Shown in pieces: positions 1 to 64,000 of a stretch of 64,000 bases of DNA. The position numbers were made by a program, and so were the translations under genes. The notes beneath the pieces were generated by a model. It was not told where the DNA came from. It searched no databases and saw only the letters and a program-made list of their open reading frames with translations. The DNA comes from Candidatus Zhuqueibacterota bacterium (GTDB lineage: Bacteria; Zhuqueibacterota; Zhuqueibacteria; JANLFK01; Oleimicrobiaceae). Numbering within the stretch: position 1 is the first letter of the stretch; the number at the start of each line of letters is the position of its first letter. The DNA lies in the NCBI GenBank assembly GCA_024655945.1, contig JANLFK010000004.1, positions 545 through 64,544 on the forward strand. Direction: 5' to 3'.

Positions 1-845
1 TCGGTTCGCACCTCCAGGCTGTAGGCATCGACGTGACGACGATGCCGGCACCGTATGGCGTGGTTGTGTTCCTCCAGCAGGGATCAGAGGCCCAGGTTCC
101 CGGGCTCTCGGCTGCCCTGGACACGCTGAGCAGAAAAGGCCTGGCAGTGTATGTGGCGGCACCAAATGGCATAGCCGCAGACGGCGTCGCTACCCCAGGG
201 GTGCATTTCCTTCGAAAGGTTCCCCTCCGGGCTCGCGAAGCTCTTGGCTTTTCCGCCGGTGAGAGCGGCTTTGTGGTTTTTCAGAGGACAGGGGCTCTGT
301 GTTGGCAAGCTTTCAAGACGCGTGGAGTCGACTTGCTGCGCCGGCACCTCCTCCGTATCCATCCACCCTCGGCTTGGGGAGAGGAAACGGCACCTGATAC
401 AGGGTTGTGGCCAGCTTCCGAGGAAGAATTGGCCTCCTTCCCCTTCGACAGCCTCCTCCACAGTGCGCCTCGTGTTGACTTACACTTGGACCATGTGCCT
501 AGGGGCAGATTGCGGGTGATCAGGACCTTGGGGGACAAAGACAAACCTCCGCCTGGAGAGCCGGTGTTCGCCCAACCGATGGCCGTAGTAGTTGACCCCC
601 AGGGGCGGGTGTTGGTCCCTGACCCCCAACACCATTCGGTTTTTGTACTCTCACCCAACGGCGACCTGCTCAAGGTTCTGGGTGGCCCGGGAGAAGGGCG
701 GGCGAAATGGGCAGCCCTGTTGGCGTGGGCATCCGTGCCGACGGCGGGGTCGTTGTCGCTGAAGTTTGCTGCCGCTTGCACGAGTTTACGCCACAACTGC
801 GCTACCGGCGCACCTTCCACTGGCCCGTTGAAATTCTCCAGTTGA
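1..845 (+). CDS. NHL-repeat beta-propeller protein, N-terminal part; reading frame open to window start, so gene probably begins upstream
   Basis: ORF 33..845 has NHL-like repeat segment (VFAQPMAVVVDPQGRVLVPD...SPNGDLLKVLGGPGEG); frame stays open back to nt 3. It continues in another frame at ~700, see next feature. Confidence 0.4.
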   Translation, partial: GSHLQAVGIDVTTMPAPYGVVVFLQQGSEAQVPGLSAALDTLSRKGLAVYVAAPNGIAADGVATPGVHFLRKVPLRAREALGFSAGESGFVVFQRTGALCWQAFKTRGVDLLRRHLLRIHPPSAWGEETAPDTGLWPASEEELASFPFDSLLHSAPRVDLHLDHVPRGRLRVIRTLGDKDKPPPGEPVFAQPMAVVVDPQGRVLVPDPQHHSVFVLSPNGDLLKVLGGPGEGRAKWAALLAWASVPTAGSLSLKFAAACTSLRHNCATGAPSTGPLKFSS

Positions 846-1474
846 GTGGCAAACAGTTCGCTGTGATTGGGTCTGTGGCATTGGTAACACTACCCCCACT
901 CCCTCCTGCCCGCACCGACGTGATCCACTTGTTCGCGTTGGCCAGTGCAGAGCCGCGTCCGGTTGGCTCGTTTCTGCCCTACGCCACACCCCGCAGGTCG
1001 TTCAAAGAGCCGAGCCTGCAGCGAGGAGCCGTCTCTTCGCGAAACATAGTGGTGTTTGCCACCCACGCCAACCGGTATGTTGCCCTCTCCAGGGCAGGTG
1101 AGCCGCAACTGGTATTCTTGGACCTCCAACAGAGGCGTGCACGCAGGTTTGTGCTTAGGGGAAAGGCTGTAGAGACTGTACCTAAGGGGGACACCCCTGG
1201 TCCTCCGTATGCAGTGGTCCAGGTGGTAAAGGATATTGCCTTTGACCCCGGAGGAAGAATATATGTGCTCGTGAGGCGATACGGGATCCTGATACTGGAC
1301 CCTGGTACACTCGGGCGCGCATGGCTGTACACGCGCGCCGCCCCGACGGAACTCGACGCGCAGCTTGCGGACTACTATGGAGTGGCTGCTTCCAATGACC
1401 AGGTTTACCTCGTCTCCCCAGGCCTCGCCCAATTGGCCATTTGTTCTTGTGAGGGACTTGAGACCAAGGGCTAA
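707..1474 (+). CDS. NHL-repeat protein, C-terminal part; likely same gene as previous feature joined by a frameshift near 690-710 (run gggcgggcgaaa)
   Basis: NHL-like repeats (IAFDPGGRIYVL, GVGIRADGGVVVAEV); overlaps end of ORF 33..845 in a different frame with repeat periodicity continuing across the junction. Confidence 0.45.
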   Translation: MGSPVGVGIRADGGVVVAEVCCRLHEFTPQLRYRRTFHWPVEILQLSGKQFAVIGSVALVTLPPLPPARTDVIHLFALASAEPRPVGSFLPYATPRRSFKEPSLQRGAVSSRNIVVFATHANRYVALSRAGEPQLVFLDLQQRRARRFVLRGKAVETVPKGDTPGPPYAVVQVVKDIAFDPGGRIYVLVRRYGILILDPGTLGRAWLYTRAAPTELDAQLADYYGVAASNDQVYLVSPGLAQLAICSCEGLETKG

Positions 1475-1506
1475 CCAATCCCGCAAGCGGAAGGAGGACA
1501 AACGCC

Positions 1507-1806
1507 ATGATTCGCCGTTCAACTGCACGGGTTGTGCTGCCCATTGTGGTGGCTCTGTCCATCCTGGTCGGCCTGCTACTGCCCACCCCCAGAATGAGTT
1601 GGGGTCACGGCGGCGGTGTATGGACAGGCGTGAAGTTCTGTGAAGGGACTTCAATGCACAAGTGGGGGTGTCGAACCGGAGGGTGTGCCTGCGTCAGCTA
1701 CATGGGGGAGTGTTTCTGTTTGGCCGGTTGCCATAGGTGCGGGTGCATCAGCCTTGAGATGGTCTGGGTCGACGAGTGCCCGGGTGCCCCGATCTATATG
1801 GCCTGA
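1507..1806 (+). CDS. small secreted cysteine-rich protein (99 aa, 10 Cys, N-terminal signal/TM segment)
   Basis: Strong RBS ggaaggagga 7 nt upstream of ATG; hydrophobic N-terminus VVLPIVVALSILVGLLLP then CxGCxC / CxxC-rich mature part; no recognisable family. Confidence 0.4.
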   Translation: MIRRSTARVVLPIVVALSILVGLLLPTPRMSWGHGGGVWTGVKFCEGTSMHKWGCRTGGCACVSYMGECFCLAGCHRCGCISLEMVWVDECPGAPIYMA

Positions 1807-2800
1807 TGGAGTCACTTTCATGCTTCGGTGCCAGGGGTGTAGCCTGCAAGGGTGCAGGCATGGGAGGGCGAGCACGGGGGTCGCTGCGCCATTTCTCGCA
1901 CTAGCGGCGCGATGTTATCCTGGCTCCGGGTGTACGGCCAACCTTGCGGCACGGGAAGACGGCCACTGTGGCAGCGCGCATCCTTGTTGAACCCGCTGAC
2001 CTGGCTCTTTGCCCTTGCCTTGCGCCGCCTTCGTCCGGTCTGCGGGTTCATTTGCCGCCGAACACTGCGATGACCTCCCAGGCCGGCCCTATAGCCCGAG
2101 GAGCTGGAGATGCGGCACGCAGAGGGGCGAGATAGGAGCGCATGACCGCCGCTAAGGAGGCCCCCTTGTGGCAACCAAAGCAGCCCTACCCTAACCAGCG
2201 AGTACGGGGCCAATGCTGTGCACGTCATTGTGGGGCGTGAGGCCGCGAGAGTTGTACACAAGGCACTCAGCCACACCTGTTCCTGCGCGAACTCCCGCCA
2301 TGTCGCGGTCTTGCCGAATCCCGTCGAGCAGACTCGCGCCGAGCATTAGCGCATAGTGGGGCAGGAGGCTTGGTTCGCGCGGCGTGCTGCGGCGTAGACG
2401 AACATCGCCAAACAGGAGGCCTCAAGGTCAGAGTCTGGCTTGGCCGGCACCTCATGCCACAGGCCCTCGGCCCGCTGACAGCTGGTTACGGCGAGCTTGT
2501 GCCGCCAAGCCAAATAGAGCACCCTTTTGCGCCGCTGATGCCGTTGGAGTAGTTGGACCGCAGCCCCCACCGGCCCGGTAAGTGGCCGGCCGTTTGCCGC
2601 CAGTGGGTTGCACTGCAGCCCGTCGCCCCCCAGTCCTCCAGTTCTTCCGTGGTCAACAGCCGCCCGAAAGGGTACGTGCACGTCGCCTGTGTAGCAGGCC
2701 GACAACAAGACGGACCCGAGACCAGCCCGGGTCACCTCGCTCCGTAGGGCTGGTGTCGCGCGTTCGCTCCGAATCCCACTGAGCCCCGCCAAGGCGCGCA

Positions 2801-3742
2801 CTACCTCTGCAGGTGTTTGCTGAAGAAGAGCAGGTGGTACTCAAGGGCGTTGCTCCAGTACGCCCACGTGTGGGCACCCGGCCGCTCGGTGTAGTCATGC
2901 GGGATCTTCAGCTCTATCATGCGGCTGTGCATTTGACGGTTGCTATCCAACAAGAAGTCGTCCATACCGCACTCCAGGAAGATGGCTTTGTTCCGGCCGG
3001 CCAGGCGACTGCAGAGGAACAGGGCGGAGTTTTCCTCCCACAGGCGTGGTGCCTGCTCGTATTCGCCCAACACATCGGCGAGGCCAGCGCGGCGGGCCGC
3101 AGGAGTGAGGGTCATGGCGCCGCTCAAGCATCCCGCTCCTGCGAAACGCTCGGGGTACTTTGCCAAAAGAGTGAAGGCCCCATGACCACCCATGCTCAGG
3201 CCGCAGAGGAACCTGCCGGTGGAATCGGCGATCGTGCGGTAGTGCGCGTCCACATGGTCGACGACCTCCTTGGCAATGTAGGTCTCGTATTGCGAGTCCT
3301 TGCGCAAGGGGCTGTCGAGATACCAGCTGGCGTAGCCCCCGTCCGGGCAGACCAGAATGAACTGGTAGCGGTCGGCCAACGGCTTCAGGTCAGCCTTGGT
3401 CGGCCAGTCGCGATAGGAGCCGCTCCACCCATGGAGGAGATAGACCACAGGGAATTTCTCCTGGCTCGTGAGATAGCGTTCCGGGAGAACGACCACCGCT
3501 TGCGCCGCTTTCGCCATGGCAGGACTGAAGATAGCCACCGTATCCACCTGCGCCGCCTCGACACGAACGGCGAGGCCGGCGAGCGCACAGGTGAGAAGTG
3601 CAGCCAGAAGCAGCGGAGCACGGGGACGGATGCTCATCATGTCTGCTGACCTCCTTATGGTTAGGATCAGGGATATTGGGAAAAGTGACAACTTTCCAGT
3701 CCTCGGGCGACTCCGGGCCGCTCTCCGGCCAGCGCACCGCAC
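2801..3742 (-). CDS. secreted esterase, CE1/putative-esterase family (enterochelin esterase / S-formylglutathione hydrolase-like)
   Basis: Signal peptide; motifs VYLLHGWSGS, GLSMGGHGA (GxSxG nucleophile elbow), DWPTKAD; TAG stop. Confidence 0.8.
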   Translation of the reverse strand: MRCAGRRAARSRPRTGKLSLFPISLILTIRRSADMMSIRPRAPLLLAALLTCALAGLAVRVEAAQVDTVAIFSPAMAKAAQAVVVLPERYLTSQEKFPVVYLLHGWSGSYRDWPTKADLKPLADRYQFILVCPDGGYASWYLDSPLRKDSQYETYIAKEVVDHVDAHYRTIADSTGRFLCGLSMGGHGAFTLLAKYPERFAGAGCLSGAMTLTPAARRAGLADVLGEYEQAPRLWEENSALFLCSRLAGRNKAIFLECGMDDFLLDSNRQMHSRMIELKIPHDYTERPGAHTWAYWSNALEYHLLFFSKHLQR

Positions 3743-3900
3743 ATCTTCGCCAAGGCACCAAAGGCCTGCTCACTACCCACGAGCGGGTTACCACGTCGAG
3801 CGCGATTCCCCACAACGCTTCTGGTTCTGTGAGCGCCGTGGGTTTTGGGCTCTCATCGAGGGTTGGTTTTGCATCGGGTGGTTCGGCCCAGTCCCTTCCC

Positions 3901-4923
3901 TCAGCGTACCTCCCCGCTGAGAGCGGCGGGATTCCAGCCGTCCCCTCCAGCCAGGACATTTTCCAGAGTGAAGGCCTTGGCCTCTGCGTCGCTGAGTTGA
4001 CGTGCCCACGACACTCGTTGCCGGGGGTGCGCGCCGGGGCCGCTGCTTTGCCACTCGGCGAAGCGCACTGTACTCTCGCACTCTGGCTTGCCCCAGTTAT
4101 GCCAGCCTTCGGGTCTCACCACCTCGGACATGCTCGTGTTCAGGAACGCCACAGCTGCGTGCGCTCGCCATGGTCGGCCGAGATAGGTCTGCACGCCAGG
4201 CTCGCCGCTGATGGTGCAGTGAGAGAAGACAAAGCCAAAGGGCTGAGCAGCCGGGGTGGAGGCTGCGGTTATGTAGCCATTGCCGCGACAGTGAATGTGG
4301 CAATGGTCGAACAAGGCGGTTCCCCCGCCGAAGACAAAGTCAACGTGTCCAGCGACGTAGCAGTCGCGGAAGTAGACGCGCCTTCGGTTGAGCAAGATAG
4401 TGTCCTGCCAACCGAGGAAGCGGCAGTTCCTGAATACTACTCTGTCCCCATCCACGCGAAGGGCCACGGCCTGGGCCACCGGGCCGGCTGCATTCTCGAA
4501 CGTGATGTTCTCGGCCACAAAGTCGTCGCCATCCACCACCACCGTCGGGGTGCGAAACGTGCCGATCGGCTTGCCGTCGAGCCCGACCACCTTCGCGTGC
4601 AGGTCGTAGGTGATGACCGTCGACTCCGGAGCCGCCCCCACCAGCCGGATGCAGCCCCGTTCGCGCTGCACGTATACTAACTCGCGGTAGGTGCCGGCCT
4701 TGACAAGGACCACCCACCGGTTCTTGGGCGTGGTCGAGTGCGGCGCCGCCATGATGGCCTCCTGGATGGAGGTGAAATCCCCGCTGCCATCTGCGGCTAC
4801 CACTGCATCAAAGCGAGGTGGAGACGTGGCCTCCCTGTCCACGTGCGCCTGGCGAGGACAGCAGCAGAGTGTTGTTACCGCCAGAGAAAGCGCGAAGAGA
4901 GAAATCAGCTTGCCATAATCCAT
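3901..4923 (-). CDS. pectinesterase (pectin methylesterase, CE8)
   Basis: Signal peptide with lipobox-like LCCC; CE8 motifs GSGDFTSIQEAI, QAVALRVDGD, DTIL, GxVDFVFG, YLGRPW. ORF finder start is GTG at 4935; ATG at 4923 is the more likely start. Confidence 0.85.
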   Translation of the reverse strand: MDYGKLISLFALSLAVTTLCCCPRQAHVDREATSPPRFDAVVAADGSGDFTSIQEAIMAAPHSTTPKNRWVVLVKAGTYRELVYVQRERGCIRLVGAAPESTVITYDLHAKVVGLDGKPIGTFRTPTVVVDGDDFVAENITFENAAGPVAQAVALRVDGDRVVFRNCRFLGWQDTILLNRRRVYFRDCYVAGHVDFVFGGGTALFDHCHIHCRGNGYITAASTPAAQPFGFVFSHCTISGEPGVQTYLGRPWRAHAAVAFLNTSMSEVVRPEGWHNWGKPECESTVRFAEWQSSGPGAHPRQRVSWARQLSDAEAKAFTLENVLAGGDGWNPAALSGEVR

Positions 4924-5180
4924 GGCCTTACTCACTCATCACGCACGCGGGGCCCAAAAACGCCGGCCGGCTGTTGCTGGCAGCTCCCAGCAAAGGGCCG
5001 GAGAGCCGGAAAGAGCACCGGCTCCCTTGCCCGGCATCCACACCTACCTCGGCGCGTCCTTGCCAACGATTTGCCGGAAGTCCACCCTGGGCCGCCATGT
5101 CCACTTGGCAAAGTCCTTCAGTTGGGGCCAATGCCACCGGCGCAGCAACCCAAGAGGCACTGTCAGCAGCAGCCGCCACC

Positions 5181-6821
5181 TCAGCGCTTTTCCACATCTG
5201 TCTTGCCGACGAGAAACCGGTCATAGGCCACTAATCCTAGTATCGTCAGCACGCCGATGCCGCTGAACAGGAGCCACAGCGTGCGCGGCTGATGCAAGGT
5301 GTCGACAAAGTGCACATAGAGGTGCGCTCCCAAGATGGCGCCCACGCTGCTGCCGATTACCCCATAGAGGAAGATGTAGCCCATATACGTGGCCACGCGG
5401 TCTTTTGGGGCAGTCATGCCTACGTAGGAAAAGAACTTCGGGTGGGCGGTCATCTCGCCAATGGAGAAGATGATAATGCCCACGATAAAGACCCAAATGC
5501 TCGGCGAAATGGCCAGGATAGCCATCCCTACGGTGCCGAACAGTATGCCGGCCACCATCGTGGGCAGCGCACGAGTCTTCCTGACGATGGCCGAGACAAT
5601 GAGTTGCAGTGCGATGATGGTGCCGGCGTTGATGACCGTCACATGTTCGACGTCGAAGAACCAGTTGATGCGCAGGCCGACTGCGTGGAGGGCGGCATTG
5701 ACAACCCTGTTCAGGGGCGCGGCATTCACATAGTCGTTCACGTACCAGAGCACCGAGTCGAACATCTGGAAGTAGAGGATCCAAAATCCCGAGTAGATGA
5801 GGATCATCAGCAGGAAGCGCGCGTTGGCCCTGGCTCGCGCCATGTCCTGGTACTCGATGGTGAGCAGCGAAAAGACCGTGGCGTAGATGACGCTCACCAC
5901 GATCCTGGTGAATAGGGACAGGCCGGGCAGGAGCCAAAACAGGACGCCAACAGCCGCGATGCCCGCAGGAACAAGCCGGGAGCGGCGGCCTCGCCACCGC
6001 ACAGCCAGAATGGCCAAGCTAACCACCAAGAGGACTGCCACGAAGAGCAGGAAAACGCTCCCTGCGGTGACGAAGAGAGCTATCCCGCCGAGGACTATGA
6101 GCGAACCGATGGCCAATCCCACGGCGCCCGCAGCCCCCCTTTGCCGCAGGAGGTAGAACAACAGCACGAACGGGCTGAAGACGATTTCGAAGGCGTTGGC
6201 AAGCGTGGTGAGGAGATTGGTGGTCGACTTGGGTCGCGCGGGGTCGCGGTAGGCCAAGAGCGTGGGAATGAGCATCGAGCCGGTGGCCAGCGCCGAGGCC
6301 AAAATGACCGTGCGCGGGCCAAAGCTATTCTTGAGGTACGGCACCAGGATGAGGGGGAACAAGAACGCCCCCAAGTTAATGGACCAGTAGTAGATGCCGA
6401 ATCCCAACGAGCTGGTGCTCTCGTCTGTGGTCCGGGCGATGGTGCCGGAGATAATCGGCTTGAACACGCCAGCGCCCAAGCCCATGACCACGAGGGAGGC
6501 AAAGACCGCAGTGTAGGAGGTTACCTGGCTGGTCAGAAAGTAGCCCGCTCCCAAGAGGCTGAAGGAGACGAGCAGCGTGCGCCTGTATCCGAAGCGATCG
6601 GCTACCGCGCCGCTGAGGATGGGAAGGAAGTAGAGCAGCGGCTGGATGGTTCCCTTGATGAGGCCCACGCTCTCTTTGGCAAAATGGAGCTGTCCTGTCA
6701 GGTAAACCGAGAGAAAGCTCATCATCCCGTAGTAGGCCCCTCTCTCAAAGAACTCGAAGACGATCGACACCCAAAACGTGCGCGAAAAGCCTGAGAGGCG
6801 ACTCTTCTTCTGTTGGTCCAT
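5181..6821 (-). CDS. proton-dependent oligopeptide transporter (POT/PTR2, MFS)
   Basis: MFS topology and POT signature region GAYYGMMSFLSVYLTGQLHF...ILSGAVADRFGYRRTL; start set at internal MDQQKKSRL (ATG 6821) rather than the ORF-finder start at 6920. Confidence 0.75.
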   Translation of the reverse strand: MDQQKKSRLSGFSRTFWVSIVFEFFERGAYYGMMSFLSVYLTGQLHFAKESVGLIKGTIQPLLYFLPILSGAVADRFGYRRTLLVSFSLLGAGYFLTSQVTSYTAVFASLVVMGLGAGVFKPIISGTIARTTDESTSSLGFGIYYWSINLGAFLFPLILVPYLKNSFGPRTVILASALATGSMLIPTLLAYRDPARPKSTTNLLTTLANAFEIVFSPFVLLFYLLRQRGAAGAVGLAIGSLIVLGGIALFVTAGSVFLLFVAVLLVVSLAILAVRWRGRRSRLVPAGIAAVGVLFWLLPGLSLFTRIVVSVIYATVFSLLTIEYQDMARARANARFLLMILIYSGFWILYFQMFDSVLWYVNDYVNAAPLNRVVNAALHAVGLRINWFFDVEHVTVINAGTIIALQLIVSAIVRKTRALPTMVAGILFGTVGMAILAISPSIWVFIVGIIIFSIGEMTAHPKFFSYVGMTAPKDRVATYMGYIFLYGVIGSSVGAILGAHLYVHFVDTLHQPRTLWLLFSGIGVLTILGLVAYDRFLVGKTDVEKR

Positions 6822-7274
6822 GCAGTCCTCGTTGTCTTTCGGAGCCCGCCTTCCTACTGCCGGCAACGGGCGCTCGGGAGATGCACGTTGTGGCCCCCCT
6901 CTTCTGCCCTCGTCCCGCATGCCCTGACCCCCACAAGGGCTCCTGCCTTCAGAGCCTGTTCAGGTTCTTTCTTGTGACCGAGATTTGTCTCCGCCTTCAG
7001 TCTTGAGCCAGGATCCACTTTCCCCATGGCCAGTGCCACTGCGGGCCCGAGAATGCCGGAGCATCGCCCAGAGGAGCCTGCGGGATCGGACCCCTGTAGC
7101 CGACTTCGGCAACCAGGGAAAAGGGAGCTGCGTGGAGCGAGGCAAACAGTGCAATGCGCGCAGAGCGGTGTCTTGGGCAACTATCTCACCACGCGCAGGT
7201 CCCCACGCTCCTTCCTGCTTTGCCAAGATGCCGGGCGCAGTGTCGCCGGGGATGGCCGCAGACGGCCGTTCCCA

Positions 7275-8807
7275 CTATGCGTTCACCAATCCGGCCACCT
7301 CCGTAAAGGTGTTACGCAGCAGCGGGTAGAGGCTGCGATAGAGTCGATAGTACCGCTCGTACAGCGTAGCGACTTCGGCTCTGGGCTTGGTCGCGCTGAC
7401 GACGCGAATGGTGGCCTGGCATGCCTCGGGGACGGATGCGTACAGGCCCGTTCCCACACCCGCCAGGAGCGCCACGCCGAACGCGGGCCCCTCCTCCACG
7501 TTGATGCTGGTCACGGGCGCGCCGAACACATCGGCTTGGATCTGACGCCACAGGGCGCTCCTCCCGCCGCCGCCAGATGCGCGGATCTGCTGGGCCTCGA
7601 TGTGCTGCTCGCGCATGATCTCCAACGAGTCGCGCATGCCAAAGGTGACCCCCTCCAGCACCGCTCGTACCAGGTGCGCTTTGCTGTGTCGCAGGCTCAA
7701 GCCGATGAACACCCCCCGCGCGTTAGGATCGGGGTACGGTGTCCGCTCTCCCGCCAAGTAGGGGAGAAAGACCAGCCCCTCTGCCCCTGGCGGCACCGAC
7801 GCCGCGGCCGCAGTGAGCAGCTCATACACCTCAACGCCCTGTTCGCGAGCCCGGGCTACTTCCTCCTGGCAGAGGGCATCCCGGAACCAGCGCAGGGAGC
7901 CGCCAGCGGAAAGCATAACCCCCATCATGTGCCACTTGCCGGGAACAGCGTGGCAGAAGGTGTGCAATCGCCCTTGTGGGTCCATTTCCGGCTTGTCGGC
8001 GAAGGCAAATACCACCCCGGAAGTGCCGAGAGTAGATGAGAGGATGCCCTTGCTCACCACGCCGGTGCCGACTGCTCCCGCGGCCTGGTCGCCACCTCCA
8101 CCCACTACCGGCGTCCCTTCGCGCAGGCCGGTTTGCTCCGCGGCAATGCGGCTCACCTTGGCCGTCGCCACCGGCGACTCGGCACACTCCGGCAGGAACT
8201 CGCGGGGGATGTCCAGTATCTCCAGCAGTTCTTTGCACCACGTACGGTTCTTGACGTCAAAGAGGAGGGTCCCCGAAGCATCCGAAACCTCGGTGGCAAA
8301 GGTGCCGGTGAGGCGGAACCGCACATAGTCCTTGGGCAGCAGGATGGTGCGCACCCGTTCGTAGTGCTGCGGCTCGTTTTTGCGCAGCCAGAGGATCTTG
8401 GGGGCGGTGAAGCCGGTGAGCGCAGGGTTGCAGGCCAACTCCATGAGGCGCGCCGCGCCCACCCGTGAGGTAATCTCGGCACACTCCTCCCCGGTGCGCT
8501 GGTCGTTCCACAGGATAGCCGGGCGAATGACCTGGTGGTCCTCGTCAAGGAAAACGGCACCATGCATCTGCCCGGAAAGGCCGATGCCGGCAATCTGCGC
8601 GGCCGCACCTGGCACCTTGGCCAAGACGGCCCCTATGCTTGCACACACGGCCCGCCACCAGTCTTCTGGGTCCTGTTCAGACCAGTTGGGACGGGGCGTA
8701 TGCAACGGGTATTCTTCGGTTGCCGAGGCCACCACCTTCCCGTCCTCCTGAATGAGCAGGGTCTTCGTTCCGGTGGTCCCGACGTCAATGCCGAGCAGGT
8801 ATGCCAT
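7275..8807 (-). CDS. xylB: xylulokinase (FGGY carbohydrate kinase)
   Basis: N-terminal LGIDVGTTGTK, FGGY N and C domains, 510 aa typical; TAG stop. Confidence 0.85.
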   Translation of the reverse strand: MAYLLGIDVGTTGTKTLLIQEDGKVVASATEEYPLHTPRPNWSEQDPEDWWRAVCASIGAVLAKVPGAAAQIAGIGLSGQMHGAVFLDEDHQVIRPAILWNDQRTGEECAEITSRVGAARLMELACNPALTGFTAPKILWLRKNEPQHYERVRTILLPKDYVRFRLTGTFATEVSDASGTLLFDVKNRTWCKELLEILDIPREFLPECAESPVATAKVSRIAAEQTGLREGTPVVGGGGDQAAGAVGTGVVSKGILSSTLGTSGVVFAFADKPEMDPQGRLHTFCHAVPGKWHMMGVMLSAGGSLRWFRDALCQEEVARAREQGVEVYELLTAAAASVPPGAEGLVFLPYLAGERTPYPDPNARGVFIGLSLRHSKAHLVRAVLEGVTFGMRDSLEIMREQHIEAQQIRASGGGGRSALWRQIQADVFGAPVTSINVEEGPAFGVALLAGVGTGLYASVPEACQATIRVVSATKPRAEVATLYERYYRLYRSLYPLLRNTFTEVAGLVNA

Positions 8808-8846
8808 TGCTTCCCTCCTCGATGGTGGTTCTTCCCATCCCGAGTC

Positions 8847-10403
8847 TCAATCGTGCTGCGCCGGCAGGAGGTGAATGACCGTGAGCTCCGGCCGGCAAAA
8901 CAGACGGAAGGGGACAAGAGCGTTCCCTATTCCCCGGTTCACGTACAGCTTGGTGTGGCCAAAGGAAAACATTCCTGATGCGTAGTGCCTGCCGAGATTC
9001 GTCTGGCTGAACAGAGCGCCGATTCCCGGCAGGCGAATCTGTCCGCCATGAGTATGGCCGGCCAGGACGAGGTCGATGCCCAGGTCTTCTGCCGGACGTA
9101 CCATGTCCGGCGAGTGGGCCAAGAGCAGGCGGAAGGCCCCGTCTGGGATGCCGCTTGCTGCTACACGTATCCCCTCCCGTTCCAGCGCAAAATCCAACCA
9201 GCCCTCCGGATCTGGACTTTTGCCGCAGAACGGTTCGCTCAGCAAAACCGTGTCGCGAGAAATGCTCACCACGCACAGGTCGGCGAAGCGGCGGGTGCCT
9301 TGGCCATGACTCCAGAGCCCCACTGTGCCGCGAGTATGGCGCGCCCCAGAAGTGTCAACAAGTGTGAGTTGCCAACTCGCTGGCTCAAGACTGCCTTCTT
9401 CCCACACCTTGGCGTTGACCGTCGTACGATCGCTGTCCGACTGGGCCCTGATGCGAAACCGGTACCAGCAGTCCGCCTGGGCGGAGAGCGCCAGTTCCAC
9501 GGGGGGCACAGGCGAACCGTGGGCGTCCAGGCGGAAACCGGACAGCCCTTGGCGCCAACGCAGGCGGTAAAAGCGGTCCTCGCCACTGCCGAACCCGGAG
9601 TAGACGGTGACCCCCATGCCGGCTTCTCCGGAGCCTGAGTAGCTCATGGCGCAGGTGTACTCATAGTCTTGCCAAGATGCGCTGCCAGGCCCCACAAAGT
9701 GGGAATAGGCATTGTCCATAGAGGACCCTGCCTGGAGGAAACATCTTCCCCCGCTCTTGGCAGTGGTAAAGTCGGCATAGAGGGCAGGGTGGAGGGAGAA
9801 AAAGTCCGCGCCAAGCAAGTAGAGCGAACTCCCCCCGAGATCGACGCGCTGGTGCTGGTTGCAGAGCACCGTGGCACCAGTGACGCGCAGTGCATCCAAA
9901 GCGGTGTTGTTGAGTTCTTTTTGCACCACCAGCTCATTGTTGCCCCGCACGATGAAGACGCCATGCCTTGCGCACAGCATGGCGATGAATTCGCGCACCG
10001 CGGCCAAGGCGGGCTGCAGCTGAGCCGACCGTTCCTCGGCTAACCAGTGCGAGGAGCCTATGAGGTCGCCGGTGATGACGATGAGGTCCGGTGCAAAGCT
10101 ATTTGCCTCCTCTGCAACTCTGCGGTGGAAGTCGGTAAGAGCGCGCATGTGAAGGTCAGAAAGCAGCACGATGGTGACTGCCTCTGAGCCCGGCGGCAGC
10201 TTTTCGCTGGACAGAAAGAGGTGAGTGACCTGCAGGCGAGAGGGCTCGATCCAGCGGGCGTAGGCCAGAAGTGCTGCCAGCAGAAGAAAGCCGAAGAACA
10301 GGATGAGGCCGATCCGCGTCTGGGTGCGGTCGACCTCCGCAAGGGGGCTGAGCCTCCACGAGGCCGTGCTGGGGGCTTCCACTCTTCCTGGCTGCGAAGT
10401 CAT
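8847..10403 (-). CDS. membrane-anchored calcineurin-like metallophosphoesterase with a large inserted domain
   Basis: N-terminal TM segment; metallophosphatase motifs LLSDLHM, GDLIG, GNNE ... GHTHGGQ split by a ~250 aa insert; ATG 10403 (MTSQPG) preferred over the 10475 start. Confidence 0.6.
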   Translation of the reverse strand: MTSQPGRVEAPSTASWRLSPLAEVDRTQTRIGLILFFGFLLLAALLAYARWIEPSRLQVTHLFLSSEKLPPGSEAVTIVLLSDLHMRALTDFHRRVAEEANSFAPDLIVITGDLIGSSHWLAEERSAQLQPALAAVREFIAMLCARHGVFIVRGNNELVVQKELNNTALDALRVTGATVLCNQHQRVDLGGSSLYLLGADFFSLHPALYADFTTAKSGGRCFLQAGSSMDNAYSHFVGPGSASWQDYEYTCAMSYSGSGEAGMGVTVYSGFGSGEDRFYRLRWRQGLSGFRLDAHGSPVPPVELALSAQADCWYRFRIRAQSDSDRTTVNAKVWEEGSLEPASWQLTLVDTSGARHTRGTVGLWSHGQGTRRFADLCVVSISRDTVLLSEPFCGKSPDPEGWLDFALEREGIRVAASGIPDGAFRLLLAHSPDMVRPAEDLGIDLVLAGHTHGGQIRLPGIGALFSQTNLGRHYASGMFSFGHTKLYVNRGIGNALVPFRLFCRPELTVIHLLPAQHD

Positions 10404-10663
10404 GTCGAACCCTACTCCTGGTCGGCTGTGCACCTGTTTGGCTGGAAATTTACACACAAAGAGTAAAAGAGGCAATCTGTTTTTGCGCGCTTACCGCCCG
10501 GCTGGATTCTGGACTGCGGTGTCCTTGGGCACCGCACGGCGCCTGCGGCGGACGCTCTTGGTGCTCGGCTTTTGCCGTAGAGGCTGGGCCGGAGTGCAAT
10601 GCCTTTATGCATTGCCGGGGCGGCACGTCTCCTCTCAGCCTCCACGGGACACCGGTTTTCCCC

Positions 10664-10692
10664 TTGTTTTGCTGTGGGAAATTTCATATATT
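10664..10692 (+). promoter_or_regulatory. candidate sigma70-type promoter for the tRNA-His/tRNA-Glu operon (TTGTTT-17 nt-TATATT)
   Basis: -35 TTGTTT 10664-10669, 17-nt spacer, -10 TATATT 10687-10692, ~29 nt upstream of tRNA-His. Confidence 0.35.
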
Positions 10693-10721
10693 TTCCCGCC
10701 TCAAAAACGAGGCCGCACGAT

Positions 10722-10799
10722 GGTGAGCGTAGCTCAGCTGGATAGAGCACTAGGCTGTGGCCCTGGTGGTCGCGGGTTCGAGTCCCGTCGCTCACCCCA
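10722..10799 (+). tRNA. tRNA-His (anticodon GTG) with genome-encoded G-1 and 3-prime CCA
   Basis: Cloverleaf folded by hand: 8-bp acceptor stem including G-1:C73, D-arm GCTCAGCTGGATAGAGC, anticodon loop CTGTGGC, T-loop TTCGAGT, terminal CCA 10797-10799. Confidence 0.85.
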
Positions 10800-10864
10800 C
10801 TGCTCTGGCGCGCAGCGCTGGCACCACCAGCAAAGGCGCCTGTCCACCTCCGTTGCGACGGCAC

Positions 10865-10936
10865 GTCCCCTTCGTCTAGTGGTTAGGACTCAGGATTTTC
10901 GATCCTGCAACAGGGGTTCGACTCCCCTAGGGGACG
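10865..10936 (+). tRNA. tRNA-Glu (anticodon TTC), CCA not encoded
   Basis: Acceptor GTCCCCT/AGGGGAC, D-arm TCTAGTGGTTAGGA, anticodon stem-loop CAGGA-TTTTCGA-TCCTG, T-arm AGGGG-TTCGACT-CCCCT. Confidence 0.85.
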
Positions 10937-10945
10937 CTCACTTAG

Positions 10946-10992
10946 ACGGGCGAGAAAGCCTTGTGTGCGGCACGGTCTCTCGCCCGTTTTCC
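10946..10992 (+). terminator. Rho-independent terminator after the tRNA pair
   Basis: 10-bp stem ACGGGCGAGA ... TCTCGCCCGT followed by TTTTCC. Confidence 0.6.
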
Positions 10993-11200
10993 TTATCGCC
11001 AGGCGGCGCATGGCGCGGAGCAGACGGAGATCATCAAGCCCGGTGGAACAGGTTCTGCCGCTCTTGATCCTTGGCGAAGACGGGCAACGCCTGCGCCCCG
11101 GCGAGCCACCCAGCTGGGCAATCTGCGCCGATTCTGACCCTAACCCGAAGGTTCGGTGCGCCAAGGGCGTTCGGTTTCTTTGACGGCATAGCTGTGTGTA

Positions 11201-12472
11201 GTGCAACGAGCGCTCGAGCAGGCATGTGACCTGCAACCGAACAGGAGCCGACTGGAGAGATCCTTGACGACTCTGTGCCCACTCGACGCGTTGAGCCAAA
11301 AGTTCAGCTCGCTTTTCGGTGACCAGCCAGAAGTGTTGGTGCGATCTGCCGGGCGCGTCAACCTCATCGGAGAACACACCGACTACAACGAGGGCTTTGT
11401 CCTGCCGGCGGCCATTGACCGCCATATCTGCCTCCTTGCGCGGCGGCGGCCAGGACGCATCGTGCGCGCTTACGCCACCGAGTTCAACGACCTCGCCACT
11501 TTTCCGGTCCAAGAGAGCCCAGCGGAGCGGCACGGGCACTGGACGGTCTACCTGAGGGGTGTCATCGAGCTTCTGCAACGGCGCGGTGTGGAAATCGAGG
11601 GTTTCGATGTGCTCATCGCCGCCACGCTGCCGCGGGCTTCCGGACTGAGCTCGTCCGCTGCCCTGGAGGTCGGCACGGCCTCGCTGGTGCAGGCGCTTTT
11701 CCCTTTTGCCATGGACGAGTTGGAGCTCATCAAATTAGTGCAGCAGGCCGAGCACCAGTTCGCCGGTACCAAGTGTGGCATCATGGACATGTTCGTCTGC
11801 CGGCTGGGCCGCCAGGCGCACGCCCTTTTCTTAGACTGCCGCTCGTTGGAACACCGCCTGGTTCCCCTGGCGCTGGACCAGGTGGCGCTGGTTATCTGCG
11901 ACACCAAGAAAAAGCGCGGTTTGGCAGGCTCTGCTTACAACGAGCGGCGCGCACAGTGCGAAGAGGGGGTGCGACTGTTGCGCCAGTGGCTGCCGGGCAT
12001 CAGTGCCTTGCGCGATGTTGGCCTTGAACAGTTCATCTCTCTTGCCGACCGCCTCCCGCCAGTGGTACGACGCCGCTGCGGGCATGTGGTGGCCGAGAAT
12101 GCCCGCGTGCTGGAGGCGGTGAGCGCCTTGGAAAGAGATGACCTCGCCCACTTGGGCAGGCTGATGCAGGCATCGCACGCCAGCCTGCGCGACCTGTACG
12201 AGGTGAGCTGCCCGGAGCTGGATACGCTGGTGGAGAGTGCATTGAGGGTGCAGGGCACGCTTGGGGCGCGCCTCACAGGGGCGGGCTTTGGTGGCTGCAC
12301 CGTCAATTTGGTGCGGCGGGATGCGCTGGAGGAGTTCAAAGAGAAAGTGGGCGCCGACTATGTCCGGCGCTTTGGACAAGAGCCGGGCATCCTCGTCTGC
12401 AACGCTACCGATGGCGTACGGGTGCAATGGCTCTCCGCACCAGCTTGTTCAGAAGAGAGTTCGGATGGCTAA
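11201..12472 (+). CDS. galK: galactokinase (GHMP kinase)
   Basis: Galactokinase signature GRVNLIGEHTDYNEGFVLPAAID, GHMP motif PRASGLSSSAALEV, C-terminal GAGFGGCTV; TAA stop overlaps the next gene start by 8 nt. Confidence 0.85.
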   Translation: MQRALEQACDLQPNRSRLERSLTTLCPLDALSQKFSSLFGDQPEVLVRSAGRVNLIGEHTDYNEGFVLPAAIDRHICLLARRRPGRIVRAYATEFNDLATFPVQESPAERHGHWTVYLRGVIELLQRRGVEIEGFDVLIAATLPRASGLSSSAALEVGTASLVQALFPFAMDELELIKLVQQAEHQFAGTKCGIMDMFVCRLGRQAHALFLDCRSLEHRLVPLALDQVALVICDTKKKRGLAGSAYNERRAQCEEGVRLLRQWLPGISALRDVGLEQFISLADRLPPVVRRRCGHVVAENARVLEAVSALERDDLAHLGRLMQASHASLRDLYEVSCPELDTLVESALRVQGTLGARLTGAGFGGCTVNLVRRDALEEFKEKVGADYVRRFGQEPGILVCNATDGVRVQWLSAPACSEESSDG

Positions 12473-13412
12473 CCGGCACCCACAGAGAATCGTCGTGGTC
12501 GGTAGCTCGAATACGGACCTCGTGGTTCGCTGTCAGAGAGCGCCTGCACCCGGCGAGACCGTGCTCGGCGACGAGTTTTTCACGGCTGCAGGCGGCAAAG
12601 GCGCCAACCAGGCAGTTGCTGCAGCCCGCCTGGGTGGCGAGGTCTGGTTCGTGGCAAAGGTGGGAGACGACGCTTTTGGGCGGCAGGCGGTCGCCGGGTT
12701 GCAGGCCGAAGGCGTGCACTGCGACTTTGTGAGCGTTGACCCTCGATACCCCTCAGGCGTGGCGCTCATTGTGGTAGAGGAGCAGGGGCAGAACCGTATC
12801 GTTGTGGCCCTCGGGGCCAATGAGCACTTGACCCCAGAGGATGTGCAGGCAGCCGCTGGGGTGATACGGGGCGCCGGAGCCCTCTTGGTGCAACTGGAGA
12901 CGCCCTTGGAGACCGTGCGCCATGCGGTTGGCCTGGCCGCCGAGTGTGGCGTGCCGGTCATTCTCAATTCTGCACCGGGCAGACCTTTACCGACTGAGCT
13001 GCTGCGCGCGGTGGCCGTCATCACGCCTAATGAGAGCGAAGCAGAGCTCCTCACTGGCGTTAGGCCCAAGGATGCGCGGGCAAGGCGCGAGGTCGCCGAA
13101 CTCCTGCACAGAGAGGGCGTGGGCACTGTGGTCATCACCCTCGGTGCCGAGGGAGCGTTTGTCTCTGAGGGGAGTGAGGCCTACCTTGTACCAGGCTTTC
13201 CGGTGAAAGCGGCGGATACGACCGCTGCGGGCGATGCGTTCAATGGCGCTTTCGCGGTGGCTTTCGTGCGCGGCCTGCAGCTTCGGCAGGCCGTCCGTTA
13301 TGCCAACGCTGCCGCAGCTTTGGCGGTGCAAAAGCTGGGGGCGCAGCCTTCGTTGCCAACTGTGGCGGAGGTCGATTCGTTCCTTACGCAGGTTCAGGGC
13401 ACGGTCATCTGA
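12465..13412 (+). CDS. rbsK: ribokinase / PfkB-family sugar kinase
   Basis: VVVGSSNTDLVV, GGKGANQAVAAARLG, C-terminal DTTAAGDAFNGAFA (PfkB signature). Start set at ATG 12465 (MANRH) after RBS agaagagag; the ORF finder extended it upstream over galK. Confidence 0.8.
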   Translation: MANRHPQRIVVVGSSNTDLVVRCQRAPAPGETVLGDEFFTAAGGKGANQAVAAARLGGEVWFVAKVGDDAFGRQAVAGLQAEGVHCDFVSVDPRYPSGVALIVVEEQGQNRIVVALGANEHLTPEDVQAAAGVIRGAGALLVQLETPLETVRHAVGLAAECGVPVILNSAPGRPLPTELLRAVAVITPNESEAELLTGVRPKDARARREVAELLHREGVGTVVITLGAEGAFVSEGSEAYLVPGFPVKAADTTAAGDAFNGAFAVAFVRGLQLRQAVRYANAAAALAVQKLGAQPSLPTVAEVDSFLTQVQGTVI

Positions 13413-13418
13413 GAGAGG

Positions 13419-13946
13419 ATGGAGATGAATCTTTTTCTCAACGCGGCGATGCTTTTCGTGTTGCGCGTCATCGATGTGAGCCTGGGCACCATCCGCATGA
13501 TCTTCATCATCCAGGGGCGGCGGGTCATCGGGTCGCTTATTGGCTTTGTGGAGGTGACCATCTTCCTGGTGGCCATTTCCAAGGCCATCGCCGGCATGCA
13601 CAATGTGGTGAGCGTCATCGCTTATTCTGGGGGTTTTGCCTGTGGCACCCTTCTCGGCATCACCATCGAGCACAAGCTCGCCTTGGGGTGGTCACACATC
13701 CGGGTCATCTCCCAGAGACATGCCCGAGAGATCGCCTCTGCCCTGCGGCATGCGGGATTCGGTGTGACGGTCGTGCCGGGGGAAGGAATGAAGGGGCCGG
13801 TGGAGCTTGTCTACACTACCGTGCGTCGCAAGCAGACCAGGCAGGTGATCAAGATTGTGGAGAGCATCGACCGCGAGGCGTTCATAACCTTGCACGATTT
13901 CCGGCACATTTTCCGCGGCCATGTGGCCCCGAATCTGAAGAAGTGA
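13419..13946 (+). CDS. UPF0316/DUF2179-family membrane protein
   Basis: N-terminal LRVIDVSLGTIRMIF motif typical of UPF0316, 3 TM segments plus C-terminal DUF2179-like domain; RBS gagaggatgg. Confidence 0.55.
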   Translation: MEMNLFLNAAMLFVLRVIDVSLGTIRMIFIIQGRRVIGSLIGFVEVTIFLVAISKAIAGMHNVVSVIAYSGGFACGTLLGITIEHKLALGWSHIRVISQRHAREIASALRHAGFGVTVVPGEGMKGPVELVYTTVRRKQTRQVIKIVESIDREAFITLHDFRHIFRGHVAPNLKK

Positions 13947-14017
13947 GGCACCTGTTCGGCAACCCGAGGTGTGAGGCGTTGCCCGTTGCGTAACTTGTAC
14001 GCACTTAGCACGAAAGC

Positions 14018-14770
14018 ATGAGAGGCAAGCGCACACGAAGGCGACACTGGCACGACACCTTTGCCCTCTGGGCACGTGGACTGCGCGCCGCTGCGGCAGT
14101 GGCCATCGTCATCTTTGTCATTTGCTACCTGCTTGGGGCTTTCGCCCATATCGGAAAGACCGGGAGCAGCTACCTGAAAGCAGGCCTCGTGGTGACGGTC
14201 ACGTTGGGATGTGCCATTCTGGTGCGCTCGTTGGTCCGCGGGGGCCGCAGGCGACTCATGCGGGCGCTGCTCGCCTTGCCCGTCCTCTTTGCTGCAGGGG
14301 CAGTTGCGTATCACATCATCTGCCATCGCCATCTGTACTGGATTATCCTCACTCTACTGGCGGTGGCGGTGGCGCTCAACGTGTACGAGTTCGCCCTCAA
14401 TCTGCGTGCCGTGTGGCGGCGGGAGATGGTTTCCCGCGAGAGCACGTTGGTGCAGTTCGTGTTCCTCTACGTCATGACGGTGCTTAGCTACACGCTTCTC
14501 TACACCATCCTGGATCCCCACATCCCGCATCGCCTCTTCAAGATGGAGAGCACCATTGACCCGCTCCTGGACTTTCTGTACTTGAGCGTGGTCACCGCGA
14601 CCACGGTGGGTTATGGCGACATCGTGCCACTCACCGCGGGAGCAAAGGTACTGGTCATGTCCCAGACGGTGGTCTGCTACGTGTTCCTGTCCATCCTGAT
14701 CGGCCTCATTGTGAGTTGGGCTGGGGGGCACGGCGGCCGGAGCACTGGTGGGGCAGGCAGGCGGCCTTGA
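14018..14770 (+). CDS. potassium channel family protein (pore loop TVGYGD)
   Basis: Selectivity filter TTVGYGDIVP preceded by pore helix and flanked by TM helices; 4 N-terminal TM segments. Confidence 0.7.
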   Translation: MRGKRTRRRHWHDTFALWARGLRAAAAVAIVIFVICYLLGAFAHIGKTGSSYLKAGLVVTVTLGCAILVRSLVRGGRRRLMRALLALPVLFAAGAVAYHIICHRHLYWIILTLLAVAVALNVYEFALNLRAVWRREMVSRESTLVQFVFLYVMTVLSYTLLYTILDPHIPHRLFKMESTIDPLLDFLYLSVVTATTVGYGDIVPLTAGAKVLVMSQTVVCYVFLSILIGLIVSWAGGHGGRSTGGAGRRP

Positions 14771-14821
14771 CGAAGGGAGCGCACGGGCTGGAATCGAGGG
14801 CGCATGTGCAGTACCGAGGGC

Positions 14822-14851
14822 GGCGCTGGCGTCTTGCGAGCGCCTTTTTTC
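14822..14851 (+). terminator. Rho-independent terminator after the K+ channel gene
   Basis: GGCGCTGGCGTCTTGCGAGCGCC hairpin followed by TTTTTTC. Confidence 0.55.
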
Positions 14852-14932
14852 ATGCTTGATTATCACCCGGGTTTTGGCTAAATTCCATTGGCAGGAAGCG
14901 TGGAGGGGAAGAAGGAGCCATAGGTATTCGCC

Positions 14933-16264
14933 ATGAGCCTTTTCGAACTCGAGCCCGAGGCAGAAGCTGTCCAGCCTGGTGCGCCGCTTGCGGATCGCGT
15001 CAGGCCGAGGACTCTCCAGGAGTTCGTGGGGCAATCTCATCTCGTGGGTGAGGGCAAGGTCCTCCGCCGGGCAATCGAGCGCGATGAGCTGATGTCTATG
15101 ATCTTTTGGGGCCCTCCTGGGGTGGGCAAGACCACGTTAGCGCGCATCATTGCCCACGAGACGCACTGTACCTTCTACTCATTGAGCGCGGTGGCCTCCG
15201 GGGTTGCGGAGGTGCGCGCCGTCATCGACAAGGCCCGCCAGGCGCGGCGGAAGAGTGGCAGGCGCACCATCCTCTTTATCGACGAAATCCACCGTTTCAA
15301 CAAAGCGCAGCAGGATGCCCTGTTGCACGCCGTGGAGGACGGCACCATTTTGCTCATCGGGGCAACTACAGAGAACCCCAGCTTTGAGGTCATTTCGCCC
15401 CTTCTCTCCCGCTGTCGGGTCTACAAGATGGAGCCACTGAGCGAAGAGGAGCTGGCGCGGGTCATCGACGGGGCTCTGCAACGAGACCAGGAACTTGCCA
15501 AACTGCGGATCATTTTCGCCGAGGGGGCTCGGCAGCTTTTGTTGCAGCTTTCTGCCGGCGATGCGCGCGTGGCCCTCAACGCCGTAGAGCTGGCGGTGCG
15601 ACTTGCTCCGCCAGGGGAGGAAGTCACCATCACTCGCGCGCTGATCGAGGAGGCGATGCAGCGGCGCACGCCGCTTTACGACAAGAAGGGCGATTATCAC
15701 TATGACACCATCTCGGCCTTCATCAAGAGTGTGCGGGGCTCGGATCCAGATGCGGCGCTCTACTGGCTGGCCCGCATGTTGGAAGGGGGGGAAGATCCCC
15801 TGTTCATCGCTCGCCGGCTGATTATCTTGGCTTCCGAGGACATCGGCAACGCCGACCCCCACGCCTTGATGGTTGCCACCGCAGCGTTCCAGGCAGTGGA
15901 CGCCATCGGTATGCCCGAGGCGCGCATCGTGCTTGCCCAGGCCACCACCTATCTGGCATCTGCGCCCAAGAGCAATGCCTCTTACTTAGCCATCGAGGCG
16001 GCCACCGCCGATGTGCGCCAGGAACAGCCGGGGGCCGTGCCCTTGCACCTGCGCAATGCACCGACCCAGTTGATGCGCCAGTTTGGCTATGCGGCTGGCT
16101 ACCGATACCCTCACGACCATGGCGGCTTTGTGGAGCAGGACTATTTCCCCAAAGAGCTGGGGCCGCGGGTCTATTACAAGCCCACCGACAATGGCGTGGA
16201 GAAGCGCATCAGGGAGCGCCTTGAACAGCTATGGCCGGGGCGCAGGCGGCCCAGGAGCGAGTAG
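14933..16264 (+). CDS. rarA: replication-associated recombination protein A (AAA+ ATPase RarA/MgsA)
   Basis: Walker [26 protein letters not shown] (sensor), MgsA C-terminal domain; 443 aa. Confidence 0.85.
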
Positions 16265-18901
16265 GTGCCGATGTCCACGCTCGCGCCCACACGGGATGTG
16301 TCGCGCTTCCGCTGGCTCATCGCGCTGACTCTGTGCAGCCTGTGTGCTCATGGGTTGTTCGCCCTTCCGGGCTCCCCGGCTTCACCGCAGGACACGACCG
16401 TGGCCCCCCGTGCCCGCGCCGACCTTGACACGACCATCCACTACGAGGCGCTCGTCGTCGACAACCTCGTGGAAGGAAGGATCACCTACCTCGTGGGTGA
16501 CGCAGTGGTCAAGTACCGAAACATGACCCTGCGCGCGGAGAAAATTACCGTTGACTGGGACAAGAACTTGCTCACTGCCGAAGGGGTGGCGGACACGCTT
16601 CTTGTGCCTTCCGAGAACCCGGGCGATTCGGTGCGCGTCGTGCGCTGGCGAGGGTTGCCCACGCTGGTGAGCGATGGCGAGACCATGACCGGGGTCAAGA
16701 TGGTGTACAACACGGTCACAGACAAGGGCATCGTCGTGCGCGGGCGCACGGAGTTTGAGGGCGGCTTTTATGGCGGCCGGCAGATCAAGCGGGTGGGAGG
16801 GAGCGTCTACAACATCTCGCATGGGGAGTTTACTACCTGCAACCTGGAGCAAGACCCGCACTACCATTTCTACTGCCGCCGCATGAAGATGATACCGGAC
16901 GACAAGGTGGTGACCCAGGGCCTGGTCATGTACCTGGGCCGCATTCCGGTGCTCGGTTTCCCCTTTGCGGTCTTTCCCCACCGTCGAGGGCGGCAGTCGG
17001 GGTTTCTTATGCCGCGCTACGGATACAGCGCGCGCGAAGGGAACTACCTGCGCGGCTTTGGCTACTACTGGGCGCCGAACGATCACTTCGACGCGCTGGG
17101 CACGGTGGACTATTTCGAGCGAAGCGGCTTCTTTTTCCAAGCGGGTATCAACTATGCGCTGCGCTACGTGATGCGGGGTTCGGTGAACGGTTCCATCACC
17201 CGCAAGGATTTTACCTACGGCGTGCACCAGCGGCGTTGGGACTTGCAGGTACACCATTCGCAGGAGTTTGACCCCACGCTGCGGATTTCCGCGGCAGGCT
17301 ACTTTGTGAGCGACGGGTCTTTCTACCGCGACCTGAGTACCAATCTCGATGCGCGTCTCACCCGCCAACTGCGCTCCAACGCTACGCTCAGCAAGACCTG
17401 GAAGAATGGCAAGATCGGCCTCACGGTCAATGCTTCTCACGTCCGCGATCTGCAGACCGACGAGACGACGCTGAGCTTGCCGCAAGCGAGCCTCTACGTG
17501 GGGCAAGGCCAGTTCTTCCCCCCTGCGGCTACCCGGCGAGAACGACGGGGGGCAACTCGTCCGGCCAGCGAGGAGCTGCGCTGGTATCAGGCCATTTACT
17601 ATTCCTACTCGTCGAACCTGCTGAACACGACGGTGACGCGCAAGTCTGAGCAGGGGGAACCGAAGACGACGACCAGACGTCTTGCCCACCAGGTGGGCCT
17701 GTCGATGAACAACCCGCGCAAGCTCTTCGGCTGGTTAGGGCTCAGTCAGTCCCTGAACATCAACGAGGACTGGTTCGACCGCACCATGGACTACTTCCTC
17801 GTGGATTCCACAAATGCCATCGGCTCGCGGGAGGTGCCAAGGTTTGCTGCCCGGCACTTGTTCAGCTATGCCCTCTCCGCGCACACCAAACTCTACGGTC
17901 TGTTTGCACCAAATGTGTTCGGAGTCAAAGCCGTGCGGCACGTGGTGACTCCGACGCTCTCTTTTTCCTACCAGCCGGACTTTTCCCAGGGCAAATGGGG
18001 ATACTACGAAGCGGTGGTTGACACGAGCGGCCGTATGTACAAGCGGGATCGCTTTGGTGGCACCCCGATGGGTGGGCAGCAACGCCTTTCCCTTCGTGTC
18101 AACAACGTTTTTCAGATGAAGACCGGGGAAGGCGAAAAGGAGCGCAAGTTCGATCTGTTCACCATCGATCTAAGCACCGGTTTCAACTTCAAGGCGAAGG
18201 AATACAAGCTCTCCGACTTGTACAGCACCCTCACCGCCAATCCTCTGCGCAACCTGAGCATTTCGGCCAGTGCCACGCACAGCTTTTATCGCTACGACTA
18301 TGCGCTGCGCAGGACAGTGAACGACTACTTGTTCGACGCGGGAGGGCTGTTGCGCGGCAAGCTTGCCTGGCTCACTGGCATACGCTTCAATGCCTCGCTA
18401 CGGCTGCAGGGAAGTGGCAGAAAGAAGGCTGCGCCACCCCAGCCAATCGCTGCCCCCGAGGAAGGCCAAGAGGAAGTGCCTCCCCGGGGTGTGTTCGACG
18501 AGGAGTTGCGCACGGGAGGCAACCGTTTCGAGGGGTTGAGCACCTTCCAAGGCTTAGACATCCCGTGGTCGGTAAGCCTGTCATTCGGCTACGACAAGGA
18601 GCGGCGCAGCGACCCTGCGCACCCCCGAGAGCGCTACTACCTGGACGTGCGTGGACTGCAGATCCAGCTCACCAAGAACTGGCGCGTCGAGTATAGCGCG
18701 CATTTTGACCTGAAGGAGAAGCAAGTGGCCAGCCATCGCTGGGTCTTTTACCGCGACCTGCATTGCTGGGAGGCCAAGTTTGACTGGGTCCCCTCGGGGA
18801 TTGCCAAGCGCTTCTATCTGTGCATCCAGGTCAAAGCACCGCAGCTCCGTGACCTCAAGTTGGAGGCGCGCGGCGGCAGAGCCGGGGTGTTCGGCTATTA
18901 G
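16265..18901 (+). CDS. lptD: LptD/OstA-like outer membrane LPS-assembly protein
   Basis: Signal peptide, OstA-like N-terminal beta-jellyroll (KITVDWDKNLLTAEGVAD ... VVRWRG), long C-terminal region with beta-barrel-like alternating hydrophobicity ending in aromatic-rich strands; 878 aa. Confidence 0.55.
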   Translation: MPMSTLAPTRDVSRFRWLIALTLCSLCAHGLFALPGSPASPQDTTVAPRARADLDTTIHYEALVVDNLVEGRITYLVGDAVVKYRNMTLRAEKITVDWDKNLLTAEGVADTLLVPSENPGDSVRVVRWRGLPTLVSDGETMTGVKMVYNTVTDKGIVVRGRTEFEGGFYGGRQIKRVGGSVYNISHGEFTTCNLEQDPHYHFYCRRMKMIPDDKVVTQGLVMYLGRIPVLGFPFAVFPHRRGRQSGFLMPRYGYSAREGNYLRGFGYYWAPNDHFDALGTVDYFERSGFFFQAGINYALRYVMRGSVNGSITRKDFTYGVHQRRWDLQVHHSQEFDPTLRISAAGYFVSDGSFYRDLSTNLDARLTRQLRSNATLSKTWKNGKIGLTVNASHVRDLQTDETTLSLPQASLYVGQGQFFPPAATRRERRGATRPASEELRWYQAIYYSYSSNLLNTTVTRKSEQGEPKTTTRRLAHQVGLSMNNPRKLFGWLGLSQSLNINEDWFDRTMDYFLVDSTNAIGSREVPRFAARHLFSYALSAHTKLYGLFAPNVFGVKAVRHVVTPTLSFSYQPDFSQGKWGYYEAVVDTSGRMYKRDRFGGTPMGGQQRLSLRVNNVFQMKTGEGEKERKFDLFTIDLSTGFNFKAKEYKLSDLYSTLTANPLRNLSISASATHSFYRYDYALRRTVNDYLFDAGGLLRGKLAWLTGIRFNASLRLQGSGRKKAAPPQPIAAPEEGQEEVPPRGVFDEELRTGGNRFEGLSTFQGLDIPWSVSLSFGYDKERRSDPAHPRERYYLDVRGLQIQLTKNWRVEYSAHFDLKEKQVASHRWVFYRDLHCWEAKFDWVPSGIAKRFYLCIQVKAPQLRDLKLEARGGRAGVFGY

Positions 18902-18967
18902 CTGGGTGTAAAAACGGGAGCGTTCCCCGGGGGCGAGAGCGCCGCGGAAAGTGGCCCTCTCCCCTCG

Positions 18968-21166
18968 CTAGCGGAGGAGCACCAGTTTGCGACAGCGCAC
19001 CTGTCGGTGCCCTATTTGCAGCCGATAGAGGTAGACGCCGCTTCCTAATGACTTGCCCCAGTCATCGCGTGCATCCCAGACGATGCGGTAGTAGCCGACA
19101 TCGTGCCATCCGCTTGCCAAGGTGCGCACCGCCTGGCCCGTGGCATTGATGAGAGTGAGGCTCACCTCCCCGGCTTGCGGGACAGCGTACTCAATGGTGG
19201 TTGCGGCATTGAAGGGATTGGGGTAGTTCTGGGCCAAGTGCCAGTCCTCGACGACGACCGGCTCCGGCCGGCGGCGCACGGTGAGGGACAAAGGTACCTC
19301 AGCCACGGGCATGGTCGTGTCGTTGGTGGTGATGGTGAGAAGACCGGGATAGTCGCCAGGAGCAAGCGTGGCTGCCGATACTTTGACGCCCAGATCGACC
19401 GAGCTGCTGGGTGCAATGACGCCCGCCGGACGCGCAAGGCTGAGCCATCCGGCGCTGCGCACGCCAAAGCCCACGCGGCGCATCGTCTCGATGTCCTCGC
19501 CGTGGTCGACGAACATGGTACGCTGCCCGTCGCTGACTAGGATTTCGTCCACGAAAAAGCCTACCAGCGTGGAGTCGTCCAGCGTGCAGAGGCCCATGTC
19601 GGAGGCAAAAGCGAAGCGAATCACCACGCTGTCTGCCTTGTAGGCTGCGAGGTCAAATTCCACGGGCCGCCAGCCGCCGCTCTTGCCGGTCCAGCCTGGG
19701 ATACCCACGCCCATGTTCCAGCCCTGTTCGGCATTGCCAAAGCTCCACAGGCTACGACGGTCATAGGGGGGCGAGACAGGCTCGGCCACGCGGAAGGTGC
19801 GGCCGTTGTCGATGGAGACCCACACGTTGCATCCATCCCAGCCGTCCCAAGGGGCTTCGGCGCCGCCGGGGTCCTCCACCGCCCACATCCCCATCCAGCG
19901 CAGGCGGGGTGCCGAGGTGCGCGACAAGTTGAGGGGCGGCGTCTCCAAATACTGCAGCCAGTGATTCTCGTACCCCTTGATGGCCGGGTCGCCACACCAC
20001 CAGCTCGACGAATCGTACGCCAGAAAGGGGCTGGGGTGGAACATGACCGGCAACTGATAGTCGATGGCTGAGTACTCAAGGGGAGTGGCGCCGAGGTTGC
20101 TCAGCGTTACGGTAGCGGTAGTGGAATCTCCCGGGTAGAGCGAAAGCTCCAGGCGTGCAGGTGCGATGGCCAAAGCGCCACCGGTGAGCGCATCCCAGAT
20201 GAAAGGCATGTAACGGCCCATCCCGCAATTGCCCCGCTTGATGCAGAAATACCCTTTGTCTCCCCAAGAGGGTCCCCAGCTGTTCTTGCAAATCCAGCTC
20301 TGTTCATAGTCGTTCCACCCGACAATCAAGATGCCGTGACCACCGAGCTCTTTGCCCGACACGTGTTCATACACGCCGCCTGCGTACGCGGTAAAGTCTT
20401 CGTACACCGTGAAGTGGGCCGAGACGGGATGGCGGTAGACTGCCGCCTTGATGTTTGCGATGAGAGCTTCCTCAAAGGTGATGTACCCCCAGCCAGGGAT
20501 CTTCACTGCCTGGGAGCGCCAGTCTTTGCAGGCCTCGGCACAGGGGACTTTGTCATCTGCTTTGTAGGGCATACATTTCTCCGGCGGGATTCCGGTGGTG
20601 CGGGCGAACTCGAGCACTGCACCAATGTCCCCTCCGGAACAGGAGCCGATCCCGGCGCAGGAGAGGACGAACTGCTCGGAGAGGTCCACGGGCGGTGTGA
20701 GCGTCTGGGTATGGATCATCCACCAGGACTCGATTTGCGCAACCGCCGAAAAGTCCCAGCAACTACCGCATGCCCCCTGATCGCGCACCCCACTGACCCA
20801 GTTGCCGTTGTTGGTGCGCCAGTCGAACACTGGCGGAAGCTGCGCTGGGCGTTGCAGTACCAGAAGGGTGGCGATGGTTGGATCGGGCGGCGCGAGCGAG
20901 GTGCCGCATAGCGCCTGCTGCTCTGCAAAGGAAAGCTCGCTCACCCAATTGCTTGCCGCGCGCCATTGCGCGCCGCGCTCGCCGATGGCCCGTTTCAGAG
21001 CGCTGAGCTCCTGTGCCCATGCGTGGGAGGCGACCAAGAAAAGGGGCAAGAACACTGCCCACGCGCCCCTTGCCCAGCACCTCCTTCCTGGCCGGAGGAG
21101 CCTCTGAGGCCCTGGCTTAGCGCAAGTCAGTGAAGACTGCATACGTCGCCTTGTCGTGATTGCCAC
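18968..21166 (-). CDS. secreted papain-family (C1A) cysteine peptidase with T9SS C-terminal sorting domain
   Basis: Catalytic Cys motif CGSCWDFSAVAQIES plus downstream His/Asn region; C-terminal 80 aa NYPNPFNAATTIEYAV...GVYLYRLQIG matches the Por/T9SS CTD pattern. Confidence 0.75.
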   Translation of the reverse strand: MAITTRRRMQSSLTCAKPGPQRLLRPGRRCWARGAWAVFLPLFLVASHAWAQELSALKRAIGERGAQWRAASNWVSELSFAEQQALCGTSLAPPDPTIATLLVLQRPAQLPPVFDWRTNNGNWVSGVRDQGACGSCWDFSAVAQIESWWMIHTQTLTPPVDLSEQFVLSCAGIGSCSGGDIGAVLEFARTTGIPPEKCMPYKADDKVPCAEACKDWRSQAVKIPGWGYITFEEALIANIKAAVYRHPVSAHFTVYEDFTAYAGGVYEHVSGKELGGHGILIVGWNDYEQSWICKNSWGPSWGDKGYFCIKRGNCGMGRYMPFIWDALTGGALAIAPARLELSLYPGDSTTATVTLSNLGATPLEYSAIDYQLPVMFHPSPFLAYDSSSWWCGDPAIKGYENHWLQYLETPPLNLSRTSAPRLRWMGMWAVEDPGGAEAPWDGWDGCNVWVSIDNGRTFRVAEPVSPPYDRRSLWSFGNAEQGWNMGVGIPGWTGKSGGWRPVEFDLAAYKADSVVIRFAFASDMGLCTLDDSTLVGFFVDEILVSDGQRTMFVDHGEDIETMRRVGFGVRSAGWLSLARPAGVIAPSSSVDLGVKVSAATLAPGDYPGLLTITTNDTTMPVAEVPLSLTVRRRPEPVVVEDWHLAQNYPNPFNAATTIEYAVPQAGEVSLTLINATGQAVRTLASGWHDVGYYRIVWDARDDWGKSLGSGVYLYRLQIGHRQVRCRKLVLLR

Positions 21167-22586
21167 GCCAGTACTCCAGGTTAAAGTCGCAGATCTCCAG
21201 CCAGCGATAGCAGGCCTGCTTGCCTTTTTCGACCTTCACGAGCAGCACCCCGTTTGTGCCCCAGTTGTTGATTTCACCAAACGGATTCGCGCCCAGGGGA
21301 AAGAGGCCCAGCCCGTCGGTCCGGCCGGCGAGGGCGGGCTTGGGTGCGATGCGCTTTTCGGTGTAGCCCAGTGGTTCGGCCCGAAATACGCTCACCAGCG
21401 CGTTGGGCAGTGGGCGATAATCAGCATCCAGCACCAGGAGTTCGTTCTCTGCCGGCAGATCGAGCAGGTACTCGCCGAAGTGGCCGCGGCGCACCCCTTT
21501 GTCGCGATTCAGGGAGGCAGCGGTGTGCTCGCAGAAGAAGTGCACTTCATCTTGGGGCAGGTAGATGCCTGTGTGCATGAGGCAGAGCCGGTATTTCGAC
21601 CGATAGGCCTCATGGTTGACCAGATTCTGTTCGGCCGTGACGTCCAGGCAATAGAGGTCGATGCGCCCGAGCTGGTGCCCGAGCTCGTGAATCAGTGACC
21701 ACTCGTGGGCAATTGCCCAAGGGTTCTTCTCGTAGAACTGGTCGGTCAGGTAGGTCGCCTTGAAGCCCCAACGCCCGTCCCACTCCAGGTCCTCCGGGGC
21801 ATGCGTGCCCTCCGGGTCCAATTCTCCGTCCGGGTGGATGGTAATCATGTCCAGGCGCACGCGCTCTTCCACGCCGTGGGGAGTAGTGGGATAGACTGCG
21901 GCGCGAAACAGGTCGTTCATCAGTGCTATCTGGCTCTGGGCCCAGTCCTCCCACGAGTAGGTTCCCCATGAGTTCTTGACGGTGCGAAAATAGTCGTAGA
22001 GCGCGCGCTCCACATGGAAATGGAAAGAGAGCGCATCGGTGCGCTCGGTGAGTTGGTTGTTGCGCTGGCTGATTTCAGGGATCACATCTTGCGGGTCCAC
22101 CTGGAACGAGACGGTGTGAGGGCCTTCTTGCCAGCGCCAGACCAGCTTAAAGACCGCTTCCTGCTCAGGAAGGAGCGGCTCCCCTTGCGGGGCCGCAACA
22201 ATCCGCCCGTCGATCGTCCACAGAGAGCCAAAGCCGGGAGCCGGGGCCTCGCCGTGGTTTCGCACGTGAGCGATAAAGGTGACGGTGTCGCCTGGAGCCG
22301 GCCAGCGCTTCTTTGTTTGCTCCTCTGCCGTCAGGTAGGGTCGCACGTCACCTACCAGGCCATCCGCGCGCTCATGGTAGGAGACGACCAGCCGCGGATA
22401 GCGGGGGGTGCGGCTGATGAAGGTGACATCGAGATCGGGGAGGTCACTCGGCTTGCCGGTGGCAGGGAAGAGCTGCCCCGGCCAGGCGGCCGGCATTGCG
22501 ATCAGCGCCAGCAGTAGCCATCTTTGCACGCCATCTCTCCTTGTTTGCCACGTCCCATGCCCCCGGTCGTTGTCCCCGTTTCTCAT
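21117..22586 (-). CDS. secreted zinc metallopeptidase (HExxH) with N-terminal CARDB-like domain
   Basis: HEWSLIHELGHQLG zinc-binding motif; signal peptide-like LLLALIAMPAAWP near N-terminus (true start probably internal GTG/ATG ~22496-22526). Confidence 0.6.
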   Translation of the reverse strand: MRNGDNDRGHGTWQTRRDGVQRWLLLALIAMPAAWPGQLFPATGKPSDLPDLDVTFISRTPRYPRLVVSYHERADGLVGDVRPYLTAEEQTKKRWPAPGDTVTFIAHVRNHGEAPAPGFGSLWTIDGRIVAAPQGEPLLPEQEAVFKLVWRWQEGPHTVSFQVDPQDVIPEISQRNNQLTERTDALSFHFHVERALYDYFRTVKNSWGTYSWEDWAQSQIALMNDLFRAAVYPTTPHGVEERVRLDMITIHPDGELDPEGTHAPEDLEWDGRWGFKATYLTDQFYEKNPWAIAHEWSLIHELGHQLGRIDLYCLDVTAEQNLVNHEAYRSKYRLCLMHTGIYLPQDEVHFFCEHTAASLNRDKGVRRGHFGEYLLDLPAENELLVLDADYRPLPNALVSVFRAEPLGYTEKRIAPKPALAGRTDGLGLFPLGANPFGEINNWGTNGVLLVKVEKGKQACYRWLEICDFNLEYWRGNHDKATYAVFTDLR

Positions 22587-24706
22587 GGGGTCGACTGCGG
22601 TCTTGCCACTTGACGATAGACCTCTGCCTCCACGAACAGGCGGAAGAGTTCAGCATCGAGGAGGCCAGCCCGCACCTCGGCGGTAAGGATGTCCAGAGCC
22701 TTTTCGGGCGGCACCGCCTTCTTGTAGGGGCGATCCCACGCGGTAAGGGCGTCGTAGATATCGGCGATGGCCATCATCCTGGACTGCACGGGGATCTCCG
22801 GGGCGGAAAGACGGCGCGGGTAGCCGCTGCCGTCCAACTTCTCATGATGCGCGTAGGCGATCTCGGGCACCGGCTTCAGCTCCGAGGTCCAAGGGATCTT
22901 GCTCAAGAAGTTGTAGGTATGAGTGACGTGGGACTCGATTTCGGCGCGCTCCTCGTCGCTCAAACTCCCCTTGGCGATGGAGAGCAACTTGACCTCCTCC
23001 TCGTCCAGGTAGCGGATGCGTTCGCCGTCATCTTCGTACCAGAGCTGCGCAATCGCAAGAAGCTTGTCCAGACCACCTTGCTGCAGCACCGTCGGTTCGT
23101 TTGCCCGGATGATGAACTCCAGGTAATCGTCCAGCTCGCGCAGCCGGCGCGCGAACTCTTCGTCGAGGTAGGCGCACGCCCGCAAGGCTTCTTCGCGCGA
23201 GGTGGTCAGGAAGTACTTCACCTTTTCGGCCGTGTAGCGCTGCTGCAAAGCCCGCCTGAGGTAGCGAAACCTCCCTTTGATGATTTCCAGCTGCGCGGGG
23301 TAAAGCTTTTTCGCCTTCACCAGCACGTGCTCGCGCACGCCAATCTTGCCAAAGTCGTGCAGCAAGCCCGCGTACTTGATCTGCTGGATCTGGTCGCGGG
23401 TAAAGTGCACGGCGCGGTACGGCCCAGTCTCGACGCGGTCGACCACCTCAGCGATGCCCACCGACAGGGTTGCTACCCGCTCCGAGTGGCCGTAGGTGGT
23501 GGGATCTCGCTGTTCAATGGCCAGCACAGAGGCGCGCACGAAGCCTTCGAACAGCTCCCTTATCTCTTGGTACAGGCGTGTGTTCTCGATGGCCACTGCT
23601 GCCTGGCTGGCTAAGGACGACGCCAAGTGCACGCACTTGTCGTCGAAGGGCAGGATCTCCTGCTCGATGGCCTCTGGACCGGTCAGCTTGGCTTCCCAAT
23701 GCCGCTTGCGGTTGATGAGCTGCAGCACGCCAATCACTTCCCCCTTGTGCGTGCGCATGGGGATGCCGAGGATGGACTTGGTGCGGTAGCCGGTGCTCAG
23801 GTCGAAGCTGCGGTTGTGGCTGAACTCGGCATCCTCTGGCAGGGCGTAGGCATCCTCGATGTTCAACGGCTCCCCGGTGAGGGCCACATAGCCGGCAATG
23901 CTCCGCTTTTCGATGGGCATGACGAACTCGTTGTAGCTGATCTGCAACGAGTCGTTATGGGAGAGCTTGAAGCGGAGCTGCTTGTTGGCAAAGGGGTTGC
24001 GCTCACCAACGGGCGCACCGGGGATCTGCTCCACGAGGTAAAGGCTGCCTGCGTCTGCCCAGGTGATCTCTCTGCTCTTGCGCAGAATCATCTCCAGAAG
24101 CACGTCCAAGTCGCGTTCCGAGGAGAGAGCAATGCCTATCTGGTTCAGCTCGTGGAGGTCTTGCGCCTGTTCTTCCAACTGGGAGGCGAGGGTGCGGAGC
24201 TCGCGGCGAAGCTGCAGGTGGGACTGGGCGTTTTGCACCAAGCGCACCAGGCGCAGCGGCGAAGCGTTCGGCTCCAACACGTCAAAGACAAGGCTCGGGT
24301 CGAGGCTGGCCGACACGCCATCTCCCAGGACCGCCAAGAGGAGGTGCTCCCCCTGCCAGCCTTTACGCACCGCCGCAGTCACCTCCTGTGCGGCAATCGC
24401 CTGCGGGTGCGCGATGAGGAGGCATGGGTGGTCGCCGTCGAGCCTTCGCAACAGCTCTGCATCGGAAAGTGCCACAAAGAAGTCGACTTCGCGCCCCAAC
24501 AGTTGCCGCGCCTCGGCGAAAGGGAGGCCGGCCTCGTCCCCGCGAACGATCACCTGAAAGCTGTGCATGACCACCTGCCGGACAGTGATGTCTTCTATGC
24601 TTGCCGACGAAATATACCACGCGGCAAGCAGAATTTCAACCGCTTTCTCCCGTGCCGGACCCAGGGGCGGCACGCGCCGTTCCGGCGCGGGCAGTGAGGT
24701 AGACAC
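22583..24706 (-). CDS. HD-GYP domain phosphodiesterase with GAF domain and N-terminal receiver-like region
   Basis: HD motif GLLHDFGKIG, HHEKLDGSGYPRRL (GYP), central GAF-like region; 707 aa. Confidence 0.7.
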   Translation of the reverse strand: MSTSLPAPERRVPPLGPAREKAVEILLAAWYISSASIEDITVRQVVMHSFQVIVRGDEAGLPFAEARQLLGREVDFFVALSDAELLRRLDGDHPCLLIAHPQAIAAQEVTAAVRKGWQGEHLLLAVLGDGVSASLDPSLVFDVLEPNASPLRLVRLVQNAQSHLQLRRELRTLASQLEEQAQDLHELNQIGIALSSERDLDVLLEMILRKSREITWADAGSLYLVEQIPGAPVGERNPFANKQLRFKLSHNDSLQISYNEFVMPIEKRSIAGYVALTGEPLNIEDAYALPEDAEFSHNRSFDLSTGYRTKSILGIPMRTHKGEVIGVLQLINRKRHWEAKLTGPEAIEQEILPFDDKCVHLASSLASQAAVAIENTRLYQEIRELFEGFVRASVLAIEQRDPTTYGHSERVATLSVGIAEVVDRVETGPYRAVHFTRDQIQQIKYAGLLHDFGKIGVREHVLVKAKKLYPAQLEIIKGRFRYLRRALQQRYTAEKVKYFLTTSREEALRACAYLDEEFARRLRELDDYLEFIIRANEPTVLQQGGLDKLLAIAQLWYEDDGERIRYLDEEEVKLLSIAKGSLSDEERAEIESHVTHTYNFLSKIPWTSELKPVPEIAYAHHEKLDGSGYPRRLSAPEIPVQSRMMAIADIYDALTAWDRPYKKAVPPEKALDILTAEVRAGLLDAELFRLFVEAEVYRQVARPQSTP

Positions 24707-25556
24707 CTGCCAAGATCACCATACCGCCAAGTGCCTTGGTAGCGGAAACGGTCTCGGCGAGGATGAAGTAGGCCAGTACCGTGGCCCCCACCGGTTCGCC
24801 CAGGACCAGCACAGACACCACCGAGGCCGGCAGGAAACGCAGACCATAGTTGAAGCTGGTGTGGCCGATCACCTGGGGTACCAGGCCGATCAGCAGAAGG
24901 AGGAGCAAGGTACTGGTCGGATATGGCCAGAGGCGTGCGCCGCTGAGCAGGGCGAGCGCCGTGAGCAGGATAGCGGCCGTGCTGTACACGACCGCGGCGT
25001 AGTGCAAGATGCCGATCGTCGCCCGCAGCCGCCTTCCCGCCAGCCAGTAGCCTGCTGCCCCCACCGCTCCGGCTAAGGCCAGAAGGTCCCCTCGCAGAGT
25101 GTCCACCCCTAAGCCCCAATCCTGGCCGGCGATGATAATGCCCCCGAGCATGGCCAAACCGATGCCCAGCCAGAGAAGAGGCGGCACACTCTCGCGGAGA
25201 AGGAGGCGCGAACCCAAGGCGACGAATATCGGCGCCGTTTGCACCAAGACCACAGAACTGGCAACCGAAGTGTAGCGCAGTGAGGTGATCCAGGTGGCGA
25301 AATGCAGGCAGAGGAAGGCACCGGAGGCAATTGCTATGCGGAGCTGCGGCGGCGAGAAGGGGCGGAGAGGCGACCAGCCCTTCACCAGCGTGGCGGCCAC
25401 GAACACGAAAGCCGCAATGGTCAAGCGGTAGGCAGCGATTGCCAACGGCGGCGCAGCGCAGAGCTTGATGAGGATGGAGGCCAAAGACACCGCCAGCAGG
25501 CCGACGAGCACCAGGGCCCAGATCAAGCGCGCGCGCTGTTGGGAAGAAGAGGGCAT
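24636..25556 (-). CDS. EamA/DMT-superfamily permease
   Basis: 10 predicted TM helices in two EamA-like repeats; 306 aa. Confidence 0.65.
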   Translation of the reverse strand: MPSSSQQRARLIWALVLVGLLAVSLASILIKLCAAPPLAIAAYRLTIAAFVFVAATLVKGWSPLRPFSPPQLRIAIASGAFLCLHFATWITSLRYTSVASSVVLVQTAPIFVALGSRLLLRESVPPLLWLGIGLAMLGGIIIAGQDWGLGVDTLRGDLLALAGAVGAAGYWLAGRRLRATIGILHYAAVVYSTAAILLTALALLSGARLWPYPTSTLLLLLLIGLVPQVIGHTSFNYGLRFLPASVVSVLVLGEPVGATVLAYFILAETVSATKALGGMVILAGVYLTARAGTARAAPGSGTGESG

Positions 25557-25560
25557 ACGC

Positions 25561-26490
25561 CTAATCTCGTTCCCGCAATGAAACAGTTACGCTCATCAGG
25601 TCTGAGGCGACCTCGGTTTGCGCGAATAGCGCCCGACTCTCACTGAGCAGCGGCGAACCATCGTCCACATAGCGCGCGCTGATATGGGTGAGAAAGAGGC
25701 GACGCGCGCCGGCTTGTGCCGCAATTTCCGCCGCCTGCTGCGCCGTGGAGTGGCCGGTCTCACGAGCACGATCGTCCTCGTCTTGGGCAAAAGTGCCGTC
25801 GTGGATGAGGAGGTCAGCCCGCTTCGCCAGCAAGGCGGCGGAAGCGCACGGCCTAGTATCCACACAGTAGGCAACCCTGCGCCCCCGACGAGGTGGCCCA
25901 ACCACGGCCTCGGGTTTGACGAGCCTGCCATTGGAAAGGACGACCGGCTCGCCCCGTACCAATGCGGCTCGCTCTGGTCCCTCGGGGATGCCCAACCGCG
26001 TCGCCATCTCCGCATCGAATTTCCCCGGCAGGTCATTTTCCACGAAACAGAAGCCGAGGCAGAACGTGGTGTGCTCCAAAGCCCGCACCTCCAGCGTTGC
26101 TTTCGCCAGGCGCAGCGCCAGATAATCCTGCTGCGGCGTCACCTCCGTGATGTGCAGGTCAAACGACGGCCGGGTGCCGGTTAGTCGCTGAGTCGTGCGC
26201 AGGTACTCGCTCAGGCCCTGCGGCCCCACCAGTTGCAGGGGCGCCACACGAGACATCAGCGTCTGCGAGGCCAGAAGCCCGGGCAGACCGAAAAAGTGGT
26301 CACCGTGCAGGTGGGAAATGCAGATGCAGGCGATCTTGTGGGGCGACAAGCCGGCGCGCTGCAGCTGAAACTGCGTGCCCTCACCGCAGTCGAAGAGAGT
26401 GATGATCCCATTGTGGGAGAGGGCCACCGCCGGAAGCGCGCGCTTGGGCATGGGTAAAGAGGCGCCGGTGCCGAGAAAGGTGACTTGCAC
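25561..26490 (-). CDS. rnz: ribonuclease Z (metallo-beta-lactamase fold tRNA 3-prime endonuclease)
   Basis: MQVTFLGTGASLP start, HxHxDH motif ISHLHGDHFFGLPGLL, 309 aa. Confidence 0.8.
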   Translation of the reverse strand: MQVTFLGTGASLPMPKRALPAVALSHNGIITLFDCGEGTQFQLQRAGLSPHKIACICISHLHGDHFFGLPGLLASQTLMSRVAPLQLVGPQGLSEYLRTTQRLTGTRPSFDLHITEVTPQQDYLALRLAKATLEVRALEHTTFCLGFCFVENDLPGKFDAEMATRLGIPEGPERAALVRGEPVVLSNGRLVKPEAVVGPPRRGRRVAYCVDTRPCASAALLAKRADLLIHDGTFAQDEDDRARETGHSTAQQAAEIAAQAGARRLFLTHISARYVDDGSPLLSESRALFAQTEVASDLMSVTVSLRERD

Positions 26491-26675
26491 GTCTGGCTTC
26501 GGCCTCCCGTTACGACCTCAGCGCGCCGCCGGTGTCAGACTGCTTCGCCGCTCGCGCAGCCCGAGCGGCTATGTCCAAGGTCGCCCGGACCTGCGCTGAC
26601 CCGCACGTTGGCTTCGCTGGTTCTTCGCTGGCTATTGGCATTGTCTTTCCACGTGGCACAGCAAGGCGGCTCTGC

Positions 26676-27332
26676 CTATTCGCGCGCTGCAGTCTGAGCA
26701 TCTTGTCGCTTGCTCCCGAAGCGGTTCTCGGTGCCGGCCAGGAGCCTGCGGATGTTACTCCGATGGGCAAAAACGATGAGCGCCGCGACGAGCGCCGCGA
26801 ACACCAACAAGTACGGATCCGCGGGCCAATGAAACGCTGCCCTGAAGAGGACGAGCAATGCGGGGAGGAGGGTCACTGCGGTGAGCGAGGCCAAGGAGAC
26901 ATAGCGAGTGGCGAAGGCCACCGCGAAAAACACCACTGCGCAGATGAGGGTAGCCAAAGGATAGAGCGCAAGCATTACGCCGGCACCGGTGCCGACCCCT
27001 TTGCCGCCGCGGAACCCCGCGAACACGGTGTAGATGTGGCCCACCACTGCGCTGGTCCCGGCCAAGATTTGCACAAGAGCAGGGTGACCGGGAATGGCTG
27101 CGAAAGCCAGCGGGGCGATGAATCGCGCTGCGACAAATCCCTTGCCCACGTCGACTATCATCACCAGCAGGGCAAGTCGCCAGCCCAACACGCGCAGCAC
27201 ATTTGTGGCGCCGGCGTTGCCACTGCCATAATCGCGAATGTCGATGCCCCGAAAGAGTCTGCTGACGATGATGCTGGTCGGGACGGATCCCGCCAAGTAG
27301 CTCAGCACCATCACGATGGGTAGGTTCAACAT
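26676..27332 (-). CDS. plsY: glycerol-3-phosphate acyltransferase PlsY
   Basis: YLAGSVPTSIIV, GSGNAGATNVLR, 218 aa multi-TM. Confidence 0.85.
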   Translation of the reverse strand: MLNLPIVMVLSYLAGSVPTSIIVSRLFRGIDIRDYGSGNAGATNVLRVLGWRLALLVMIVDVGKGFVAARFIAPLAFAAIPGHPALVQILAGTSAVVGHIYTVFAGFRGGKGVGTGAGVMLALYPLATLICAVVFFAVAFATRYVSLASLTAVTLLPALLVLFRAAFHWPADPYLLVFAALVAALIVFAHRSNIRRLLAGTENRFGSKRQDAQTAARE

Positions 27333-27367
27333 CGCCTTGGCCTCTCCTAACGTGCGAGCGGTTGGCC

Positions 27368-29224
27368 TCAGGGACCTTCCATACCCAGCACGGCGACTGC
27401 CGCGGCTCCAGGTCCTACATGCGCGCCGAGCACCGGGGCGGCATCGACGACCCAGATCCCTTGCTGGCCGGTGGCCGCCTCGAGGCGTGCAGCCAGCCAG
27501 TTCCCAAGCTCCGGAGCGTGCGAGTGCGCCACGGCAAAGCGGGGCGCGGCAAATCGTCGGGCATGGCGGAGCACCAGCTTGAGAATCTTCTCCAGAGCCA
27601 TCTTCCCCCCAAAGGTCTTTGCCACCTCCACCGCCTGGCCCTGTTCGTCAAGGCTGATGACCGGTTTGATGCCGAGAAGGGTGCCGATGCCGGCCTTCAG
27701 CCAACTGACCCGGCCACTGCGCAGCAAGTAGCGCAGCGTCGGCACAGCTAAGAAGATGCGCACATTGTCCGCAGCCCGCTGCACGCGCTCCACAACCTCA
27801 TCTACGTCAAGCCCCCGTCGGATGGCCTCCACCGCCTGCTCAACAACCAGGCCTAAGGCGATGGAAGCGCTTTTCCCGTCCACCACATGCAGCCTCTTCC
27901 TTGGGCACCGCTGCGCAGCAATCCTTGCGGCCTGCAGGGTACCGCTCAAGGCCCCGGCAAGGTGGATTGCCACCACGGACTGATGCTTCGCTAAGGCTTG
28001 GCGATAGATGGGCAGAATGTCTCCCGGTGCCGGCTGCGAGGTAGTTGGATGGACGGCCTCGGTGAGGAGTTTCTTATAGAAAGCATCCGGCTGCAGTTCC
28101 ACCTTGTCCAGGTAAGACTGGGCGCCGAAGTGCACGGTGAGCGGCACCACCAGAATATTGTGTTGCTTCATGAACTCGTCGGGCAAATCGCAGGAACTGT
28201 CCGTAACCACCGCAATGCCCTTGCGCTTTGGTTGCGCCTTCGGGATGCGTTGTGCGCGCATGTCGTCAATCTTGACTGCGGAAACCTGGCCGTACCTCGC
28301 CAGGAGTTGCAATGCGGCTTGCGGGTCATCGGTGTGCAGGTGGATGCGCATTTTGGCGCTCCGACCGGCAACGATGAGCGAGTCGCCCAGTGGGCCCAGC
28401 AGCGAGGCCAGGCGGCGGCGCCCAGCGCGGGATTCCGACAGCAGACACTCCGTGCAAAACCGATACTTTGACTCTTCTGGTGATTCTGTGCGCGGCGGGC
28501 GGAAGCGGTGCGCGATGCGGCGTCGCAATGCTGCGCCGCGAATGCGACCGGTCTCGATAAAGTCGACAATCCCCTCCAGAAGGTGTACAAAACCTTGCGC
28601 TCCCGCGTCGACCACGCCTGCGCGTGCCAGCACGTCAAGCTTGCGAGGTGTCTCGGCCAGGGAGCGGCGTGCCTCGCCCAACGAGTCGCGGAGGAGCTCG
28701 GCAAAGTCACTCTTGCGCTCTGCGTGACGATGGAAATGAGCAGCCCAGTCGCGCATCACCGTGATGATGGTGCCCTCTCGCGGATTGGCGATGGCCTGGC
28801 GTGCACGCTCGGCCGCGCGCAACACTGCTCTGCCGAAGGCGCGGGTGGATACCCGCCACTTGCCGCGCAACTCTTGGCGCAGGCCCTCAAAGAACTGAGC
28901 GAGAATCGCCCCGGAGTTTCCTCGCGCCCCATTGAGGGCTGACTCAGCAGCTACCTTGCCGACATCGGCGATGGAACGTCCGTCGCACTGCGCCACAGCC
29001 TCAGCGACCGACGACATCGTGGTGGCCATGTTCGTGCCGGTGTCGGCATCGGCCACCGGGAAGACGTTGATCACGTCCAGTTCCCGCTGCGCGCGAATCA
29101 CAAAATGAGAGCCGGCGACGATCGCCCGCTTCAGGCGCTGCCCGTCCAAATAGCGTATCTTTGTTTCCCTTGCTCTTGGTGCCGTTGTTAACGCCCTTTC
29201 TGCACAACGTTCGCCCGCAGGCAA
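27368..29224 (-). CDS. DAK2 domain - DegV domain fusion protein (fatty-acid-binding DegV family)
   Basis: N-terminal Dak2 motif VFPVADADTGTNM; C-terminal DegV motif IAVVTDSSCDLP...VHPTTSQPAPGD; 618 aa. Confidence 0.7.
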   Translation of the reverse strand: MPAGERCAERALTTAPRARETKIRYLDGQRLKRAIVAGSHFVIRAQRELDVINVFPVADADTGTNMATTMSSVAEAVAQCDGRSIADVGKVAAESALNGARGNSGAILAQFFEGLRQELRGKWRVSTRAFGRAVLRAAERARQAIANPREGTIITVMRDWAAHFHRHAERKSDFAELLRDSLGEARRSLAETPRKLDVLARAGVVDAGAQGFVHLLEGIVDFIETGRIRGAALRRRIAHRFRPPRTESPEESKYRFCTECLLSESRAGRRRLASLLGPLGDSLIVAGRSAKMRIHLHTDDPQAALQLLARYGQVSAVKIDDMRAQRIPKAQPKRKGIAVVTDSSCDLPDEFMKQHNILVVPLTVHFGAQSYLDKVELQPDAFYKKLLTEAVHPTTSQPAPGDILPIYRQALAKHQSVVAIHLAGALSGTLQAARIAAQRCPRKRLHVVDGKSASIALGLVVEQAVEAIRRGLDVDEVVERVQRAADNVRIFLAVPTLRYLLRSGRVSWLKAGIGTLLGIKPVISLDEQGQAVEVAKTFGGKMALEKILKLVLRHARRFAAPRFAVAHSHAPELGNWLAARLEAATGQQGIWVVDAAPVLGAHVGPGAAAVAVLGMEGP

Positions 29225-29305
29225 CTTGCTTCCTCTCGCCCCGATTGCGCGCCCCGCGCGTTTGATCTCTCCTCGCAGCGCGGTCCTTTGCCGCGCTGGC
29301 GTTCC

Positions 29306-30223
29306 CTAACAGCCGTTCTGCGGCCGCTTGCGATCAGTTGCGTCCCCGGCCCTGCTGCGAAAATGCTGTAGCCAGCGGGCAGCCATCTCGTCGCGGCCCG
29401 CCAGCAGGTCGCATGCCAGCACCGCCTTGATGACCTCGGGTCGCGTTGGGTCGACGATGGGGCAGTTGACGCCCATGGCAATGGCCATGACCAGCATGCT
29501 CAAGTTGAGCGCAGCGCGATCCGGCAGGCCGAAGGAGGTGTTGCTCACTCCTAAGGTCAGATTGGTGCCCAAATGCTCCCGGATCAACCGCGCCGTCTCC
29601 AGCGTGACTGCGGCAGCTCGCGTGTCGGTGCTCACGGGCAGAGCAAGCGGGTCGAGGATAACATCGGCCAGCGGGATGCCAAAGGCTACGGCCCGGTCGA
29701 CGATCTTTTCGGCGACCTGCAGCCGGCGGCGCGGTTCGGAGCTAATCCCCTCCTCGTCATAGCACAGGCCAATCACCGCAGCGCCATGGCGCATAGCCAG
29801 AGGAAGGATGGTCTCCAAGGCCTGCCTCTCGCCGGTGGTGGAGTTGACGATTACCTTGCCAGTGCAGACCGCCAGCGCTGCCTCCACGGCCTTAACATTG
29901 CCGCTGTCCAGCGACAGCGGGAGGTCAGTGCACTCCATTGCCGCCTGCACGGCAGCGGGCAGCAGCTCCACTTCGTTGACCCCGTCTGTGCCGACGTTGA
30001 TGTCGATGACCCCGGCCCCGGCAGCCGTCTGCTCTGCAGCCCAACGGCGCACGCTGGACAGGTCGCCGCGGCGCAGCTCCTCTGCAAACTGCTGCTTGCC
30101 CGTGGGGTTGATCTTCTCGCCGATGATTACCACCGGTTCTTGCCGACCGAGCACCACCGCGCGGCCTCCGGGGCGGCCGAGGACCGTGCGCAGGGGAGAT
30201 CTAATGTCGCCGCTCCTTAGCAC
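29306..30223 (-). CDS. pterin-binding methyltransferase of the MeTr/AcsE/MtrH family (methyltetrahydrofolate:corrinoid methyltransferase-like)
   Basis: VIIGEKINPTGKQ, DINVG, PLSLDS, IVNS, LGVSNTSFGLP motifs characteristic of the pterin-binding TIM barrel. Confidence 0.6.
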   Translation of the reverse strand: MLRSGDIRSPLRTVLGRPGGRAVVLGRQEPVVIIGEKINPTGKQQFAEELRRGDLSSVRRWAAEQTAAGAGVIDINVGTDGVNEVELLPAAVQAAMECTDLPLSLDSGNVKAVEAALAVCTGKVIVNSTTGERQALETILPLAMRHGAAVIGLCYDEEGISSEPRRRLQVAEKIVDRAVAFGIPLADVILDPLALPVSTDTRAAAVTLETARLIREHLGTNLTLGVSNTSFGLPDRAALNLSMLVMAIAMGVNCPIVDPTRPEVIKAVLACDLLAGRDEMAARWLQHFRSRAGDATDRKRPQNGC

Positions 30224-30466
30224 GTCACCCCTCGCCGTGTTCCTTGGCTCCCGGCAACCCTCCCATGAGGCGTCGCGACAAGGCGAAGATCTGGCCCCAC
30301 AGGAAGGTGCGGCTCAGCCCCCGCGCGCACAGCGGGCTCACCCAACTGCCGCCAGGAAGCACCTGGCTGGCGATCTGCCCCGAGGCGCTGTACAGTGTTG
30401 GCTGAGTCCGCATAGAGAGCCCTGCCGATCAATCCTGAGGCGCCGCTGACCGCCATGTGCGTTGCC

Positions 30467-31180
30467 TCACGCATCCTCACCCTGTGGGCCACCATTGAGC
30501 ACCAGATGCGCTTCCCGGGCGAAGGTTTCCTCCCCGCGCACTGCTTCGTCGGGGGGCACTGCCGCCCGTCGCAGGTACGAGCGCGGATTGATGGCAGGAA
30601 AGAACTTGCGGGTCGTCTTCATGTAGCTGCGGTACTTCTCTCCGAAGCGCTCGATGAGCAAAGCCTCTTCTTTCCTCAGGCGCAGGGTCATCAACGAAAG
30701 GATGATGGCCGTCCCCATCAGCCCAATCCCCGCATTTTCCGAGACCAGGAAAGCTGCCACGAAGAGCAGCAGGTATGACGAATACATGGGGTGCCTGACC
30801 CAGCGGTACGGGCCTGTCTGCACCAGGGTGTGATGCGCCTTGGGCACGACGGAGGTGGTGAAGTTATTTCCCAAGGCGTGGTGCACCGACCAGAGGGCCA
30901 ACAGAGCCCCGAGGCCCAGCGCCAGCCCTGCCAGGCGTGCGGTCGCCGGCAGCGGAACGGTCATCCAGGATAGCCTCTGCGGGGCGAGGCAGTAGCACAG
31001 CGTCGCCAGAAGCAGCGGCACGCCGAAAAGGACTCGCACGACCGGTACCAGATTCCCCTCCGCTCGCAGAGGGGGCGGCTCTCTGAGCAGTCCCGCCCTC
31101 GCACGGTAGTAGAGGCGCATGACGCTGAGCAAGGTGAAGATGGTAAAGAAACCAACCCGGAAGAAGGAGGGTGAAGTCAT
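30467..31180 (-). CDS. isoprenylcysteine carboxyl methyltransferase (ICMT/PEMT) family membrane methyltransferase
   Basis: GPYRWVRHPMYSSYLL motif and 5-6 TM helices. Confidence 0.65.
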   Translation of the reverse strand: MTSPSFFRVGFFTIFTLLSVMRLYYRARAGLLREPPPLRAEGNLVPVVRVLFGVPLLLATLCYCLAPQRLSWMTVPLPATARLAGLALGLGALLALWSVHHALGNNFTTSVVPKAHHTLVQTGPYRWVRHPMYSSYLLLFVAAFLVSENAGIGLMGTAIILSLMTLRLRKEEALLIERFGEKYRSYMKTTRKFFPAINPRSYLRRAAVPPDEAVRGEETFAREAHLVLNGGPQGEDA

Positions 31181-31412
31181 ATTCGGGACTCTGCGAGTGG
31201 ATTGTGCACGTACCTGCGTCTCTTTTCACCGGTGGTGGCTGAGGTTGACGCGCACGGCAAGGCAGCGGCACGAGCCGATGTGCGCTCGCGGCGCGTCCGC
31301 ACCAGAGCAGTCGCCGTGTGCGAGTTCATCAGGCGCGGCTGGGGGCTCTTGGCCACTCTCCGCATCTCCAACTCGGGGAGCACCTTGCTGTCTCTTTTGC
31401 GGCAGTCTATGC

Positions 31413-32828
31413 TCATGAGAATTGCGCTGTGGTCACGGTCCCCAGCAGGGTACCCGGTGCCGACCCAGTGTGGAGCCGTCCCTGCACGCCGGTGGCGTCG
31501 TGGTATTGGGCCAGGACGTTCTGAAGCACGTCTTCGGTGTTGGCCGCCGCGGCCACGGCCACGGTTCCCCCTGCCCGGCGTCCCGTTGCTCTGGCCCCGT
31601 ACAGGCCTTGCACCGGCCCCCGCTCTTTGACCATGCTCACCAACAAGTCAGCTTCCCGGCTGGACAGGTTGCAGTCCCGGCGTGAGCTTTCGTGCGAGTC
31701 CAACATCAACCTGCCCACGCGTACCATGCGCTCGTCCAACTCGCCACCAGTGTCGCTCAGCAGGGCCAACATTTGCTCGGCGCGGCGATGCTCCATCAAC
31801 AGGTGCCCGGTGCAACTGCGCACGCGGTATGTTGCTGAGGGACTTACTGCCAGACGAGCGTCGGGCAGCCTGCCGTGGGTGGCGCGGAACCGCTTGCCGG
31901 TGACCTTGGCCGGCAGCAGGCGTCGGTACGAGGCGAAATCGGTCACGGGTATGTTGCAAAGGTAGCCGTCAAATGCCTGAGGTAACTGCTTGGCTTTGCG
32001 GGCGTGATCAAGAATGATTTTGGTGCCCATGCAAGCCGCAACCTGGGCTCGCGCATAGTGTTCGTTCTCAGCCGAGCTTCCCACCATGGTATTGAGTCCC
32101 ACAAAGCGAACCTCTTTCGGGATAGACACTCGCTTGATGATCTCCCCGGGCTGGCAGCGGATAGCCAGCACCTCGTGGCTGCTGCAAAGGCACACGGTGA
32201 GGTGGTCGGCGATGCTGGCGTCCATGCCCAACAGGCGCGTCTCCACGCGATGACACAGCGCGGGGACCTCTGCCGTGGGCATGTCGATATGAAAGAGGCG
32301 CATAATGCCCAAGGCAGCAGCACAGATCAGCGCCGAGGAAGAGCCGAGCGCCGCGCCCATGGGGATGGAACTCTGGATGCCGACGTTCACCCCGGCATCG
32401 AAACTCCCCAGCACCCGGCTGGAGACAAGCTCATAGAAGATGGCCGCGATGGCTGCGACCCATTCGCCGCGACGCTCTTTGGCAAACAGGGCGCGAACCG
32501 AACCCGGCCGGCTCTTCTCCGGCACACTCAATACCCGGTCCAAGTCCCATTCCACCGTCGAGGAGAGGCCGAACTCCTCTACCCCCAAGCTGCGCACCAG
32601 GACTCTCCGATCCAAGCGGCGTTGAACCCCCACCACGACGGCATCTGAGAGGGTGGTTTGCAGCACTACTGCGCCAAAGGCGGTAGTCAATCCCCCCATG
32701 AGCTCCAATCGCGCCGGGGCGTGGACGATGAATATGTCGCGGCGGGGCGCAAATATGCCCCCAAAGGAGCGCTTCATGGTCTCAATGAAGGCCTTCACCT
32801 CAACAGGGGGTTTCTGCTTTCCTAACAT
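31413..32828 (-). CDS. galactokinase-like GHMP-family sugar kinase (471 aa)
   Basis: HAPARLELMGGLTTAFG (galactokinase signature-like), GHMP motif PMGAALGSSSALICAAALG. Confidence 0.55.
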   Translation of the reverse strand: MLGKQKPPVEVKAFIETMKRSFGGIFAPRRDIFIVHAPARLELMGGLTTAFGAVVLQTTLSDAVVVGVQRRLDRRVLVRSLGVEEFGLSSTVEWDLDRVLSVPEKSRPGSVRALFAKERRGEWVAAIAAIFYELVSSRVLGSFDAGVNVGIQSSIPMGAALGSSSALICAAALGIMRLFHIDMPTAEVPALCHRVETRLLGMDASIADHLTVCLCSSHEVLAIRCQPGEIIKRVSIPKEVRFVGLNTMVGSSAENEHYARAQVAACMGTKIILDHARKAKQLPQAFDGYLCNIPVTDFASYRRLLPAKVTGKRFRATHGRLPDARLAVSPSATYRVRSCTGHLLMEHRRAEQMLALLSDTGGELDERMVRVGRLMLDSHESSRRDCNLSSREADLLVSMVKERGPVQGLYGARATGRRAGGTVAVAAAANTEDVLQNVLAQYHDATGVQGRLHTGSAPGTLLGTVTTAQFS

Positions 32829-33038
32829 ACGCTCCGCCGCGTGGCTATTCCCTTGCCTCTGACCCTATGTTCCAGGTTCCCCCTGGGCCAAGTTCGACTG
32901 CATGACTTTGCGCCTTCTGCCGCCGGCAAGCTATGCTGCCGCGCTGATACGTTGTCAACGCCTGTCTCTCTGCAGAGAAACAGGGAACGACAACCGGTTT
33001 GAGGACCTTCTCGCCGGTGCGGTTTTTTCCAGCATCGC

Positions 33039-33782
33039 TCACACCGGATTGGGCAAGTCGACGAACTCCACCTCCACGCCAAATTCTTGGGCGATTTGCT
33101 CACCGAGCACTTTGATCCCCAATCGCTCGGTGGCATAGTGGCCGGCTGCCACAAAGTGAATGCGGCTCTCTTTGGCCAAGTGCATGGCGGCCTCCACCGG
33201 CTCGCCAGTGATGAAGCAGTGCAAGTCCAAGTCGATCGCCTCCCGCAGATGCCGTGCGCCGCCGCCAGAGACTATGCCCACGGCCTCGACACTGGGTGGC
33301 CCGTAGTCGAAGATCAGCGGATTGCTTTCGTACAAGATCTTGACCTTGTTGAAAAGCACCCGCACATCCAGCGGTTCGGAGTACCTCCCCCAGTGGCCGA
33401 CCGTGGCGAAACGCTCCAAGCACATGAGGCCTAAGGCGCGCGCGGCCAGCGCGTTGTTGCCAAAGCCTGGATGACCGTCCAAGGGCAGATGGTAGGCGAC
33501 CAGCGAGATGTCGTTCGCCAGTAACACCGCCAGGCGCTTCTTCAGAAATCCTCTCACGGTTCTGCTGTCTTGGTCCCAGAAAAGTCCATGGTGGACGATG
33601 ACCATGTCGGCCTGCTTGGCTTCAGCCTGGCGGAATAGCTCAAGCGAGGCGGACACCCCGGTGACGATCTTGTTGACGTGGGGTGTGCCCTCGACCTGCA
33701 GACCCTGAGGGCAAGAGTCCTCGTAGGAGGCTGGCTCAAGAAGCTGGTCGAGATAGGCTACGATACGATCTCGCGCGACCAC
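33039..33782 (-). CDS. Nif3-family dinuclear metal-centre protein (YqfO/GTP cyclohydrolase 1 type 2-like)
   Basis: N-terminal IVAYLDQLLEP...SCPQGLQVEG and conserved His ladder VIVHHGLFW; 247 aa. Confidence 0.7.
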   Translation of the reverse strand: MVARDRIVAYLDQLLEPASYEDSCPQGLQVEGTPHVNKIVTGVSASLELFRQAEAKQADMVIVHHGLFWDQDSRTVRGFLKKRLAVLLANDISLVAYHLPLDGHPGFGNNALAARALGLMCLERFATVGHWGRYSEPLDVRVLFNKVKILYESNPLIFDYGPPSVEAVGIVSGGGARHLREAIDLDLHCFITGEPVEAAMHLAKESRIHFVAAGHYATERLGIKVLGEQIAQEFGVEVEFVDLPNPV

Positions 33783-34074
33783 CTTTGGTTCTCCTTAGCC
33801 AATGCGTTGCCTCGCTGGCGGAAGTGCCCGTGCAACATGGGTCAAGCCAATGTCCTTTTCATGCCGGCGGGCGAGCCGGCATGAACTGCTGCGCACGATG
33901 TGGCTCTGAGGTCTGCGGTCAGATTCGCGCTTGTCCTCTCAAAGGGTAGAAACCACCCGCAGCCAGCTCGCTTCACCACCTCCCTGTCCACAGCCCGTGA
34001 TTTCTTGCCCGCATTGCTCCGGGTCCAGCCAGGTCAAGCGAGCAGCTCCTCTGGCTGCCGAGACAGTGCTCCGT

Positions 34075-34653
34075 TCAGTACCTGTTGTGGTGCATGACCT
34101 CCTGCAGTGCCCGCTTGGGCACGTGCAAGACTCCGTTCTCGTCGCGCCAGTACTTGACCGAGTCTTGGAGCAGCTCAACCTGCGGAGTTTCTGCCGGATA
34201 ACCAAGGGCAAGCACGGAGTCGATCTCACAGTGCGCCGGAACGGCCAGTGCTTCGCGTACCCTCGGGCGGTCAACTGACCCGATCCAACAGGCACCTATG
34301 CCAAGCTCTAAGGCAGTCAAAATCATGCTCATGATGGCGGCACCCGCATCGTGTTCGCCGCCTTGCTGCCGGCGTTCGCGATTGAGAAGTACGACCACAT
34401 ATGCGGTCGGTCGTTGCCCCGGGGGAGGGGGTCCCTGCTCAGGCGGCAGGTAGCCTGCCCATTTGGTACACGAAAACAACAACTCCACAAGCTGGGGGTC
34501 ATCCACAACCACAAACTCACAAGGCTGGAGGTTGGCTCCGCTCGGAGCCAAGCGGGCGGCGTCCACGATCCTCTCGAGTGCTGAGAAGGGCACCGGCTCT
34601 GGTTCGAAGCGCCGAATGGTGCGCCGGCGCACAATGAGTTCATAGACTCCCAT
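34075..34653 (-). CDS. nitroreductase-family protein
   Basis: RRTIRRFEPEPVP ... LAPSGANLQP motif, 192 aa. Confidence 0.7.
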   Translation of the reverse strand: MGVYELIVRRRTIRRFEPEPVPFSALERIVDAARLAPSGANLQPCEFVVVDDPQLVELLFSCTKWAGYLPPEQGPPPPGQRPTAYVVVLLNRERRQQGGEHDAGAAIMSMILTALELGIGACWIGSVDRPRVREALAVPAHCEIDSVLALGYPAETPQVELLQDSVKYWRDENGVLHVPKRALQEVMHHNRY

Positions 34654-34829
34654 TCCGTCCTCGATTGCTTGCCCTGAGTGAGCACGAACGGCACGACCGG
34701 AACTTCATGCTGTAATTTAAGAGATTTTGCGGAAAAATCAAGCGAAAAGCCACTGCAACGTGGCAACGACTCGGAGAGCAGGACTCGATGCGGAGTCCGA
34801 AAAAAAATTGCCTTGCGCCAAAAAAGTGC

Positions 34830-34858
34830 TTGACGGGGCGAGGCGTTGTTCATATAGT
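34830..34858 (+). promoter_or_regulatory. sigma70-type promoter of the arsR operon (TTGACG-17 nt-TATAGT)
   Basis: -35 TTGACG 34830-34835, 17-nt spacer, -10 TATAGT 34853-34858, 43 nt upstream of arsR ATG. Confidence 0.55.
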
Positions 34859-34869
34859 TATGCTCAAAA

Positions 34870-34887
34870 ATGCATGAATGCATGAAT
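34870..34887 (+). promoter_or_regulatory. candidate ArsR-family operator: tandem ATGCATGA-ATGCATGA repeat with internal ATGCAT palindromes between promoter and RBS
   Basis: Sequence aaaaATGCATGAATGCATGAATcgagg sits between -10 and start codon, the usual position of ArsR/SmtB operators. Confidence 0.4.
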
Positions 34888-34900
34888 CGAGGACCAAGCC

Positions 34901-35215
34901 ATGGAGCCAATGTACGAGATGGCAGGGCGCCTGCTCAGCTCGCTGGCACATCCGAACCGCCTGATGATACTTGACCTTCTGCGGGACGGCCCCAAATGCG
35001 TCTGCGAGCTACAGGTTGCCCTGCGGATCGAGCAGTCGAACCTCTCCCGCCATCTCAAGGTCATGGCCCAGGAGGGGCTCATTGCTCCGCAGCGCGTGGG
35101 AACGCGGTCGTACTACCGCATTGCAGAGCCGCAGGTGTGGGCCTTGCGGAACACGGCCGCCGAAATCGTCAAGAGGCGGCTGGCTCGCTTGGCCAAGATG
35201 ATTGAAGCCAAGTAG
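34901..35215 (+). CDS. arsR: ArsR/SmtB-family metalloregulatory transcription factor
   Basis: wHTH region LAHPNRLMILDLLRDGPKCVCELQVALRIEQSNLSRHLKVM with CVC metal-binding motif in helix 3. Confidence 0.8.
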   Translation: MEPMYEMAGRLLSSLAHPNRLMILDLLRDGPKCVCELQVALRIEQSNLSRHLKVMAQEGLIAPQRVGTRSYYRIAEPQVWALRNTAAEIVKRRLARLAKMIEAK

Positions 35216-35261
35216 CCGGCAACCCCATTGTCTCTCAGCTCGGTTTGGAAAAGGTCAGGAG

Positions 35262-35855
35262 ATGGAAGAGAGGAAGTCGATGGCCGGACTTCTCCCCTCG
35301 CGGCAGACGCTTGTCCAGGCGGCTCTGTTAGTCGTGCTCGCCGTCGTTGTTGGCCTGGCGTGGAATGTCCTGTGGCCAAAGGGGGTGGCGATTAGGCGCA
35401 CCCGTCCGCGGCCGCCCATTGAGACGCCTGCCCCGGAGGGCGAGACCGTCCTGTCGGACATTGCTCTCGGCGGCGGCGAGCCAGGCAGTGCCGCAGGGCC
35501 TCGGTTGTACTATGTAACGCTGAGCCAGCTGGATACGCTGCGCGCGAAACCGGGCGTGGTGTTGCTTGATGCCCGGGCTGCGGAGAGCTTCGCGAGGGCG
35601 CACATCCCCGGCGCGGTCAGCCTGCCAGCGGACGAGGTGTGGCAACACTCTGCACAGGTCGCCAAGCTCGCCCAAGCGCAGCTGGCGCTGATTTACTGCG
35701 ACGACCCCCGCTGCGACATGGCCGAACGCCTGGCAGATGAACTTCTGGCGCATGGCTTGAGAGCAATTGCCATCTATGGCGATGGCCTGCGTGGCTGGAT
35801 GGGGGCCGGGCGGCCAGTGGCCCGCGGAGACCTGGCAGAGGGAGGGCGAGAATGA
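35262..35855 (+). CDS. membrane-anchored rhodanese-domain sulfurtransferase
   Basis: N-terminal TM helix, rhodanese fold with active-site loop YCDDPRCDMAE; RBS aggag 6 nt before ATG 35262; stop overlaps next start (ATGA). Confidence 0.7.
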   Translation: MEERKSMAGLLPSRQTLVQAALLVVLAVVVGLAWNVLWPKGVAIRRTRPRPPIETPAPEGETVLSDIALGGGEPGSAAGPRLYYVTLSQLDTLRAKPGVVLLDARAAESFARAHIPGAVSLPADEVWQHSAQVAKLAQAQLALIYCDDPRCDMAERLADELLAHGLRAIAIYGDGLRGWMGAGRPVARGDLAEGGRE

Positions 35856-36289
35856 AGTGGTGGCTTCCGTATCTCGCAGTGCGCATCGTGCTGGGCATTA
35901 TCTTCGTATATGCGGCGGTGGGCAAGATTGCCGATCCTGCGGAATTCGTCCGCGACGTGGACAACTACCGCTTACTGCCCTACCTTGCCGTGGCTCTGAC
36001 TGCCGCGATTCTCCCCTGGCTGGAGCTCTTGTGTGGCATCGGCCTGATCATAGGGCGATGGACAAGGGGGAGCGCGTTCTTGGTGGCGGTGATGTTGGTG
36101 GTCTTCTTGGCCGGCCTGATTTCGGCTCTGGCGCGGGGCTTGGATATCGATTGCGGCTGCTTCAGCTTGGGGAGCGAAGCCAGCAAGGTGAGCCTGTACC
36201 GCGTCCTCGAGGACGTGCTCATGTTGGCTGCTGCTGTGTGGATCTGGCGCAGGGAGGAGAGTGCAGCTCCGGGTCGCGCGAGCGGGTAA
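35852..36289 (+). CDS. DoxX/MauE-like membrane protein
   Basis: 4 TM helices, LAVRIVLGIIFVYAAVGKIADP DoxX-like N-terminus. Confidence 0.6.
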   Translation: MKWWLPYLAVRIVLGIIFVYAAVGKIADPAEFVRDVDNYRLLPYLAVALTAAILPWLELLCGIGLIIGRWTRGSAFLVAVMLVVFLAGLISALARGLDIDCGCFSLGSEASKVSLYRVLEDVLMLAAAVWIWRREESAAPGRASG

Positions 36290-36331
36290 GATGCATGACT
36301 GCCATTGCCGTAGGACTGTGGAGAATGAGGA

Positions 36332-37632
36332 ATGGACTGGAAAAGAGAGTGGCGCACGTCGGTGCCTATTGTCGCAGGTTTCCTGGTCTGTTTTTACCTG
36401 CCTGTGGGGGCACCCCGCTTCGATAGGGCCATTAGCGAAGCGTTGCACCTGGTGAAGTGGTACGCGCGGGAACACGTCGTCCTCTGCTTGGTCCCTGCCT
36501 TCTTCATTGCCGGTGCCATCGCCGTGTTCGTGAGCAAGGAGTCGGTGATGCGTTACCTGGGGGCGCGGGCCAACAGGGTGCTGGCCTACGGTGTCGCCTC
36601 GGTGTCGGGGAGCATCCTGGCGGTGTGCTCCTGCACGGTGCTACCCTTATTTGCGGGGATCTATCGCATGGGCGCCGGTCTGGGTCCGGCAACCACTTTT
36701 CTCTACTCGGGGCCGGCCATCAACGTCCTGGCCATCGAGTTGACGGCACGCATTCTCGGCCTGCAACTGGGGATCGCCAGAGCGGTCGGCGCAGTGCTGT
36801 TCAGCATCGTCATCGGCCTGCTGATGCATCTCTTCTTCCGCAAGGAGGAGCTGGCGAAAGAAGAGGCGCAGATGCTGTTGCCAACGCCAGCAGCCAAACG
36901 CCCGCTGTGGCAAACAGCTCCCTTTTTCGCCTTGATGGTGGCGATTCTGGTGTTCGCCAACTGGGGCAAGCCGGTGCAGGCCGTTGGCTTTTGGGCGGGC
37001 ATCTACGGCGTGAAGTGGCTCTTGACCGGACTTGCTGCAGCCGCGCTGACCGTGGTGTTGGTGACGTGGTTTTACCTCAGATGGTGGAAACTGCTGTTGG
37101 TAGCTGGCGCCACGGTGGCTGCCGCCTTTTCGGCGCCGCACACGCCGACGGTTCCTTTTGGCGTCGGCGTGGTGGGGCTGTCCATCCTGACCAGCCGCGA
37201 CGATGGTGAGGCCGGCGAATGGTTCGCTTCCACGTGGGGCTATGCCAAGCAGATCCTGCCTCTCTTGTTCTTCGGGGTGCTCATTGCTGGGGGGCTGCTG
37301 GGCCGCCCTGGTCAAGAGAGGGGCTGATCCCGTCGCGATGGGTGAGCCAGCTGGTGGGCGGCAACTCCCTGGGTGCCAACTTGTTCGCCTCGGTGGTTGG
37401 AGCGTTCATGTACTTTGCCACGCTCACCGAGGTGCCCATCCTGCAGGGACTGATTGGCAACGGGATGGGCCAGGGGCCAGCATTAGCGCTGCTTCTGGCG
37501 GGGCCGGCGCTCTCGTTGCCAAGCATGCTCGTCATGCACAGCATCATGGGCACGAAGAAAACGGCGGCCTTCGTTCTCCTTGTGGTGGTCATGGCAACCA
37601 TCACGGGCATGCTGTTCGGTGCCCTGGTGTAG
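36332..37632 (+). CDS. DUF318 (YraQ/ArsP-like) permease; reading frame broken by a single indel near 37300-37312
   Basis: ORF 36332..37327 (N-half, CSC motif SILAVCSCTVLPLFAG) and ORF 37219..37632 (C-half, GQGPALALLLAGPALSLPSM) are halves of one DUF318 permease in different frames. Confidence 0.6.
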
Positions 37633-37845
37633 GGCTGGGGAGGTTGAAAAGCCTCTCCCCAGGCTTCGCAGACAGAGCAGAGCGAAGAGCAGGCCGTGCC
37701 TGCGCCTAGCCGCAGGCTTGGGAAGCAGCCCACAGAAGTGGAGGCCGTGCCTTGACAGGGGAACAGACGGGGCGCATGCATGGTTTACTCTGTCAATTGG
37801 CTTGTTGTTTTTGTGTGGAACTAACCTTAGACAGAGGAAGACGCT

Positions 37846-38202
37846 ATGAAGAAGGCGGTTTTGGTCTGTACGTGCAGCTTTGCCTGCCCGAGCATGAAGG
37901 ACATCAACTTCGGCGAGCTGAGTGAGCGTATCCGCATGGAGCTGCCTCAGGACTATCTGGTGCTCTATCCCCGCATCTGCGAGGCGAACGGCGAGAGCTT
38001 GCTTGAAGACCTCCTCAAGCCTGGGGTGAAGTACATCACCCTCGCCTGCAAGGAAGAAAAGCAGAAGAAACTCTTGCGTGACGGATTTGCGCGCGCCGGG
38101 GTGCCCATGGACGACAACTGGAAACCGATCAGCATCTCCTTTAAGACGACTGAGCAGGCGCTGACGGAGCTGGCCAAGGCATTGGAAGAGGAGGAGAAGT
38201 GA
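37846..38202 (+). CDS. hypothetical cytoplasmic Cys-containing protein (118 aa, N-terminal CxCxxxCP)
   Basis: Good RBS gaggaagacgct-ATG; motif VLVCTCSFACP; translationally coupled (GTGA overlap) to downstream ferredoxin. Confidence 0.45.
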   Translation: MKKAVLVCTCSFACPSMKDINFGELSERIRMELPQDYLVLYPRICEANGESLLEDLLKPGVKYITLACKEEKQKKLLRDGFARAGVPMDDNWKPISISFKTTEQALTELAKALEEEEK

Positions 38203-38486
38203 GCCAAACCTACATGAACATCCCGCGGCAGGAGATCCCCTGGTATCCGACGATTGACCAGGAGGCTTGTACCGCATGCGGAAACTGCGTGGACTTTTGC
38301 GCGAACGGCGTTTTTGCGCAAAAAGAGGACTGCGTGGAAGTGGTCAATCCCTACAACTGCGTGGTGGGATGCGACGCCTGTGCCAAGGACTGCCCTTCTG
38401 GGGCCCTTCATTTTCCCAGCAAGGAGGAGCTGGTGCAGAAGCTGCGTGAGCTTCGTGAGGCCTACGCCGAGAAGGCGGGACGGTAG
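38199..38486 (+). CDS. 2x[4Fe-4S] ferredoxin
   Basis: Two cluster motifs CTACGNCVDFC and CVVGCDACAKDCP. Confidence 0.8.
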   Translation: MSQTYMNIPRQEIPWYPTIDQEACTACGNCVDFCANGVFAQKEDCVEVVNPYNCVVGCDACAKDCPSGALHFPSKEELVQKLRELREAYAEKAGR

Positions 38487-38755
38487 ATGGCCTTTACGGC
38501 AGTGCCTCGGGGAACCACGGTGAGCGCGGACTTGCCCTCACCGTGTGTTCCCTTTGTCTGTCCGGGACTTCTTGCCACGTCAGCGTTCAGCTCAAGTCAT
38601 GGGCAGGGCGGAGACAGAACTGGCTGGTCGCCACTCGGATATAGTTCGAGGAGCTGTAACAGACGAGCTGCTAAGGGCCGCACGGCTGGTGGCCAAGTCG
38701 TTTTGGGCACCCGCGGCCCGGCGTCGGTTTATCAGGCCAAAGGGCCTATGCGAGC

Positions 38756-39520
38756 ATGAAGGGAGCTCTCGGCATGGGCAACTTGCTCGAGATACGTCAG
38801 CTGAACCTGGCCTTCGACGGGCGGCCGATTTTGCGTGACTTGACCCTCGACATCAGGAGGGGAGAAGTGCACAGCATTCTCGGCATGAACGGCACGGGCA
38901 AGTCTACCTTGGCCTACGCCATCATGGGACTGAGTGGCTACCGGCCGCAGTCCGGCACGATCGTCTTCGCAGGCGAGGAGATCACCCACCTGCCGGTGGC
39001 GGAGCGTGCGAAGCGAGGCATCACCTTGGCATGGCAGGAGCCGGCCCGCTTTGAGGGCCTCAGCGTGGCGGAATACTTGCGCATCAGTGGCCGGGCCAAC
39101 AATGGCGCACTCGGCGCGGCAGAATGCGTGCGCATGGTCGGCTTGAACCCTGAGCGGTATCTGTCGCGGATGGTGGACAACACCTTGAGCGGCGGCGAGC
39201 GCAAGCGCATTGAGCTGGCCTCGGTATTGGCCATGCAGCCCAAACTGGTCATTCTGGACGAGCCCGATTCCGGCATCGACGCCCTGTCCATCGACTACAT
39301 CGTGGATGACATTCGGGCCTTTGTGCGCCACGGGGCATCGGTTTTGCTCATCACCCACCACGAGGAGGTGGCGCGCATGGCGGACAGGGCCTCGTCTCTG
39401 TGCGGAGGCACCATCCTGAAGACCGGCCTCCCGGAAGAGGTGGCACGCTTTTTCCGCAATCACTGCCGCGAGTGTCCCCACGTGAACCAGCCGGAAGAGG
39501 AGATCTACCGCAATGATTGA
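38756..39520 (+). CDS. sufC: Fe-S cluster assembly ATPase SufC
   Basis: Walker A GMNGTGKST, ABC signature LSGGERKR, Walker B VILDEPDSGID, H-loop ITHH; no TM domain, 254 aa. Confidence 0.85.
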   Translation: MKGALGMGNLLEIRQLNLAFDGRPILRDLTLDIRRGEVHSILGMNGTGKSTLAYAIMGLSGYRPQSGTIVFAGEEITHLPVAERAKRGITLAWQEPARFEGLSVAEYLRISGRANNGALGAAECVRMVGLNPERYLSRMVDNTLSGGERKRIELASVLAMQPKLVILDEPDSGIDALSIDYIVDDIRAFVRHGASVLLITHHEEVARMADRASSLCGGTILKTGLPEEVARFFRNHCRECPHVNQPEEEIYRND

Positions 39521-40463
39521 TCCCCGCCAGGAGTTTGAGCTCCTCGCTGAGGCGTACGACAAGAGCGGGGGGCAACTCGATGCCCTGAGGGATGCCCAGG
39601 TCGGCAGCCTGGTGGTCAGCCTGCACAAGATTCTTGCCAAAAATGAGATACCAGGCTTGCTCATTGAGGGCGAAGAAACCCCCACCGGCGTCCGAGCCAG
39701 GATCACGGTCAAGCAGGGCACCGTGATCGAACGTCCTGTGCACCTCTGTTTCGGGGTGCTGCCCAAAGAGGGTGTGCAGGAGATCGTGGGCGAATTCGCC
39801 ATCGAAGACCAGGCAAAGGCCACCTTCGTGGCGCACTGCTCCTTTCCGAACGCCGTAAAGGTCAGGCACCTCATGCAAGGCACCGTCCGGGTGGGCAAGG
39901 GGGCCTTGATGACCTACAACGAAACCCACTTTCACGGTGACCGGGGGGGCGTCGAGGTGCTGCCCGTGATGCGCGTCGAGGTTGCGGAGGGTGGTGAATT
40001 TCGCAGCGAGTTCAAACTCACCCAAGGGAGGGCCGGCCGGGTGGAGATCGACTATGAGGTGCGGGTTGGCACCCACGGCCTCTGTGAGCTCTATGCCAAG
40101 GTTTATGGGAAGCAGGCCGACCGCATTCGCGTGAAAGAATCGATCTATCTGGACGGGGCAGGTGCCCGCGGGCTGGCCAAGAGCCGCATCGTGGTCAGCG
40201 ATCGTGCAGAGAGCGAAGTGGTAGGCGAGATCGTGGGTAACGCACCCTTGTCGCGGGGGCACGTCGACTGCGTGGAGATCATTCAGGGCAAACAGGTGCG
40301 TGCCAGCGCCGTGCCCATGCTCCGCGTGGTCGACGAGACGGCCAAGCTGACCCACGAGGCCGCCATAGGCAGCGTGGACAAGAAGCAGGTGGAGACGCTG
40401 ATGGCACGCGGGCTGACCGAGAACGAGGCCGTAGACGTGGTCGTCCAAGGCTTGCTGCGATAG
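39513..40463 (+). CDS. sufB: SufB/SufD-family Fe-S cluster assembly scaffold (short SufBD type of minimal SufBC systems)
   Basis: 316 aa, beta-helix region with conserved FVAHCSF...HGDRGGVEV...SRGHVDCVEII motifs; start overlaps sufC end by 8 nt. Confidence 0.75.
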   Translation: MIDPRQEFELLAEAYDKSGGQLDALRDAQVGSLVVSLHKILAKNEIPGLLIEGEETPTGVRARITVKQGTVIERPVHLCFGVLPKEGVQEIVGEFAIEDQAKATFVAHCSFPNAVKVRHLMQGTVRVGKGALMTYNETHFHGDRGGVEVLPVMRVEVAEGGEFRSEFKLTQGRAGRVEIDYEVRVGTHGLCELYAKVYGKQADRIRVKESIYLDGAGARGLAKSRIVVSDRAESEVVGEIVGNAPLSRGHVDCVEIIQGKQVRASAVPMLRVVDETAKLTHEAAIGSVDKKQVETLMARGLTENEAVDVVVQGLLR

Positions 40464-40652
40464 CACGCTGCCGTTCTTCTTTCCGGGAACTTGCAGCCAT
40501 GGGGGGTGCAGTTGTCAGCCACGTGCGCGGCTGAGAGAGTCGAGCCAAGAACGATTGACCCTGAGGTGATGCCAGAGTTTTTGCGCGGGTCGTCACAGTC
40601 TGTCCAGCGATGCTGCGAAACCAATGGATAGGACGCGAAAGGGAAGGAAACG

Positions 40653-41084
40653 ATGTCGCCAGAAGAGGTCCTGAGGACAAGAAAGGTTTATGCTCTGATG
40701 GGGGCTTCGCAGGACATTCTCAAGTATAGCTACGAGCTGTTTCACACCCTTCTCCAGGCCGGTTACAAGGTCTACCCAGTCAATCCCAGGTACCAGGCGA
40801 TTGATGGGCGACGGTGCTATGGCTCCCTGGCAGAGTTACCAGAGAAGCCAGAAGTGGTCATTGCGGCGCTGGCGCCAGCAAATACGGAAAGGGCGTTGGA
40901 GCAGGCGGTGGCTCTGGGGATAGAACTCGTGTGGATCCCCCCGGGCTCATCGTCGGATCAAGTGCTGCAAAAGGCTCGCACGCTGGGCTTGACTGTGCTT
41001 CATGGCGTGTGTCCTGTGGGTACGCTCAGACGGATGACACGCGAGGGCGGGGAGGATATTTCAGGGCCAGCTCGTCCGCAATAG
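40653..41084 (+). CDS. CoA-binding domain protein (YccU-like)
   Basis: Rossmann-like VYALMGASQD...YKVYPVNP pattern of CoA_binding_2 family. Confidence 0.6.
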   Translation: MSPEEVLRTRKVYALMGASQDILKYSYELFHTLLQAGYKVYPVNPRYQAIDGRRCYGSLAELPEKPEVVIAALAPANTERALEQAVALGIELVWIPPGSSSDQVLQKARTLGLTVLHGVCPVGTLRRMTREGGEDISGPARPQ

Positions 41085-41143
41085 GAGCTGGGCGCCGTGG
41101 CGCGATGGGCTTGCGGCACTGACGCTATCGTGAGGAGTGGAAC

Positions 41144-41557
41144 ATGCATGAATGGGCTTTGGCAGAGGGGGTGGTGGCAACGGCGATCAAAGTAGCTGAG
41201 AGGGAGGGGCTGAGAGAGATCACCGAGATCAGGGTCAAGATTGGGGAATTGCAGCAGACGGACATGGAGGTCTTTGAGTTCGCACTCAAGGAAATTGTCC
41301 GTCTGCAGAGCGCTTTGCTCAGGCGGGCGCGCTTTCTCTTCGAGCATGAGCCGGCTGTGCTCAAGTGCCGGGTGTGCGGCACGGAGTGGGCGTTCAAAGA
41401 CGCGCTGAAGAAGCTGGACGAGGAACAGTCCGAGTCCATCCACTTCTTGCCAGAGACTGCTCACGTCTATGTGAGGTGCCCGAACTGCCATAGCCCGGAT
41501 TTCGAGGTCACCAAGGGACGCGGCGTGTGGCTGGAATCGATCAGCGGAGAGAAGTGA
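41144..41557 (+). CDS. hypA: HypA-like Ni/Zn metallochaperone
   Basis: Starts MHEW (HypA Ni-binding MHE N-terminus), two CxxC pairs CRVC...CPNC forming the Zn site, 137 aa. Confidence 0.7.
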   Translation: MHEWALAEGVVATAIKVAEREGLREITEIRVKIGELQQTDMEVFEFALKEIVRLQSALLRRARFLFEHEPAVLKCRVCGTEWAFKDALKKLDEEQSESIHFLPETAHVYVRCPNCHSPDFEVTKGRGVWLESISGEK

Positions 41558-41563
41558 GGCACT

Positions 41564-42313
41564 ATGGACCCGAGGCTTAGCATCATCGAAGAAAGGCTGA
41601 AGGACGTCAAGAGGGTCATCGCGGTCGCAGGGGGCAAGGGGGGGATTGGCAAGAGCTCGGTTTCTGCCACCCTTGCCATAGTGCTGGCACGTGCCGGACA
41701 CCGGGTGGGCCTGCTTGACCTGGATATCTGCGGGCCTTCTACCCACGTGATCTTGGGGATCAAGGGCGTCTATCCCACCGAGGACAAGGGAATTGTCCCG
41801 CCGCTCGTTCACGGCATCAGGTTCATGTCGATCATCTACTACGCCGGCGACAATCCCTCACCCATCAGGGGGGCCGACATCTCCAATCTCATCATCGAAC
41901 TGCTCACCATCACCCGCTGGGGCTCGTTGGACTTTCTGGTCATCGACATGCCCCCGGGCATCGGCGACCCCACGCTGGATGTCATCCGCTTCATGAAACG
42001 GGTGGAGTTTCTGGTGGTAACCACCCCATCGAAGGTCGCCATAGAAACGGTGAGGAAGCTGGTCAAAATGCTCGCCGAGTTAGGCATTCCCATTACCGGC
42101 CTGGTGGAGAACATGAAGATGCCGTCCTCTCTGGGGATTGGGCAGTCGTTGGAGCCGCTCGGCGTGCCCCTCCTCGGTGGAATAGCCTTCGATGAGGGTC
42201 TGGAGCAGGCAGTAGGAGACGTGGAGAAACTGGCGGAGAGTTGCTTTGCGCAAGAACTGACGGCCGCTTTGCGGCGCATAATCGACGAGAGAGGAGGAGA
42301 GAGCCATGTGTAG
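41564..42313 (+). CDS. Mrp/MinD-family P-loop ATPase lacking the CxxC Fe-S motif (candidate ATPase-type HypB / metallocentre delivery ATPase)
   Basis: Deviant Walker A GGKGGIGKSS, LLDLDICGPS; no Cys pair after ENM as in ApbC; immediately downstream of hypA. Confidence 0.65.
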   Translation: MDPRLSIIEERLKDVKRVIAVAGGKGGIGKSSVSATLAIVLARAGHRVGLLDLDICGPSTHVILGIKGVYPTEDKGIVPPLVHGIRFMSIIYYAGDNPSPIRGADISNLIIELLTITRWGSLDFLVIDMPPGIGDPTLDVIRFMKRVEFLVVTTPSKVAIETVRKLVKMLAELGIPITGLVENMKMPSSLGIGQSLEPLGVPLLGGIAFDEGLEQAVGDVEKLAESCFAQELTAALRRIIDERGGESHV

Positions 42314-42497
42314 ACCTTTCGGACCTCACTTTCACGGCGGGCACCCGATGATGGGGTGCTGCTGCGGGCCATGGGGCTGGCATAGGCCCAGCAAAGAGGA
42401 ACAGCTCGAGTGGCTAAAGTCCTACAAGGAGGAACTGGAAAGAGAGCTGTCTGAGCTGGAAAGAAGAATGGCACAGATGAGGGAAGAGAAGGAGTGA
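42306..42497 (+). CDS. small Cys/His/Trp-rich N-terminus plus coiled-coil C-terminus protein (63 aa), DUF5320-like
   Basis: MCRPFGPHFHGGHPMMGCCCGPWGWHRPSKEEQLEWLKSYKEELERELSELERRMAQMREEKE; RBS ggaggagagagcc; start overlaps the stop of the upstream ATPase by 8 nt (ATGTGTAG). Confidence 0.6.
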   Translation: MCRPFGPHFHGGHPMMGCCCGPWGWHRPSKEEQLEWLKSYKEELERELSELERRMAQMREEKE

Positions 42498-42599
42498 AGC
42501 CGGAGTGAGTTTCCTCGGAGAAGGACAAGAGTGAGCAACCAGGGCGAGCAAGCTGACGCGGAAGGTGAACCTTCAAGATCAAGAAAGGAGGTGCGCACC

Positions 42600-44057
42600 A
42601 TGGCTTGGCGAAAGCTTGATGCCGTATGGACCAAGTGCCTGGTCGGATTCTTGGACGCGGGTGTCAAGAGCCCCGCATTGCGGCAAATGGCCTTGAGGAA
42701 GGCTGAGCAAAGCCTGTACCACCACTTTGTGATTCTCAATCCAGGCAACTCACCGCGGCGCTGTCAAGAGGACAAGTTTCAGCTCGTGAGCAATATGTTC
42801 GGCGCCATCGACCGGGCGCTCACGAGTGGCCGCATCTCACGACCGGTGCGCCACGCACTATTAAGAATCCTGGTCGGCAAGGTGCTGATGGGCGAGAAAA
42901 CTCGACATGCCCTCTTTGTGGAGAAGTACGGCTTTGCCCCACCCGGCTTTGTCACCATCAGCCCGGCAAAGCAGTGTAATCTCTATTGCGAGGGGTGTTA
43001 TGCCGGTAGTACCACCGCCAAAGTGAACCTCGACTATGACATCGTCAACCGCGTCGTGAATGAGACGCGCCAGAGCTGGGGCTCGCACTTTGTGGTCATC
43101 TCCGGTGGCGAGCCGCTGATGTGGCATAGCCGGGGCAAGGGCATCATGGACCTCCTTGAGGAAAACCCAGACACTTACTTCATGATGTACACTAACGCGA
43201 CGCTCATCGATGAGAAAATGGCCGCTCGCATGGCGCAGACCGGCAACGTCACCCCGGCCATTTCCGTGGAAGGATTCGAAGCAGAGACCGACCGGCGGCG
43301 CGGGAAGGGCGTATTCGGCCGCATTCTCAACGCAATGGAAAATCTGCGGGAGGCCAGAGTGCCCTTCGGTATATCGGCCACAGCCACCAGGGAAAACGCC
43401 GAACTGCTGGTGAGCGACCGTTTCGTGGACTTTTACTTCGAGGAGCAAGGGGCCATTTACGGCTGGATTTTTCAGTATATGCCTATCGGCCGCAGTTACA
43501 CCCTGGAGCGCATGATTACCCCGGAGCAGCGTCTCATGATGTACCAGCGAGAGCAGGCTCTGGTCTATGAGCGCAAACTCTTCCTGGCGGATTTCTGGAA
43601 CAGCGGCCCGGTGGCCAACGGCTGCATTGCTGCAGCGCGCCCAGGCGGGTACTTGTACATCGATTGGAACGGCAAGGTCTCTCCCTGCGTCTTTTTCCCT
43701 TACTCCACGCATAACATCGTCGAGGTCTATGAGGCCGGAGGCGACTTGAATACGGTCATTACCTCGCCCTTTTTTGAGGCCATTCGCAAGTGGCAGCGGG
43801 GCTACGGCTACGGTCAACCGCCCGAGCGGGTGCAGAATGAGATCACGCCCTGCGCCATTCGCGACCACTACCGAGTGGCACGCGGCGTGGTGAAGCGCTT
43901 TGCCGCCAAGCCCATTGACGAGGATGCGGCCGAGGCGATACGGGACGAGCGATATTTTCAAGAACTGGTGGCTTATGGGGAGAAAGTGAACGAGCTCACA
44001 AGCCCCATCTGGGAGGCAGAATATGTGGGGCCTGAGCGGCGGCGTGTCGCCGCCTGA
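42600..44057 (+). CDS. radical SAM enzyme with C-terminal SPASM/twitch-like Cys-rich domain
   Basis: CxxxCxxC motif AKQCNLYCEGCY, SGGEPLM, C-terminal extra Cys (GCIAAARPGGYLYIDWNGKVSPCVFFP ... ITPCAIRD). Start set at ATG 42600 with RBS aaggaggtg; the ORF finder start is GTG 42531. Confidence 0.75.
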   Translation: MAWRKLDAVWTKCLVGFLDAGVKSPALRQMALRKAEQSLYHHFVILNPGNSPRRCQEDKFQLVSNMFGAIDRALTSGRISRPVRHALLRILVGKVLMGEKTRHALFVEKYGFAPPGFVTISPAKQCNLYCEGCYAGSTTAKVNLDYDIVNRVVNETRQSWGSHFVVISGGEPLMWHSRGKGIMDLLEENPDTYFMMYTNATLIDEKMAARMAQTGNVTPAISVEGFEAETDRRRGKGVFGRILNAMENLREARVPFGISATATRENAELLVSDRFVDFYFEEQGAIYGWIFQYMPIGRSYTLERMITPEQRLMMYQREQALVYERKLFLADFWNSGPVANGCIAAARPGGYLYIDWNGKVSPCVFFPYSTHNIVEVYEAGGDLNTVITSPFFEAIRKWQRGYGYGQPPERVQNEITPCAIRDHYRVARGVVKRFAAKPIDEDAAEAIRDERYFQELVAYGEKVNELTSPIWEAEYVGPERRRVAA

Positions 44058-44258
44058 GGCCTGTGTGCACAACAGGGAGTTTCGACGGCGAGACCACGAT
44101 GTGGTATCGGTGGGCAGGAGCGCGCGTCTGGGCTGACGATTTTTGGTACAGGCGTGAGAGCGGGCTTGCAGGCGTGGCGAGTCCGAATGGCGGACAAAAT
44201 GTTTGCTTCCCGGAGCTGGACAGCTTGGCGCTGTGGCGAGATTCGGACGGGAACAAGG

Positions 44259-44447
44259 GTGCGAAGGCCTTTCGAGCCTCCCTTTCCCGGTGGCCATCCG
44301 ATAATGGGGTGGTGCTGCGGCCCACGAGGCTAGCATAGCCCCAGCAAAGAGGAAGAACGGGAGTGGTTAGAGTCCTACAAGGAGGAGACGGAGAGCGAGC
44401 TGTCTGAGCTCGAACCAAGAATGGCAAAGGAGGAGAGAAGAAGTTAG
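44259..44447 (+). pseudogene. degenerate paralog of the 42306 small protein, interrupted by an in-frame TAG at 44331-44333 where the intact copy has TGG (Trp)
   Basis: Nucleotide-level similarity to 42306..42497 over ~190 nt (…CATCCGATAATGGGGTGGTGCTGCGGCCCACGAGGCTAGCATAGCCCCAGCAAAGAGGAAG…); upstream 150 nt also resembles the 3-prime end of the ATPase gene, indicating a segmental duplication; no ATG at the homologous start. Confidence 0.55.
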
Positions 44448-44630
44448 GGTCATGACTCGCCTGGAGAACGTGGAAGGTGGGGAGTCACAGCGAGAGGGCT
44501 ACGCGGAGGAGCTGGCTGTCAGTCCGTTGACCCCCGAGGGCAGCCGCGCCTAGTATCTGGACTTAAAGCGGGGGCCGCAGACAGGTGCCCCGCTCGCGTA
44601 GTGTGTCCAACAAGATAGGGGGAGGTGGAA

Positions 44631-45281
44631 ATGGCAAGGAAAGAAGTCTGCTGAGAACTTTCGGCCCTGTTACGGCCGAAAACCTATCCCTTTGGGGTCA
44701 AGTTTTCTGATAACACCAGTGAACGTCCTCAAGGAACCATGCGGCCGAGACATCCGATGAATACCTGCCAGATTACAGCCATTGTGCGGTACTACGCCCG
44801 ACCGATGTATTCTACGGCAGAAGATATGGCCTGCATTGTGGGTGGGGTTACTCTGGGGCTGATTCCTGAGACGGAAAACATGAAGAACGGGGAAATTGCC
44901 AAAATGCTGCATGCGGACCTGGAATCGGCGCGGGAATTCACCAGCAGAGTAGCCAAAATTCCTTACGGGAAGTTTAGGGCGGTGGCGGTGGCACCTATGT
45001 CAAAGTTGAACTTTGAACCGGATATTGTCGTCACGTATGGCAATACCGCGCAGGTGATGCGGGTCATCCAGGGCTATCTCTACAAACGTGGCGGTCGGGT
45101 TGCATTTTCCACTGGGGGGAGTGGAGCCTGTGTGCCGATAGTATCGCGCAGGCTTATGTCGATGATGATATTGCCTTGGGTCTGCCGTGTTTCGGCGACC
45201 GCAAAACCGCACTGGCCCACGAAGATGAGGTCACCGTCGCTTTCCCCTATCACTTGTACGAGGAGATACTGGACGGGATGA
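44631..45281 (+). CDS. DUF169-family protein (COG2043) with an in-frame TGA at codon 8 (44652-44654) and a frameshift near 45130-45180
   Basis: RBS ggaggtgg + ATG 44631; N-terminus M-A-R-K-E-V-C-stop-ELSALLRPKTYPFGVKF...RPRHPMNTCQ matches the DUF169 N-terminal pattern (..PVAIKF...RFCQ); C-terminal part continues in frame 2 (PYHLYEEILDGMKATAE) after a gggggg run. Confidence 0.55.
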
Positions 45282-45365
45282 AGGCCACCGCCGAGGTGGC
45301 TGCCGGTTTGCGCCAAAGAAGCCGAGAATCTAGACATTATCCTGGCCTGCGATGGGGCGGCCAGT

Positions 45366-45677
45366 GTGGGCCAGGTGGGGCACGCGGTGGCCGTTGAACT
45401 AACCAATTCCAAGGAAGCGGCTCGTATGTGCTGCATCACGGCCGTAGCCGCCGAGTCGAAGGCACACGTTGATGTCGCCAGGCGGGCCAGGAAGCTCGTC
45501 GTCATCAACGGCTGCGCCAATCGCTGTGCCAGCAAGGTGCTGGAGAGGCTGGACATCCCTTACGATTACGAGACGGTCATTGCCAAGGAGGGAGTAAGCA
45601 AGGTGCCGACCCTTGACTTCGACAAGAAGGACGTGCAACGCATTGCGGAGAAGATCGCCAAGGAGGCGCTCGGCTAA
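45366..45677 (+). CDS. DGC-domain (putative zinc-binding) protein; real N-terminus probably lies upstream near 45285-45300 (ILACDGAASVGQ) without an obvious canonical start
   Basis: VVINGCANRCASKVL and upstream ILACDGAA match the DGC-domain pattern; frame is open back to the DUF169 stop. Confidence 0.5.
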   Translation: MGQVGHAVAVELTNSKEAARMCCITAVAAESKAHVDVARRARKLVVINGCANRCASKVLERLDIPYDYETVIAKEGVSKVPTLDFDKKDVQRIAEKIAKEALG

Positions 45678-45772
45678 CGGGCTGTGGGAAAGCGGTCTTG
45701 TTCGAGGAAGCACTGGGGACACGATGTGGCTTCAAGATTCCTTATGGGAGTAAAGAGAAGGAGAAGAACAGA

Positions 45773-46177
45773 ATGAAAATCGCCGCCGTCTCTGAAGATG
45801 GCGTGACCATCAGCCAGCACTTTGGTCGGGCGCCGTTCTACGTGGTTGTTACCGTGGAGAACGGCCAGATCGTGGGCCGGGAGACACGCGACAAGATGGG
45901 TCATGCCCAATTTGCCAGAGAGCCACATACGCGAGGGGCCCATGGGAGCGACTCGCACGGCCACGGCTTTGACGCGGCCGCTCAGAGCCGTCACGCCCGC
46001 ATGGCCGCCGCCATTGCCGATTGCGACATCCTGCTGGCGCGCGGCGTGGGCGCCGGCGCCTACGAGAACATGAAGCAGGCCGGCGTTCGCCCCATTGTCA
46101 CCGACATTGCAAAAATCGAAGCGGCCGCCCTTGCCGCCCGCGGCGAGTTGATCGACCACGCAGAGCGCCTGCATTGA
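45773..46177 (+). CDS. NifX/NafY-like dinitrogenase iron-molybdenum cofactor-binding family protein
   Basis: MKIAAVSEDGVTISQHFGRAPFYVV...CDILLARGVGAGA pattern of PF02579; RBS aaggagaag. Confidence 0.7.
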   Translation: MKIAAVSEDGVTISQHFGRAPFYVVVTVENGQIVGRETRDKMGHAQFAREPHTRGAHGSDSHGHGFDAAAQSRHARMAAAIADCDILLARGVGAGAYENMKQAGVRPIVTDIAKIEAAALAARGELIDHAERLH

Positions 46178-46467
46178 GCGGCAAGCCCAGCATCAAAGTC
46201 CTCGGCGCGAACTGCGGCGCCTGCCGCGCGGTGAGCATAGGCTCGATGGTATAAACGAAACAAGATTTGTTCTTGAGGCTACCCCGGGCGGGCTGCATCC
46301 CGTGTGCATTGGCATTGCCGCTGTGAAGGCTACGGCCGGCTCCATTGTTGGCTCGAAACTAAGGGAGACGAAGCTGCCGAGCGGGCAGCTCAAGAGGGCC
46401 ATCGGCGTTTTGCGGTGGCTGATCGTCGCCAAGATGATTTTCGATTTGCTGAAACAAGAGGTGCAAA

Positions 46468-47029
46468 GTGCTCAAGGCATTGCAGAAAACCGCAAAGGTG
46501 GTCGAAGGCAACCTGGTGGTGTTCGTGTTGCTCGCCATCGTGGCAGGCGTGGCCTTCGGCTGGAAGTTCCCGGCTGCGGCCAAGGGACTCAAATCGTACA
46601 CCACGCTGACCCTCTTCATCATGCTCTACCCGATGATGATCGGCCTGCGCATCGAAGAGGTGGGCAAGGCAGTGATGAACCTGAAACTGATCAGCCTGTT
46701 CATGCTGTTGAACTTTCTTCTCGCCTCTGCTGGCGGCGGGACTGGCGTATCTGTTCCTGCATAGCCGCCCCGATTTCGCCGTCGGCCTGATCCTGACCGG
46801 CACCGTTCCCTGCGCGGACATGGTTGCCGGTTGGACGGGCTACGCCAAAGGCAACGTGGCGCTGGCGCTGGCGACCATCTTCTTCGGCCCGCTGACGGTG
46901 CTGGTGCTGGCGCTCAAGCCGGTCATCCAGATCACCTTCATGGCCACCTTCCTGCGGATTTCAGGCCGGCTGACGAAGTGGTTTGCCCCCACGCCGCAGC
47001 TGCATAAAATGGCGGTGGAAGCGAAGTAA
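46468..47029 (+). pseudogene. truncated, frameshifted membrane permease remnant (DUF318/ArsP-like or BASS-like: LTGTVPCADMVAGWTGYAKGNVALALA)
   Basis: N-part ORF 46468..46764 and C-part 46820..47029 join only via a frameshift near 46735; total ~185 aa, too short for the family. Confidence 0.4.
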
Positions 47030-47074
47030 TCCCTCGCGGTCTGGAAAAATCACAAAATTGCGAAAGGAGATGCA

Positions 47075-47422
47075 ATGAAATCTGAAACCCCAAACGAAAT
47101 CGGCGAAAGCCTGACTGCCTTTGCAGAAGAATTCGGCAAGGTGTTGGACCCGGTCGCTTTCTTGCAAGAGCGGAACCCGGCGCTGTGCGCTGCTTTCCTG
47201 CGCCTGCACGAGCTGACGCTGAACGATGGCGCGGTCTCGAAGAAACACAAGTTCCTGATCCACGCCGCGATCACTGCGGCCCAGCACGATCGTGAGGCGA
47301 CCGTCATGCATATCACCGGCGCGCAGGAGTTGCTGGAGACGGCCTTTACCATCATCCCGGTGGCCGGGATGCCGGCTTTTGCCGTTTTCCTGAGCGCCTG
47401 GAAACAGGCACGGCAAAGTTAA
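47075..47422 (+). CDS. carboxymuconolactone decarboxylase (AhpD-like) family protein
   Basis: PALCAAFLRLHELTL...KHKFLIHAAITAAQHDREATVMHI core CMD motif. Confidence 0.65.
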   Translation: MKSETPNEIGESLTAFAEEFGKVLDPVAFLQERNPALCAAFLRLHELTLNDGAVSKKHKFLIHAAITAAQHDREATVMHITGAQELLETAFTIIPVAGMPAFAVFLSAWKQARQS

Positions 47423-47435
47423 GGAGAAAACGCAG

Positions 47436-48509
47436 GTGACTACAGAAAAGCAGATCATAGAAGCATTGGCCGGGGTCCTGGACCCCGAATTGCACCGCAG
47501 CCTGGTGGAGCTGGGCATGGTGCGCGACGTACGCGTGCAGGCCGACGAGGTGTCCTTCACCCTGGCGTTGACCGTTCCCGAATGTCCGCTGAAAGACCAG
47601 ATCGTGGCCGAAGCCAGGGCGGCCGTGCTGGCCCTGGACGGCGTCCAGGAGGTGCAAATTGACCTGACCGAGATGGCCCCCGAGGAAAAGCAAACGATCG
47701 GCCTCGGAGGAGCAGGGCAGGCGGGTACGGCGGAACGGTTCAACCACATCCGGCATGTCGTGGCGGTGGTGAGCGGCAAGGGCGGCGTCGGCAAGTCGTT
47801 CGTCAGCGCGCTGCTGGCCGTGGCCCTTCGGCGAGACGGCCAGACGGTCGGCGTGCTGGACGCCGACGTCACCGGTCCCAGCATCCCCAAGATGTTCGGG
47901 CTTCACGGCGCGCCGCCGATGAGCCCCCTCGGCATCCTGCCCGCCCAGACCCAGACCGGCATCAAGGTCATGTCCATCAACCTGCTCCTGCCCAGCGAGG
48001 ACGAGGCTGTCATCTGGCGCGGACCGCTCATCAGTTCCGCCATCAAGCAGTTCTGGGGCGAGGTCGTCTGGGGCAACCTGGACTGGCTGGTGGTAGACCT
48101 GCCGCCCGGCACCTCCGACGCCGCGCTGACGGTGATGCAATCGTTGCCGCTCTCCGGGGTGTTGTTGGTCAGTTCGCCCCAGGACCTGGCCGAGATGGTG
48201 GTGCGCAAGGCGGCCCGCATGGCGCGGACGATGCAGGTTCCTCTACTGGGGTTGGTTGAGAACATGAGCTACTTCGTCTGTCCGGAGGGCGGCCGACGAT
48301 ACGAGGTCTTCGGCCCCAGCCACGGCGAGGAGATGGCCCGTCGGCTGGGAGTGCCCTTCCTGGGCCGGCTGCCCCTGGACCCGCGTATTGCCGCGTTGTG
48401 CGATGCGGGAAAGGCCGAGGAATATCCGGCAGAGGCATTTGCCCCAATCGCTCACCAGCTACAGGAGGCAGCGACTGAACCCCGCCGGTCCCCCATGCAA
48501 CCGAAGTGA
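47436..48509 (+). CDS. apbC: iron-sulfur cluster carrier protein ApbC/Mrp with N-terminal DUF59 (MIP18) domain
   Basis: Walker A SGKGGVGKSF, LDADVTGPS, Fe-S ligands ENMSYFVCPEGG, N-terminal DUF59 (ALAGVLDPEL). Confidence 0.8.
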   Translation: MTTEKQIIEALAGVLDPELHRSLVELGMVRDVRVQADEVSFTLALTVPECPLKDQIVAEARAAVLALDGVQEVQIDLTEMAPEEKQTIGLGGAGQAGTAERFNHIRHVVAVVSGKGGVGKSFVSALLAVALRRDGQTVGVLDADVTGPSIPKMFGLHGAPPMSPLGILPAQTQTGIKVMSINLLLPSEDEAVIWRGPLISSAIKQFWGEVVWGNLDWLVVDLPPGTSDAALTVMQSLPLSGVLLVSSPQDLAEMVVRKAARMARTMQVPLLGLVENMSYFVCPEGGRRYEVFGPSHGEEMARRLGVPFLGRLPLDPRIAALCDAGKAEEYPAEAFAPIAHQLQEAATEPRRSPMQPK

Positions 48510-48525
48510 TCGAGAGGTGGGCAAA

Positions 48526-48951
48526 ATGGAGCCACAGAAGGAGAAAGCACCGTTGCCCAAAGTGGGGCTCTTCGCCCGCTCCAGCGGCGGCTCCAACACT
48601 GGCTCGCTGACCGGCCTGGCGGCCCTGGAGGTGGTGCGACGCCTGGGCAGCGAGACGGTCGGCATCTGCTCATTGCCGGCGACCCAGAATGACGTGCCCC
48701 GGCAATCCGCCCTGGTGAGCAAGATCGAAAAGATCGTCGTGATAGACGGTTGCCACAACGAGTGTGTCCGTCAGTTGCTGGCCGGGGTCGGCATCCAGCC
48801 CGACGTGTACCTGAACCTGGAAACGGAGCCGAATCTGACCAAGCAAGGGCCTTTCAGCAGTCTGGCGTTCACCGATGATCCAGTGAAGCGGGTGGCCCAA
48901 AGGATCATCGGCTGTGTCCAACACGTGCTTAAGTCGGGCAATTCTTTGTGA
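48526..48951 (+). CDS. DGC-domain putative zinc-binding protein
   Basis: KIVVIDGCHNECVRQLL DGC motif, RBS gagaggtgg + ATG 48526. Confidence 0.6.
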   Translation: MEPQKEKAPLPKVGLFARSSGGSNTGSLTGLAALEVVRRLGSETVGICSLPATQNDVPRQSALVSKIEKIVVIDGCHNECVRQLLAGVGIQPDVYLNLETEPNLTKQGPFSSLAFTDDPVKRVAQRIIGCVQHVLKSGNSL

Positions 48952-48991
48952 GAAGGCAAGCAACGGGCAAAGTAGCCATGGAGGACGCGAT

Positions 48992-49195
48992 ATGCCAACC
49001 TATGAATTCAAATGTCTGGATTGTGGGCACCAGTTTGAGGTTTTTGCCCCGATCAGCCAGAAGGAAAGGGGCCTGGAACTACACTGCCCCAAATGCGGTA
49101 GCGAAAAGATGGGCGAGATCTTCGGTAGCCTTATCTTTGTGCACAAGACCGGCGACGTCGTGCCATCCGGCGGCAGCTGCTGCTCACGGCGATGA
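48992..49195 (+). CDS. FmdB-family zinc-ribbon protein
   Basis: MPTYEFKCLDCGHQFEV...LHCPKCGS CxxC...CxxC; RBS ggagga. Confidence 0.7.
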   Translation: MPTYEFKCLDCGHQFEVFAPISQKERGLELHCPKCGSEKMGEIFGSLIFVHKTGDVVPSGGSCCSRR

Positions 49196-49346
49196 GATGA
49201 CGCCAAGCTGGCCAGTTTGCTGAGGGTGTCCTGGCACAGCGAAAAGCGATGGCCTGGTGGAGGTACCAGGGAGTGGACACGTGCACTGAGCCGAGGAGGT
49301 ATCGAAGGGAGCGGAAAAAACTCTTGGCTTCATCGGTGGCGGACGG

Positions 49347-50098
49347 GTGACCCGGCTAGTGCTGGAGGGTCTGTGCCGGGCCGAGGGCCTGCCAAAACAA
49401 CTCCTGGTCTACGACCCGGAAGCGAACAATCTCGAAAGACTATCGACCATCGTAGGCGACCGCCCGACCGAAGCGGACTTGCATCGGGCCGTCGCCGAGG
49501 TGGCCGATCTGATGTTTCTGGCCGTGCACCCACCGGTGGCGGTTGAGGTGTGCGAGCAGATCAAACCCGCGTTGAAAAGAGACGCGACCATCATCTCGTT
49601 GATCCCCACCATCACGCTCCGCCGCCTATCCGAGATGCTCAACGGCTTCAATCGCATCGTGCGCATGACCCCAACGCGCCGTCGGTGACCGGCAGGGGTT
49701 ACAATCCGGTTGTCTATTCGGATTCTCTCACGGCGGCTGACCGCTCATCGCTCGTGAGCCTGTGCCGGTGCTGGGGCCAATCGCCTGAAGTGCGCGAGGA
49801 GCACCTGGAGGCCTACGCTATCCTCACCGGCATGGGGCCCACCTACTTCTGGTTCCAGTGGCCGGAGCTGGAGCGATTAGGGAGGGAGTTCGGTTTGAGG
49901 CAGTCCGAAGCTCTGCAGGCAGTGGCGGCCATGCTGCATGGCGCGCTGGATGCGCTGTTTCACTCCGGACTGCCGGCCGAACAAGTGCTGGATTTGATTC
50001 CCGTTTACCCGTTGAAAAACGATGAAGAAGCCATCCGGCATATCTTCCGAGATCGGTTAGTCGCTCTGTACCAGAAGCTGAAGGCAGCGACTCGGTGA
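49347..50098 (+). CDS. proC: pyrroline-5-carboxylate reductase; frameshift near 49660; GxGxxG motif (LGFIGGGR) encoded upstream of the only in-frame start (frame open from 49293, no canonical start there)
   Basis: ORFs 49347..49688 and 49550..50098 are the two halves of ProC (RIVRM[M]PNAPSVTGRGYNPVVY); one nt missing at ATGACCCCAACG. Confidence 0.55.
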
Positions 50099-50251
50099 CA
50101 TCCTTTGCGAAAAGAGGGGTCCACAGGAGAGGAGGAAATTGGACAAGGCGACTGGGTTCGGTGTGCACCAGGGTGCAGTTGGCCCCTGTTGACTGCAAGA
50201 CAGTAATGGTTCCTCTTGCGAATCGATTCTCCAATTACCGAGGAGGCCATA

Positions 50252-51168
50252 ATGAGACTTGCGCAAACGTCTTTCTGGAGGAATTATCTTCCCACCATCG
50301 TCTTGCTGTTTGTTCTCCTGGCCTTGTTCATTGGGCTCTTGCCCAGCGACAAGCTGCGCAGTGAGAACTTGCCAACGCTGAATGTTGGTCATGGCAGCTT
50401 CTTGGTCGTCATTGGCCTGTTGGCTGGTTTGCTTGGCGGTTTGATTGGTACCGGCGGCTGCAGCGTGATGTTTTGCCAGCCATTCATTTCTGGTTGGGTT
50501 ATCTAGCCACCACTGCAGTTGGCACCACGCTCTTTGCCGTGGTTCTTACCGCCATCTCTGGCGGCTACGGCCATCTCATCCGCAAGAACCTGGATGTGCG
50601 AGCCACGCTGTGGGTTGGCATTTCCGGTATCGTCGGTGTCATCATTGGTTCCTACCTCTTCAAACTGCTCACGGCACGCACGGCGCTGCTGGGATTGATC
50701 TTGGGATTGGCGTTTCTTTGGCCTGCCATCCGCATGATCTGGGAAGGGCTGTTGCAGACCAAGAAGCCTCAGGCCATGGGTGAGTCGATTCCTGGGCCCA
50801 CATGGGGTTGGGTGATCATGGGACTGCTCATTGGCATCTTGACGGGCGTGGTCGGCTTGGGCGGAGGTTATGCGTTGGTGCCTGGTTTCATCTACTTGTT
50901 TGGTGCGCCGGTCTACGTCACCATGGGCACGTCGCTGGCAACCATGATCCCGCTTGCTGTGGTGGGTGGCGGAATCAAACTGCTACAGGGATTCGTGGCG
51001 CTGGGGGCGGGTTTGCTCTTGGCTATTGGGACCGTCATCGGCGCCCAAATAGGTGCTGCCATCATCAAGAAATTCAAGCCGACCAGATTGAAATTCATCT
51101 TCGGCCTGTATTTCCTCTATGTATCCGTGAAATTTGTCACGGCGTTTTTGGGGGTAACAATCTGGTAG
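50252..51168 (+). CDS. TauE/SafE-family anion (sulfite) exporter; frameshift at a TTTT run near 50470
   Basis: ORFs 50216..50506 and 50473..51168 join as ...LIGTGGCSVM / LPAIHFWLGY...; two TauE-type repeats with GxGGG motifs (VVGLGGGYALVP); RBS gaggagg + ATG 50252. Confidence 0.6.
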
Positions 51169-51534
51169 CCCGTGAAATGATCTTGCCATCTCCTTAGGCG
51201 AGCGGCTGAAGGAGCGAGCGCTGGTACCGCCGCGAGCCCTTGGATGACAGAAGTCATCGCGCCGTGTGCCCCACCGGGATGGCAGGGTGGGGGTGGGTTG
51301 CCGTGTGTGTGTGGGCGCGATAGCAACCGTCACCACCTGGAGCTCCAAGGCTATTTGGGCATATTTGGCGGGGCCTGCGCGGCGCTCTAACCTTTGGCGA
51401 GCATGGGCGTCAGCCGCAGGAAAGGGCAGAGCATCACGTTCCCCTGCTTCGGGCAGCGGCTCGGGCCAGCCGGTCCGGTGCGTCGTGACGAGACTTCTTC
51501 CCAAGAGGCCAAACAACAGAATGAGGAGAAGAAC

Positions 51535-52320
51535 ATGGAACAGCGAATCTCTATCAGGATGTCAGCACTGCTGTTGGTTGTCACTTCTGCTCTGATGGTC
51601 TGCGAGGCTGCTCCCCTTTTGGCACACACCAGCCAGCCCGCCAAGGCCTCGGCGGAACTGCAACAATTCGATACCGTGGTCCTGGAAACCCGTCAGCAAA
51701 TGCGACAGTACTGCGCGCTCGTCTAGGAATTGATTAAACAGGCGGATGCCCAAAAGCAAGCGGCTGGACTGCAGCACATCCGCCAATCCATGGTTCTGTG
51801 GGAAAAAGTCCGGCAGAATTTTCAGAACAACCCGCCGGAAGAATACCGCCAGGATGAAAAATTCAGTTCGCGCCTCCTTGACATCTATCAGGGCATGCAG
51901 AACATGGAAAGACAACTTGCAGATGGCGACTTCAACGAAGCCCTGCAAACTTGCAGTAAGACCTGCGGTTTGTTTGTCAGGATGCATGAAGAGAATGGAT
52001 TGATCTGCGCCGCAGACCGATTGTTCCACCTGCGGAAACAGGCGAAGAAGATGGTCGATGAGGCGCAACAATCCGATATTGAGCCGCTCAAGGAGATGAT
52101 CGGCGAGCTGCTGAAGCTGCGGGACAACGTTTTATGCGCTCCTTGCCCTGCGCCGGAAGACTCTCTGCGCTGCCAAAACTATCGAGAGGCTCTCAAGACT
52201 CTCTCCGCCCAGATCGACGAACTGACGATCCAATTGGTGAACGGAAAGCACATAGAAGCCCAGGCGGCACTCAAGAGTCTGCTTGCGGCTATCAATCTTG
52301 CCTACGGGATTGCCTTGTAG
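51535..52320 (+). CDS. hypothetical secreted alpha-helical protein at the head of the RND efflux operon, interrupted by an in-frame TAG at 51724-51726
   Basis: RBS gaggagaag + ATG 51535, signal peptide MSALLLVVTSALMVCEA; ORFs 51394..51726 and 51730..52320 are in the same frame separated only by TAG. Confidence 0.45.
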
Positions 52321-52356
52321 GTCACGAGCAAAGCCTCAGACTTTGGGAGAATCAGA

Positions 52357-53715
52357 ATGGCACTCTCGCGTACGCAAATCCTGCAAGAGAAAGGTCGCCT
52401 CGGCTCACTGTATGGGCATTTCATGAAGCAAGTTAAGCTTGCTCTGTTCATCTGCGCCTTCTTTCCTGGGCTGCTGCGCGCCCAGGGGGTGGCGCAAGAT
52501 ACCGTCGCCCTCTCCCTGTCGGCCGCGCTGAAGGAAGCATTGTCCAACAATGAACTGCTGAAAAAATCCGCGGCGCGCACCAAAGCGGGTCAAGCATCGC
52601 TGCAGCAGGCCGAGGGCGAGTTGCTGCCGAAAGTGGATGCCAACTTCAGTTATGGCTATCTGGATATTGTGCCGGGCTTTAAAAGAGTCGTGCTCGGCAA
52701 CATCGAACACGACCTGTTTCCGAATATCGCCGTCAGCCAACCGCTGTACACCGGCGGCAGATTGAAACATGCCAAACAGGCTGCTGCGGCCGAGGTGCAG
52801 TCGCTGGAGCAGGCGTTTCTCTCGGATCAATTGAATTTGAAATTGGCGGTTACCCTCGATTATTACCAGCTGCAGTCGCTAAGAAACCAGCGGCAGATTT
52901 TGCTGGAAAACCGAAGGCAGTTGGAGGTGCAACAGCGCTACGCCCGCCTGCTGGTGGAGGCCGGGCCCATGTCCCAACTGGAGCTGGACCGTATTGGGGT
53001 TGCGGTTGCCACCACCGACGGCAATTTGCTCAAAATTCAGGACGATTATCAGGCGGTGTCGTATGAACTCTGCCTGCTGTTGGGAAGAGAGCGCTCCCAG
53101 CTTCCTCTGCCGCAGGATTCTCTGCAGGTGATTCCGTTTGAACAGAGCTTCGAAGCATTGGTGCCGACGGCGCTGGAACGGAATCCGATCTGGAAACAAT
53201 TAGAGTACGATCTGCGCAAGGCTGAGGCAAAGGTCAAGGTCCAGCAAGCGGCTCGTCTGCCACAGATTTCAGCGCAAGCATATTGCGGGTATGAATTTGG
53301 CTTGGAGTCCTTTTGGTTCGATCGGAATAAACGCAATTTTTGGGGATTGAACGCGAAGATGCCGCTCTACGAAGGCAACGTGATTGGGGCGAAGATCGAC
53401 GAGGCCAGAGCCAATCTGGAGCAGATCCAATGGCAGAGGGAATACTTCAGGAAGAATCTGGCCACGCAGGTGCAGAACAGCTATGCCCGGCTGAAAGAAA
53501 AAGAGCAGCAGCTCGCCATCCAGCAGCAGGCTGTGGAACTGGCGCGGCAGAGTTATCGGCTGGCTATGATCGAATACCATGCGGGAAGGCGCTCCAATAC
53601 CGGTCTGCTGGATATTCAGAAGAGTCTGCTGAATGCTCAGCTGACCCTGAATCAGGCAGCACTGGACTACGCCATTGCTCGCGTCCGCCTACTGGCGGTG
53701 ATGGGGATTTTGTGA
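52357..53715 (+). CDS. TolC-family outer membrane efflux protein
   Basis: Signal peptide, two TolC-type repeat halves with conserved LSLSAALKEAL...NNELL start and alpha-helical/beta-barrel pattern, 452 aa. Confidence 0.75.
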   Translation: MALSRTQILQEKGRLGSLYGHFMKQVKLALFICAFFPGLLRAQGVAQDTVALSLSAALKEALSNNELLKKSAARTKAGQASLQQAEGELLPKVDANFSYGYLDIVPGFKRVVLGNIEHDLFPNIAVSQPLYTGGRLKHAKQAAAAEVQSLEQAFLSDQLNLKLAVTLDYYQLQSLRNQRQILLENRRQLEVQQRYARLLVEAGPMSQLELDRIGVAVATTDGNLLKIQDDYQAVSYELCLLLGRERSQLPLPQDSLQVIPFEQSFEALVPTALERNPIWKQLEYDLRKAEAKVKVQQAARLPQISAQAYCGYEFGLESFWFDRNKRNFWGLNAKMPLYEGNVIGAKIDEARANLEQIQWQREYFRKNLATQVQNSYARLKEKEQQLAIQQQAVELARQSYRLAMIEYHAGRRSNTGLLDIQKSLLNAQLTLNQAALDYAIARVRLLAVMGIL

Positions 53716-54011
53716 GCGTGTCGACGGCGAAACCAGGTGAAATGGAAATGCCTCGGCCGGGCGACTCTCGTGGCGGTGTCGAACAGCGCCCGGTGGAGAT
53801 GGGTTTCTCGGGGCGTGATGGGCAGCGAGTGGAAGCGCCCTTGCACAATAGGAATTGGAAAACGGAGTGTTCCATGCCAATGGCAACCCCGGTTCTACGG
53901 TCAAGATGTCAAGACAGAAGGGGACTTGCCGAATACCGGGGCATGTTGTTCGCAGCCGCCTGCAACGGGGAAAAGGCTGCTATCTTCTCCACTTAATCTG
54001 GAGGTCCAGTC

Positions 54012-54305
54012 ATGATGGTTTTTGACTTGAATACCTTGAAAGCCTATCCCTACAAAGAGCGGGATAAGAACGTATTCTTTCGCGCGCCGGAATTCAAGGC
54101 CCGGATCATCGAATTACCTGCAGGTGGCGAAATGCAATCGTATGTCGTATTCTTGGTCATTCGAGGGTCGGCAGAGGCGATGGTCAATCAAGAAGAAACG
54201 CAGCTCGAGGCGGGTCAGTGCCTGAGCACCGGACCGGCTACACTCTCGCTCAAGTCGGACGGAGGCGTGCGCATTCTGGGGCTCCAAGTGAGCAAGCGGA
54301 TCTGA
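54012..54305 (+). CDS. cupin-domain protein
   Basis: 97 aa, cupin beta-barrel pattern (ELPAGGEMQSYV...), RBS ggaggtc. Confidence 0.45.
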   Translation: MMVFDLNTLKAYPYKERDKNVFFRAPEFKARIIELPAGGEMQSYVVFLVIRGSAEAMVNQEETQLEAGQCLSTGPATLSLKSDGGVRILGLQVSKRI

Positions 54306-54345
54306 CATGTAGTAGACCTTTGACGTCACATGAGGGAGAGCAGAG

Positions 54346-55365
54346 ATGAACAAGACAGCAACTTTCTTCTTCGCATTGCTTCTGTTGGCGTGGGGTCTGT
54401 CTGGGTGCGGGTCAAAGCAGGACAACACCGGAGAGGCCAAGAAGACAGAAGCAAAGTTGATAAAGGTGCAGCCTGTGGGCAGGCATAGATTGGTGGAAAG
54501 GCTCCAGCTGCCGGCAACCCTGCGCGCCGAGAATGTCGCCAACATCCTGTCTACCTCTGAGGGCAAAATCTCCCAGCTGCTGGTGCGTGAGGGAGATCGA
54601 GTAGAGGCCGACGCTGTTGTCGCCACGATCAGCCCGCTGGTGCGCGAAGACATAATCAATTCCGCGCGCCTCTGGGTCGAGGCCAAAAAGGGGACACTGA
54701 GCAATGACCCACACAACCCGGTTCTGCAGAGAGAATACGAACAGGCCCGGCAAGACTATCAATTCGCCTTGCAGCAGTACAAAGAGATCCACATTACCTC
54801 TCCCATCGCAGGCGTGGTGTCGCGGCGATGGGTTGACGTAGGCGACATGGTGCAGGCTAAGGTGAAGCTGTTCGAGATTCAGAGTAGTGGAAAACTGCTG
54901 GCGGAAGTGCCAGTTTCAGAACTGGACATTGGTAAACTGCGCCTTGGTCAGACGGGTGACATTTTCGCGGACGCCTGCCCATCAAAGCAATTCACAGGCG
55001 TCGTACAACGCATCTACCGGCAGGCCGAGGCAAAGACCAGGAACGGAATAGTAGAGATGCGGGTTATCGACCCCTGCCCGAATCTCAAGCCTGGCATGTT
55101 TGTCAGGGTCACTTTCGTGACGCGCACCCTGGAGAACGCTGTGGCGATTCCGAGCCAGGCGGTAATTGAACGTCCGCAGAAACAAACCTGCTTTGTGGTG
55201 GAGGAAAGCAAGGCGAAGGAAGTGGTGCTGCGAACCGGCCTCGAGGTGGAAGGCTGGGTAGAGGTCCTCGAAGGACCTGCGCCGGGGGATATGCTTGTGG
55301 TCGAGGGCCAGGAGCAGTTGAAAAGCGGTAGTGCGGTGAAGGTCCAGGCCCCGCTGGTAAGGTGA
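54346..55365 (+). CDS. RND efflux periplasmic adaptor (membrane fusion protein, HlyD family)
   Basis: Lipoprotein signal LLLAWGLSGCGS, coiled-coil hairpin, lipoyl and beta-barrel domains (ITSPIAGVVSRRWVDVGDMV). Confidence 0.75.
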   Translation: MNKTATFFFALLLLAWGLSGCGSKQDNTGEAKKTEAKLIKVQPVGRHRLVERLQLPATLRAENVANILSTSEGKISQLLVREGDRVEADAVVATISPLVREDIINSARLWVEAKKGTLSNDPHNPVLQREYEQARQDYQFALQQYKEIHITSPIAGVVSRRWVDVGDMVQAKVKLFEIQSSGKLLAEVPVSELDIGKLRLGQTGDIFADACPSKQFTGVVQRIYRQAEAKTRNGIVEMRVIDPCPNLKPGMFVRVTFVTRTLENAVAIPSQAVIERPQKQTCFVVEESKAKEVVLRTGLEVEGWVEVLEGPAPGDMLVVEGQEQLKSGSAVKVQAPLVR

Positions 55366-55387
55366 GCGGCCAGGCAGGAGAGAGACG

Positions 55388-58193
55388 ATGAAGCTTACTA
55401 CGATTTCCATTCGCCGGCCCGTGGCCACGCTGGTGCTGATGGCAACCGCCGTGGTCCTCGGCATCTATGGTTATTTTCAATTGCCGACCGACTTTCTGCC
55501 GGATATCACCTACCCTATGATCAAAGTGTACGTCTACTGGCGCGGGGCTACACCGGAGGAAATCAACGACAACATCGCGGAGCCGATTGAAAGAACCTTA
55601 GCCACGGTGGACAATCTCGATTATCTCGAAGGCTCGTGCATCGAAGGCATGTACCAACTGCTCGTGAATTTTGAGTTCGGCACCGATGTGGATGTGGCGT
55701 ATCAGGACGTGGTGGCCAAAATGGGTCTGGCGACCCGCAAGCTGCCGCCGGATGTGGATCCGCCCATCATGTTCAAAGCCGATCCCTCGCAACTGCCGGT
55801 GGTGCAACTCATCGTCATGTCCGACGGTCGGGATCTGGTCAAGCTGCGCACCTGGGTGGAAAATGTGCTGCAGGATCAATTTTTAGCAGTGAAAGGCGTG
55901 GCTGGAACCGAGATCGTGGGTGGTCTAAGACGGGAAATTCGCGTTCATCTCGACGCAGAACGGTTGGCAGCATACGATTTAACATTAAACCAAGTCATCA
56001 AACGCTTCCAGGAGGAAAACATCGAGCGGCTCGCGGGTCGGGTGACCGAAGGCGGAAGGGAATTTATTCTGCGTACCAATGCTGAGTTCCGCAACCTGGA
56101 CGATATCCGCAACGTGGTCGTGCTTAACGACGGAAAATCCATGGTGCGGCTGAAGGATCTGGCAACGGTCGAAGACAGCCATGAAGAGCAGCGGGTGATT
56201 ACCCGGTTCAACGGCAAACCGGCGATTAAGGTGAATATTTTGAAACAGGCCGATGCCAATACCGTTGAGATCGCCCATCGGGTGAATGAACTGATTCGGA
56301 AGGTGGAAGATACGGTGCCGCCGGATATCAAATTCGGCACGATTGAGAATCAGGCGGATTACATCAAAGGCGCCATCGCCGGGGTGAGGGATTCAGCCAT
56401 CGTCGCCGTATTGTTGGTCATTCTGGTGATCTTTTTATTTCTCGGCCATTGGCGTCAGGTCGTGGTGATGCTGATCGCCCTGCCGATTACCATTTTGCTT
56501 AATTTTTTCCTAATGAAAATCCTCGGTTTTTCCATCAACATTTTTTCGCTGGGCGGAATGGTCGTGGCCATGGGCGTGGTGCTGGATAGTTCCATCGTGG
56601 TGATCGAAAACATCACCCGGTTGCATCTGGAAAAAGGGAGCCGAAGCGATACGGTAGCGGACACTGCCACCAGCGAAGTGGCGCTGGCCGTGGTGGCATC
56701 CACGTTGACCTTCCTTGCGCTGTTCATGCCGTTTCTGCTGATTCCGGGGCTGACCTCCCTGCTATTCAGAGAGTTGATCCTGACCATTGCCGGAATCGTG
56801 GTCGTGTCCCTGCTGGTGGCGCTCACGGTGACACCCATGCTCACCCACTATCTGGTCACCAGCAAAGGCCACCGACGGGAACGGCGCAGCATTGCCGACC
56901 GCTTCATCCAGCTCATTGACCGCATTTACCGACGCGTGCTGAACGGGTTGCTGCCGTTGCGCTGGGTGGTCTTGGCGGTTTTTGTCTTATTCATGGTAGC
57001 CGCGGTTTATCTGTTTAGACATGTCGGCAGCGAATTCTTGCCCAAAGTGGACGACGGTCGCGTGATGATCAAAGTCATCCTGCCCACCGGCACATCGGTG
57101 GCGCGCACCGATAGTCTCTTGGCCCGTCTCGAGAGCGTGGTCAAGGACGATCCTTATGTAGATCGCTATTTTACCCTGTCCGGCGGCAAGGTATGGGGAC
57201 TGGTCACCTACGAGGTCGCCAATGAGGGCGAGATCGATATTGAATTAAAAAAGTCAGCGGCCGTTTTCGACTGAACAGTACCTGGAACGCATTCGGCCGC
57301 AGGTAATGAAATTCATGCAGCCCGGCGCCCGGCTGGTGGTGGCGCAGCAAAAGATGAAAGGCATCGGCAAGGTGGGCGAATCTTACGACATCCGGGTGAT
57401 GATGCCGGAGACCAACATTCGCTCCCGGCAGGATATTGAGAATCTCTATCTCGATGCCCCGGGAAATTTGAAACTTCCGCTGCGCACCGTGGCTCAGGTG
57501 GTCCCACGGTTGGGGCCAGTGGAAATCGTACGGGAAGATCAGATGAAGCAGATCGTCGTCTCCAGCGATGTGACCGCCGGCGCCAGCGTTGGCGACATGG
57601 CCAATGCTGTTAGTGCCGCATTGTCTGAAATTCGTTTGCCAGAGGGGTATTCCTTCGATCTTGGCGGCCAGGTCTATATGATGAAAGAGAGCCAAAAGAC
57701 GATGCTGCAGATCATCCTGTTTGCCTTGTTCTTCGCCTACGTGATTCTGGCAATTCAGTTCAACTCGTTCAAACAGCCATTGCAGATCTTGCTGGGCGTG
57801 CCGTTCTCATTTGTGGGAGTCGTTGCGGCACTGTTGCTGACCGGTTTTCCTGCCGGCGCCACGGTGCTTATCGGCGTAATCATCATGACCGGCGGCATTG
57901 CCACCCAGGGCGTGGTGTTGATCTCATTTATCAATGAGTATCGTCAAAAAGGGCTGGGATTGAAAGAAGCCATTCTCGAAGCCGCGCCCTTGCGCGTGCG
58001 CCCGATTCTGATGACCCAGGCGACCACGGTGCTGGGACTGTTGCCGCTGGCGATCAACTATGGCGAAGGCGGCGACATGCTGCAACCGATGGCCATTGCG
58101 GTGATCGGCAGATTGCTGTTCTCACTGTTGGTTACGCTGCTGCTATTGCCATGTCTGTATTTTGTCTTTGAAAGGGGAGGCTCAAGGGAGTAG
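55388..58193 (+). CDS. RND efflux transporter (AcrB/HAE1 family); frameshift near 57240-57300
   Basis: ORFs 55388..57274 and 57306..58193 are N- and C-parts of one ~930 aa RND pump (12 TM, two large periplasmic loops); frames differ by one nt around a poly-A/poly-T stretch. Confidence 0.7.
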
Positions 58194-58379
58194 TTCCTCG
58201 CAAGGCTACAGGGGGGCGGAATGCATGGCGTCGCAAAGGGCAGGGCGCGGGTGGATGCGATGCCAGCTGCAACAGAGGGGTAGGCCCCGTGGCGTTCGTT
58301 TGCACGCTCGGTGAGCAAACAACCCGAGCGCAGCGACATTTACCTGTTGCAGATGTGCGGGAATTTTGTATATTTGCAC

Positions 58380-58620
58380 AACCAGGTTGACAGGGCCTCC
58401 TGGCGGAGGTCACTCCCTGGCATCGCCGCTGCCGTCGGCACCGAGGTCTGCGCCGGTGCCCCCGCCGTGGCGAGGCGATGTCGCCCAGGAGGCGCACAGT
58501 TGTGACCTTCGTGGTCCCCTTTCCAACTGAGCCCTCAGACTGTCGCAGTGCGGCAACGATGCGCCGCCGAAACAGGGGGAATGGGCGCACGGCCAAGGAT
58601 CTTGCCCGACAGTGGCCGTT
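58380..58620 (+). ncRNA. candidate M-box (ykoK) Mg2+-sensing riboswitch in the mgtE leader
   Basis: GGTTGACAGGGCCTCCTGGCGGAGGTCAC...CGCCGCTGCC resembles the M-box 5-prime core (GGUUAGGUGAGGCUCCU..GGAGAUAC GCUGCUGCCC) with a compensatory P2 helix GGCCUCC/GGAGGUC; downstream GGCCAAGG matches the conserved CCAAGG; located directly upstream of mgtE. Confidence 0.4.
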
Positions 58621-58666
58621 GTTCATGCTGGTGTCGATGCTCCCAGGATGCCAAGCGAGGTGGCCC

Positions 58667-60013
58667 ATGCTGAAAGAGCTGCTGTTGCCGGAGATTCAGG
58701 AACTCATTGAGGCCAAGGACTGGCGTACCCTGAAAGAAGCCATCGCCGACTGGCCGGCACCGGACATTGCCGACCTCCTGGAGAGCTTGCACGAGGCCGA
58801 TCGCGTAATCCTTTTCCGCTTGCTCCCCCGGCAGCGTGCGGCCGAGGTCTTTGCCGAGTTCGAGCCGGACAAGCAGCGCCAGCTCCTGGAGCGCCTCACC
58901 AACGAGCAGGTGAAGATGCTTCTCGAAGAGGTTTCTCCGGACGACCGAACCGAGTTGTTCGAAGAACTGCCGGGAAAGGTCACGCAACAGCTCCTCAATC
59001 TCCTTTCGCCTGCGGACCGGCGCGAGGCGCTGCAACTCTTAGGCTACCCGGAGGAGAGCGTCGGCCGACTGATGACCCCTGACTATGTGGCCATCTGCTC
59101 GCACTGGAGCATCGAGCAGGCCATCAACCATATCCGACGCTACGGCAGGGACGCCGAGACGGTCAACGTCATCTACGTGGTGGACGACGACGACCACTTG
59201 TTGGATGACCTGCCCATTCGGCGCATCATCCTGGCGGAGCCCAGCCAGAGCGTCGAGTCCATCATGGACCACAAGTACGTGGCTGTCGAGGCCAGTGCCG
59301 ACCAGGAGGAGGCCATCCGGCTCATCCAGCACTATGACCTGAACGCGCTGCCGGTGGTCGACAAGGAGAATGTGCTTTTGGGTATTGTGACCGTCGACGA
59401 CGTGCTGGACGTCTTGCAGGAAGAGGTTACCGAAGATGTGCACAAAGGGGCGAGCATCGCTCCCTTGGAGACCAGCTACAACGCCGCTTCGTTTTGGAGC
59501 CTCTATCGCAAGCGCGTCGGCTGGCTCTCGCTTTTGGCGGTGGCCGGCTTTCTCTCCTCTACGGTCATTGCCATGTACGAGGAGACGCTGGCCAAGATCG
59601 TCGCCCTTGCCTTCTTCATCCCCGTGCTCATCGACAGCGGCGGCAACACCGGCTCGCAGTCGGCCACGCTCATTATTCGCGCCTTGGCGCTTGGTGAGCT
59701 CACCCCCAAGCGCTGGTTTCAGGTGGTGCGCAAAGAGCTGCTGGTGGGGTTGCTCTTGGGTGCCACTTTGGGACTGATCCTCTTTGTGTGGGGCGAGTAC
59801 TGGAAGGGGGGGGCCCAGGTGGGGGTTGTGGTCGGCCTCTCCATGGTGTGCATTATCTTCATTTCCAATCTCCTGGGGAGCCTTTTGCCCATAGTCATGA
59901 CCAAGCTGCGCCTCGATCCGGCGGTGGTCAGCGGTCCCTTGATCACCACCCTGATCGACGCGCTTGGCTTAGTTATCTACTTCACTGTGGCAAAGTGGGT
60001 GATTCGCTTCTGA
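58667..60013 (+). CDS. mgtE: magnesium transporter MgtE
   Basis: MgtE N-domain, tandem CBS domains, C-terminal 5-TM MgtE domain (PVLIDSGGNTGSQSATLIIRAL); ATG 58667 after RBS gcgaggtgg. Confidence 0.85.
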   Translation: MLKELLLPEIQELIEAKDWRTLKEAIADWPAPDIADLLESLHEADRVILFRLLPRQRAAEVFAEFEPDKQRQLLERLTNEQVKMLLEEVSPDDRTELFEELPGKVTQQLLNLLSPADRREALQLLGYPEESVGRLMTPDYVAICSHWSIEQAINHIRRYGRDAETVNVIYVVDDDDHLLDDLPIRRIILAEPSQSVESIMDHKYVAVEASADQEEAIRLIQHYDLNALPVVDKENVLLGIVTVDDVLDVLQEEVTEDVHKGASIAPLETSYNAASFWSLYRKRVGWLSLLAVAGFLSSTVIAMYEETLAKIVALAFFIPVLIDSGGNTGSQSATLIIRALALGELTPKRWFQVVRKELLVGLLLGATLGLILFVWGEYWKGGAQVGVVVGLSMVCIIFISNLLGSLLPIVMTKLRLDPAVVSGPLITTLIDALGLVIYFTVAKWVIRF

Positions 60014-60147
60014 GCGGGGCAGGGCTGATTCAGCAGGGGCAATGCGGCAGTGGCCCGCCGGGCACAGCCCCTGCGTGTTGCCTGGTGCGCATCAACTTGC
60101 GGGTGTAATGCCCGTGAAAGGTGGAAAGATGAACCGTACGGCAAGAA

Positions 60148-61127
60148 TAGCAGTCGTCGTTGTGTTGCTGGTGGCAGTTGGTGTGGTGCTGGTGCTGCGC
60201 GGCAGGGTGGACAAGGGGCCGCGTCAAGAGGCAACTGTGGCGGAACTGACGGCCGGAGGGAAGGAGGATCTGGGGAGTGCAGCCGAGGCGAAAGAGGCGT
60301 CACCCGGTCAAGCGTCTGCTGAGCCTGTGGCAGTGGCGCCACCTGCGGCTCTTCCCAAGGGCACTGTCGCCCTGGTGGATGGCCGGCCCATTACCGAGGA
60401 GTACCTGCGCACCACCTTCGAAAGCCTGCCGCCTCAGTACAAGCAGGAGTTTCAAGGTGACATGGAGACCTTCTTGGACCAGCTCATTGTGCGCGATCTG
60501 CTCCTCAACGAGGCCAGGCGCCGCGGGCTGACGGCAGCGGACTCCTCCGGGGGCGAGAGCCAGGACGGCACCATCCAGGCGCTGGTGAACGCCTTGGGGA
60601 GCGCCGTACAAGTGTCGGATGCCGAGGCCAGGCGCTTCTACGCCGAACACGCCGAGGAGGTGCAGGGCGCAACCTTTGAGCAGGTGGAGAGCAGTATTCG
60701 CGACTACTTGGGCCAGCAAAAGTTCGTCGCCTCTATCTCTTCACTCATTGATAGCCTTCGCTCAGCAGCGAAGATTGTCAAGAACGAGGAATGGCTGGCG
60801 GCACAGCGAGCGGCCCAGCCCCCAGACCCGCTGGAGCCTGCGCTGCGCAGTGACAAGCCGACGGTGCTTGACCTTGGCTCGGACAGCTGCGTGCCGTGCA
60901 AGATGATGAAGCCCATCTTCGCCGAGCTGGAGAAGGAGTACAAGGGGAAGGCGAACATCCTGCTCTTGGATGTGTATGAGCACCGGCGGTTAGCCCGCCA
61001 GTATCAGGTGCGAGTCATCCCCACGCAGGTGTTCTTTGACCACCAGGGGAGAGTCTTCTGGCGCCACGAAGGATTCATGTCCAAAGAGGAAATCGTCAGC
61101 AAACTGCGCGAGTTAGGAGTGGAGTAG
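60148..61127 (+). CDS. membrane-anchored thioredoxin-fold protein with SurA-N-like chaperone domain (periplasmic thiol-disulfide oxidoreductase)
   Basis: N-terminal TM anchor, SurA-N-like region (IVRDLLLNEARRRGL), C-terminal thioredoxin domain with CVPC active site (DLGSDSCVPCKMMKPIF). Confidence 0.65.
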
Positions 61128-61828
61128 ATGCGGGCGGTTCTTGAGTGGCTTTCCTTAGCCATGGGTGGCTCGCCCGCCCTGGCTCTCGTTGGGGCTTTGC
61201 TGTGGGGTCTTTTGAGCATCTTGGTGAGTCCTTGCCACTTGGCAAGCATCCCGCTGGTGGTTGGCTTGATCGACGGCCTGGGGCAGATCTCCACCAGGCG
61301 CGCCTTTGTCCTTGCCCTCATTTTCGCCACCGGGATACTGCTGACCATCGCTATGGTCGGCGTGCTGACCAGCTTGACGGGCCGCATGCTTGGCGACCTG
61401 GGTGCAGTGGGCAACTATGTCGTGGCGGTCATCTTCTTTGCCATCGGACTCTATCTCTTGGGGGTGATTGACGTGCCGTGGCTTGGGGAGGGGCGCATCC
61501 CAGGCTGCACAGAGGGGGTGTGCTGGCTGCCCTAGTCATCGGCTTGCTCTTTGGACTTGCCCTGGGGCCGTGTACTTTTGCCTTCATGGCGCCCATGCTT
61601 GGGGTGGTCTTTAAGGTGGCGGCGTCGAACATCCCCTATGCAATCTCGCTGGTGCTGGCTTATGCTGTAGGGCACTGTTTTCTCATTGTGGTGGCGGGCA
61701 CCTTCACTGGCGCCGTGCAAAACTACCTGCAGTGGAACGAGCGCTCGCGGACGACGGTTATCGTGCGACGCATCTGCGGCGTGTTGGTGATTGCGGGCGG
61801 GCTTTATCTTCTGTGGACTGCGGCTTGA
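61128..61828 (+). CDS. ccdA: CcdA/DsbD-family thiol-disulfide transporter; frameshift near 61490-61535
   Basis: ORFs 61128..61535 and 61478..61828 are the halves of a 6-TM CcdA-like protein with the two conserved Cys (SPCHLASIP and GPCTFAF). Confidence 0.6.
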
Positions 61829-61841
61829 GAGGGGAGCGCTC

Positions 61842-62318
61842 ATGGGCAGAAAGCTGAAAGTGCTTTTCCTATGCACCGGCAATTCCTGCCGCAGCCAGAT
61901 GGCCGAGGGCTGGACACGCCGTTTGAAAGGCGACGCCATCGAGGTGTGGTCGGCCGGCATTGAACCGAAGGAGGTAGACCCGCGCGCGGTGGCCGTAATG
62001 GCTGAAGCAGGGGTGGACATCTCGGGCCAGCGTTCCAAGCACGTGCGCGAGGTGATGGACATTCCCTTCGACTATGTGGTCACCGTGTGCGATCACGCGC
62101 GGGAAACGTGTCCATTGTTTCCGGGTGCCGCAAAACGGGTGCACATGGGTTTCAGGGATCCTCCGGAACTGGCACGCCGGGCGCGCACCGAGGAGGAAGC
62201 CATGCAGATCTACCGACGCGTGCGCGACGAAATTAGGGCGTTCGTGGAGGAGATGCCAGGGATCTTGGAGACCGTCTCTTCCGCAGAGCGCCACACCGCT
62301 GAGAGGAAGGGCCGGTGA
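61842..62318 (+). CDS. arsC: arsenate reductase ArsC (low-molecular-weight phosphatase family, thioredoxin-coupled)
   Basis: P-loop VLFLCTGNSCRSQMAEGW, downstream Cys pair region, 158 aa. Confidence 0.8.
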   Translation: MGRKLKVLFLCTGNSCRSQMAEGWTRRLKGDAIEVWSAGIEPKEVDPRAVAVMAEAGVDISGQRSKHVREVMDIPFDYVVTVCDHARETCPLFPGAAKRVHMGFRDPPELARRARTEEEAMQIYRRVRDEIRAFVEEMPGILETVSSAERHTAERKGR

Positions 62319-62350
62319 CGGAACGAGAACAGTGGGAAAAGGGAGGCGTC

Positions 62351-63418
62351 ATGAGTGGGCAGACCGGAAAGCAATTGTCGGTGTAGGACAGGTTTTTGAC
62401 CTTGTGGATTTTCTTGGCAATGGCAGCGGGCGTGGGTTTGGGTTACCTTGTGCCTGGGGTCACGCGCCTTATTGCCAGTCTGCACGTGGGGGCGACCTCT
62501 TTGCCCATAGCCGCGGGACTCATCCTCATGATGTACCTGCCGTTGGCAAAGGTCAAGTATGAAGAGATGGTGCGGGTGTTCCAGAACAAGCGCCTTCTGG
62601 TGTTGTCCCTCCTGCAGAATTGGGTCGTGGGGCCCATCGTCATGTTCCTGCTGGCGATACTGCTTCTGCGTGACCATCCGGACTATATGATGGGTGTCAT
62701 TCTCGTCGGATTGGCGCGCTGCATCGCCATGGTCATTGTCTGGAATTCGTTGGCCGAGGGGGATCGGGAGCTGGCCGTAGGTCTGGTCGCCTTCAACGCC
62801 GTGTTCCAGGTGCTCTTCTATGCTGTCTACATCTACCTGTTCATCACTCTTGCCTTGAATTGGCTGGGAGTGGCAAGAGGGGTGGATGTGCACATCTCCA
62901 GTTTGGAGGCGGCCAAGACGGTGTTCATCTATCTTGGCATCTCCTTCCTTGCCGGCCTGATCACCCGCACGACCTTGCTCCGCCGCAAAGGGCGCGAGTG
63001 GTAGGAGAAGGTGTTCACTCCAAAGATCAGTCCCATCACCCTGGTGGCGCTCCTTTTCACCATCGTGGTGATGTTCTCCCTGAAGGGTGAGTATATCATC
63101 AAGCTGCCGCTGGACGTGCTGCGCGTGGCTGTGCCGTTGACCCTGTATTTCTTCCTGATGTGGTTTGTGACGTTCTTCCTTGCCCGCCGACTGGGGGCGA
63201 ACTATGCGCAGGTGACCGCGGTCTCCTTCACGGCCGCCAGCAATGACTTTGAGTTGGCCATTGCCGTGGCAGTGGCAATCTTTGGCATCCAGTCAAACCA
63301 GGCCTTTGCCACGGTAATCGGTCCGCTACTGGAAGTGCCCATCCTGGTCAGCTTGGTCAATGTCGCGCTGCGGCTCAGGCGGCGGTTCACCCCAGTCGAG
63401 GCGAACGAGATGGCATAA
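62351..63418 (+). pseudogene. acr3: ACR3-family arsenite efflux transporter interrupted by two in-frame TAG codons (62384-62386 and 63002-63004)
   Basis: ATG 62351; N-terminus MSGQTGKQLSV[23 protein letters not shown] matches the conserved ACR3 start (..LSFFDRYLTLWI..); ORFs 62396..63004 and 63011..63418 are in the same frame separated only by TAG; otherwise the 10-TM protein is intact. Confidence 0.65.
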
Positions 63419-63464
63419 CGCGAGTGACCCACGTGGTAGAACTTTCGACGAGCAGGAGAGGAGA

Positions 63465-63737
63465 ATGAGTGAGGATTCTCGTGTGTTGACGATTCAAGTT
63501 ATTGGTCCGGGATGTCCACGCCGCGACACTTTGGAGCGGCGCGTATACGATGCATGCGCCGAGCTTGGCTCGGTGGCGGACATCGTACTTGTGCGAGATC
63601 TGAAGGAATATGCGAAGCTGGGCATCGTCTTTACCCCGGCGCTCGTGGTGGATGGCAAGGTGGTGTTGAGCGGGCGAGTCCCCTCCCTTGCGGAACTGAA
63701 GGGCCTTCTCGGGAAGCTGGCGGGAGCAGAAGTATGA
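63465..63737 (+). CDS. small thioredoxin-like protein of the redox-active-disulfide-protein-2 type common in ars operons (only one Cys at the expected CxxC: GPGCPRR)
   Basis: LTIQVIGPGCPRRDTLERRV...GIVFTPALVVDGKVVLSG pattern; RBS aggagaggag + ATG 63465. Confidence 0.55.
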   Translation: MSEDSRVLTIQVIGPGCPRRDTLERRVYDACAELGSVADIVLVRDLKEYAKLGIVFTPALVVDGKVVLSGRVPSLAELKGLLGKLAGAEV

Positions 63738-63789
63738 GCGCGGCTCTCCACCCGCAGCGTCGGTGCGGATGACTGCCAGGAGGTGCAAG

Positions 63790-64000
63790 ATGGGCGGCAT
63801 ACTATCCGTCACCATCGGCGGCCGGCCTGTGGGCCTGATCGGGGTCGAAGAGGCACTGGCCGAGGCTAAGGCACGCCGCTTTGCTGACGATGAAGAGGTG
63901 AAGGCTTTCTTGTTGGCGGCCATCAAGGCGGAGAACTATGTACCCCCGCAAAAGGAGGCGGAGTACGCGGAAGCGCTGCTACAGCTCTATCGGAAAGCCA
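63790..64000 (+). CDS. hypothetical protein, partial (runs off window end)
   Basis: ATG 63790 after ggaggtgcaag; open frame to 64000. Confidence 0.35.
   Translation, partial: MGGILSVTIGGRPVGLIGVEEALAEAKARRFADDEEVKAFLLAAIKAENYVPPQKEAEYAEALLQLYRKA

Follow-up and report, generated by a model that had tools for sequence, protein, structure and literature searches.

The DNA analyzed here (the window; 64,000 nt) carries five in-frame nonsense codons, four TAG and one TGA, between 44.3 and 63.4 kb. Do these codons reflect a special decoding of the genes, damage or error in the sequence, or loss of the genes themselves? A first-pass annotation had located the five stops in otherwise intact genes. 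All five are indeed present at the positions it gave, and each is flanked on both sides by homologous coding sequence in the same frame. The genes are not otherwise intact, however: DUF169 carries two more lesions, and no fewer than eight further ones affect other genes of the surrounding 19 kb.

Overall, we found at least 14 disabling lesions within 19 kb (44.3 to 63.4 kb), that is, the five stops and nine others. The latter are six slippage-type frameshifts (−1 in the DUF169 G run, the P5CR-like C run, the TauE T run, and DsbD; −2 in the SBF-like gene; −5 in RND) and three larger losses by deletion or truncation (one fusing the 3′ end of DUF169 to DGC, one of 255 bp within RND, and one removing the 3′ half from the SBF-like gene). 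Intact versions of the broken genes were found in relatives. Broken genes number approximately 10 of 22 in this region versus approximately 1 of 38 in the first 44.2 kb (Fisher p = 7e-5), where the genes have full-length Pfam matches and there is a single old remnant. The clustering of broken genes exceeds chance. On this evidence, which is that of the sequence and its homologs, the five nonsense codons are probably independent point mutations within a localized burst of gene decay (probability, about 0.8). Clustered pseudogenization, which the first-pass annotation had listed first among its explanations, thus gains support beyond its original basis, with 14 lesions of all kinds rather than five. 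The affected genes are as follows, all on the plus strand.

44259-44447, plus strand: DUF5320-family small protein, broken paralog; in-frame TAG at 44331-44333.
44631-45304, plus strand: DUF169 pseudogene (Pfam DUF169; homologs of ~256 aa) with three lesions.
45288-45677, plus strand: DGC-domain gene (Pfam DGC) with its start and first codons deleted.
46468-47029, plus strand: remnant of a second SBF/ACR3-like transporter; −2 frameshift, 3′ half absent.
49314-50098, plus strand: P5CR-like gene (pyrroline-5-carboxylate reductase family), broken in two by loss of one C from the run at 49669-49672 (C5 to C4; −1 frameshift).
50252-51168, plus strand: TauE/SafE-family anion exporter, broken in two by loss of one T from the run at 50471-50474 (T5 to T4; −1 frameshift).
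51535-52320, plus strand: secreted helical protein (signal peptide present); codon 64 (51724-51726) is an in-frame TAG.
55388-58193, plus strand: RND (AcrB/CusA-type) efflux pump pseudogene; 5-bp and 255-bp deletions.
61128-61828, plus strand: DsbD_TM/CcdA gene, broken in two by loss of 1 bp at 61487.
62351-63418, plus strand: ACR3 arsenite efflux transporter (start, ATG at 62351) with two in-frame TAGs.

The sense codons at the five stop sites, as given by relatives or a paralog, encode W, C, Q, L, and Y. For the DUF5320 gene, a tblastn search within the window identified an intact paralog (42306-42497; weak Pfam DUF5320 match), and the DNA alignment pairs GGC-TGG-CAT in this copy with GGC-TAG-CAT in the broken one. 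This corresponds to a G-to-A transition at 44332 and confirms the earlier proposal that the original codon was TGG. The DUF169 TGA (44652-44654) is codon 8, after GGAGG-N5-ATG, and takes the place of the second Cys in the conserved motif E-V-C-C-E (E-V-C-TGA-E in the window). DUF169 homologs from 52 metagenome loci have EVCCELSAML with TGT or TGC for this Cys, which is aligned in 36 or more homologs. The gene for the helical protein lies upstream of the OEP-HlyD-RND efflux genes, and three homologs (L004, L005, and L006) have Gln at its stop position (IVQELIKQ or LVQQLIKQ), indicating a CAG-to-TAG transition at 51724. Its normal terminator is also TAG (52318-52320), located at a conserved C terminus (...INLAYGIAL) that ends identically in the same three homologs.

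The two ACR3 stops were placed by reading the alignment. The first (62384-62386; codon 12) falls just before the first hydrophobic segment, and the second (63002-63004; codon 218) falls between two hydrophobic segments, a position that we read as the probable TM5-TM6 loop between two 5-TM repeats. In thirteen ACR3 homologs, codon 12 encodes Leu and codon 218 encodes Tyr, or Phe in two of them. The closest relative, L003 (Calditrichaeota MAG GCA_014359355.1), has an intact, syntenic ACR3 of 372 aa with TTG and TAC at these codons, and the two TAGs are therefore attributed to T-to-A and C-to-G transversions.

Regarding the remaining lesions, the second one in DUF169 is a −1 frameshift in the G run at 45114-45119, where the frame breaks at GGEWSLCADS, and the third removed the last ~32 codons. 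The segment from YPTPFD to the stop of the full-length homologs (~256 aa; L009-L060, tens of loci) is absent from the window gene. The deletion junction (45288-45304) is a 17-nt stretch that shares homology with the ...AEVAA codons of DUF169 as well as with the PPR(I/W)LP codons of DGC. Given this dual homology, we consider it a microhomology junction at which one deletion fused DUF169 to DGC. The DGC orthologs (75 to 84% identity) start with M-x(5-12)-PPRILPLCAKEAE, and no ATG, GTG, or TTG occurs between 45282 and 45366 in the 5′ region of the window gene. In tblastx comparisons of the SBF-like gene with L019, L032, L037, and L052, homology passes from frame 1 (46501-46722) to frame 2 (46718-46909) at a TC repeat near 46716-46722 and stops at 46909; the intact SBF genes of L062 encode 327 to 386 aa.

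The P5CR-like homologs contain NGFNRIVRMIPNAPS in a single frame, while the frame of the window gene switches between RIVRMTP and NAPS, and the JGI annotation of this locus has two overlapping genes. In the TauE gene, one frame contains the N-terminal motif GLLGGLIGTGGCSVM and the next contains LPAIHFWLGYLATTAVGT; the Pfam TauE match on the larger piece covers only profile positions 25 to 236, and the JGI gene calls are pieces of 84 and 224 aa. The RND lesions were located against the L004 ortholog (1030 aa; 92% amino acid identity) and L006 using blastn and tblastn. The 5-bp deletion lies at the A run 57247-57252 and shifts the frame, and the 255-bp deletion is in frame, between two similar G-E-S/Y-x-x-I-R-V segments (junction near 57384/57385). 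The Pfam ACR_tran match is accordingly split (profile positions 3 to 622 and 746 to 1020). Within a colinear 5.5-kb alignment of the window with L003 (85% nucleotide identity), the DsbD site reads CTTGGCTTGGCGGAGG in L003 versus CTTGGCTTGG-GGAGG in the window, and the 233-aa protein of L003 corresponds to pieces of 135 and 80 aa. The first-pass annotation had regarded two ambers in one transporter gene as unusual for decay, but the neighboring RND, DUF169, and SBF-like genes carry two or three lesions each.

Judged by the relatives' codons, two of the five stops arose by transition (TGG to TAG and CAG to TAG) and three by transversion (TGY to TGA, TTG to TAG, and TAC to TAG). The earlier statement that all five are reachable by one transition is therefore formally true but describes the actual change at only two sites; likewise, the TGG, CAG, or CGA codons anticipated in orthologs were found as TGG (in the paralog) and CAG at two sites, with TGY, TTG, and TAC at the other three. 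For random nonsense mutations at the GC3 of the window (0.76), the expected shares are 58% TAG, 21 to 26% TAA, and 17 to 21% TGA, with 25 to 58% arising by transition. The observed TAG:TAA:TGA ratio of 4:0:1 and transition count of 2/5 fit this expectation, and the TAG excess is explained by the GC3-rich codon usage, in which NNG sense codons are the commonest stop precursors. The two G:C-to-A:T transitions (44332 and 51724) are what cytosine deamination, or another transition-specific damage or mutator, would have produced, but the three transversions are not, and indels or deletions make up the remaining nine lesions; two transitions in five are also the number that random mutation predicts. 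We therefore give next to no credence to this explanation, which had been offered earlier as systematic transition error. The ortholog codons refute it.

The five different amino acids replaced speak against any single suppressor or codon reassignment. Among 29 checked genes, the terminator is TAG in 8 and TGA in 17, and the helical protein gene itself ends in TAG after AYGIAL; the earlier exclusion of global reassignment stands. A narrower proposal is that the DUF169 TGA encodes selenocysteine in a Cys-Sec redox pair and/or that the TAGs are decoded as pyrrolysine, by a suppressor tRNA, or through context-dependent readthrough. In its favor, the alignment places the TGA precisely on the second Cys of the Cys-Cys motif, thiol-redox proteins are abundant around the gene, and four of the five stops share GA at +4/+5. 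A hairpin does lie where the first-pass annotation had suggested looking for a SECIS-like one: a perfect 8-bp stem begins 4 nt past the TGA, with a GU-containing loop (minimum free energy of the 45-nt segment, −14.9 kcal/mol; z score of the 62-nt fold, −2.0). However, the Cys-encoding homolog L010 folds almost equally well at the same site (−14.4), suggesting that the hairpin stems from the S-A-M-L-R-P-K coding sequence. The loop begins only 12 nt past the UGA, a shorter spacing than is usual for bacterial SECIS elements, and the hairpin has no Rfam match. None of the 47 DUF169 homolog N termini that we read contains TGA, and our literature search did not find a DUF169 selenoprotein. Readthrough would not rescue the gene because of the frameshift at 45114-45119 and the 3′ deletion. 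As for the TAGs, they replace W, Q, L, and Y, so that no single inserted residue would suit them all, and TAG is an ordinary terminator in 8 of the 29 genes. We found no tRNA-Sec, tRNA-Pyl, or suppressor tRNA (CUA or UCA anticodon), and no sel or pyl genes, within the 64-kb window. The low weight previously placed on readthrough and suppression is thus upheld, and recoding in any of these forms is extremely improbable.

A milder possibility is that certain stops inactivate incompletely. The ACR3 gene may be split rather than dead, yielding two half-transporters by termination and reinitiation. Each of its TAGs creates a Shine-Dalgarno-like UAGGA followed by an in-frame start (TTG at 62396 and GTG at 63011), with AGGA-N7-TTG and AGGAG-AAG-GTG as the resulting arrangements; an AAC-to-AAG change beside the second TAG makes the purine tract stronger than that in L003. 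The first stop lies in the N-terminal tail and the second between hydrophobic segments according to the alignment, and ACR3 has no significant excess of lineage-specific replacements relative to its sister. On the other hand, the spacing is borderline at both starts (3 nt for the GTG; 7 nt, from a weak AGGA, for the TTG), and at otherwise invariant positions, ACR3 has five unique replacements (Q45H, P63L, G74V, E133S, and P198S) versus one in the sister. All other transporters of the block are unambiguously broken, and the reading is post hoc. We consider a split ACR3 highly doubtful.

A GAN codon comes directly after four of the five stops (P of about 6e-4, calculated post hoc), a feature that random decay does not predict. 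Self-restarting nonsense mutations might have been preferentially fixed, judging from this context. Separately, from its position on a conserved Cys, the DUF169 TGA may be what is left of a Cys-Sec redox center in a family without a known selenoprotein. Taken together, these readings (the split ACR3, the GA-context restarts, and the Sec relic) are very unlikely.

The lesions may instead belong to the record rather than to the organism. If low coverage or error-prone reads underlie the assembly of the 44- to 64-kb region, for example, as a strain-specific island, part or all of the stops and frameshifts would be consensus errors. The source is a metagenome contig, and four of the six frameshifts lie in or adjoin mononucleotide runs (G, C, T, or A), as homopolymer under-calling would give; homopolymer-run indels are also a signature of long-read and pyrosequencing errors. 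The DsbD N-terminal fragment product is recorded for the JGI contig only, while its intact neighbors are recorded on two contigs. Such a pattern of records is compatible with the gene having been flagged as a pseudogene or with the other assembly carrying an intact allele. However, an error process generating ~0.7 lesions per kb would be expected to act in the first 44 kb as well, and such lesions are absent there. Base-calling errors do not make −2 and −5 indels, a 255-bp deletion, a DUF169-DGC fusion, or a truncated SBF-like gene, and we know of no systematic error that changes T to A or C to G to create TAG. All lesions are common to the window and the JGI contig Ga0417229_000096, which differ at one base in 21 kb and are thus distinct records; the JGI assembly may derive from the same reads, and so the agreement is not an independent confirmation. 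On balance, an artifact is unlikely.

We conclude that the five stops, as part of at least 14 lesions in 19 kb, are best regarded as products of ordinary decay, and we dismiss a special code, readthrough, and deamination damage. The block is a 19-kb, co-directional set of redox, metal(loid), and efflux genes (DUF5320, DUF169, DGC, SBF-like, P5CR-like, TauE, and the helical protein with OEP, HlyD, and RND, then DsbD and ACR3) in an uncultured, metagenome-assembled KSB1/Calditrichota-like bacterium. The need for the block, or its expression, would have ceased in the host lineage, after which neutral mutations would have built up in the usual mix: base substitutions of both classes, some of them in codons that a single change turns into a stop; indels from replication slippage at short runs; and deletions joining short similar sequences. 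The products would be truncated and nonfunctional, with no special decoding involved. Relative-rate tests on the broken genes detected no clear excess of amino acid change, suggesting that the decay, if real, is recent. If the lesions are true, a KSB1/Calditrichota-like lineage has recently lost a block of arsenic, metal, and thiol-redox genes, which would be of modest ecological interest and has no bearing on open questions about the genetic code. The locus is mainly a cautionary example: in-frame stops on metagenome contigs readily suggest recoding, whereas ortholog comparison here points to ordinary decay, and chance can leave a decaying gene with both a TGA at a conserved Cys position and a hairpin close by.

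Bacterial selenoproteins read UGA as Sec by means of a downstream SECIS hairpin, SelB, and tRNA-Sec, and Sec/Cys pairs occur among their homologs. The DUF169 gene resembles them in that its TGA falls on a conserved Cys of redox type and a stable hairpin follows closely, but it differs in that its homologs lack the TGA, the hairpin also forms in a Cys homolog, the spacing is short, and the gene is otherwise broken. Systems with reassigned or expanded stops include codes 4 and 25 (TGA), TAG-to-Gln in some phages, and pyrrolysine at TAG. The window shares with them in-frame TAG and TGA within conserved genes; unlike them, it uses TAG or TGA to end 25 of the 29 checked genes at conserved C termini, its stops align with W, C, Q, L, and Y, and it has no matching tRNA. 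Much of the gene content and the co-directional arrangement recall the ArsR/ArsP/SBF/DGC/Trx/DsbD/TauE/CMD/Mrp/NifX-type clusters of anaerobes (L062, GCA_034435455.1), in which every member is full length, whereas nearly half of the genes here are disrupted. The closest parallel is provided by the pseudogenes and decaying islands that bacteria accumulate under relaxed selection, of which Mycobacterium leprae, Salmonella Typhi, and Shigella are the classic cases and in which decay proceeds by nonsense mutations, slippage frameshifts, and microhomology deletions. The decay seen in the consensus sequence of the window differs from these cases in being very dense and local (~10 of 22 adjacent genes, beside 44 kb with a single old remnant). 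It has in common with them mixed lesion types, multiply hit genes, intact orthologs in relatives, normal stop usage elsewhere, and a lesion spectrum matching random mutation on the codon usage of the window.

All five in-frame stop codons in the window were confirmed in position and frame; the coding sequence flanking each one, upstream and downstream, has homologs. The substituted bases are 44332, 44654, 51724, 62385, and 63004. This observation is real but incomplete. The disabling mutations are dense, mixed in kind, and restricted to one co-directional block (44.3 to 63.4 kb) of redox, metal(loid), and efflux genes. The ancestral codons were as follows; for DUF169, a metagenome scan gave 52 homologous loci, and the codon was read from those keeping the N-terminal motif E-V-C-C-E-L-S-A-M-L-R-P-K.

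In-frame stop codons and the codons they replaced
44331, TAG, small DUF5320-family protein: TGG to TAG, transition; GGC-TAG-CAT versus GGC-TGG-CAT in the intact paralog (42306-42497; ~80% nucleotide identity)
44652, TGA, DUF169 codon 8, behind GGAGG-N5-ATG: TGT/TGC to TGA, transversion; second Cys of E-V-C-C-E in homologs
51724, TAG, helical protein codon 64: CAG to TAG, transition; Gln in three relatives' loci (L004, L005, and L006; IVQELIKQ)
62384, TAG, ACR3 codon 12 (start, ATG 62351): TTG to TAG, transversion; Leu in 13 homologs (72 to 91% identity), TTG in the DNA of L003
63002, TAG, ACR3 codon 218: TAC to TAG, transversion; Tyr in the same 13 homologs (Phe in two), TAC in the DNA of L003

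L003 is a Calditrichaeota metagenome-assembled genome (MAG; GCA_014359355.1) and the nearest sequenced relative at the right-hand end (colinear for 5.5 kb; 85% nucleotide identity). The helical protein has a signal peptide, and its gene lies upstream of an OEP-HlyD-RND efflux set.

The first-pass annotation had derived each stop from a sense codon by one transition and had suggested looking for TGG, CAG, or CGA in relatives. Its reading of TGG in the case with a paralog and the placement of the DUF169 TGA directly after a ribosome-binding site and ATG were both borne out, and CAG was found at 51724; the other three sites had TGT/TGC, TTG, and TAC. The tally is two transitions and three transversions, with W, C, Q, L, and Y lost. 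This tally refutes the all-transition premise, so neither deamination nor a systematic transition error accounts for the stops; on the ortholog codons, a deaminase or transition signature is rejected. A codon-usage log-likelihood scan for stops with coding potential on either side suffered from excessive noise at 60% G+C: besides hits on the shadow strand, it picked up just one of the five.

The affected genes had been described as otherwise intact, but comparison with the same relatives revealed nine further lesions in the block.

Lesions other than in-frame stops, 44.3 to 63.4 kb
45114-45119, DUF169: -1 frameshift in a G-run (homologs, GGEWSLCADS)
45288-45304, DUF169/DGC junction: last ~32 codons of DUF169 gone, the same deletion having taken the start of the adjoining DGC gene; 17 nt homologous to both the DUF169 ...AEVAA and the DGC PPR(I/W)LP codons
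46468-47029, SBF/ACR3-like transporter: -2 frameshift in a TC repeat at ~46716
46468-47029, the same transporter: 3' half missing, homology stopping at ~46909
49669-49672, P5CR-like gene: C5 to C4, gene split
50471-50474, TauE: T5 to T4, gene split
57247-57252, RND pump: 5-bp deletion at an A-run
57370-57399 (junction), RND pump: 255-bp in-frame deletion between two similar G-E-S/Y-x-x-I-R-V segments
61487, DsbD: 1-bp deletion versus L003

The 14 lesions are spread over about 10 of 22 genes, and the JGI gene calls show matching fragments. The junctions of the larger deletions (45288-45304 and 57370-57399) lie inside short stretches resembling both parental sequences. The 17-nt stretch marks a microhomology junction; that of the RND pump, which is 92% identical to the 1,030-aa ortholog in L004, is the G-E-S/Y-x-x-I-R-V repeat itself. 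Such junctions are what deletion by microhomology or strand slippage leaves behind, and not an assembler join.

Broken genes made up 10 of 22 in the block versus 1 of 38 in the first 44 kb (Fisher p = 7e-5). JGI gene calls and Pfam indicated full-length products in the latter (including MFS, xylulokinase, GalK, PfkB, RarA, an LptD-like protein, C1 peptidase, GAF-HD, EamA, FakA/DegV, Pterin_bind, NIF3, pectinesterase, esterase, SufBD, HypA, Mrp, and a radical SAM/SPASM enzyme). The sole exception found was a multiply frameshifted GH88/GH105-like glycoside hydrolase remnant (~1.9 to 2.8 kb, minus strand), which adjoins the intact esterase (2801-3742) and pectinesterase (3901-4935) genes. Only about 55 residues fit the Pfam profile, and the homology switches frames and is broken by stops; it is an older pseudogene outside the block and hints that decay may extend further in the genome.

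Because 44 kb of the same contig is spared, a uniform sequencing-error process (~0.7 lesions per kb) does not fit. Part of the lesion set could be consensus error, given that four of the six frameshifts are in or beside mononucleotide runs, but such error cannot yield the -2 and -5 indels or the larger deletions. All lesions are common to the window and a second record, JGI contig Ga0417229_000096 (135,764 bp; metagenome 3300038743; window position 1 is record position 6026), although both may stem from the same reads. Over 21 kb the two differ at a single base, position 51868, where T in the window gives the helical protein Ser and C in the JGI contig gives it Pro; the window is therefore not literally the JGI record. 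RarA and Mrp proteins of identical sequence are present in NCBI MAGs (MCR4438681.1 and MDH7560916.1), whereas MgtE (longest start), the C-terminal fragment of the helical protein, and the GHMP-kinase open reading frame had no exact protein match.

A TGA at a conserved Cys with a downstream hairpin is the classic look of a selenocysteine codon, and the DUF169 TGA falls on the second Cys of a conserved Cys-Cys motif, followed 4 nt on by a perfect 8-bp hairpin, UUUCGGCC-CUGUUAC-GGCCGAAA. However, the fold (-14.9 kcal/mol) is nearly matched at the same place in L010, a homologous locus with Cys (-14.4 kcal/mol), so the hairpin seems to come mostly from the sequence that encodes S-A-M-L-R-P-K. In all 47 homolog N-termini read, TGA was absent from the Cys site, and the loop starts only 12 nt past the UGA, a distance below that usual for bacterial SECIS elements. 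Rfam returned nothing meaningful near the TGA, and literature searches found no DUF169 selenoprotein and nothing relevant on Calditrichaeota pseudogenes. Given the frameshift and 3' deletion, readthrough could not repair the gene. The selenocysteine reading is rejected on these grounds; since few codons can become a stop by one change and TGY, through TGA, is one of them, the hit on a Cys codon is only a mild coincidence.

Recoding is likewise not supported for the stops as a group. Global reassignment had already been excluded, and this conclusion stands: TGA (17) and TAG (8) terminate 25 of 29 checked genes (TAA, 4), and even the amber-interrupted helical gene has TAG as its terminator, at a C-terminus conserved in homologs (...INLAYGIAL*). 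The 64-kb window yielded no tRNA bearing a CUA or UCA anticodon. Rfam detected just two tRNAs at gathering thresholds; the window's tRNAs are tRNA-His, tRNA-Glu, and a doubtful 92-nt ARAGORN tRNA-Pro (TGG; 32552-32643, minus strand), which lies inside a GHMP-kinase-like open reading frame (31413-32828), was missed by the Rfam tRNA model, and is probably a false positive. The replacement of W, C, Q, L, and Y argues against a single suppressor or reassigned meaning. With this codon usage (GC3 of the contig, 0.76), single-base paths from sense codons predict 58% TAG, 21 to 26% TAA, and 17 to 21% TGA, with a transition share of 25 to 58% depending on the transition/transversion rate ratio. The observed mix (TAG:TAA:TGA, 4:0:1; transitions, 2 of 5) matches this random-mutation prediction.

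In four of the five cases, the codon after the stop is GAN (GAA, GAA, GAC, and GAG; TAGGA three times and TGAGA once), with a post hoc P of about 6e-4 given 10.6% Asp plus Glu codons. We rejected GTAGGA as a methylation-linked error context because the three TAGGA stops arose from TTGGA, TACGA, and CAGGA, each by a different change; none of the 13 other GTAGGA/TCCTAC sites in the window has been linked to a lesion. Both ACR3 ambers create UAGGA close upstream of in-frame restarts (TTG 62396 and GTG 63011), placing an SD-like purine tract before an alternative start (TAGGACAGGTTT-TTG, 62384-62398; TAGGAGAAG-GTG, 63002-63013). The second sits between two hydrophobic segments, in what we read as the TM5-TM6 loop, the central loop between two 5-TM halves. 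These features would suit an ACR3 that is split yet functional in two pieces, but we consider this very improbable: ACR3 alone has changed at five positions that are invariant in the other sequences, versus one such replacement in its sister, and all other transporters of the block are plainly broken.

Clustered pseudogenization, listed first among the earlier explanations, is upheld by the dense, mixed lesions in one co-directional block and by intact orthologs in relatives, L062 (see below) among them. In this lineage the block would have lost its use or fallen silent and would now be decaying neutrally, with base substitutions occasionally striking codons that a single change turns into a stop, slippage during replication deleting bases in short runs, and recombination between short similar sequences removing larger pieces. 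By a rough estimate, about 4 to 5% of random substitutions create stops. Five nonsense codons would then correspond to roughly a hundred substitutions in the affected DNA, or about 1% divergence; this would be compatible with the nine indels/deletions and with the lack of a clear excess of amino acid changes, and the decay would therefore be recent. In relative-rate tests for relaxed constraint, ACR3 was nonsignificant, and results for RND, OEP, HlyD, and the helical protein were confounded by "intact" controls that were also longer branched; these tests were set aside as evidence. The TauE, helical, OEP, HlyD, and RND genes (50001-58000) have a G+C content of 0.55 to 0.56 versus 0.60 to 0.64 elsewhere (window, about 60%), and this efflux module may have entered the decaying block by horizontal transfer, as an insert.

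The phenomenon is an ordinary one, gene decay in an uncultured KSB1/Calditrichota-like bacterium. At positions 39513-49195, genes of the Fe-S and redox maturation type form a set that is duplicated in part: two Mrp/NBP35 ATPases (41564-42313 and 47436-48509), two DUF5320 peptides, two DGC genes, and HypA-like, SufBD-like, NifX-like, and CMD genes. The radical SAM/SPASM enzyme (42531-44057) has DUF5320 paralogs on either side. This set resembles a cluster of similar composition in another relative, L062 (GCA_034435455.1), where all members are intact.

Follow-up and report, generated by a model that had tools for sequence, protein, structure and literature searches.

A recurrent set of Cys- and His-rich proteins in an ArsR-headed island of a Zhuqueibacterota genome: a possible accessory module for metalloid or thiol stress

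Results

The window analyzed here, a stretch of 64,000 nucleotides from Candidatus Zhuqueibacterota bacterium (contig JANLFK010000004.1), contains a run of genes that the original prediction had singled out as an uncharacterized metallocluster-handling module. Its bounds were drawn correctly—44631 is an ATG behind GGAGG, and 49195 is the FmdB stop—and the flagged genes form the core of a more extensive co-directional island (about 34.9–63.7 kb) with an ArsR/SmtB regulator at its head.

34830..34858, + strand: promoter-like site TTGACG-17-TATAGT before the ArsR gene, a consensus match alone
34910..35215, + strand: ArsR/SmtB-family regulator (HTH_5/HTH_20), first gene of the island
35262..36289, + strand: rhodanese-domain protein and MauE/DoxX membrane protein
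36332..37632, + strand: ArsP_1 (PF03773) permease with a VCSCT motif
37846..38486, + strand: p118, then a 2x[4Fe-4S]-type ferredoxin, a conserved gene pair
38756..40463, + strand: minimal SUF (SMS-type) pair, SufC/SmsC, then SufBD-core/SmsB-like
40653..41084, + strand: CoA_binding_2 protein
44631..45305, + strand: DUF169 remnant with three lesions
45291..45677, + strand: DGC paralog 1 (DGC1; MCC and DGC..C motifs), 5'-truncated
45770..46177, + strand: PF02579 NifX-like protein, intact, with a His-rich insertion, seven conserved His, and one Cys
46504..46909, + strand: ACR3/SBF-family transporter remnant, residues 11–164 of 351 only, in two frames
47075..47422, + strand: CMD/AhpD-like protein, intact, without CxxC, with one conserved Cys and five conserved His
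47436..48509, + strand: Mrp/NBP35-type P-loop ATPase with N-terminal DUF59 (FeS_assembly_P) and Walker A GKGGVGKS
48526..48951, + strand: DGC paralog 2 (DGC2; NCBI MCR4438715.1/MDH7560950.1)
48992..49195, + strand: FmdB-family zinc ribbon with a C-terminal CC pair
49317..50098, + strand: P5CR/ProC-like reductase, island-linked
50216..51168, + strand: TauE/SafE-family permease
60042..63737, + strand: canonical ars-type block (thioredoxin, CcdA, LMWP-type ArsC, ACR3, Thioredoxin_3)

The earlier family assignments hold: DUF169 (163 bits once its sequence is repaired) and the two DGC copies (82 and 51 bits; all by Pfam/NCBIfam), the NifX-like protein (Nitro_FeMo-Co, PF02579, 52.8 bits; gathering score 26.3), and FmdB (Zn_ribbon_8/TIGR02605, 53 bits). 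The original prediction had overlooked the ACR3-like remnant and the CMD-like gene (66–81% identical to its island homologs) that lie between NifX and Mrp. Upstream, the SufC/SufBD pair, ferredoxin, HypA, ATPase, peptide, and radical SAM enzyme (rSAM) are present as described, and the link to a minimal SufBC stands, the window SufC having a C-terminal Cys triad (C216, C237, C240) of the SmsC type (PMC12192291). The “Mrp/ApbC Fe-S carrier” is right as to family (ParA/NUBPL 306 bits, FeS_assembly_P 77 bits) but not supported as to carrier, for there is no canonical CXXC: island-type Mrp proteins have CP[DE]xG (CPEGG in the window copy) where CPxCG is usual, so that the second Cys is gone.

Among the remaining proteins, p118 is Cys-rich (conserved C8, C10, C14, C45, and C68) and matches no family, and the CoA_binding_2 protein has four Cys conserved in island homologs, with Ala at two of these positions in the window copy. 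Vicinal CC or CxC pairs occur among the conserved Cys/His ligands of ArsR, ArsP, p118, DGC1, DUF169, and FmdB; in the window, vicinal Cys are modestly enriched, at 7 in 3473 aa vs. 3 in 4421 aa. The regulator matches NF033788 (85.6 bits, cut-off 55) and carries a CVC pair (KCVCE) in its alpha3 region that is kept in 83–89% of island-linked ArsR homologs (n = 18). Promoter-like sites, such as the one in front of it, are no more numerous than in shuffled sequence.

The island in this genome is damaged and decaying, with several of its members inactivated. DUF169, which had been taken for an intact gene, bears an in-frame TGA at 44652–54, where its invariant VCCEL motif should have the second Cys, and a frameshift (one nucleotide missing from the G-run at about 45113–18); moreover, its last 35 or so residues, 12 invariant positions among them, are gone, leaving it fused directly to DGC1. 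The deletion that removed these residues also took about 12 N-terminal codons from DGC1, in which no ATG, GTG, or TTG precedes the first conserved Cys. In DGC2, Arg replaces the first of four conserved Cys, a residue that is Cys in all 29 of 29 aligned DGC2-type homologs. Frameshifts split ArsP_1 (in the stretch from 37291 to 37324, which includes a G6 run) and interrupt the ProC-like gene (at about 49670; C4, C5 expected) and TauE (at about 50470; T4, T5 expected). In the ars-type block, where ArsC has the motif CTGNSCRS, CcdA is split and ACR3 has an in-frame TAG at 63002–04; both ACR3 genes are broken, and an RND pump carries lesions as well. The genes for the NifX-like protein, CMD, Mrp, FmdB, SufCB, ferredoxin, and p118 appear intact.

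Is the set peculiar to this genome? The original prediction had these poorly characterized families recurring together, and across distant taxa they do. The island recurs, with its gene order shuffled, among anaerobic sediment bacteria belonging to several phyla (DUF169- and DGC2-anchored contigs), as in these loci:

L090 (DUF169-anchored): ArsR-ArsP-CoAb-p118-Fdx-DGC1-NifX-Mrp-DGC2-CMD-DUF169-SufC-SufBD...ProC
L082-84 (Saccharicenans; DUF169-anchored): DGC-DGC-CMD-DUF169-ArsR
L152 (independent, DGC2-anchored): ArsR-ArsP-ArsC-Trx-CcdA-ACR3-ArsR-p119-Fdx-Trx3-SufC-SufBD-DGC-DGC-FmdB-ProC

The core genes of L090 are 70–85% identical to those of the window, SufC/SufBD about 50%, and the outer genes less. 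L152 shares with the window the order DGC2, FmdB, ProC, and in L002, L090, and L149 the NifX-like gene directly precedes Mrp. The recurrent accessory set comprises DUF169 (with an N-terminal CC pair), at least two DGC paralogs with four conserved Cys, the His-rich CMD-like and PF02579 NifX-like proteins, the Mrp/NBP35 ATPase lacking the second Cys of CXXC, the p118–ferredoxin pair, the Cys-bearing CoA-binding protein, and the SMS-type SufC/SufB scaffold; interleaved with it are the arsenic-resistance genes ArsP, ACR3, ArsC, thioredoxins, and CcdA.

We compared 26 non-redundant DUF169-anchored contigs with 67 control loci by Fisher tests. Near DUF169 were found DGC (19/26 vs. 0/67), ArsR (17/26 vs. 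1/67), ACR3, ArsC, or ArsP (only 12/26, counted within available sequence, vs. 1/67), the NifX-like gene (12/26 vs. 1/67), CMD (11/26 vs. 0/67), and SufBD (11/26); control counts for the set were 0–2, and p values for the first five run from 1e-6 to 1e-14, although these tests overstate independence because horizontal transfer links the loci. OsmC, CMD, and VKOR-Trx also turn up in the neighbor census, and a theme of sulfur or oxidants would likewise suit rhodanese, TauE, MauE, OsmC, and CMD.

DUF169 identity across phyla reaches 80–87% (proteins named Saccharicenans, Atribacterota, and Hydromicrobium), and in L153, an Aminicenantales MAG, the whole set is flanked by two transposases. On account of that identity and those flanks, it looks like an accessory resistance island rather than a core biosynthetic pathway, and we read it as a horizontally spread, mobile accessory module.

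Discussion

What might such a module do? Because the set lies among genes for ArsR, ArsP, ACR3, ArsC, thioredoxin, and CcdA, we take it for an ars-type island module: a mobile accessory to an ArsR-controlled island for metalloid or thiol stress, a proposal that we are about as ready to believe as to doubt. Its function, we infer, is the handling of thiophilic metalloids together with Fe-S re-synthesis, and the gene context suggests that arsenic induces the island. Binding of a thiophilic metalloid, for example As(III), to the CVC site of ArsR would de-repress the island, and the pumps and ArsC would remove the metalloid. The soluble, Cys/His-rich DGC, DUF169, FmdB-CC, and p118 proteins may bind the metalloid, pass it on, or protect thiols, much like the ArsD chaperone, while SmsCB, the Mrp variant, the NifX-like protein, and ferredoxin might rebuild or deliver the Fe-S clusters that it had damaged. 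Vicinal thiols do bind As(III), for which ArsD serves as a Cys-based chaperone (PMC6205960). The DGC proteins, with their four Cys, and the Cys-rich DUF169 might also be no more than Fe-S or Zn proteins; the literature searched holds no function, solved structure, or paper for either family, as the original label of unknown function implied.

The original prediction itself was a dedicated pathway for assembling or delivering an Fe-S or other metallocluster cofactor. Here, the ars genes would be incidental neighbors, the SMS scaffold would build, Mrp and the NifX-like protein would carry, DGC and DUF169 would be scaffolds or clients, and rSAM and ferredoxin would supply chemistry and electrons. 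The SmsC-type triad, the many conserved Cys ligands, the ferredoxin, rSAM, or B12-rSAM of some loci, and the pairing of Mrp with PF02579 all suit it; in MrpORP, these two domains are associated and known to bind Fe-S clusters (PMC6345978). We nonetheless think it unlikely. The 26 loci share no conserved client enzyme, the recurrent context is ars-type and ArsR-headed, the Mrp lacks its CXXC ligand pair, the identity across phyla and the transposase flanks suggest an accessory resistance island, and this genome has kept SufCB while the module decayed. Nor is the suggested split NifB-type arrangement supported: the rSAM, which accompanies the set in only 6/26 loci, is SPASM-type (matched best by NirJ/AhbD, mycofactocin, and peptide-maturase models, not by NifB), and the NifX-like protein reaches 24 bits against a NifX cut-off of 112. 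The NifB model likewise gives 24 bits, vs. a cut-off of 344.

The ArsR/SmtB family also includes sensors of other metals, persulfide, or sulfite. The island might answer stress from reactive sulfur (persulfide, sulfite, or polysulfide) or a general thiol/oxidant stress, with the regulator a BigR/SqrR-like thiol switch, persulfides carried on DGC and DUF169, and sulfur species handled by rhodanese, TauE, MauE/DoxX, the CoA-binding protein, CMD, OsmC, Trx, and CcdA. We regard this, too, as doubtful. SqrR and BigR are among the nearest PDB relatives of the window ArsR, but BigR, its second-best NCBIfam match, scores 44 bits, far under a cut-off of 155, and the CVC pair, typical of thiophilic-metal sites, is missing at that position from the aligned SqrR and Rv0081 sequences. 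The window does hold rhodanese, MauE, and TauE, the census adds OsmC, CMD, and VKOR-Trx, and L151 has a DGC-DUF1805-TauE-DGC arrangement without ars genes; against these stand the arsenic-specific ACR3 and LMWP-type ArsC that recur in the island. In Desulfovibrio alaskensis G20, the DUF169 gene Dde_0597 adjoins a TauE-like gene, and both have nitrate-stress fitness effects (PMC4001038).

That the flagged genes are functionally unrelated, chance neighbors is scarcely credible: gene order does vary, and the set does not accompany ApbC orthologs in GTDB Anaerolineae, but dozens of contigs, spread over several phyla, have the same set, which is absent from controls.

Comparison with Known Systems

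With the FeMo-cofactor proteins NifB, NifX, and NafY, the island shares the PF02579 domain; it differs in the His-rich insertion specific to its NifX-like subfamily, in the SPASM-type rSAM nearby, and in the absence of nitrogenase genes from the window. SMS (SmsCB; PMC12192291, PMC12442378) is likewise a two-gene pair of SufC and a SufB-like protein, with no cysteine desulfurase nearby, and the window Cys...CxxC triad resembles C218/C239/C242 of Methanocaldococcus jannaschii SmsC. However, the window SufBD is short (316 aa) and scores only 74 bits with the SmsB model NF052511 (cut-off 650), and the pair sits inside an ArsR-headed island rather than in a stand-alone housekeeping operon.

The Desulfovibrio ORP system and MrpORP (NF041136) also pair an Mrp/NBP35 P-loop ATPase with a PF02579 “Di-Nase” module, and MrpORP is the best NCBIfam model for the window Mrp (322 bits, under its 450-bit cut-off). 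In the island, however, the modules are separate genes (1.26 kb apart in the window, with the ACR3 remnant and CMD between), the CXXC shown in MrpORP to bind the Fe-S cluster reads CPEGG in the window, the window Mrp has an N-terminal DUF59, and the sigma-54/OrpR regulator and Orp3/Orp4-type partners are absent.

Arsenic-resistance (ars) operons and islands comprise ArsR, ACR3, Trx-coupled LMWP ArsC, ArsP, and ArsD/ArsA, with accessory thioredoxin/CcdA genes in anaerobes. No ArsD motif was found in the island, an ArsA-type Walker A occurs in one locus only (L134), and in the window copy both ACR3 genes and ArsP are disrupted. The likeness lies in the CVC-bearing ArsR/SmtB regulator placed first, in the ArsP_1, ACR3/SBF, LMWP-type ArsC, Trx, Thioredoxin_3, and CcdA genes of the window and related loci, and in a mobile distribution across phyla. 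To these, the island adds some 10 more conserved genes—DUF169, two or more DGC, the CMD-like and NifX-like proteins, the Mrp variant, p118, Fdx, the CoA-binding protein, SufCB, and the ProC-like reductase—that set it apart from every ars system found in the literature searched.

A Module in the Middle of an ars-Type Island

The original prediction read positions 44631–49195 as an uncharacterized module for the handling of metalloclusters, and every family that it named there is borne out by profile searches, although the prediction took several damaged genes for intact ones and overlooked two features. (The G+C content of the window, ~0.60, makes for noisy lists of raw ORFs.) DUF169 (PF02596) scores 163 bits against a gathering score of 27 on the frame-repaired and joined sequence, and the repaired protein is 80–87% identical to intact proteins of 255–265 aa from many metagenomes. 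The two DGC genes (PF08859), DGC1 and DGC2, score 82.3 and 51.4 bits (gathering score 27), the NifX-like protein (Nitro_FeMo-Co, PF02579) 53 bits, and the protein that had been called ApbC, here Mrp, 306 bits as ParA/NUBPL (PF10609), with an N-terminal FeS_assembly_P/DUF59 domain (PF01883) at 77 bits. FmdB reaches 53.3 bits with TIGR02605 (cut-off 31.3), and its CxxC...CxxC ribbon is present, with C8, C11, C32 and C35 conserved. Upstream of the module, the same kind of search finds SufC, a SufBD-core protein, a ferredoxin, a CoA-binding protein, HypA, a second Mrp-like ATPase, a weakly matching DUF5320-like peptide and a radical SAM (rSAM)/SPASM protein.

Features of the island by position
37846–38486, plus strand: p118-type Cys-rich protein, then ferredoxin
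40653–41084, plus strand: CoA_binding_2 protein
41144–42313, plus strand: HypA, then a Mrp/MinD-type ATPase
42306–42497, plus strand: first Cys-rich, DUF5320-like peptide
44259–44447, plus strand: second copy of that peptide
46504–46909, plus strand: remnant of an ACR3/SBF-family transporter in two frames, covering residues 11–164 of a 351-residue homolog (overlooked by the original prediction)
47075–47422, plus strand: CMD/AhpD-like gene, between NifX and Mrp (also overlooked)
62396–63418, plus strand: second ACR3 gene

Between 34.9 and 63.7 kb every gene is on the plus strand, and the unrelated housekeeping genes from ~19 to 34 kb are on the minus strand; the flagged 4.6 kb is thus the central part of an ars-type island of ~29 kb. 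What is expected of an ars operon or island, a metalloregulator with a thiolate site, an As(III) efflux transporter and an arsenate reductase, is present (ArsR with a CVC pair, ACR3/SBF, an LMWP-type ArsC and ArsP_1), the transporters being disrupted in the window copy.

Gene order of the island, 34.9–63.7 kb
1. Promoter-like site, then ArsR/SmtB regulator (NF033788, 85.6 bits against 55; KCVCE motif)
2. Rhodanese, MauE, ArsP
3. p118, ferredoxin, SufCB
4. CoA-binding protein, HypA and its ATPase, peptide, rSAM
5. The flagged module
6. ProC-like protein, TauE
7. OEP-MFP-RND pump, MgtE
8. Trx-CcdA-ArsC(LMWP)-ACR3-Trx3

G+C falls to 0.55–0.56 between 50000 and 58000, over TauE, two small ORFs and the OEP-MFP-RND genes, and is 0.60–0.64 elsewhere; the drop suggests a mosaic origin within the island. 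Outside it, ARAGORN and Rfam agree on tRNA-His and tRNA-Glu at 10723–10937. A 92-nt tRNA-Pro called by ARAGORN on the minus strand at 32552–32643, inside a GHMP-kinase ORF (31413–32828), is probably a false positive, since Rfam does not confirm it.

Recurrence of the Gene Set

Does this set of genes recur elsewhere, and if so, with which of its members does it travel? Anchored on ApbC, with one genome per GTDB species, our sample came to 80 loci, the closest of them, from Anaerolineae, reaching 66% identity at most. Around ApbC, the neighborhood is not conserved in these taxonomic relatives: the NifX-ApbC pair is kept only in L002, and neither DGC nor DUF169 occurs in any of the 80. DUF169, for its part, is equally close to proteins of metagenome-assembled genomes (MAGs) named Saccharicenans (Acidobacteriota), Atribacterota and Hydromicrobium (Actinomycetota), and across 65 metagenome loci and three MAG loci anchored on it the same partners recur. 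DGC2, used as an independent anchor, gives an outcome that agrees. The gene set goes together with DUF169 and DGC rather than with ApbC.

De-replication and a minimum length of 8 kb left 26 DUF169 loci, which we set against 67 controls anchored on ApbC (1.2 Mb). Fisher p values for the partners run from 1e-6 to 1e-14, values that overstate independence because the loci are related by transfer.

Partner genes in DUF169 loci and in control loci
DGC: 19/26; 0/67
ArsR: 17/26; 1/67
Ferredoxin: 14/26; 1/67
NifX-like: 12/26; 1/67
ACR3, ArsC or ArsP: 12/26; 1/67
CMD: 11/26; 0/67
CoA-binding: 11/26; 0/67
SufBD: 11/26; 2/67
Thioredoxin_3: 10/26; 0/67
Mrp: 10/26; controls not informative (anchored on ApbC)

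The fullest example, L090, reads ArsR-ArsP-CoA_binding-p118-Fdx-DGC1-NifX-Mrp-DGC2-CMD-DUF169-SufC-SufBD...ProC, an order unlike that of the window; its core proteins (DGC1, NifX, Mrp, DGC2, CMD and DUF169) are 70–85% identical to those of the window, SufC and SufBD ~50%, and the outer genes less. L153, from an Aminicenantales MAG, has ArsR...DGC-Mrp-DGC-CMD-DUF169-SufC-SufBD-ArsP-Trx-CcdA-ProC-ACR3 with a transposase gene on either side. L152 (ArsR-ArsP-ArsC-Trx3-Trx-CcdA-ACR3-ArsR-p119-Fdx-Trx3-SufC-SufBD-DGC-DUF1805-DGC-FmdB-ProC) has the order DGC2-FmdB-ProC in common with the window. FmdE, OsmC, a B12-rSAM protein, YlbF and CcdA, all verified with Pfam, are further recurrent neighbors. 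A lack of conserved co-occurrence, which was to refute the original prediction, is therefore not what we find; the conservation resides in a mobile gene set, not in taxonomic relatives. That this is a conserved mobile island of the ArsR type we regard as highly probable. Carriage on plasmids was considered and set aside, PLSDB holding only distant DUF169 matches (25–34% identity).

Several intact islands have, after DUF169, a protein of ~116 aa with no Pfam match and a vicinal-Cys motif, SSCCSS (L095, 5895–6245; L153, 11771–12121), which is absent from the window. DUF1805 lies between two DGC genes in both L151 and L152. The pair in L151 is accompanied by TauE, DUF6951 and Crp and PadR regulators, with neither ars nor Suf genes, which makes this a second type of setting for DGC proteins.

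Probable Decay of the Window Copy

DUF169 starts at 44631, with GGAGG ahead of it, and meets a TGA at 44652–54, where 35/35 close homologs have the second Cys of an invariant N-terminal VCCEL. Farther on, a 1-nt deletion in the G-run at 45113–18 (G6 where G7 is needed) shifts the frame, and the last ~35 residues are missing, with 12 invariant columns, Y230 through T247 (the subfamily's C-terminal invariants are YP..D..FPQMP.YTLT); no uninterrupted full-length DUF169 ORF with the subfamily invariants is to be found in the window. Because its truncated end joins DGC1 directly, the latter has lost ~12 N-terminal codons and its start: it retains its Cys residues and has no ATG, GTG or TTG before the first of those conserved. 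DGC2 is a complete ORF, identical to MCR4438715.1 and MDH7560950.1 at NCBI (records named "bacterium" and "candidate division KSB1 bacterium"), in which Arg stands at the first of four conserved Cys, C17, a Cys in 29/29 aligned DGC2-type homologs. Neither window gene is, then, a translatable DGC ORF with all four. (Exact look-ups of the window ApbC and of the protein at 60042–61127 returned no record.) The second peptide copy has TAG in place of Trp, the second ACR3 an in-frame TAG at 63002–04, and ArsP, ProC, TauE, CcdA and the RND pump are split. The island has at least six frameshifts, three nonsense codons, at 44331, 44652 and 63002, and two internal deletions, all lesions being confined to it. 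Nearly all of its transporters are hit: ArsP, both ACR3 genes, TauE, CcdA and the RND pump. All residues conserved among homologs are kept in the NifX-like and CMD-like proteins, Mrp, FmdB, SufC, SufBD, the ferredoxin, p118 and rSAM.

Might these lesions be errors of sequencing? Long-read error comes under suspicion because the three frameshifts resolved to the base (DUF169, ProC and TauE) are all 1-nt homopolymer deletions and the ArsP shift falls inside a stretch with a G6 run. Against artefact as the source of all the frameshifts stand the ~20 genes between 1 and 34 kb that are full-length by domain coverage, the lesions being concentrated in the island; against error alone stand the nonsense codons, both deletions and the replacement of Cys by Arg, none of them homopolymer errors. 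JGI contig Ga0417229_000096 differs from the window at 2 bases in 20.5 kb and has identical lesions. Genuine decay, or a low-coverage consensus confined to the island, is the more likely source, and we conclude that, to judge by its sequence, the window copy is at the least partly pseudogenised. It would make a poor experimental template, and an intact island of the L090 or L153 type is preferable.

Recoding is no way out. Reassignment of a stop codon is ruled out, because each of the three terminates genes in the usual way: of 39 confident genes, 23 end in TGA, 11 in TAG and 5 in TAA. That the TGA of DUF169 encodes selenocysteine is unlikely: an 8-bp hairpin (UUUCGGCC/GGCCGAAA, loop CUGUUAC), in the stretch 44652–44690, does lie 3' of that codon and is the most stable among 32 homologous sequences, the 31 others of which encode Cys, but its z-score is -1.7, its UGA-to-loop distance of 12 nt is short for a bacterial SECIS, TGA occurs in 0/35 homologs and the invariant C terminus is missing.

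Ligands of the Conserved Proteins

Mrp has the deviant Walker A motif (GKGGhGK[ST]) as GKGGVGKS and, at the CXXC site, ENMSYFVCPEGG, where ~70 other homologs have CPxCG. Six island-type orthologs (L001, L002, L018, L090, L130 and L149) have CPDSG, CPDTG or CPDNG there, and two (L126 and L134) have no Cys at that site. In MrpORP and its relatives, the CXXC pair is an Fe–S ligand that ligates a bridging cluster (PMC6345978). Because this ligand pair is replaced, we take the protein as a family-level variant that cannot be filed as a standard Fe–S carrier of the Mrp/NBP35 kind, and annotating its subfamily in that ordinary way is inadvisable. It stays below the NCBIfam equivalog cut-offs for ApbC (NF008669, 219.5 bits against 348) and MrpORP (NF041136, 321.9 against 450). 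The latter is its best NCBIfam model, matched in all but the C-terminal PF02579 domain; in L002, L090 and L149 a neighboring NifX-like gene provides that domain.

The NifX-like protein has a His-rich insertion, seven conserved His and one Cys. Together with the rSAM enzyme it had been found reminiscent of a split NifB, a reading that we reject: it falls below the equivalog cut-offs for NifX (24.3 bits against 112) and NifB (24.4 against 343.7), the best models for the rSAM protein are NirJ2, mycofactocin maturase and AhbD, with NifB not among the best 25 of 56 matched models, and an rSAM gene occurs in only 6/26 island loci. Two copies of a Cys-rich peptide (GGHPMMGCCCGPWGW..., then a coiled-coil tail; a weak DUF5320 match at 19 bits) flank the rSAM gene in the window; no such peptide appears in ~150 fetched loci, although rSAM homologs are present in those six. 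HypA (NF003008, 178 bits against 125) is followed, 7 nt on, by a 249-aa ATPase that lacks CXXC and resembles the ATPase-type HypB with which HypA works in Thermococcales. Neither was seen in other loci, which puts the pair outside the conserved island.

SufC has three C-terminal Cys (C216, C237 and C240) that match the SmsC triad of Methanocaldococcus jannaschii, where the triad binds a [4Fe-4S] cluster (PMC12192291). Its SufBD-core partner scores 65.5 bits with PF01458, and no cysteine desulfurase is found among the gene calls from 34.8 to 64 kb; a SufC-like ATPase with C-terminal Cys ligands, a SufB-like partner and no desulfurase make up a pair of the SMS type, SmsCB, even with SufBD short of the NCBIfam SmsB cut-off (74.4 bits against 650).

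Elsewhere, DGC2-type proteins conserve C17, C47, C75 and C79 (P0057 numbering), DGC1 has an MCC pair and an N-terminal LPLC besides, and the CMD-like protein, which has no CxxC, conserves one Cys and five His. Vicinal CC or CxC pairs occur in ArsR, ArsP, MauE, p118, DGC1, DUF169, FmdB and the peptide. A Cys-rich protein of ~120 aa of the p118 type regularly precedes a two-cluster ferredoxin of ~95 aa, in the window as in L088, L090, L099, L101, L126, L134, L152 and L153; it has no Pfam or NCBIfam match and conserves C8, C10, C14, C45 and C68, and the best NCBIfam model for the ferredoxin is HgcB, at 39 bits against 99. The island's CoA_binding_2 family has four conserved Cys, two of which are Ala (A85 and A108) in the window copy. 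Motif searches of the loci for HgcAB, ArsD and MerA gave no match, and an ArsA-type Walker A motif appeared in one locus, L134.

AlphaFold models of DUF169 (pLDDT 80, pTM 0.78) and a DGC2-type protein (pLDDT 80, pTM 0.77) were compared with the PDB. The former has no fold match (best Foldseek E 0.63), the latter only generic flavodoxin-like ones (cutinase, E 4e-3, TM 0.36; LMW-PTP, TM 0.46–0.48), and sequence profiles of the two families find no PDB relative.

What the Island May Do

What, then, might such an island be for? Our computations give its gene set, regulator type, conserved ligands, mobility and association with arsenic-resistance genes, and we are evenly balanced between belief and doubt over the overall reading that its genes handle a metalloid, with an ars-type island, an accessory module and Fe–S restoration acting together. 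ArsR would sense a thiophilic metalloid at its CVC pair, and the pumps and ArsC would detoxify it. The soluble Cys- and His-rich proteins might bind, hand on or buffer the metalloid, by analogy with ArsD and As(III), vicinal thiols being a target of As(III) (PMC6205960), and SmsCB, the Mrp variant, the NifX-like protein and the ferredoxin could restore Fe–S clusters. These specific roles we assign tentatively. A bolder possibility, which we hold with considerable doubt, is that DUF169 with its CC pair, DGC1, DGC2, the CMD-like protein, the His-rich NifX-like protein and the single-Cys Mrp form, with SmsCB, an undescribed mobile pathway of anaerobes: a Cys/His-rich relay for a thiophilic metalloid (arsenic or a relative) coupled to Fe–S re-synthesis. 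If true, this would be the first functional assignment for DUF169 and DGC, two widespread families with predicted folds that match no solved structure confidently.

A genuine cofactor-assembly pathway, closest to what was originally proposed, we think unlikely: a conserved, uncharacterized module beside SufBC does stand, but its context points to metalloid stress, not cofactor biosynthesis. It is likewise improbable, in our estimate, that the island answers reactive-sulfur or thiol stress through a switch like BigR or SqrR. Rhodanese, TauE, MauE, OsmC and CMD would fit such a role, as would L151 with its lack of ars genes, and in Desulfovibrio alaskensis G20 a DUF169-TauE pair has fitness effects under nitrate stress (PMC4001038); the ars genes that accompany DUF169 speak for metalloid handling. 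Chance juxtaposition, set beside recurrence around two anchors, is excluded.

The literature that we searched holds no function, solved structure or publication for DUF169 or DGC, both widespread in anaerobes and archaea, and no account of the island's gene set. Their tight linkage across phyla to ArsR, ars genes and minimal Fe–S assembly provides a concrete, testable hypothesis, one that would add to the ars islands known from anoxic sediments, a setting in which the mobilization of arsenic matters. The island has components in common with all three of the nearest known systems (ars operons, the ORP/MrpORP complex and SMS) and, in addition, ~10 conserved genes found in none of them; we class it as an island of the ars type whose accessory module is undescribed.
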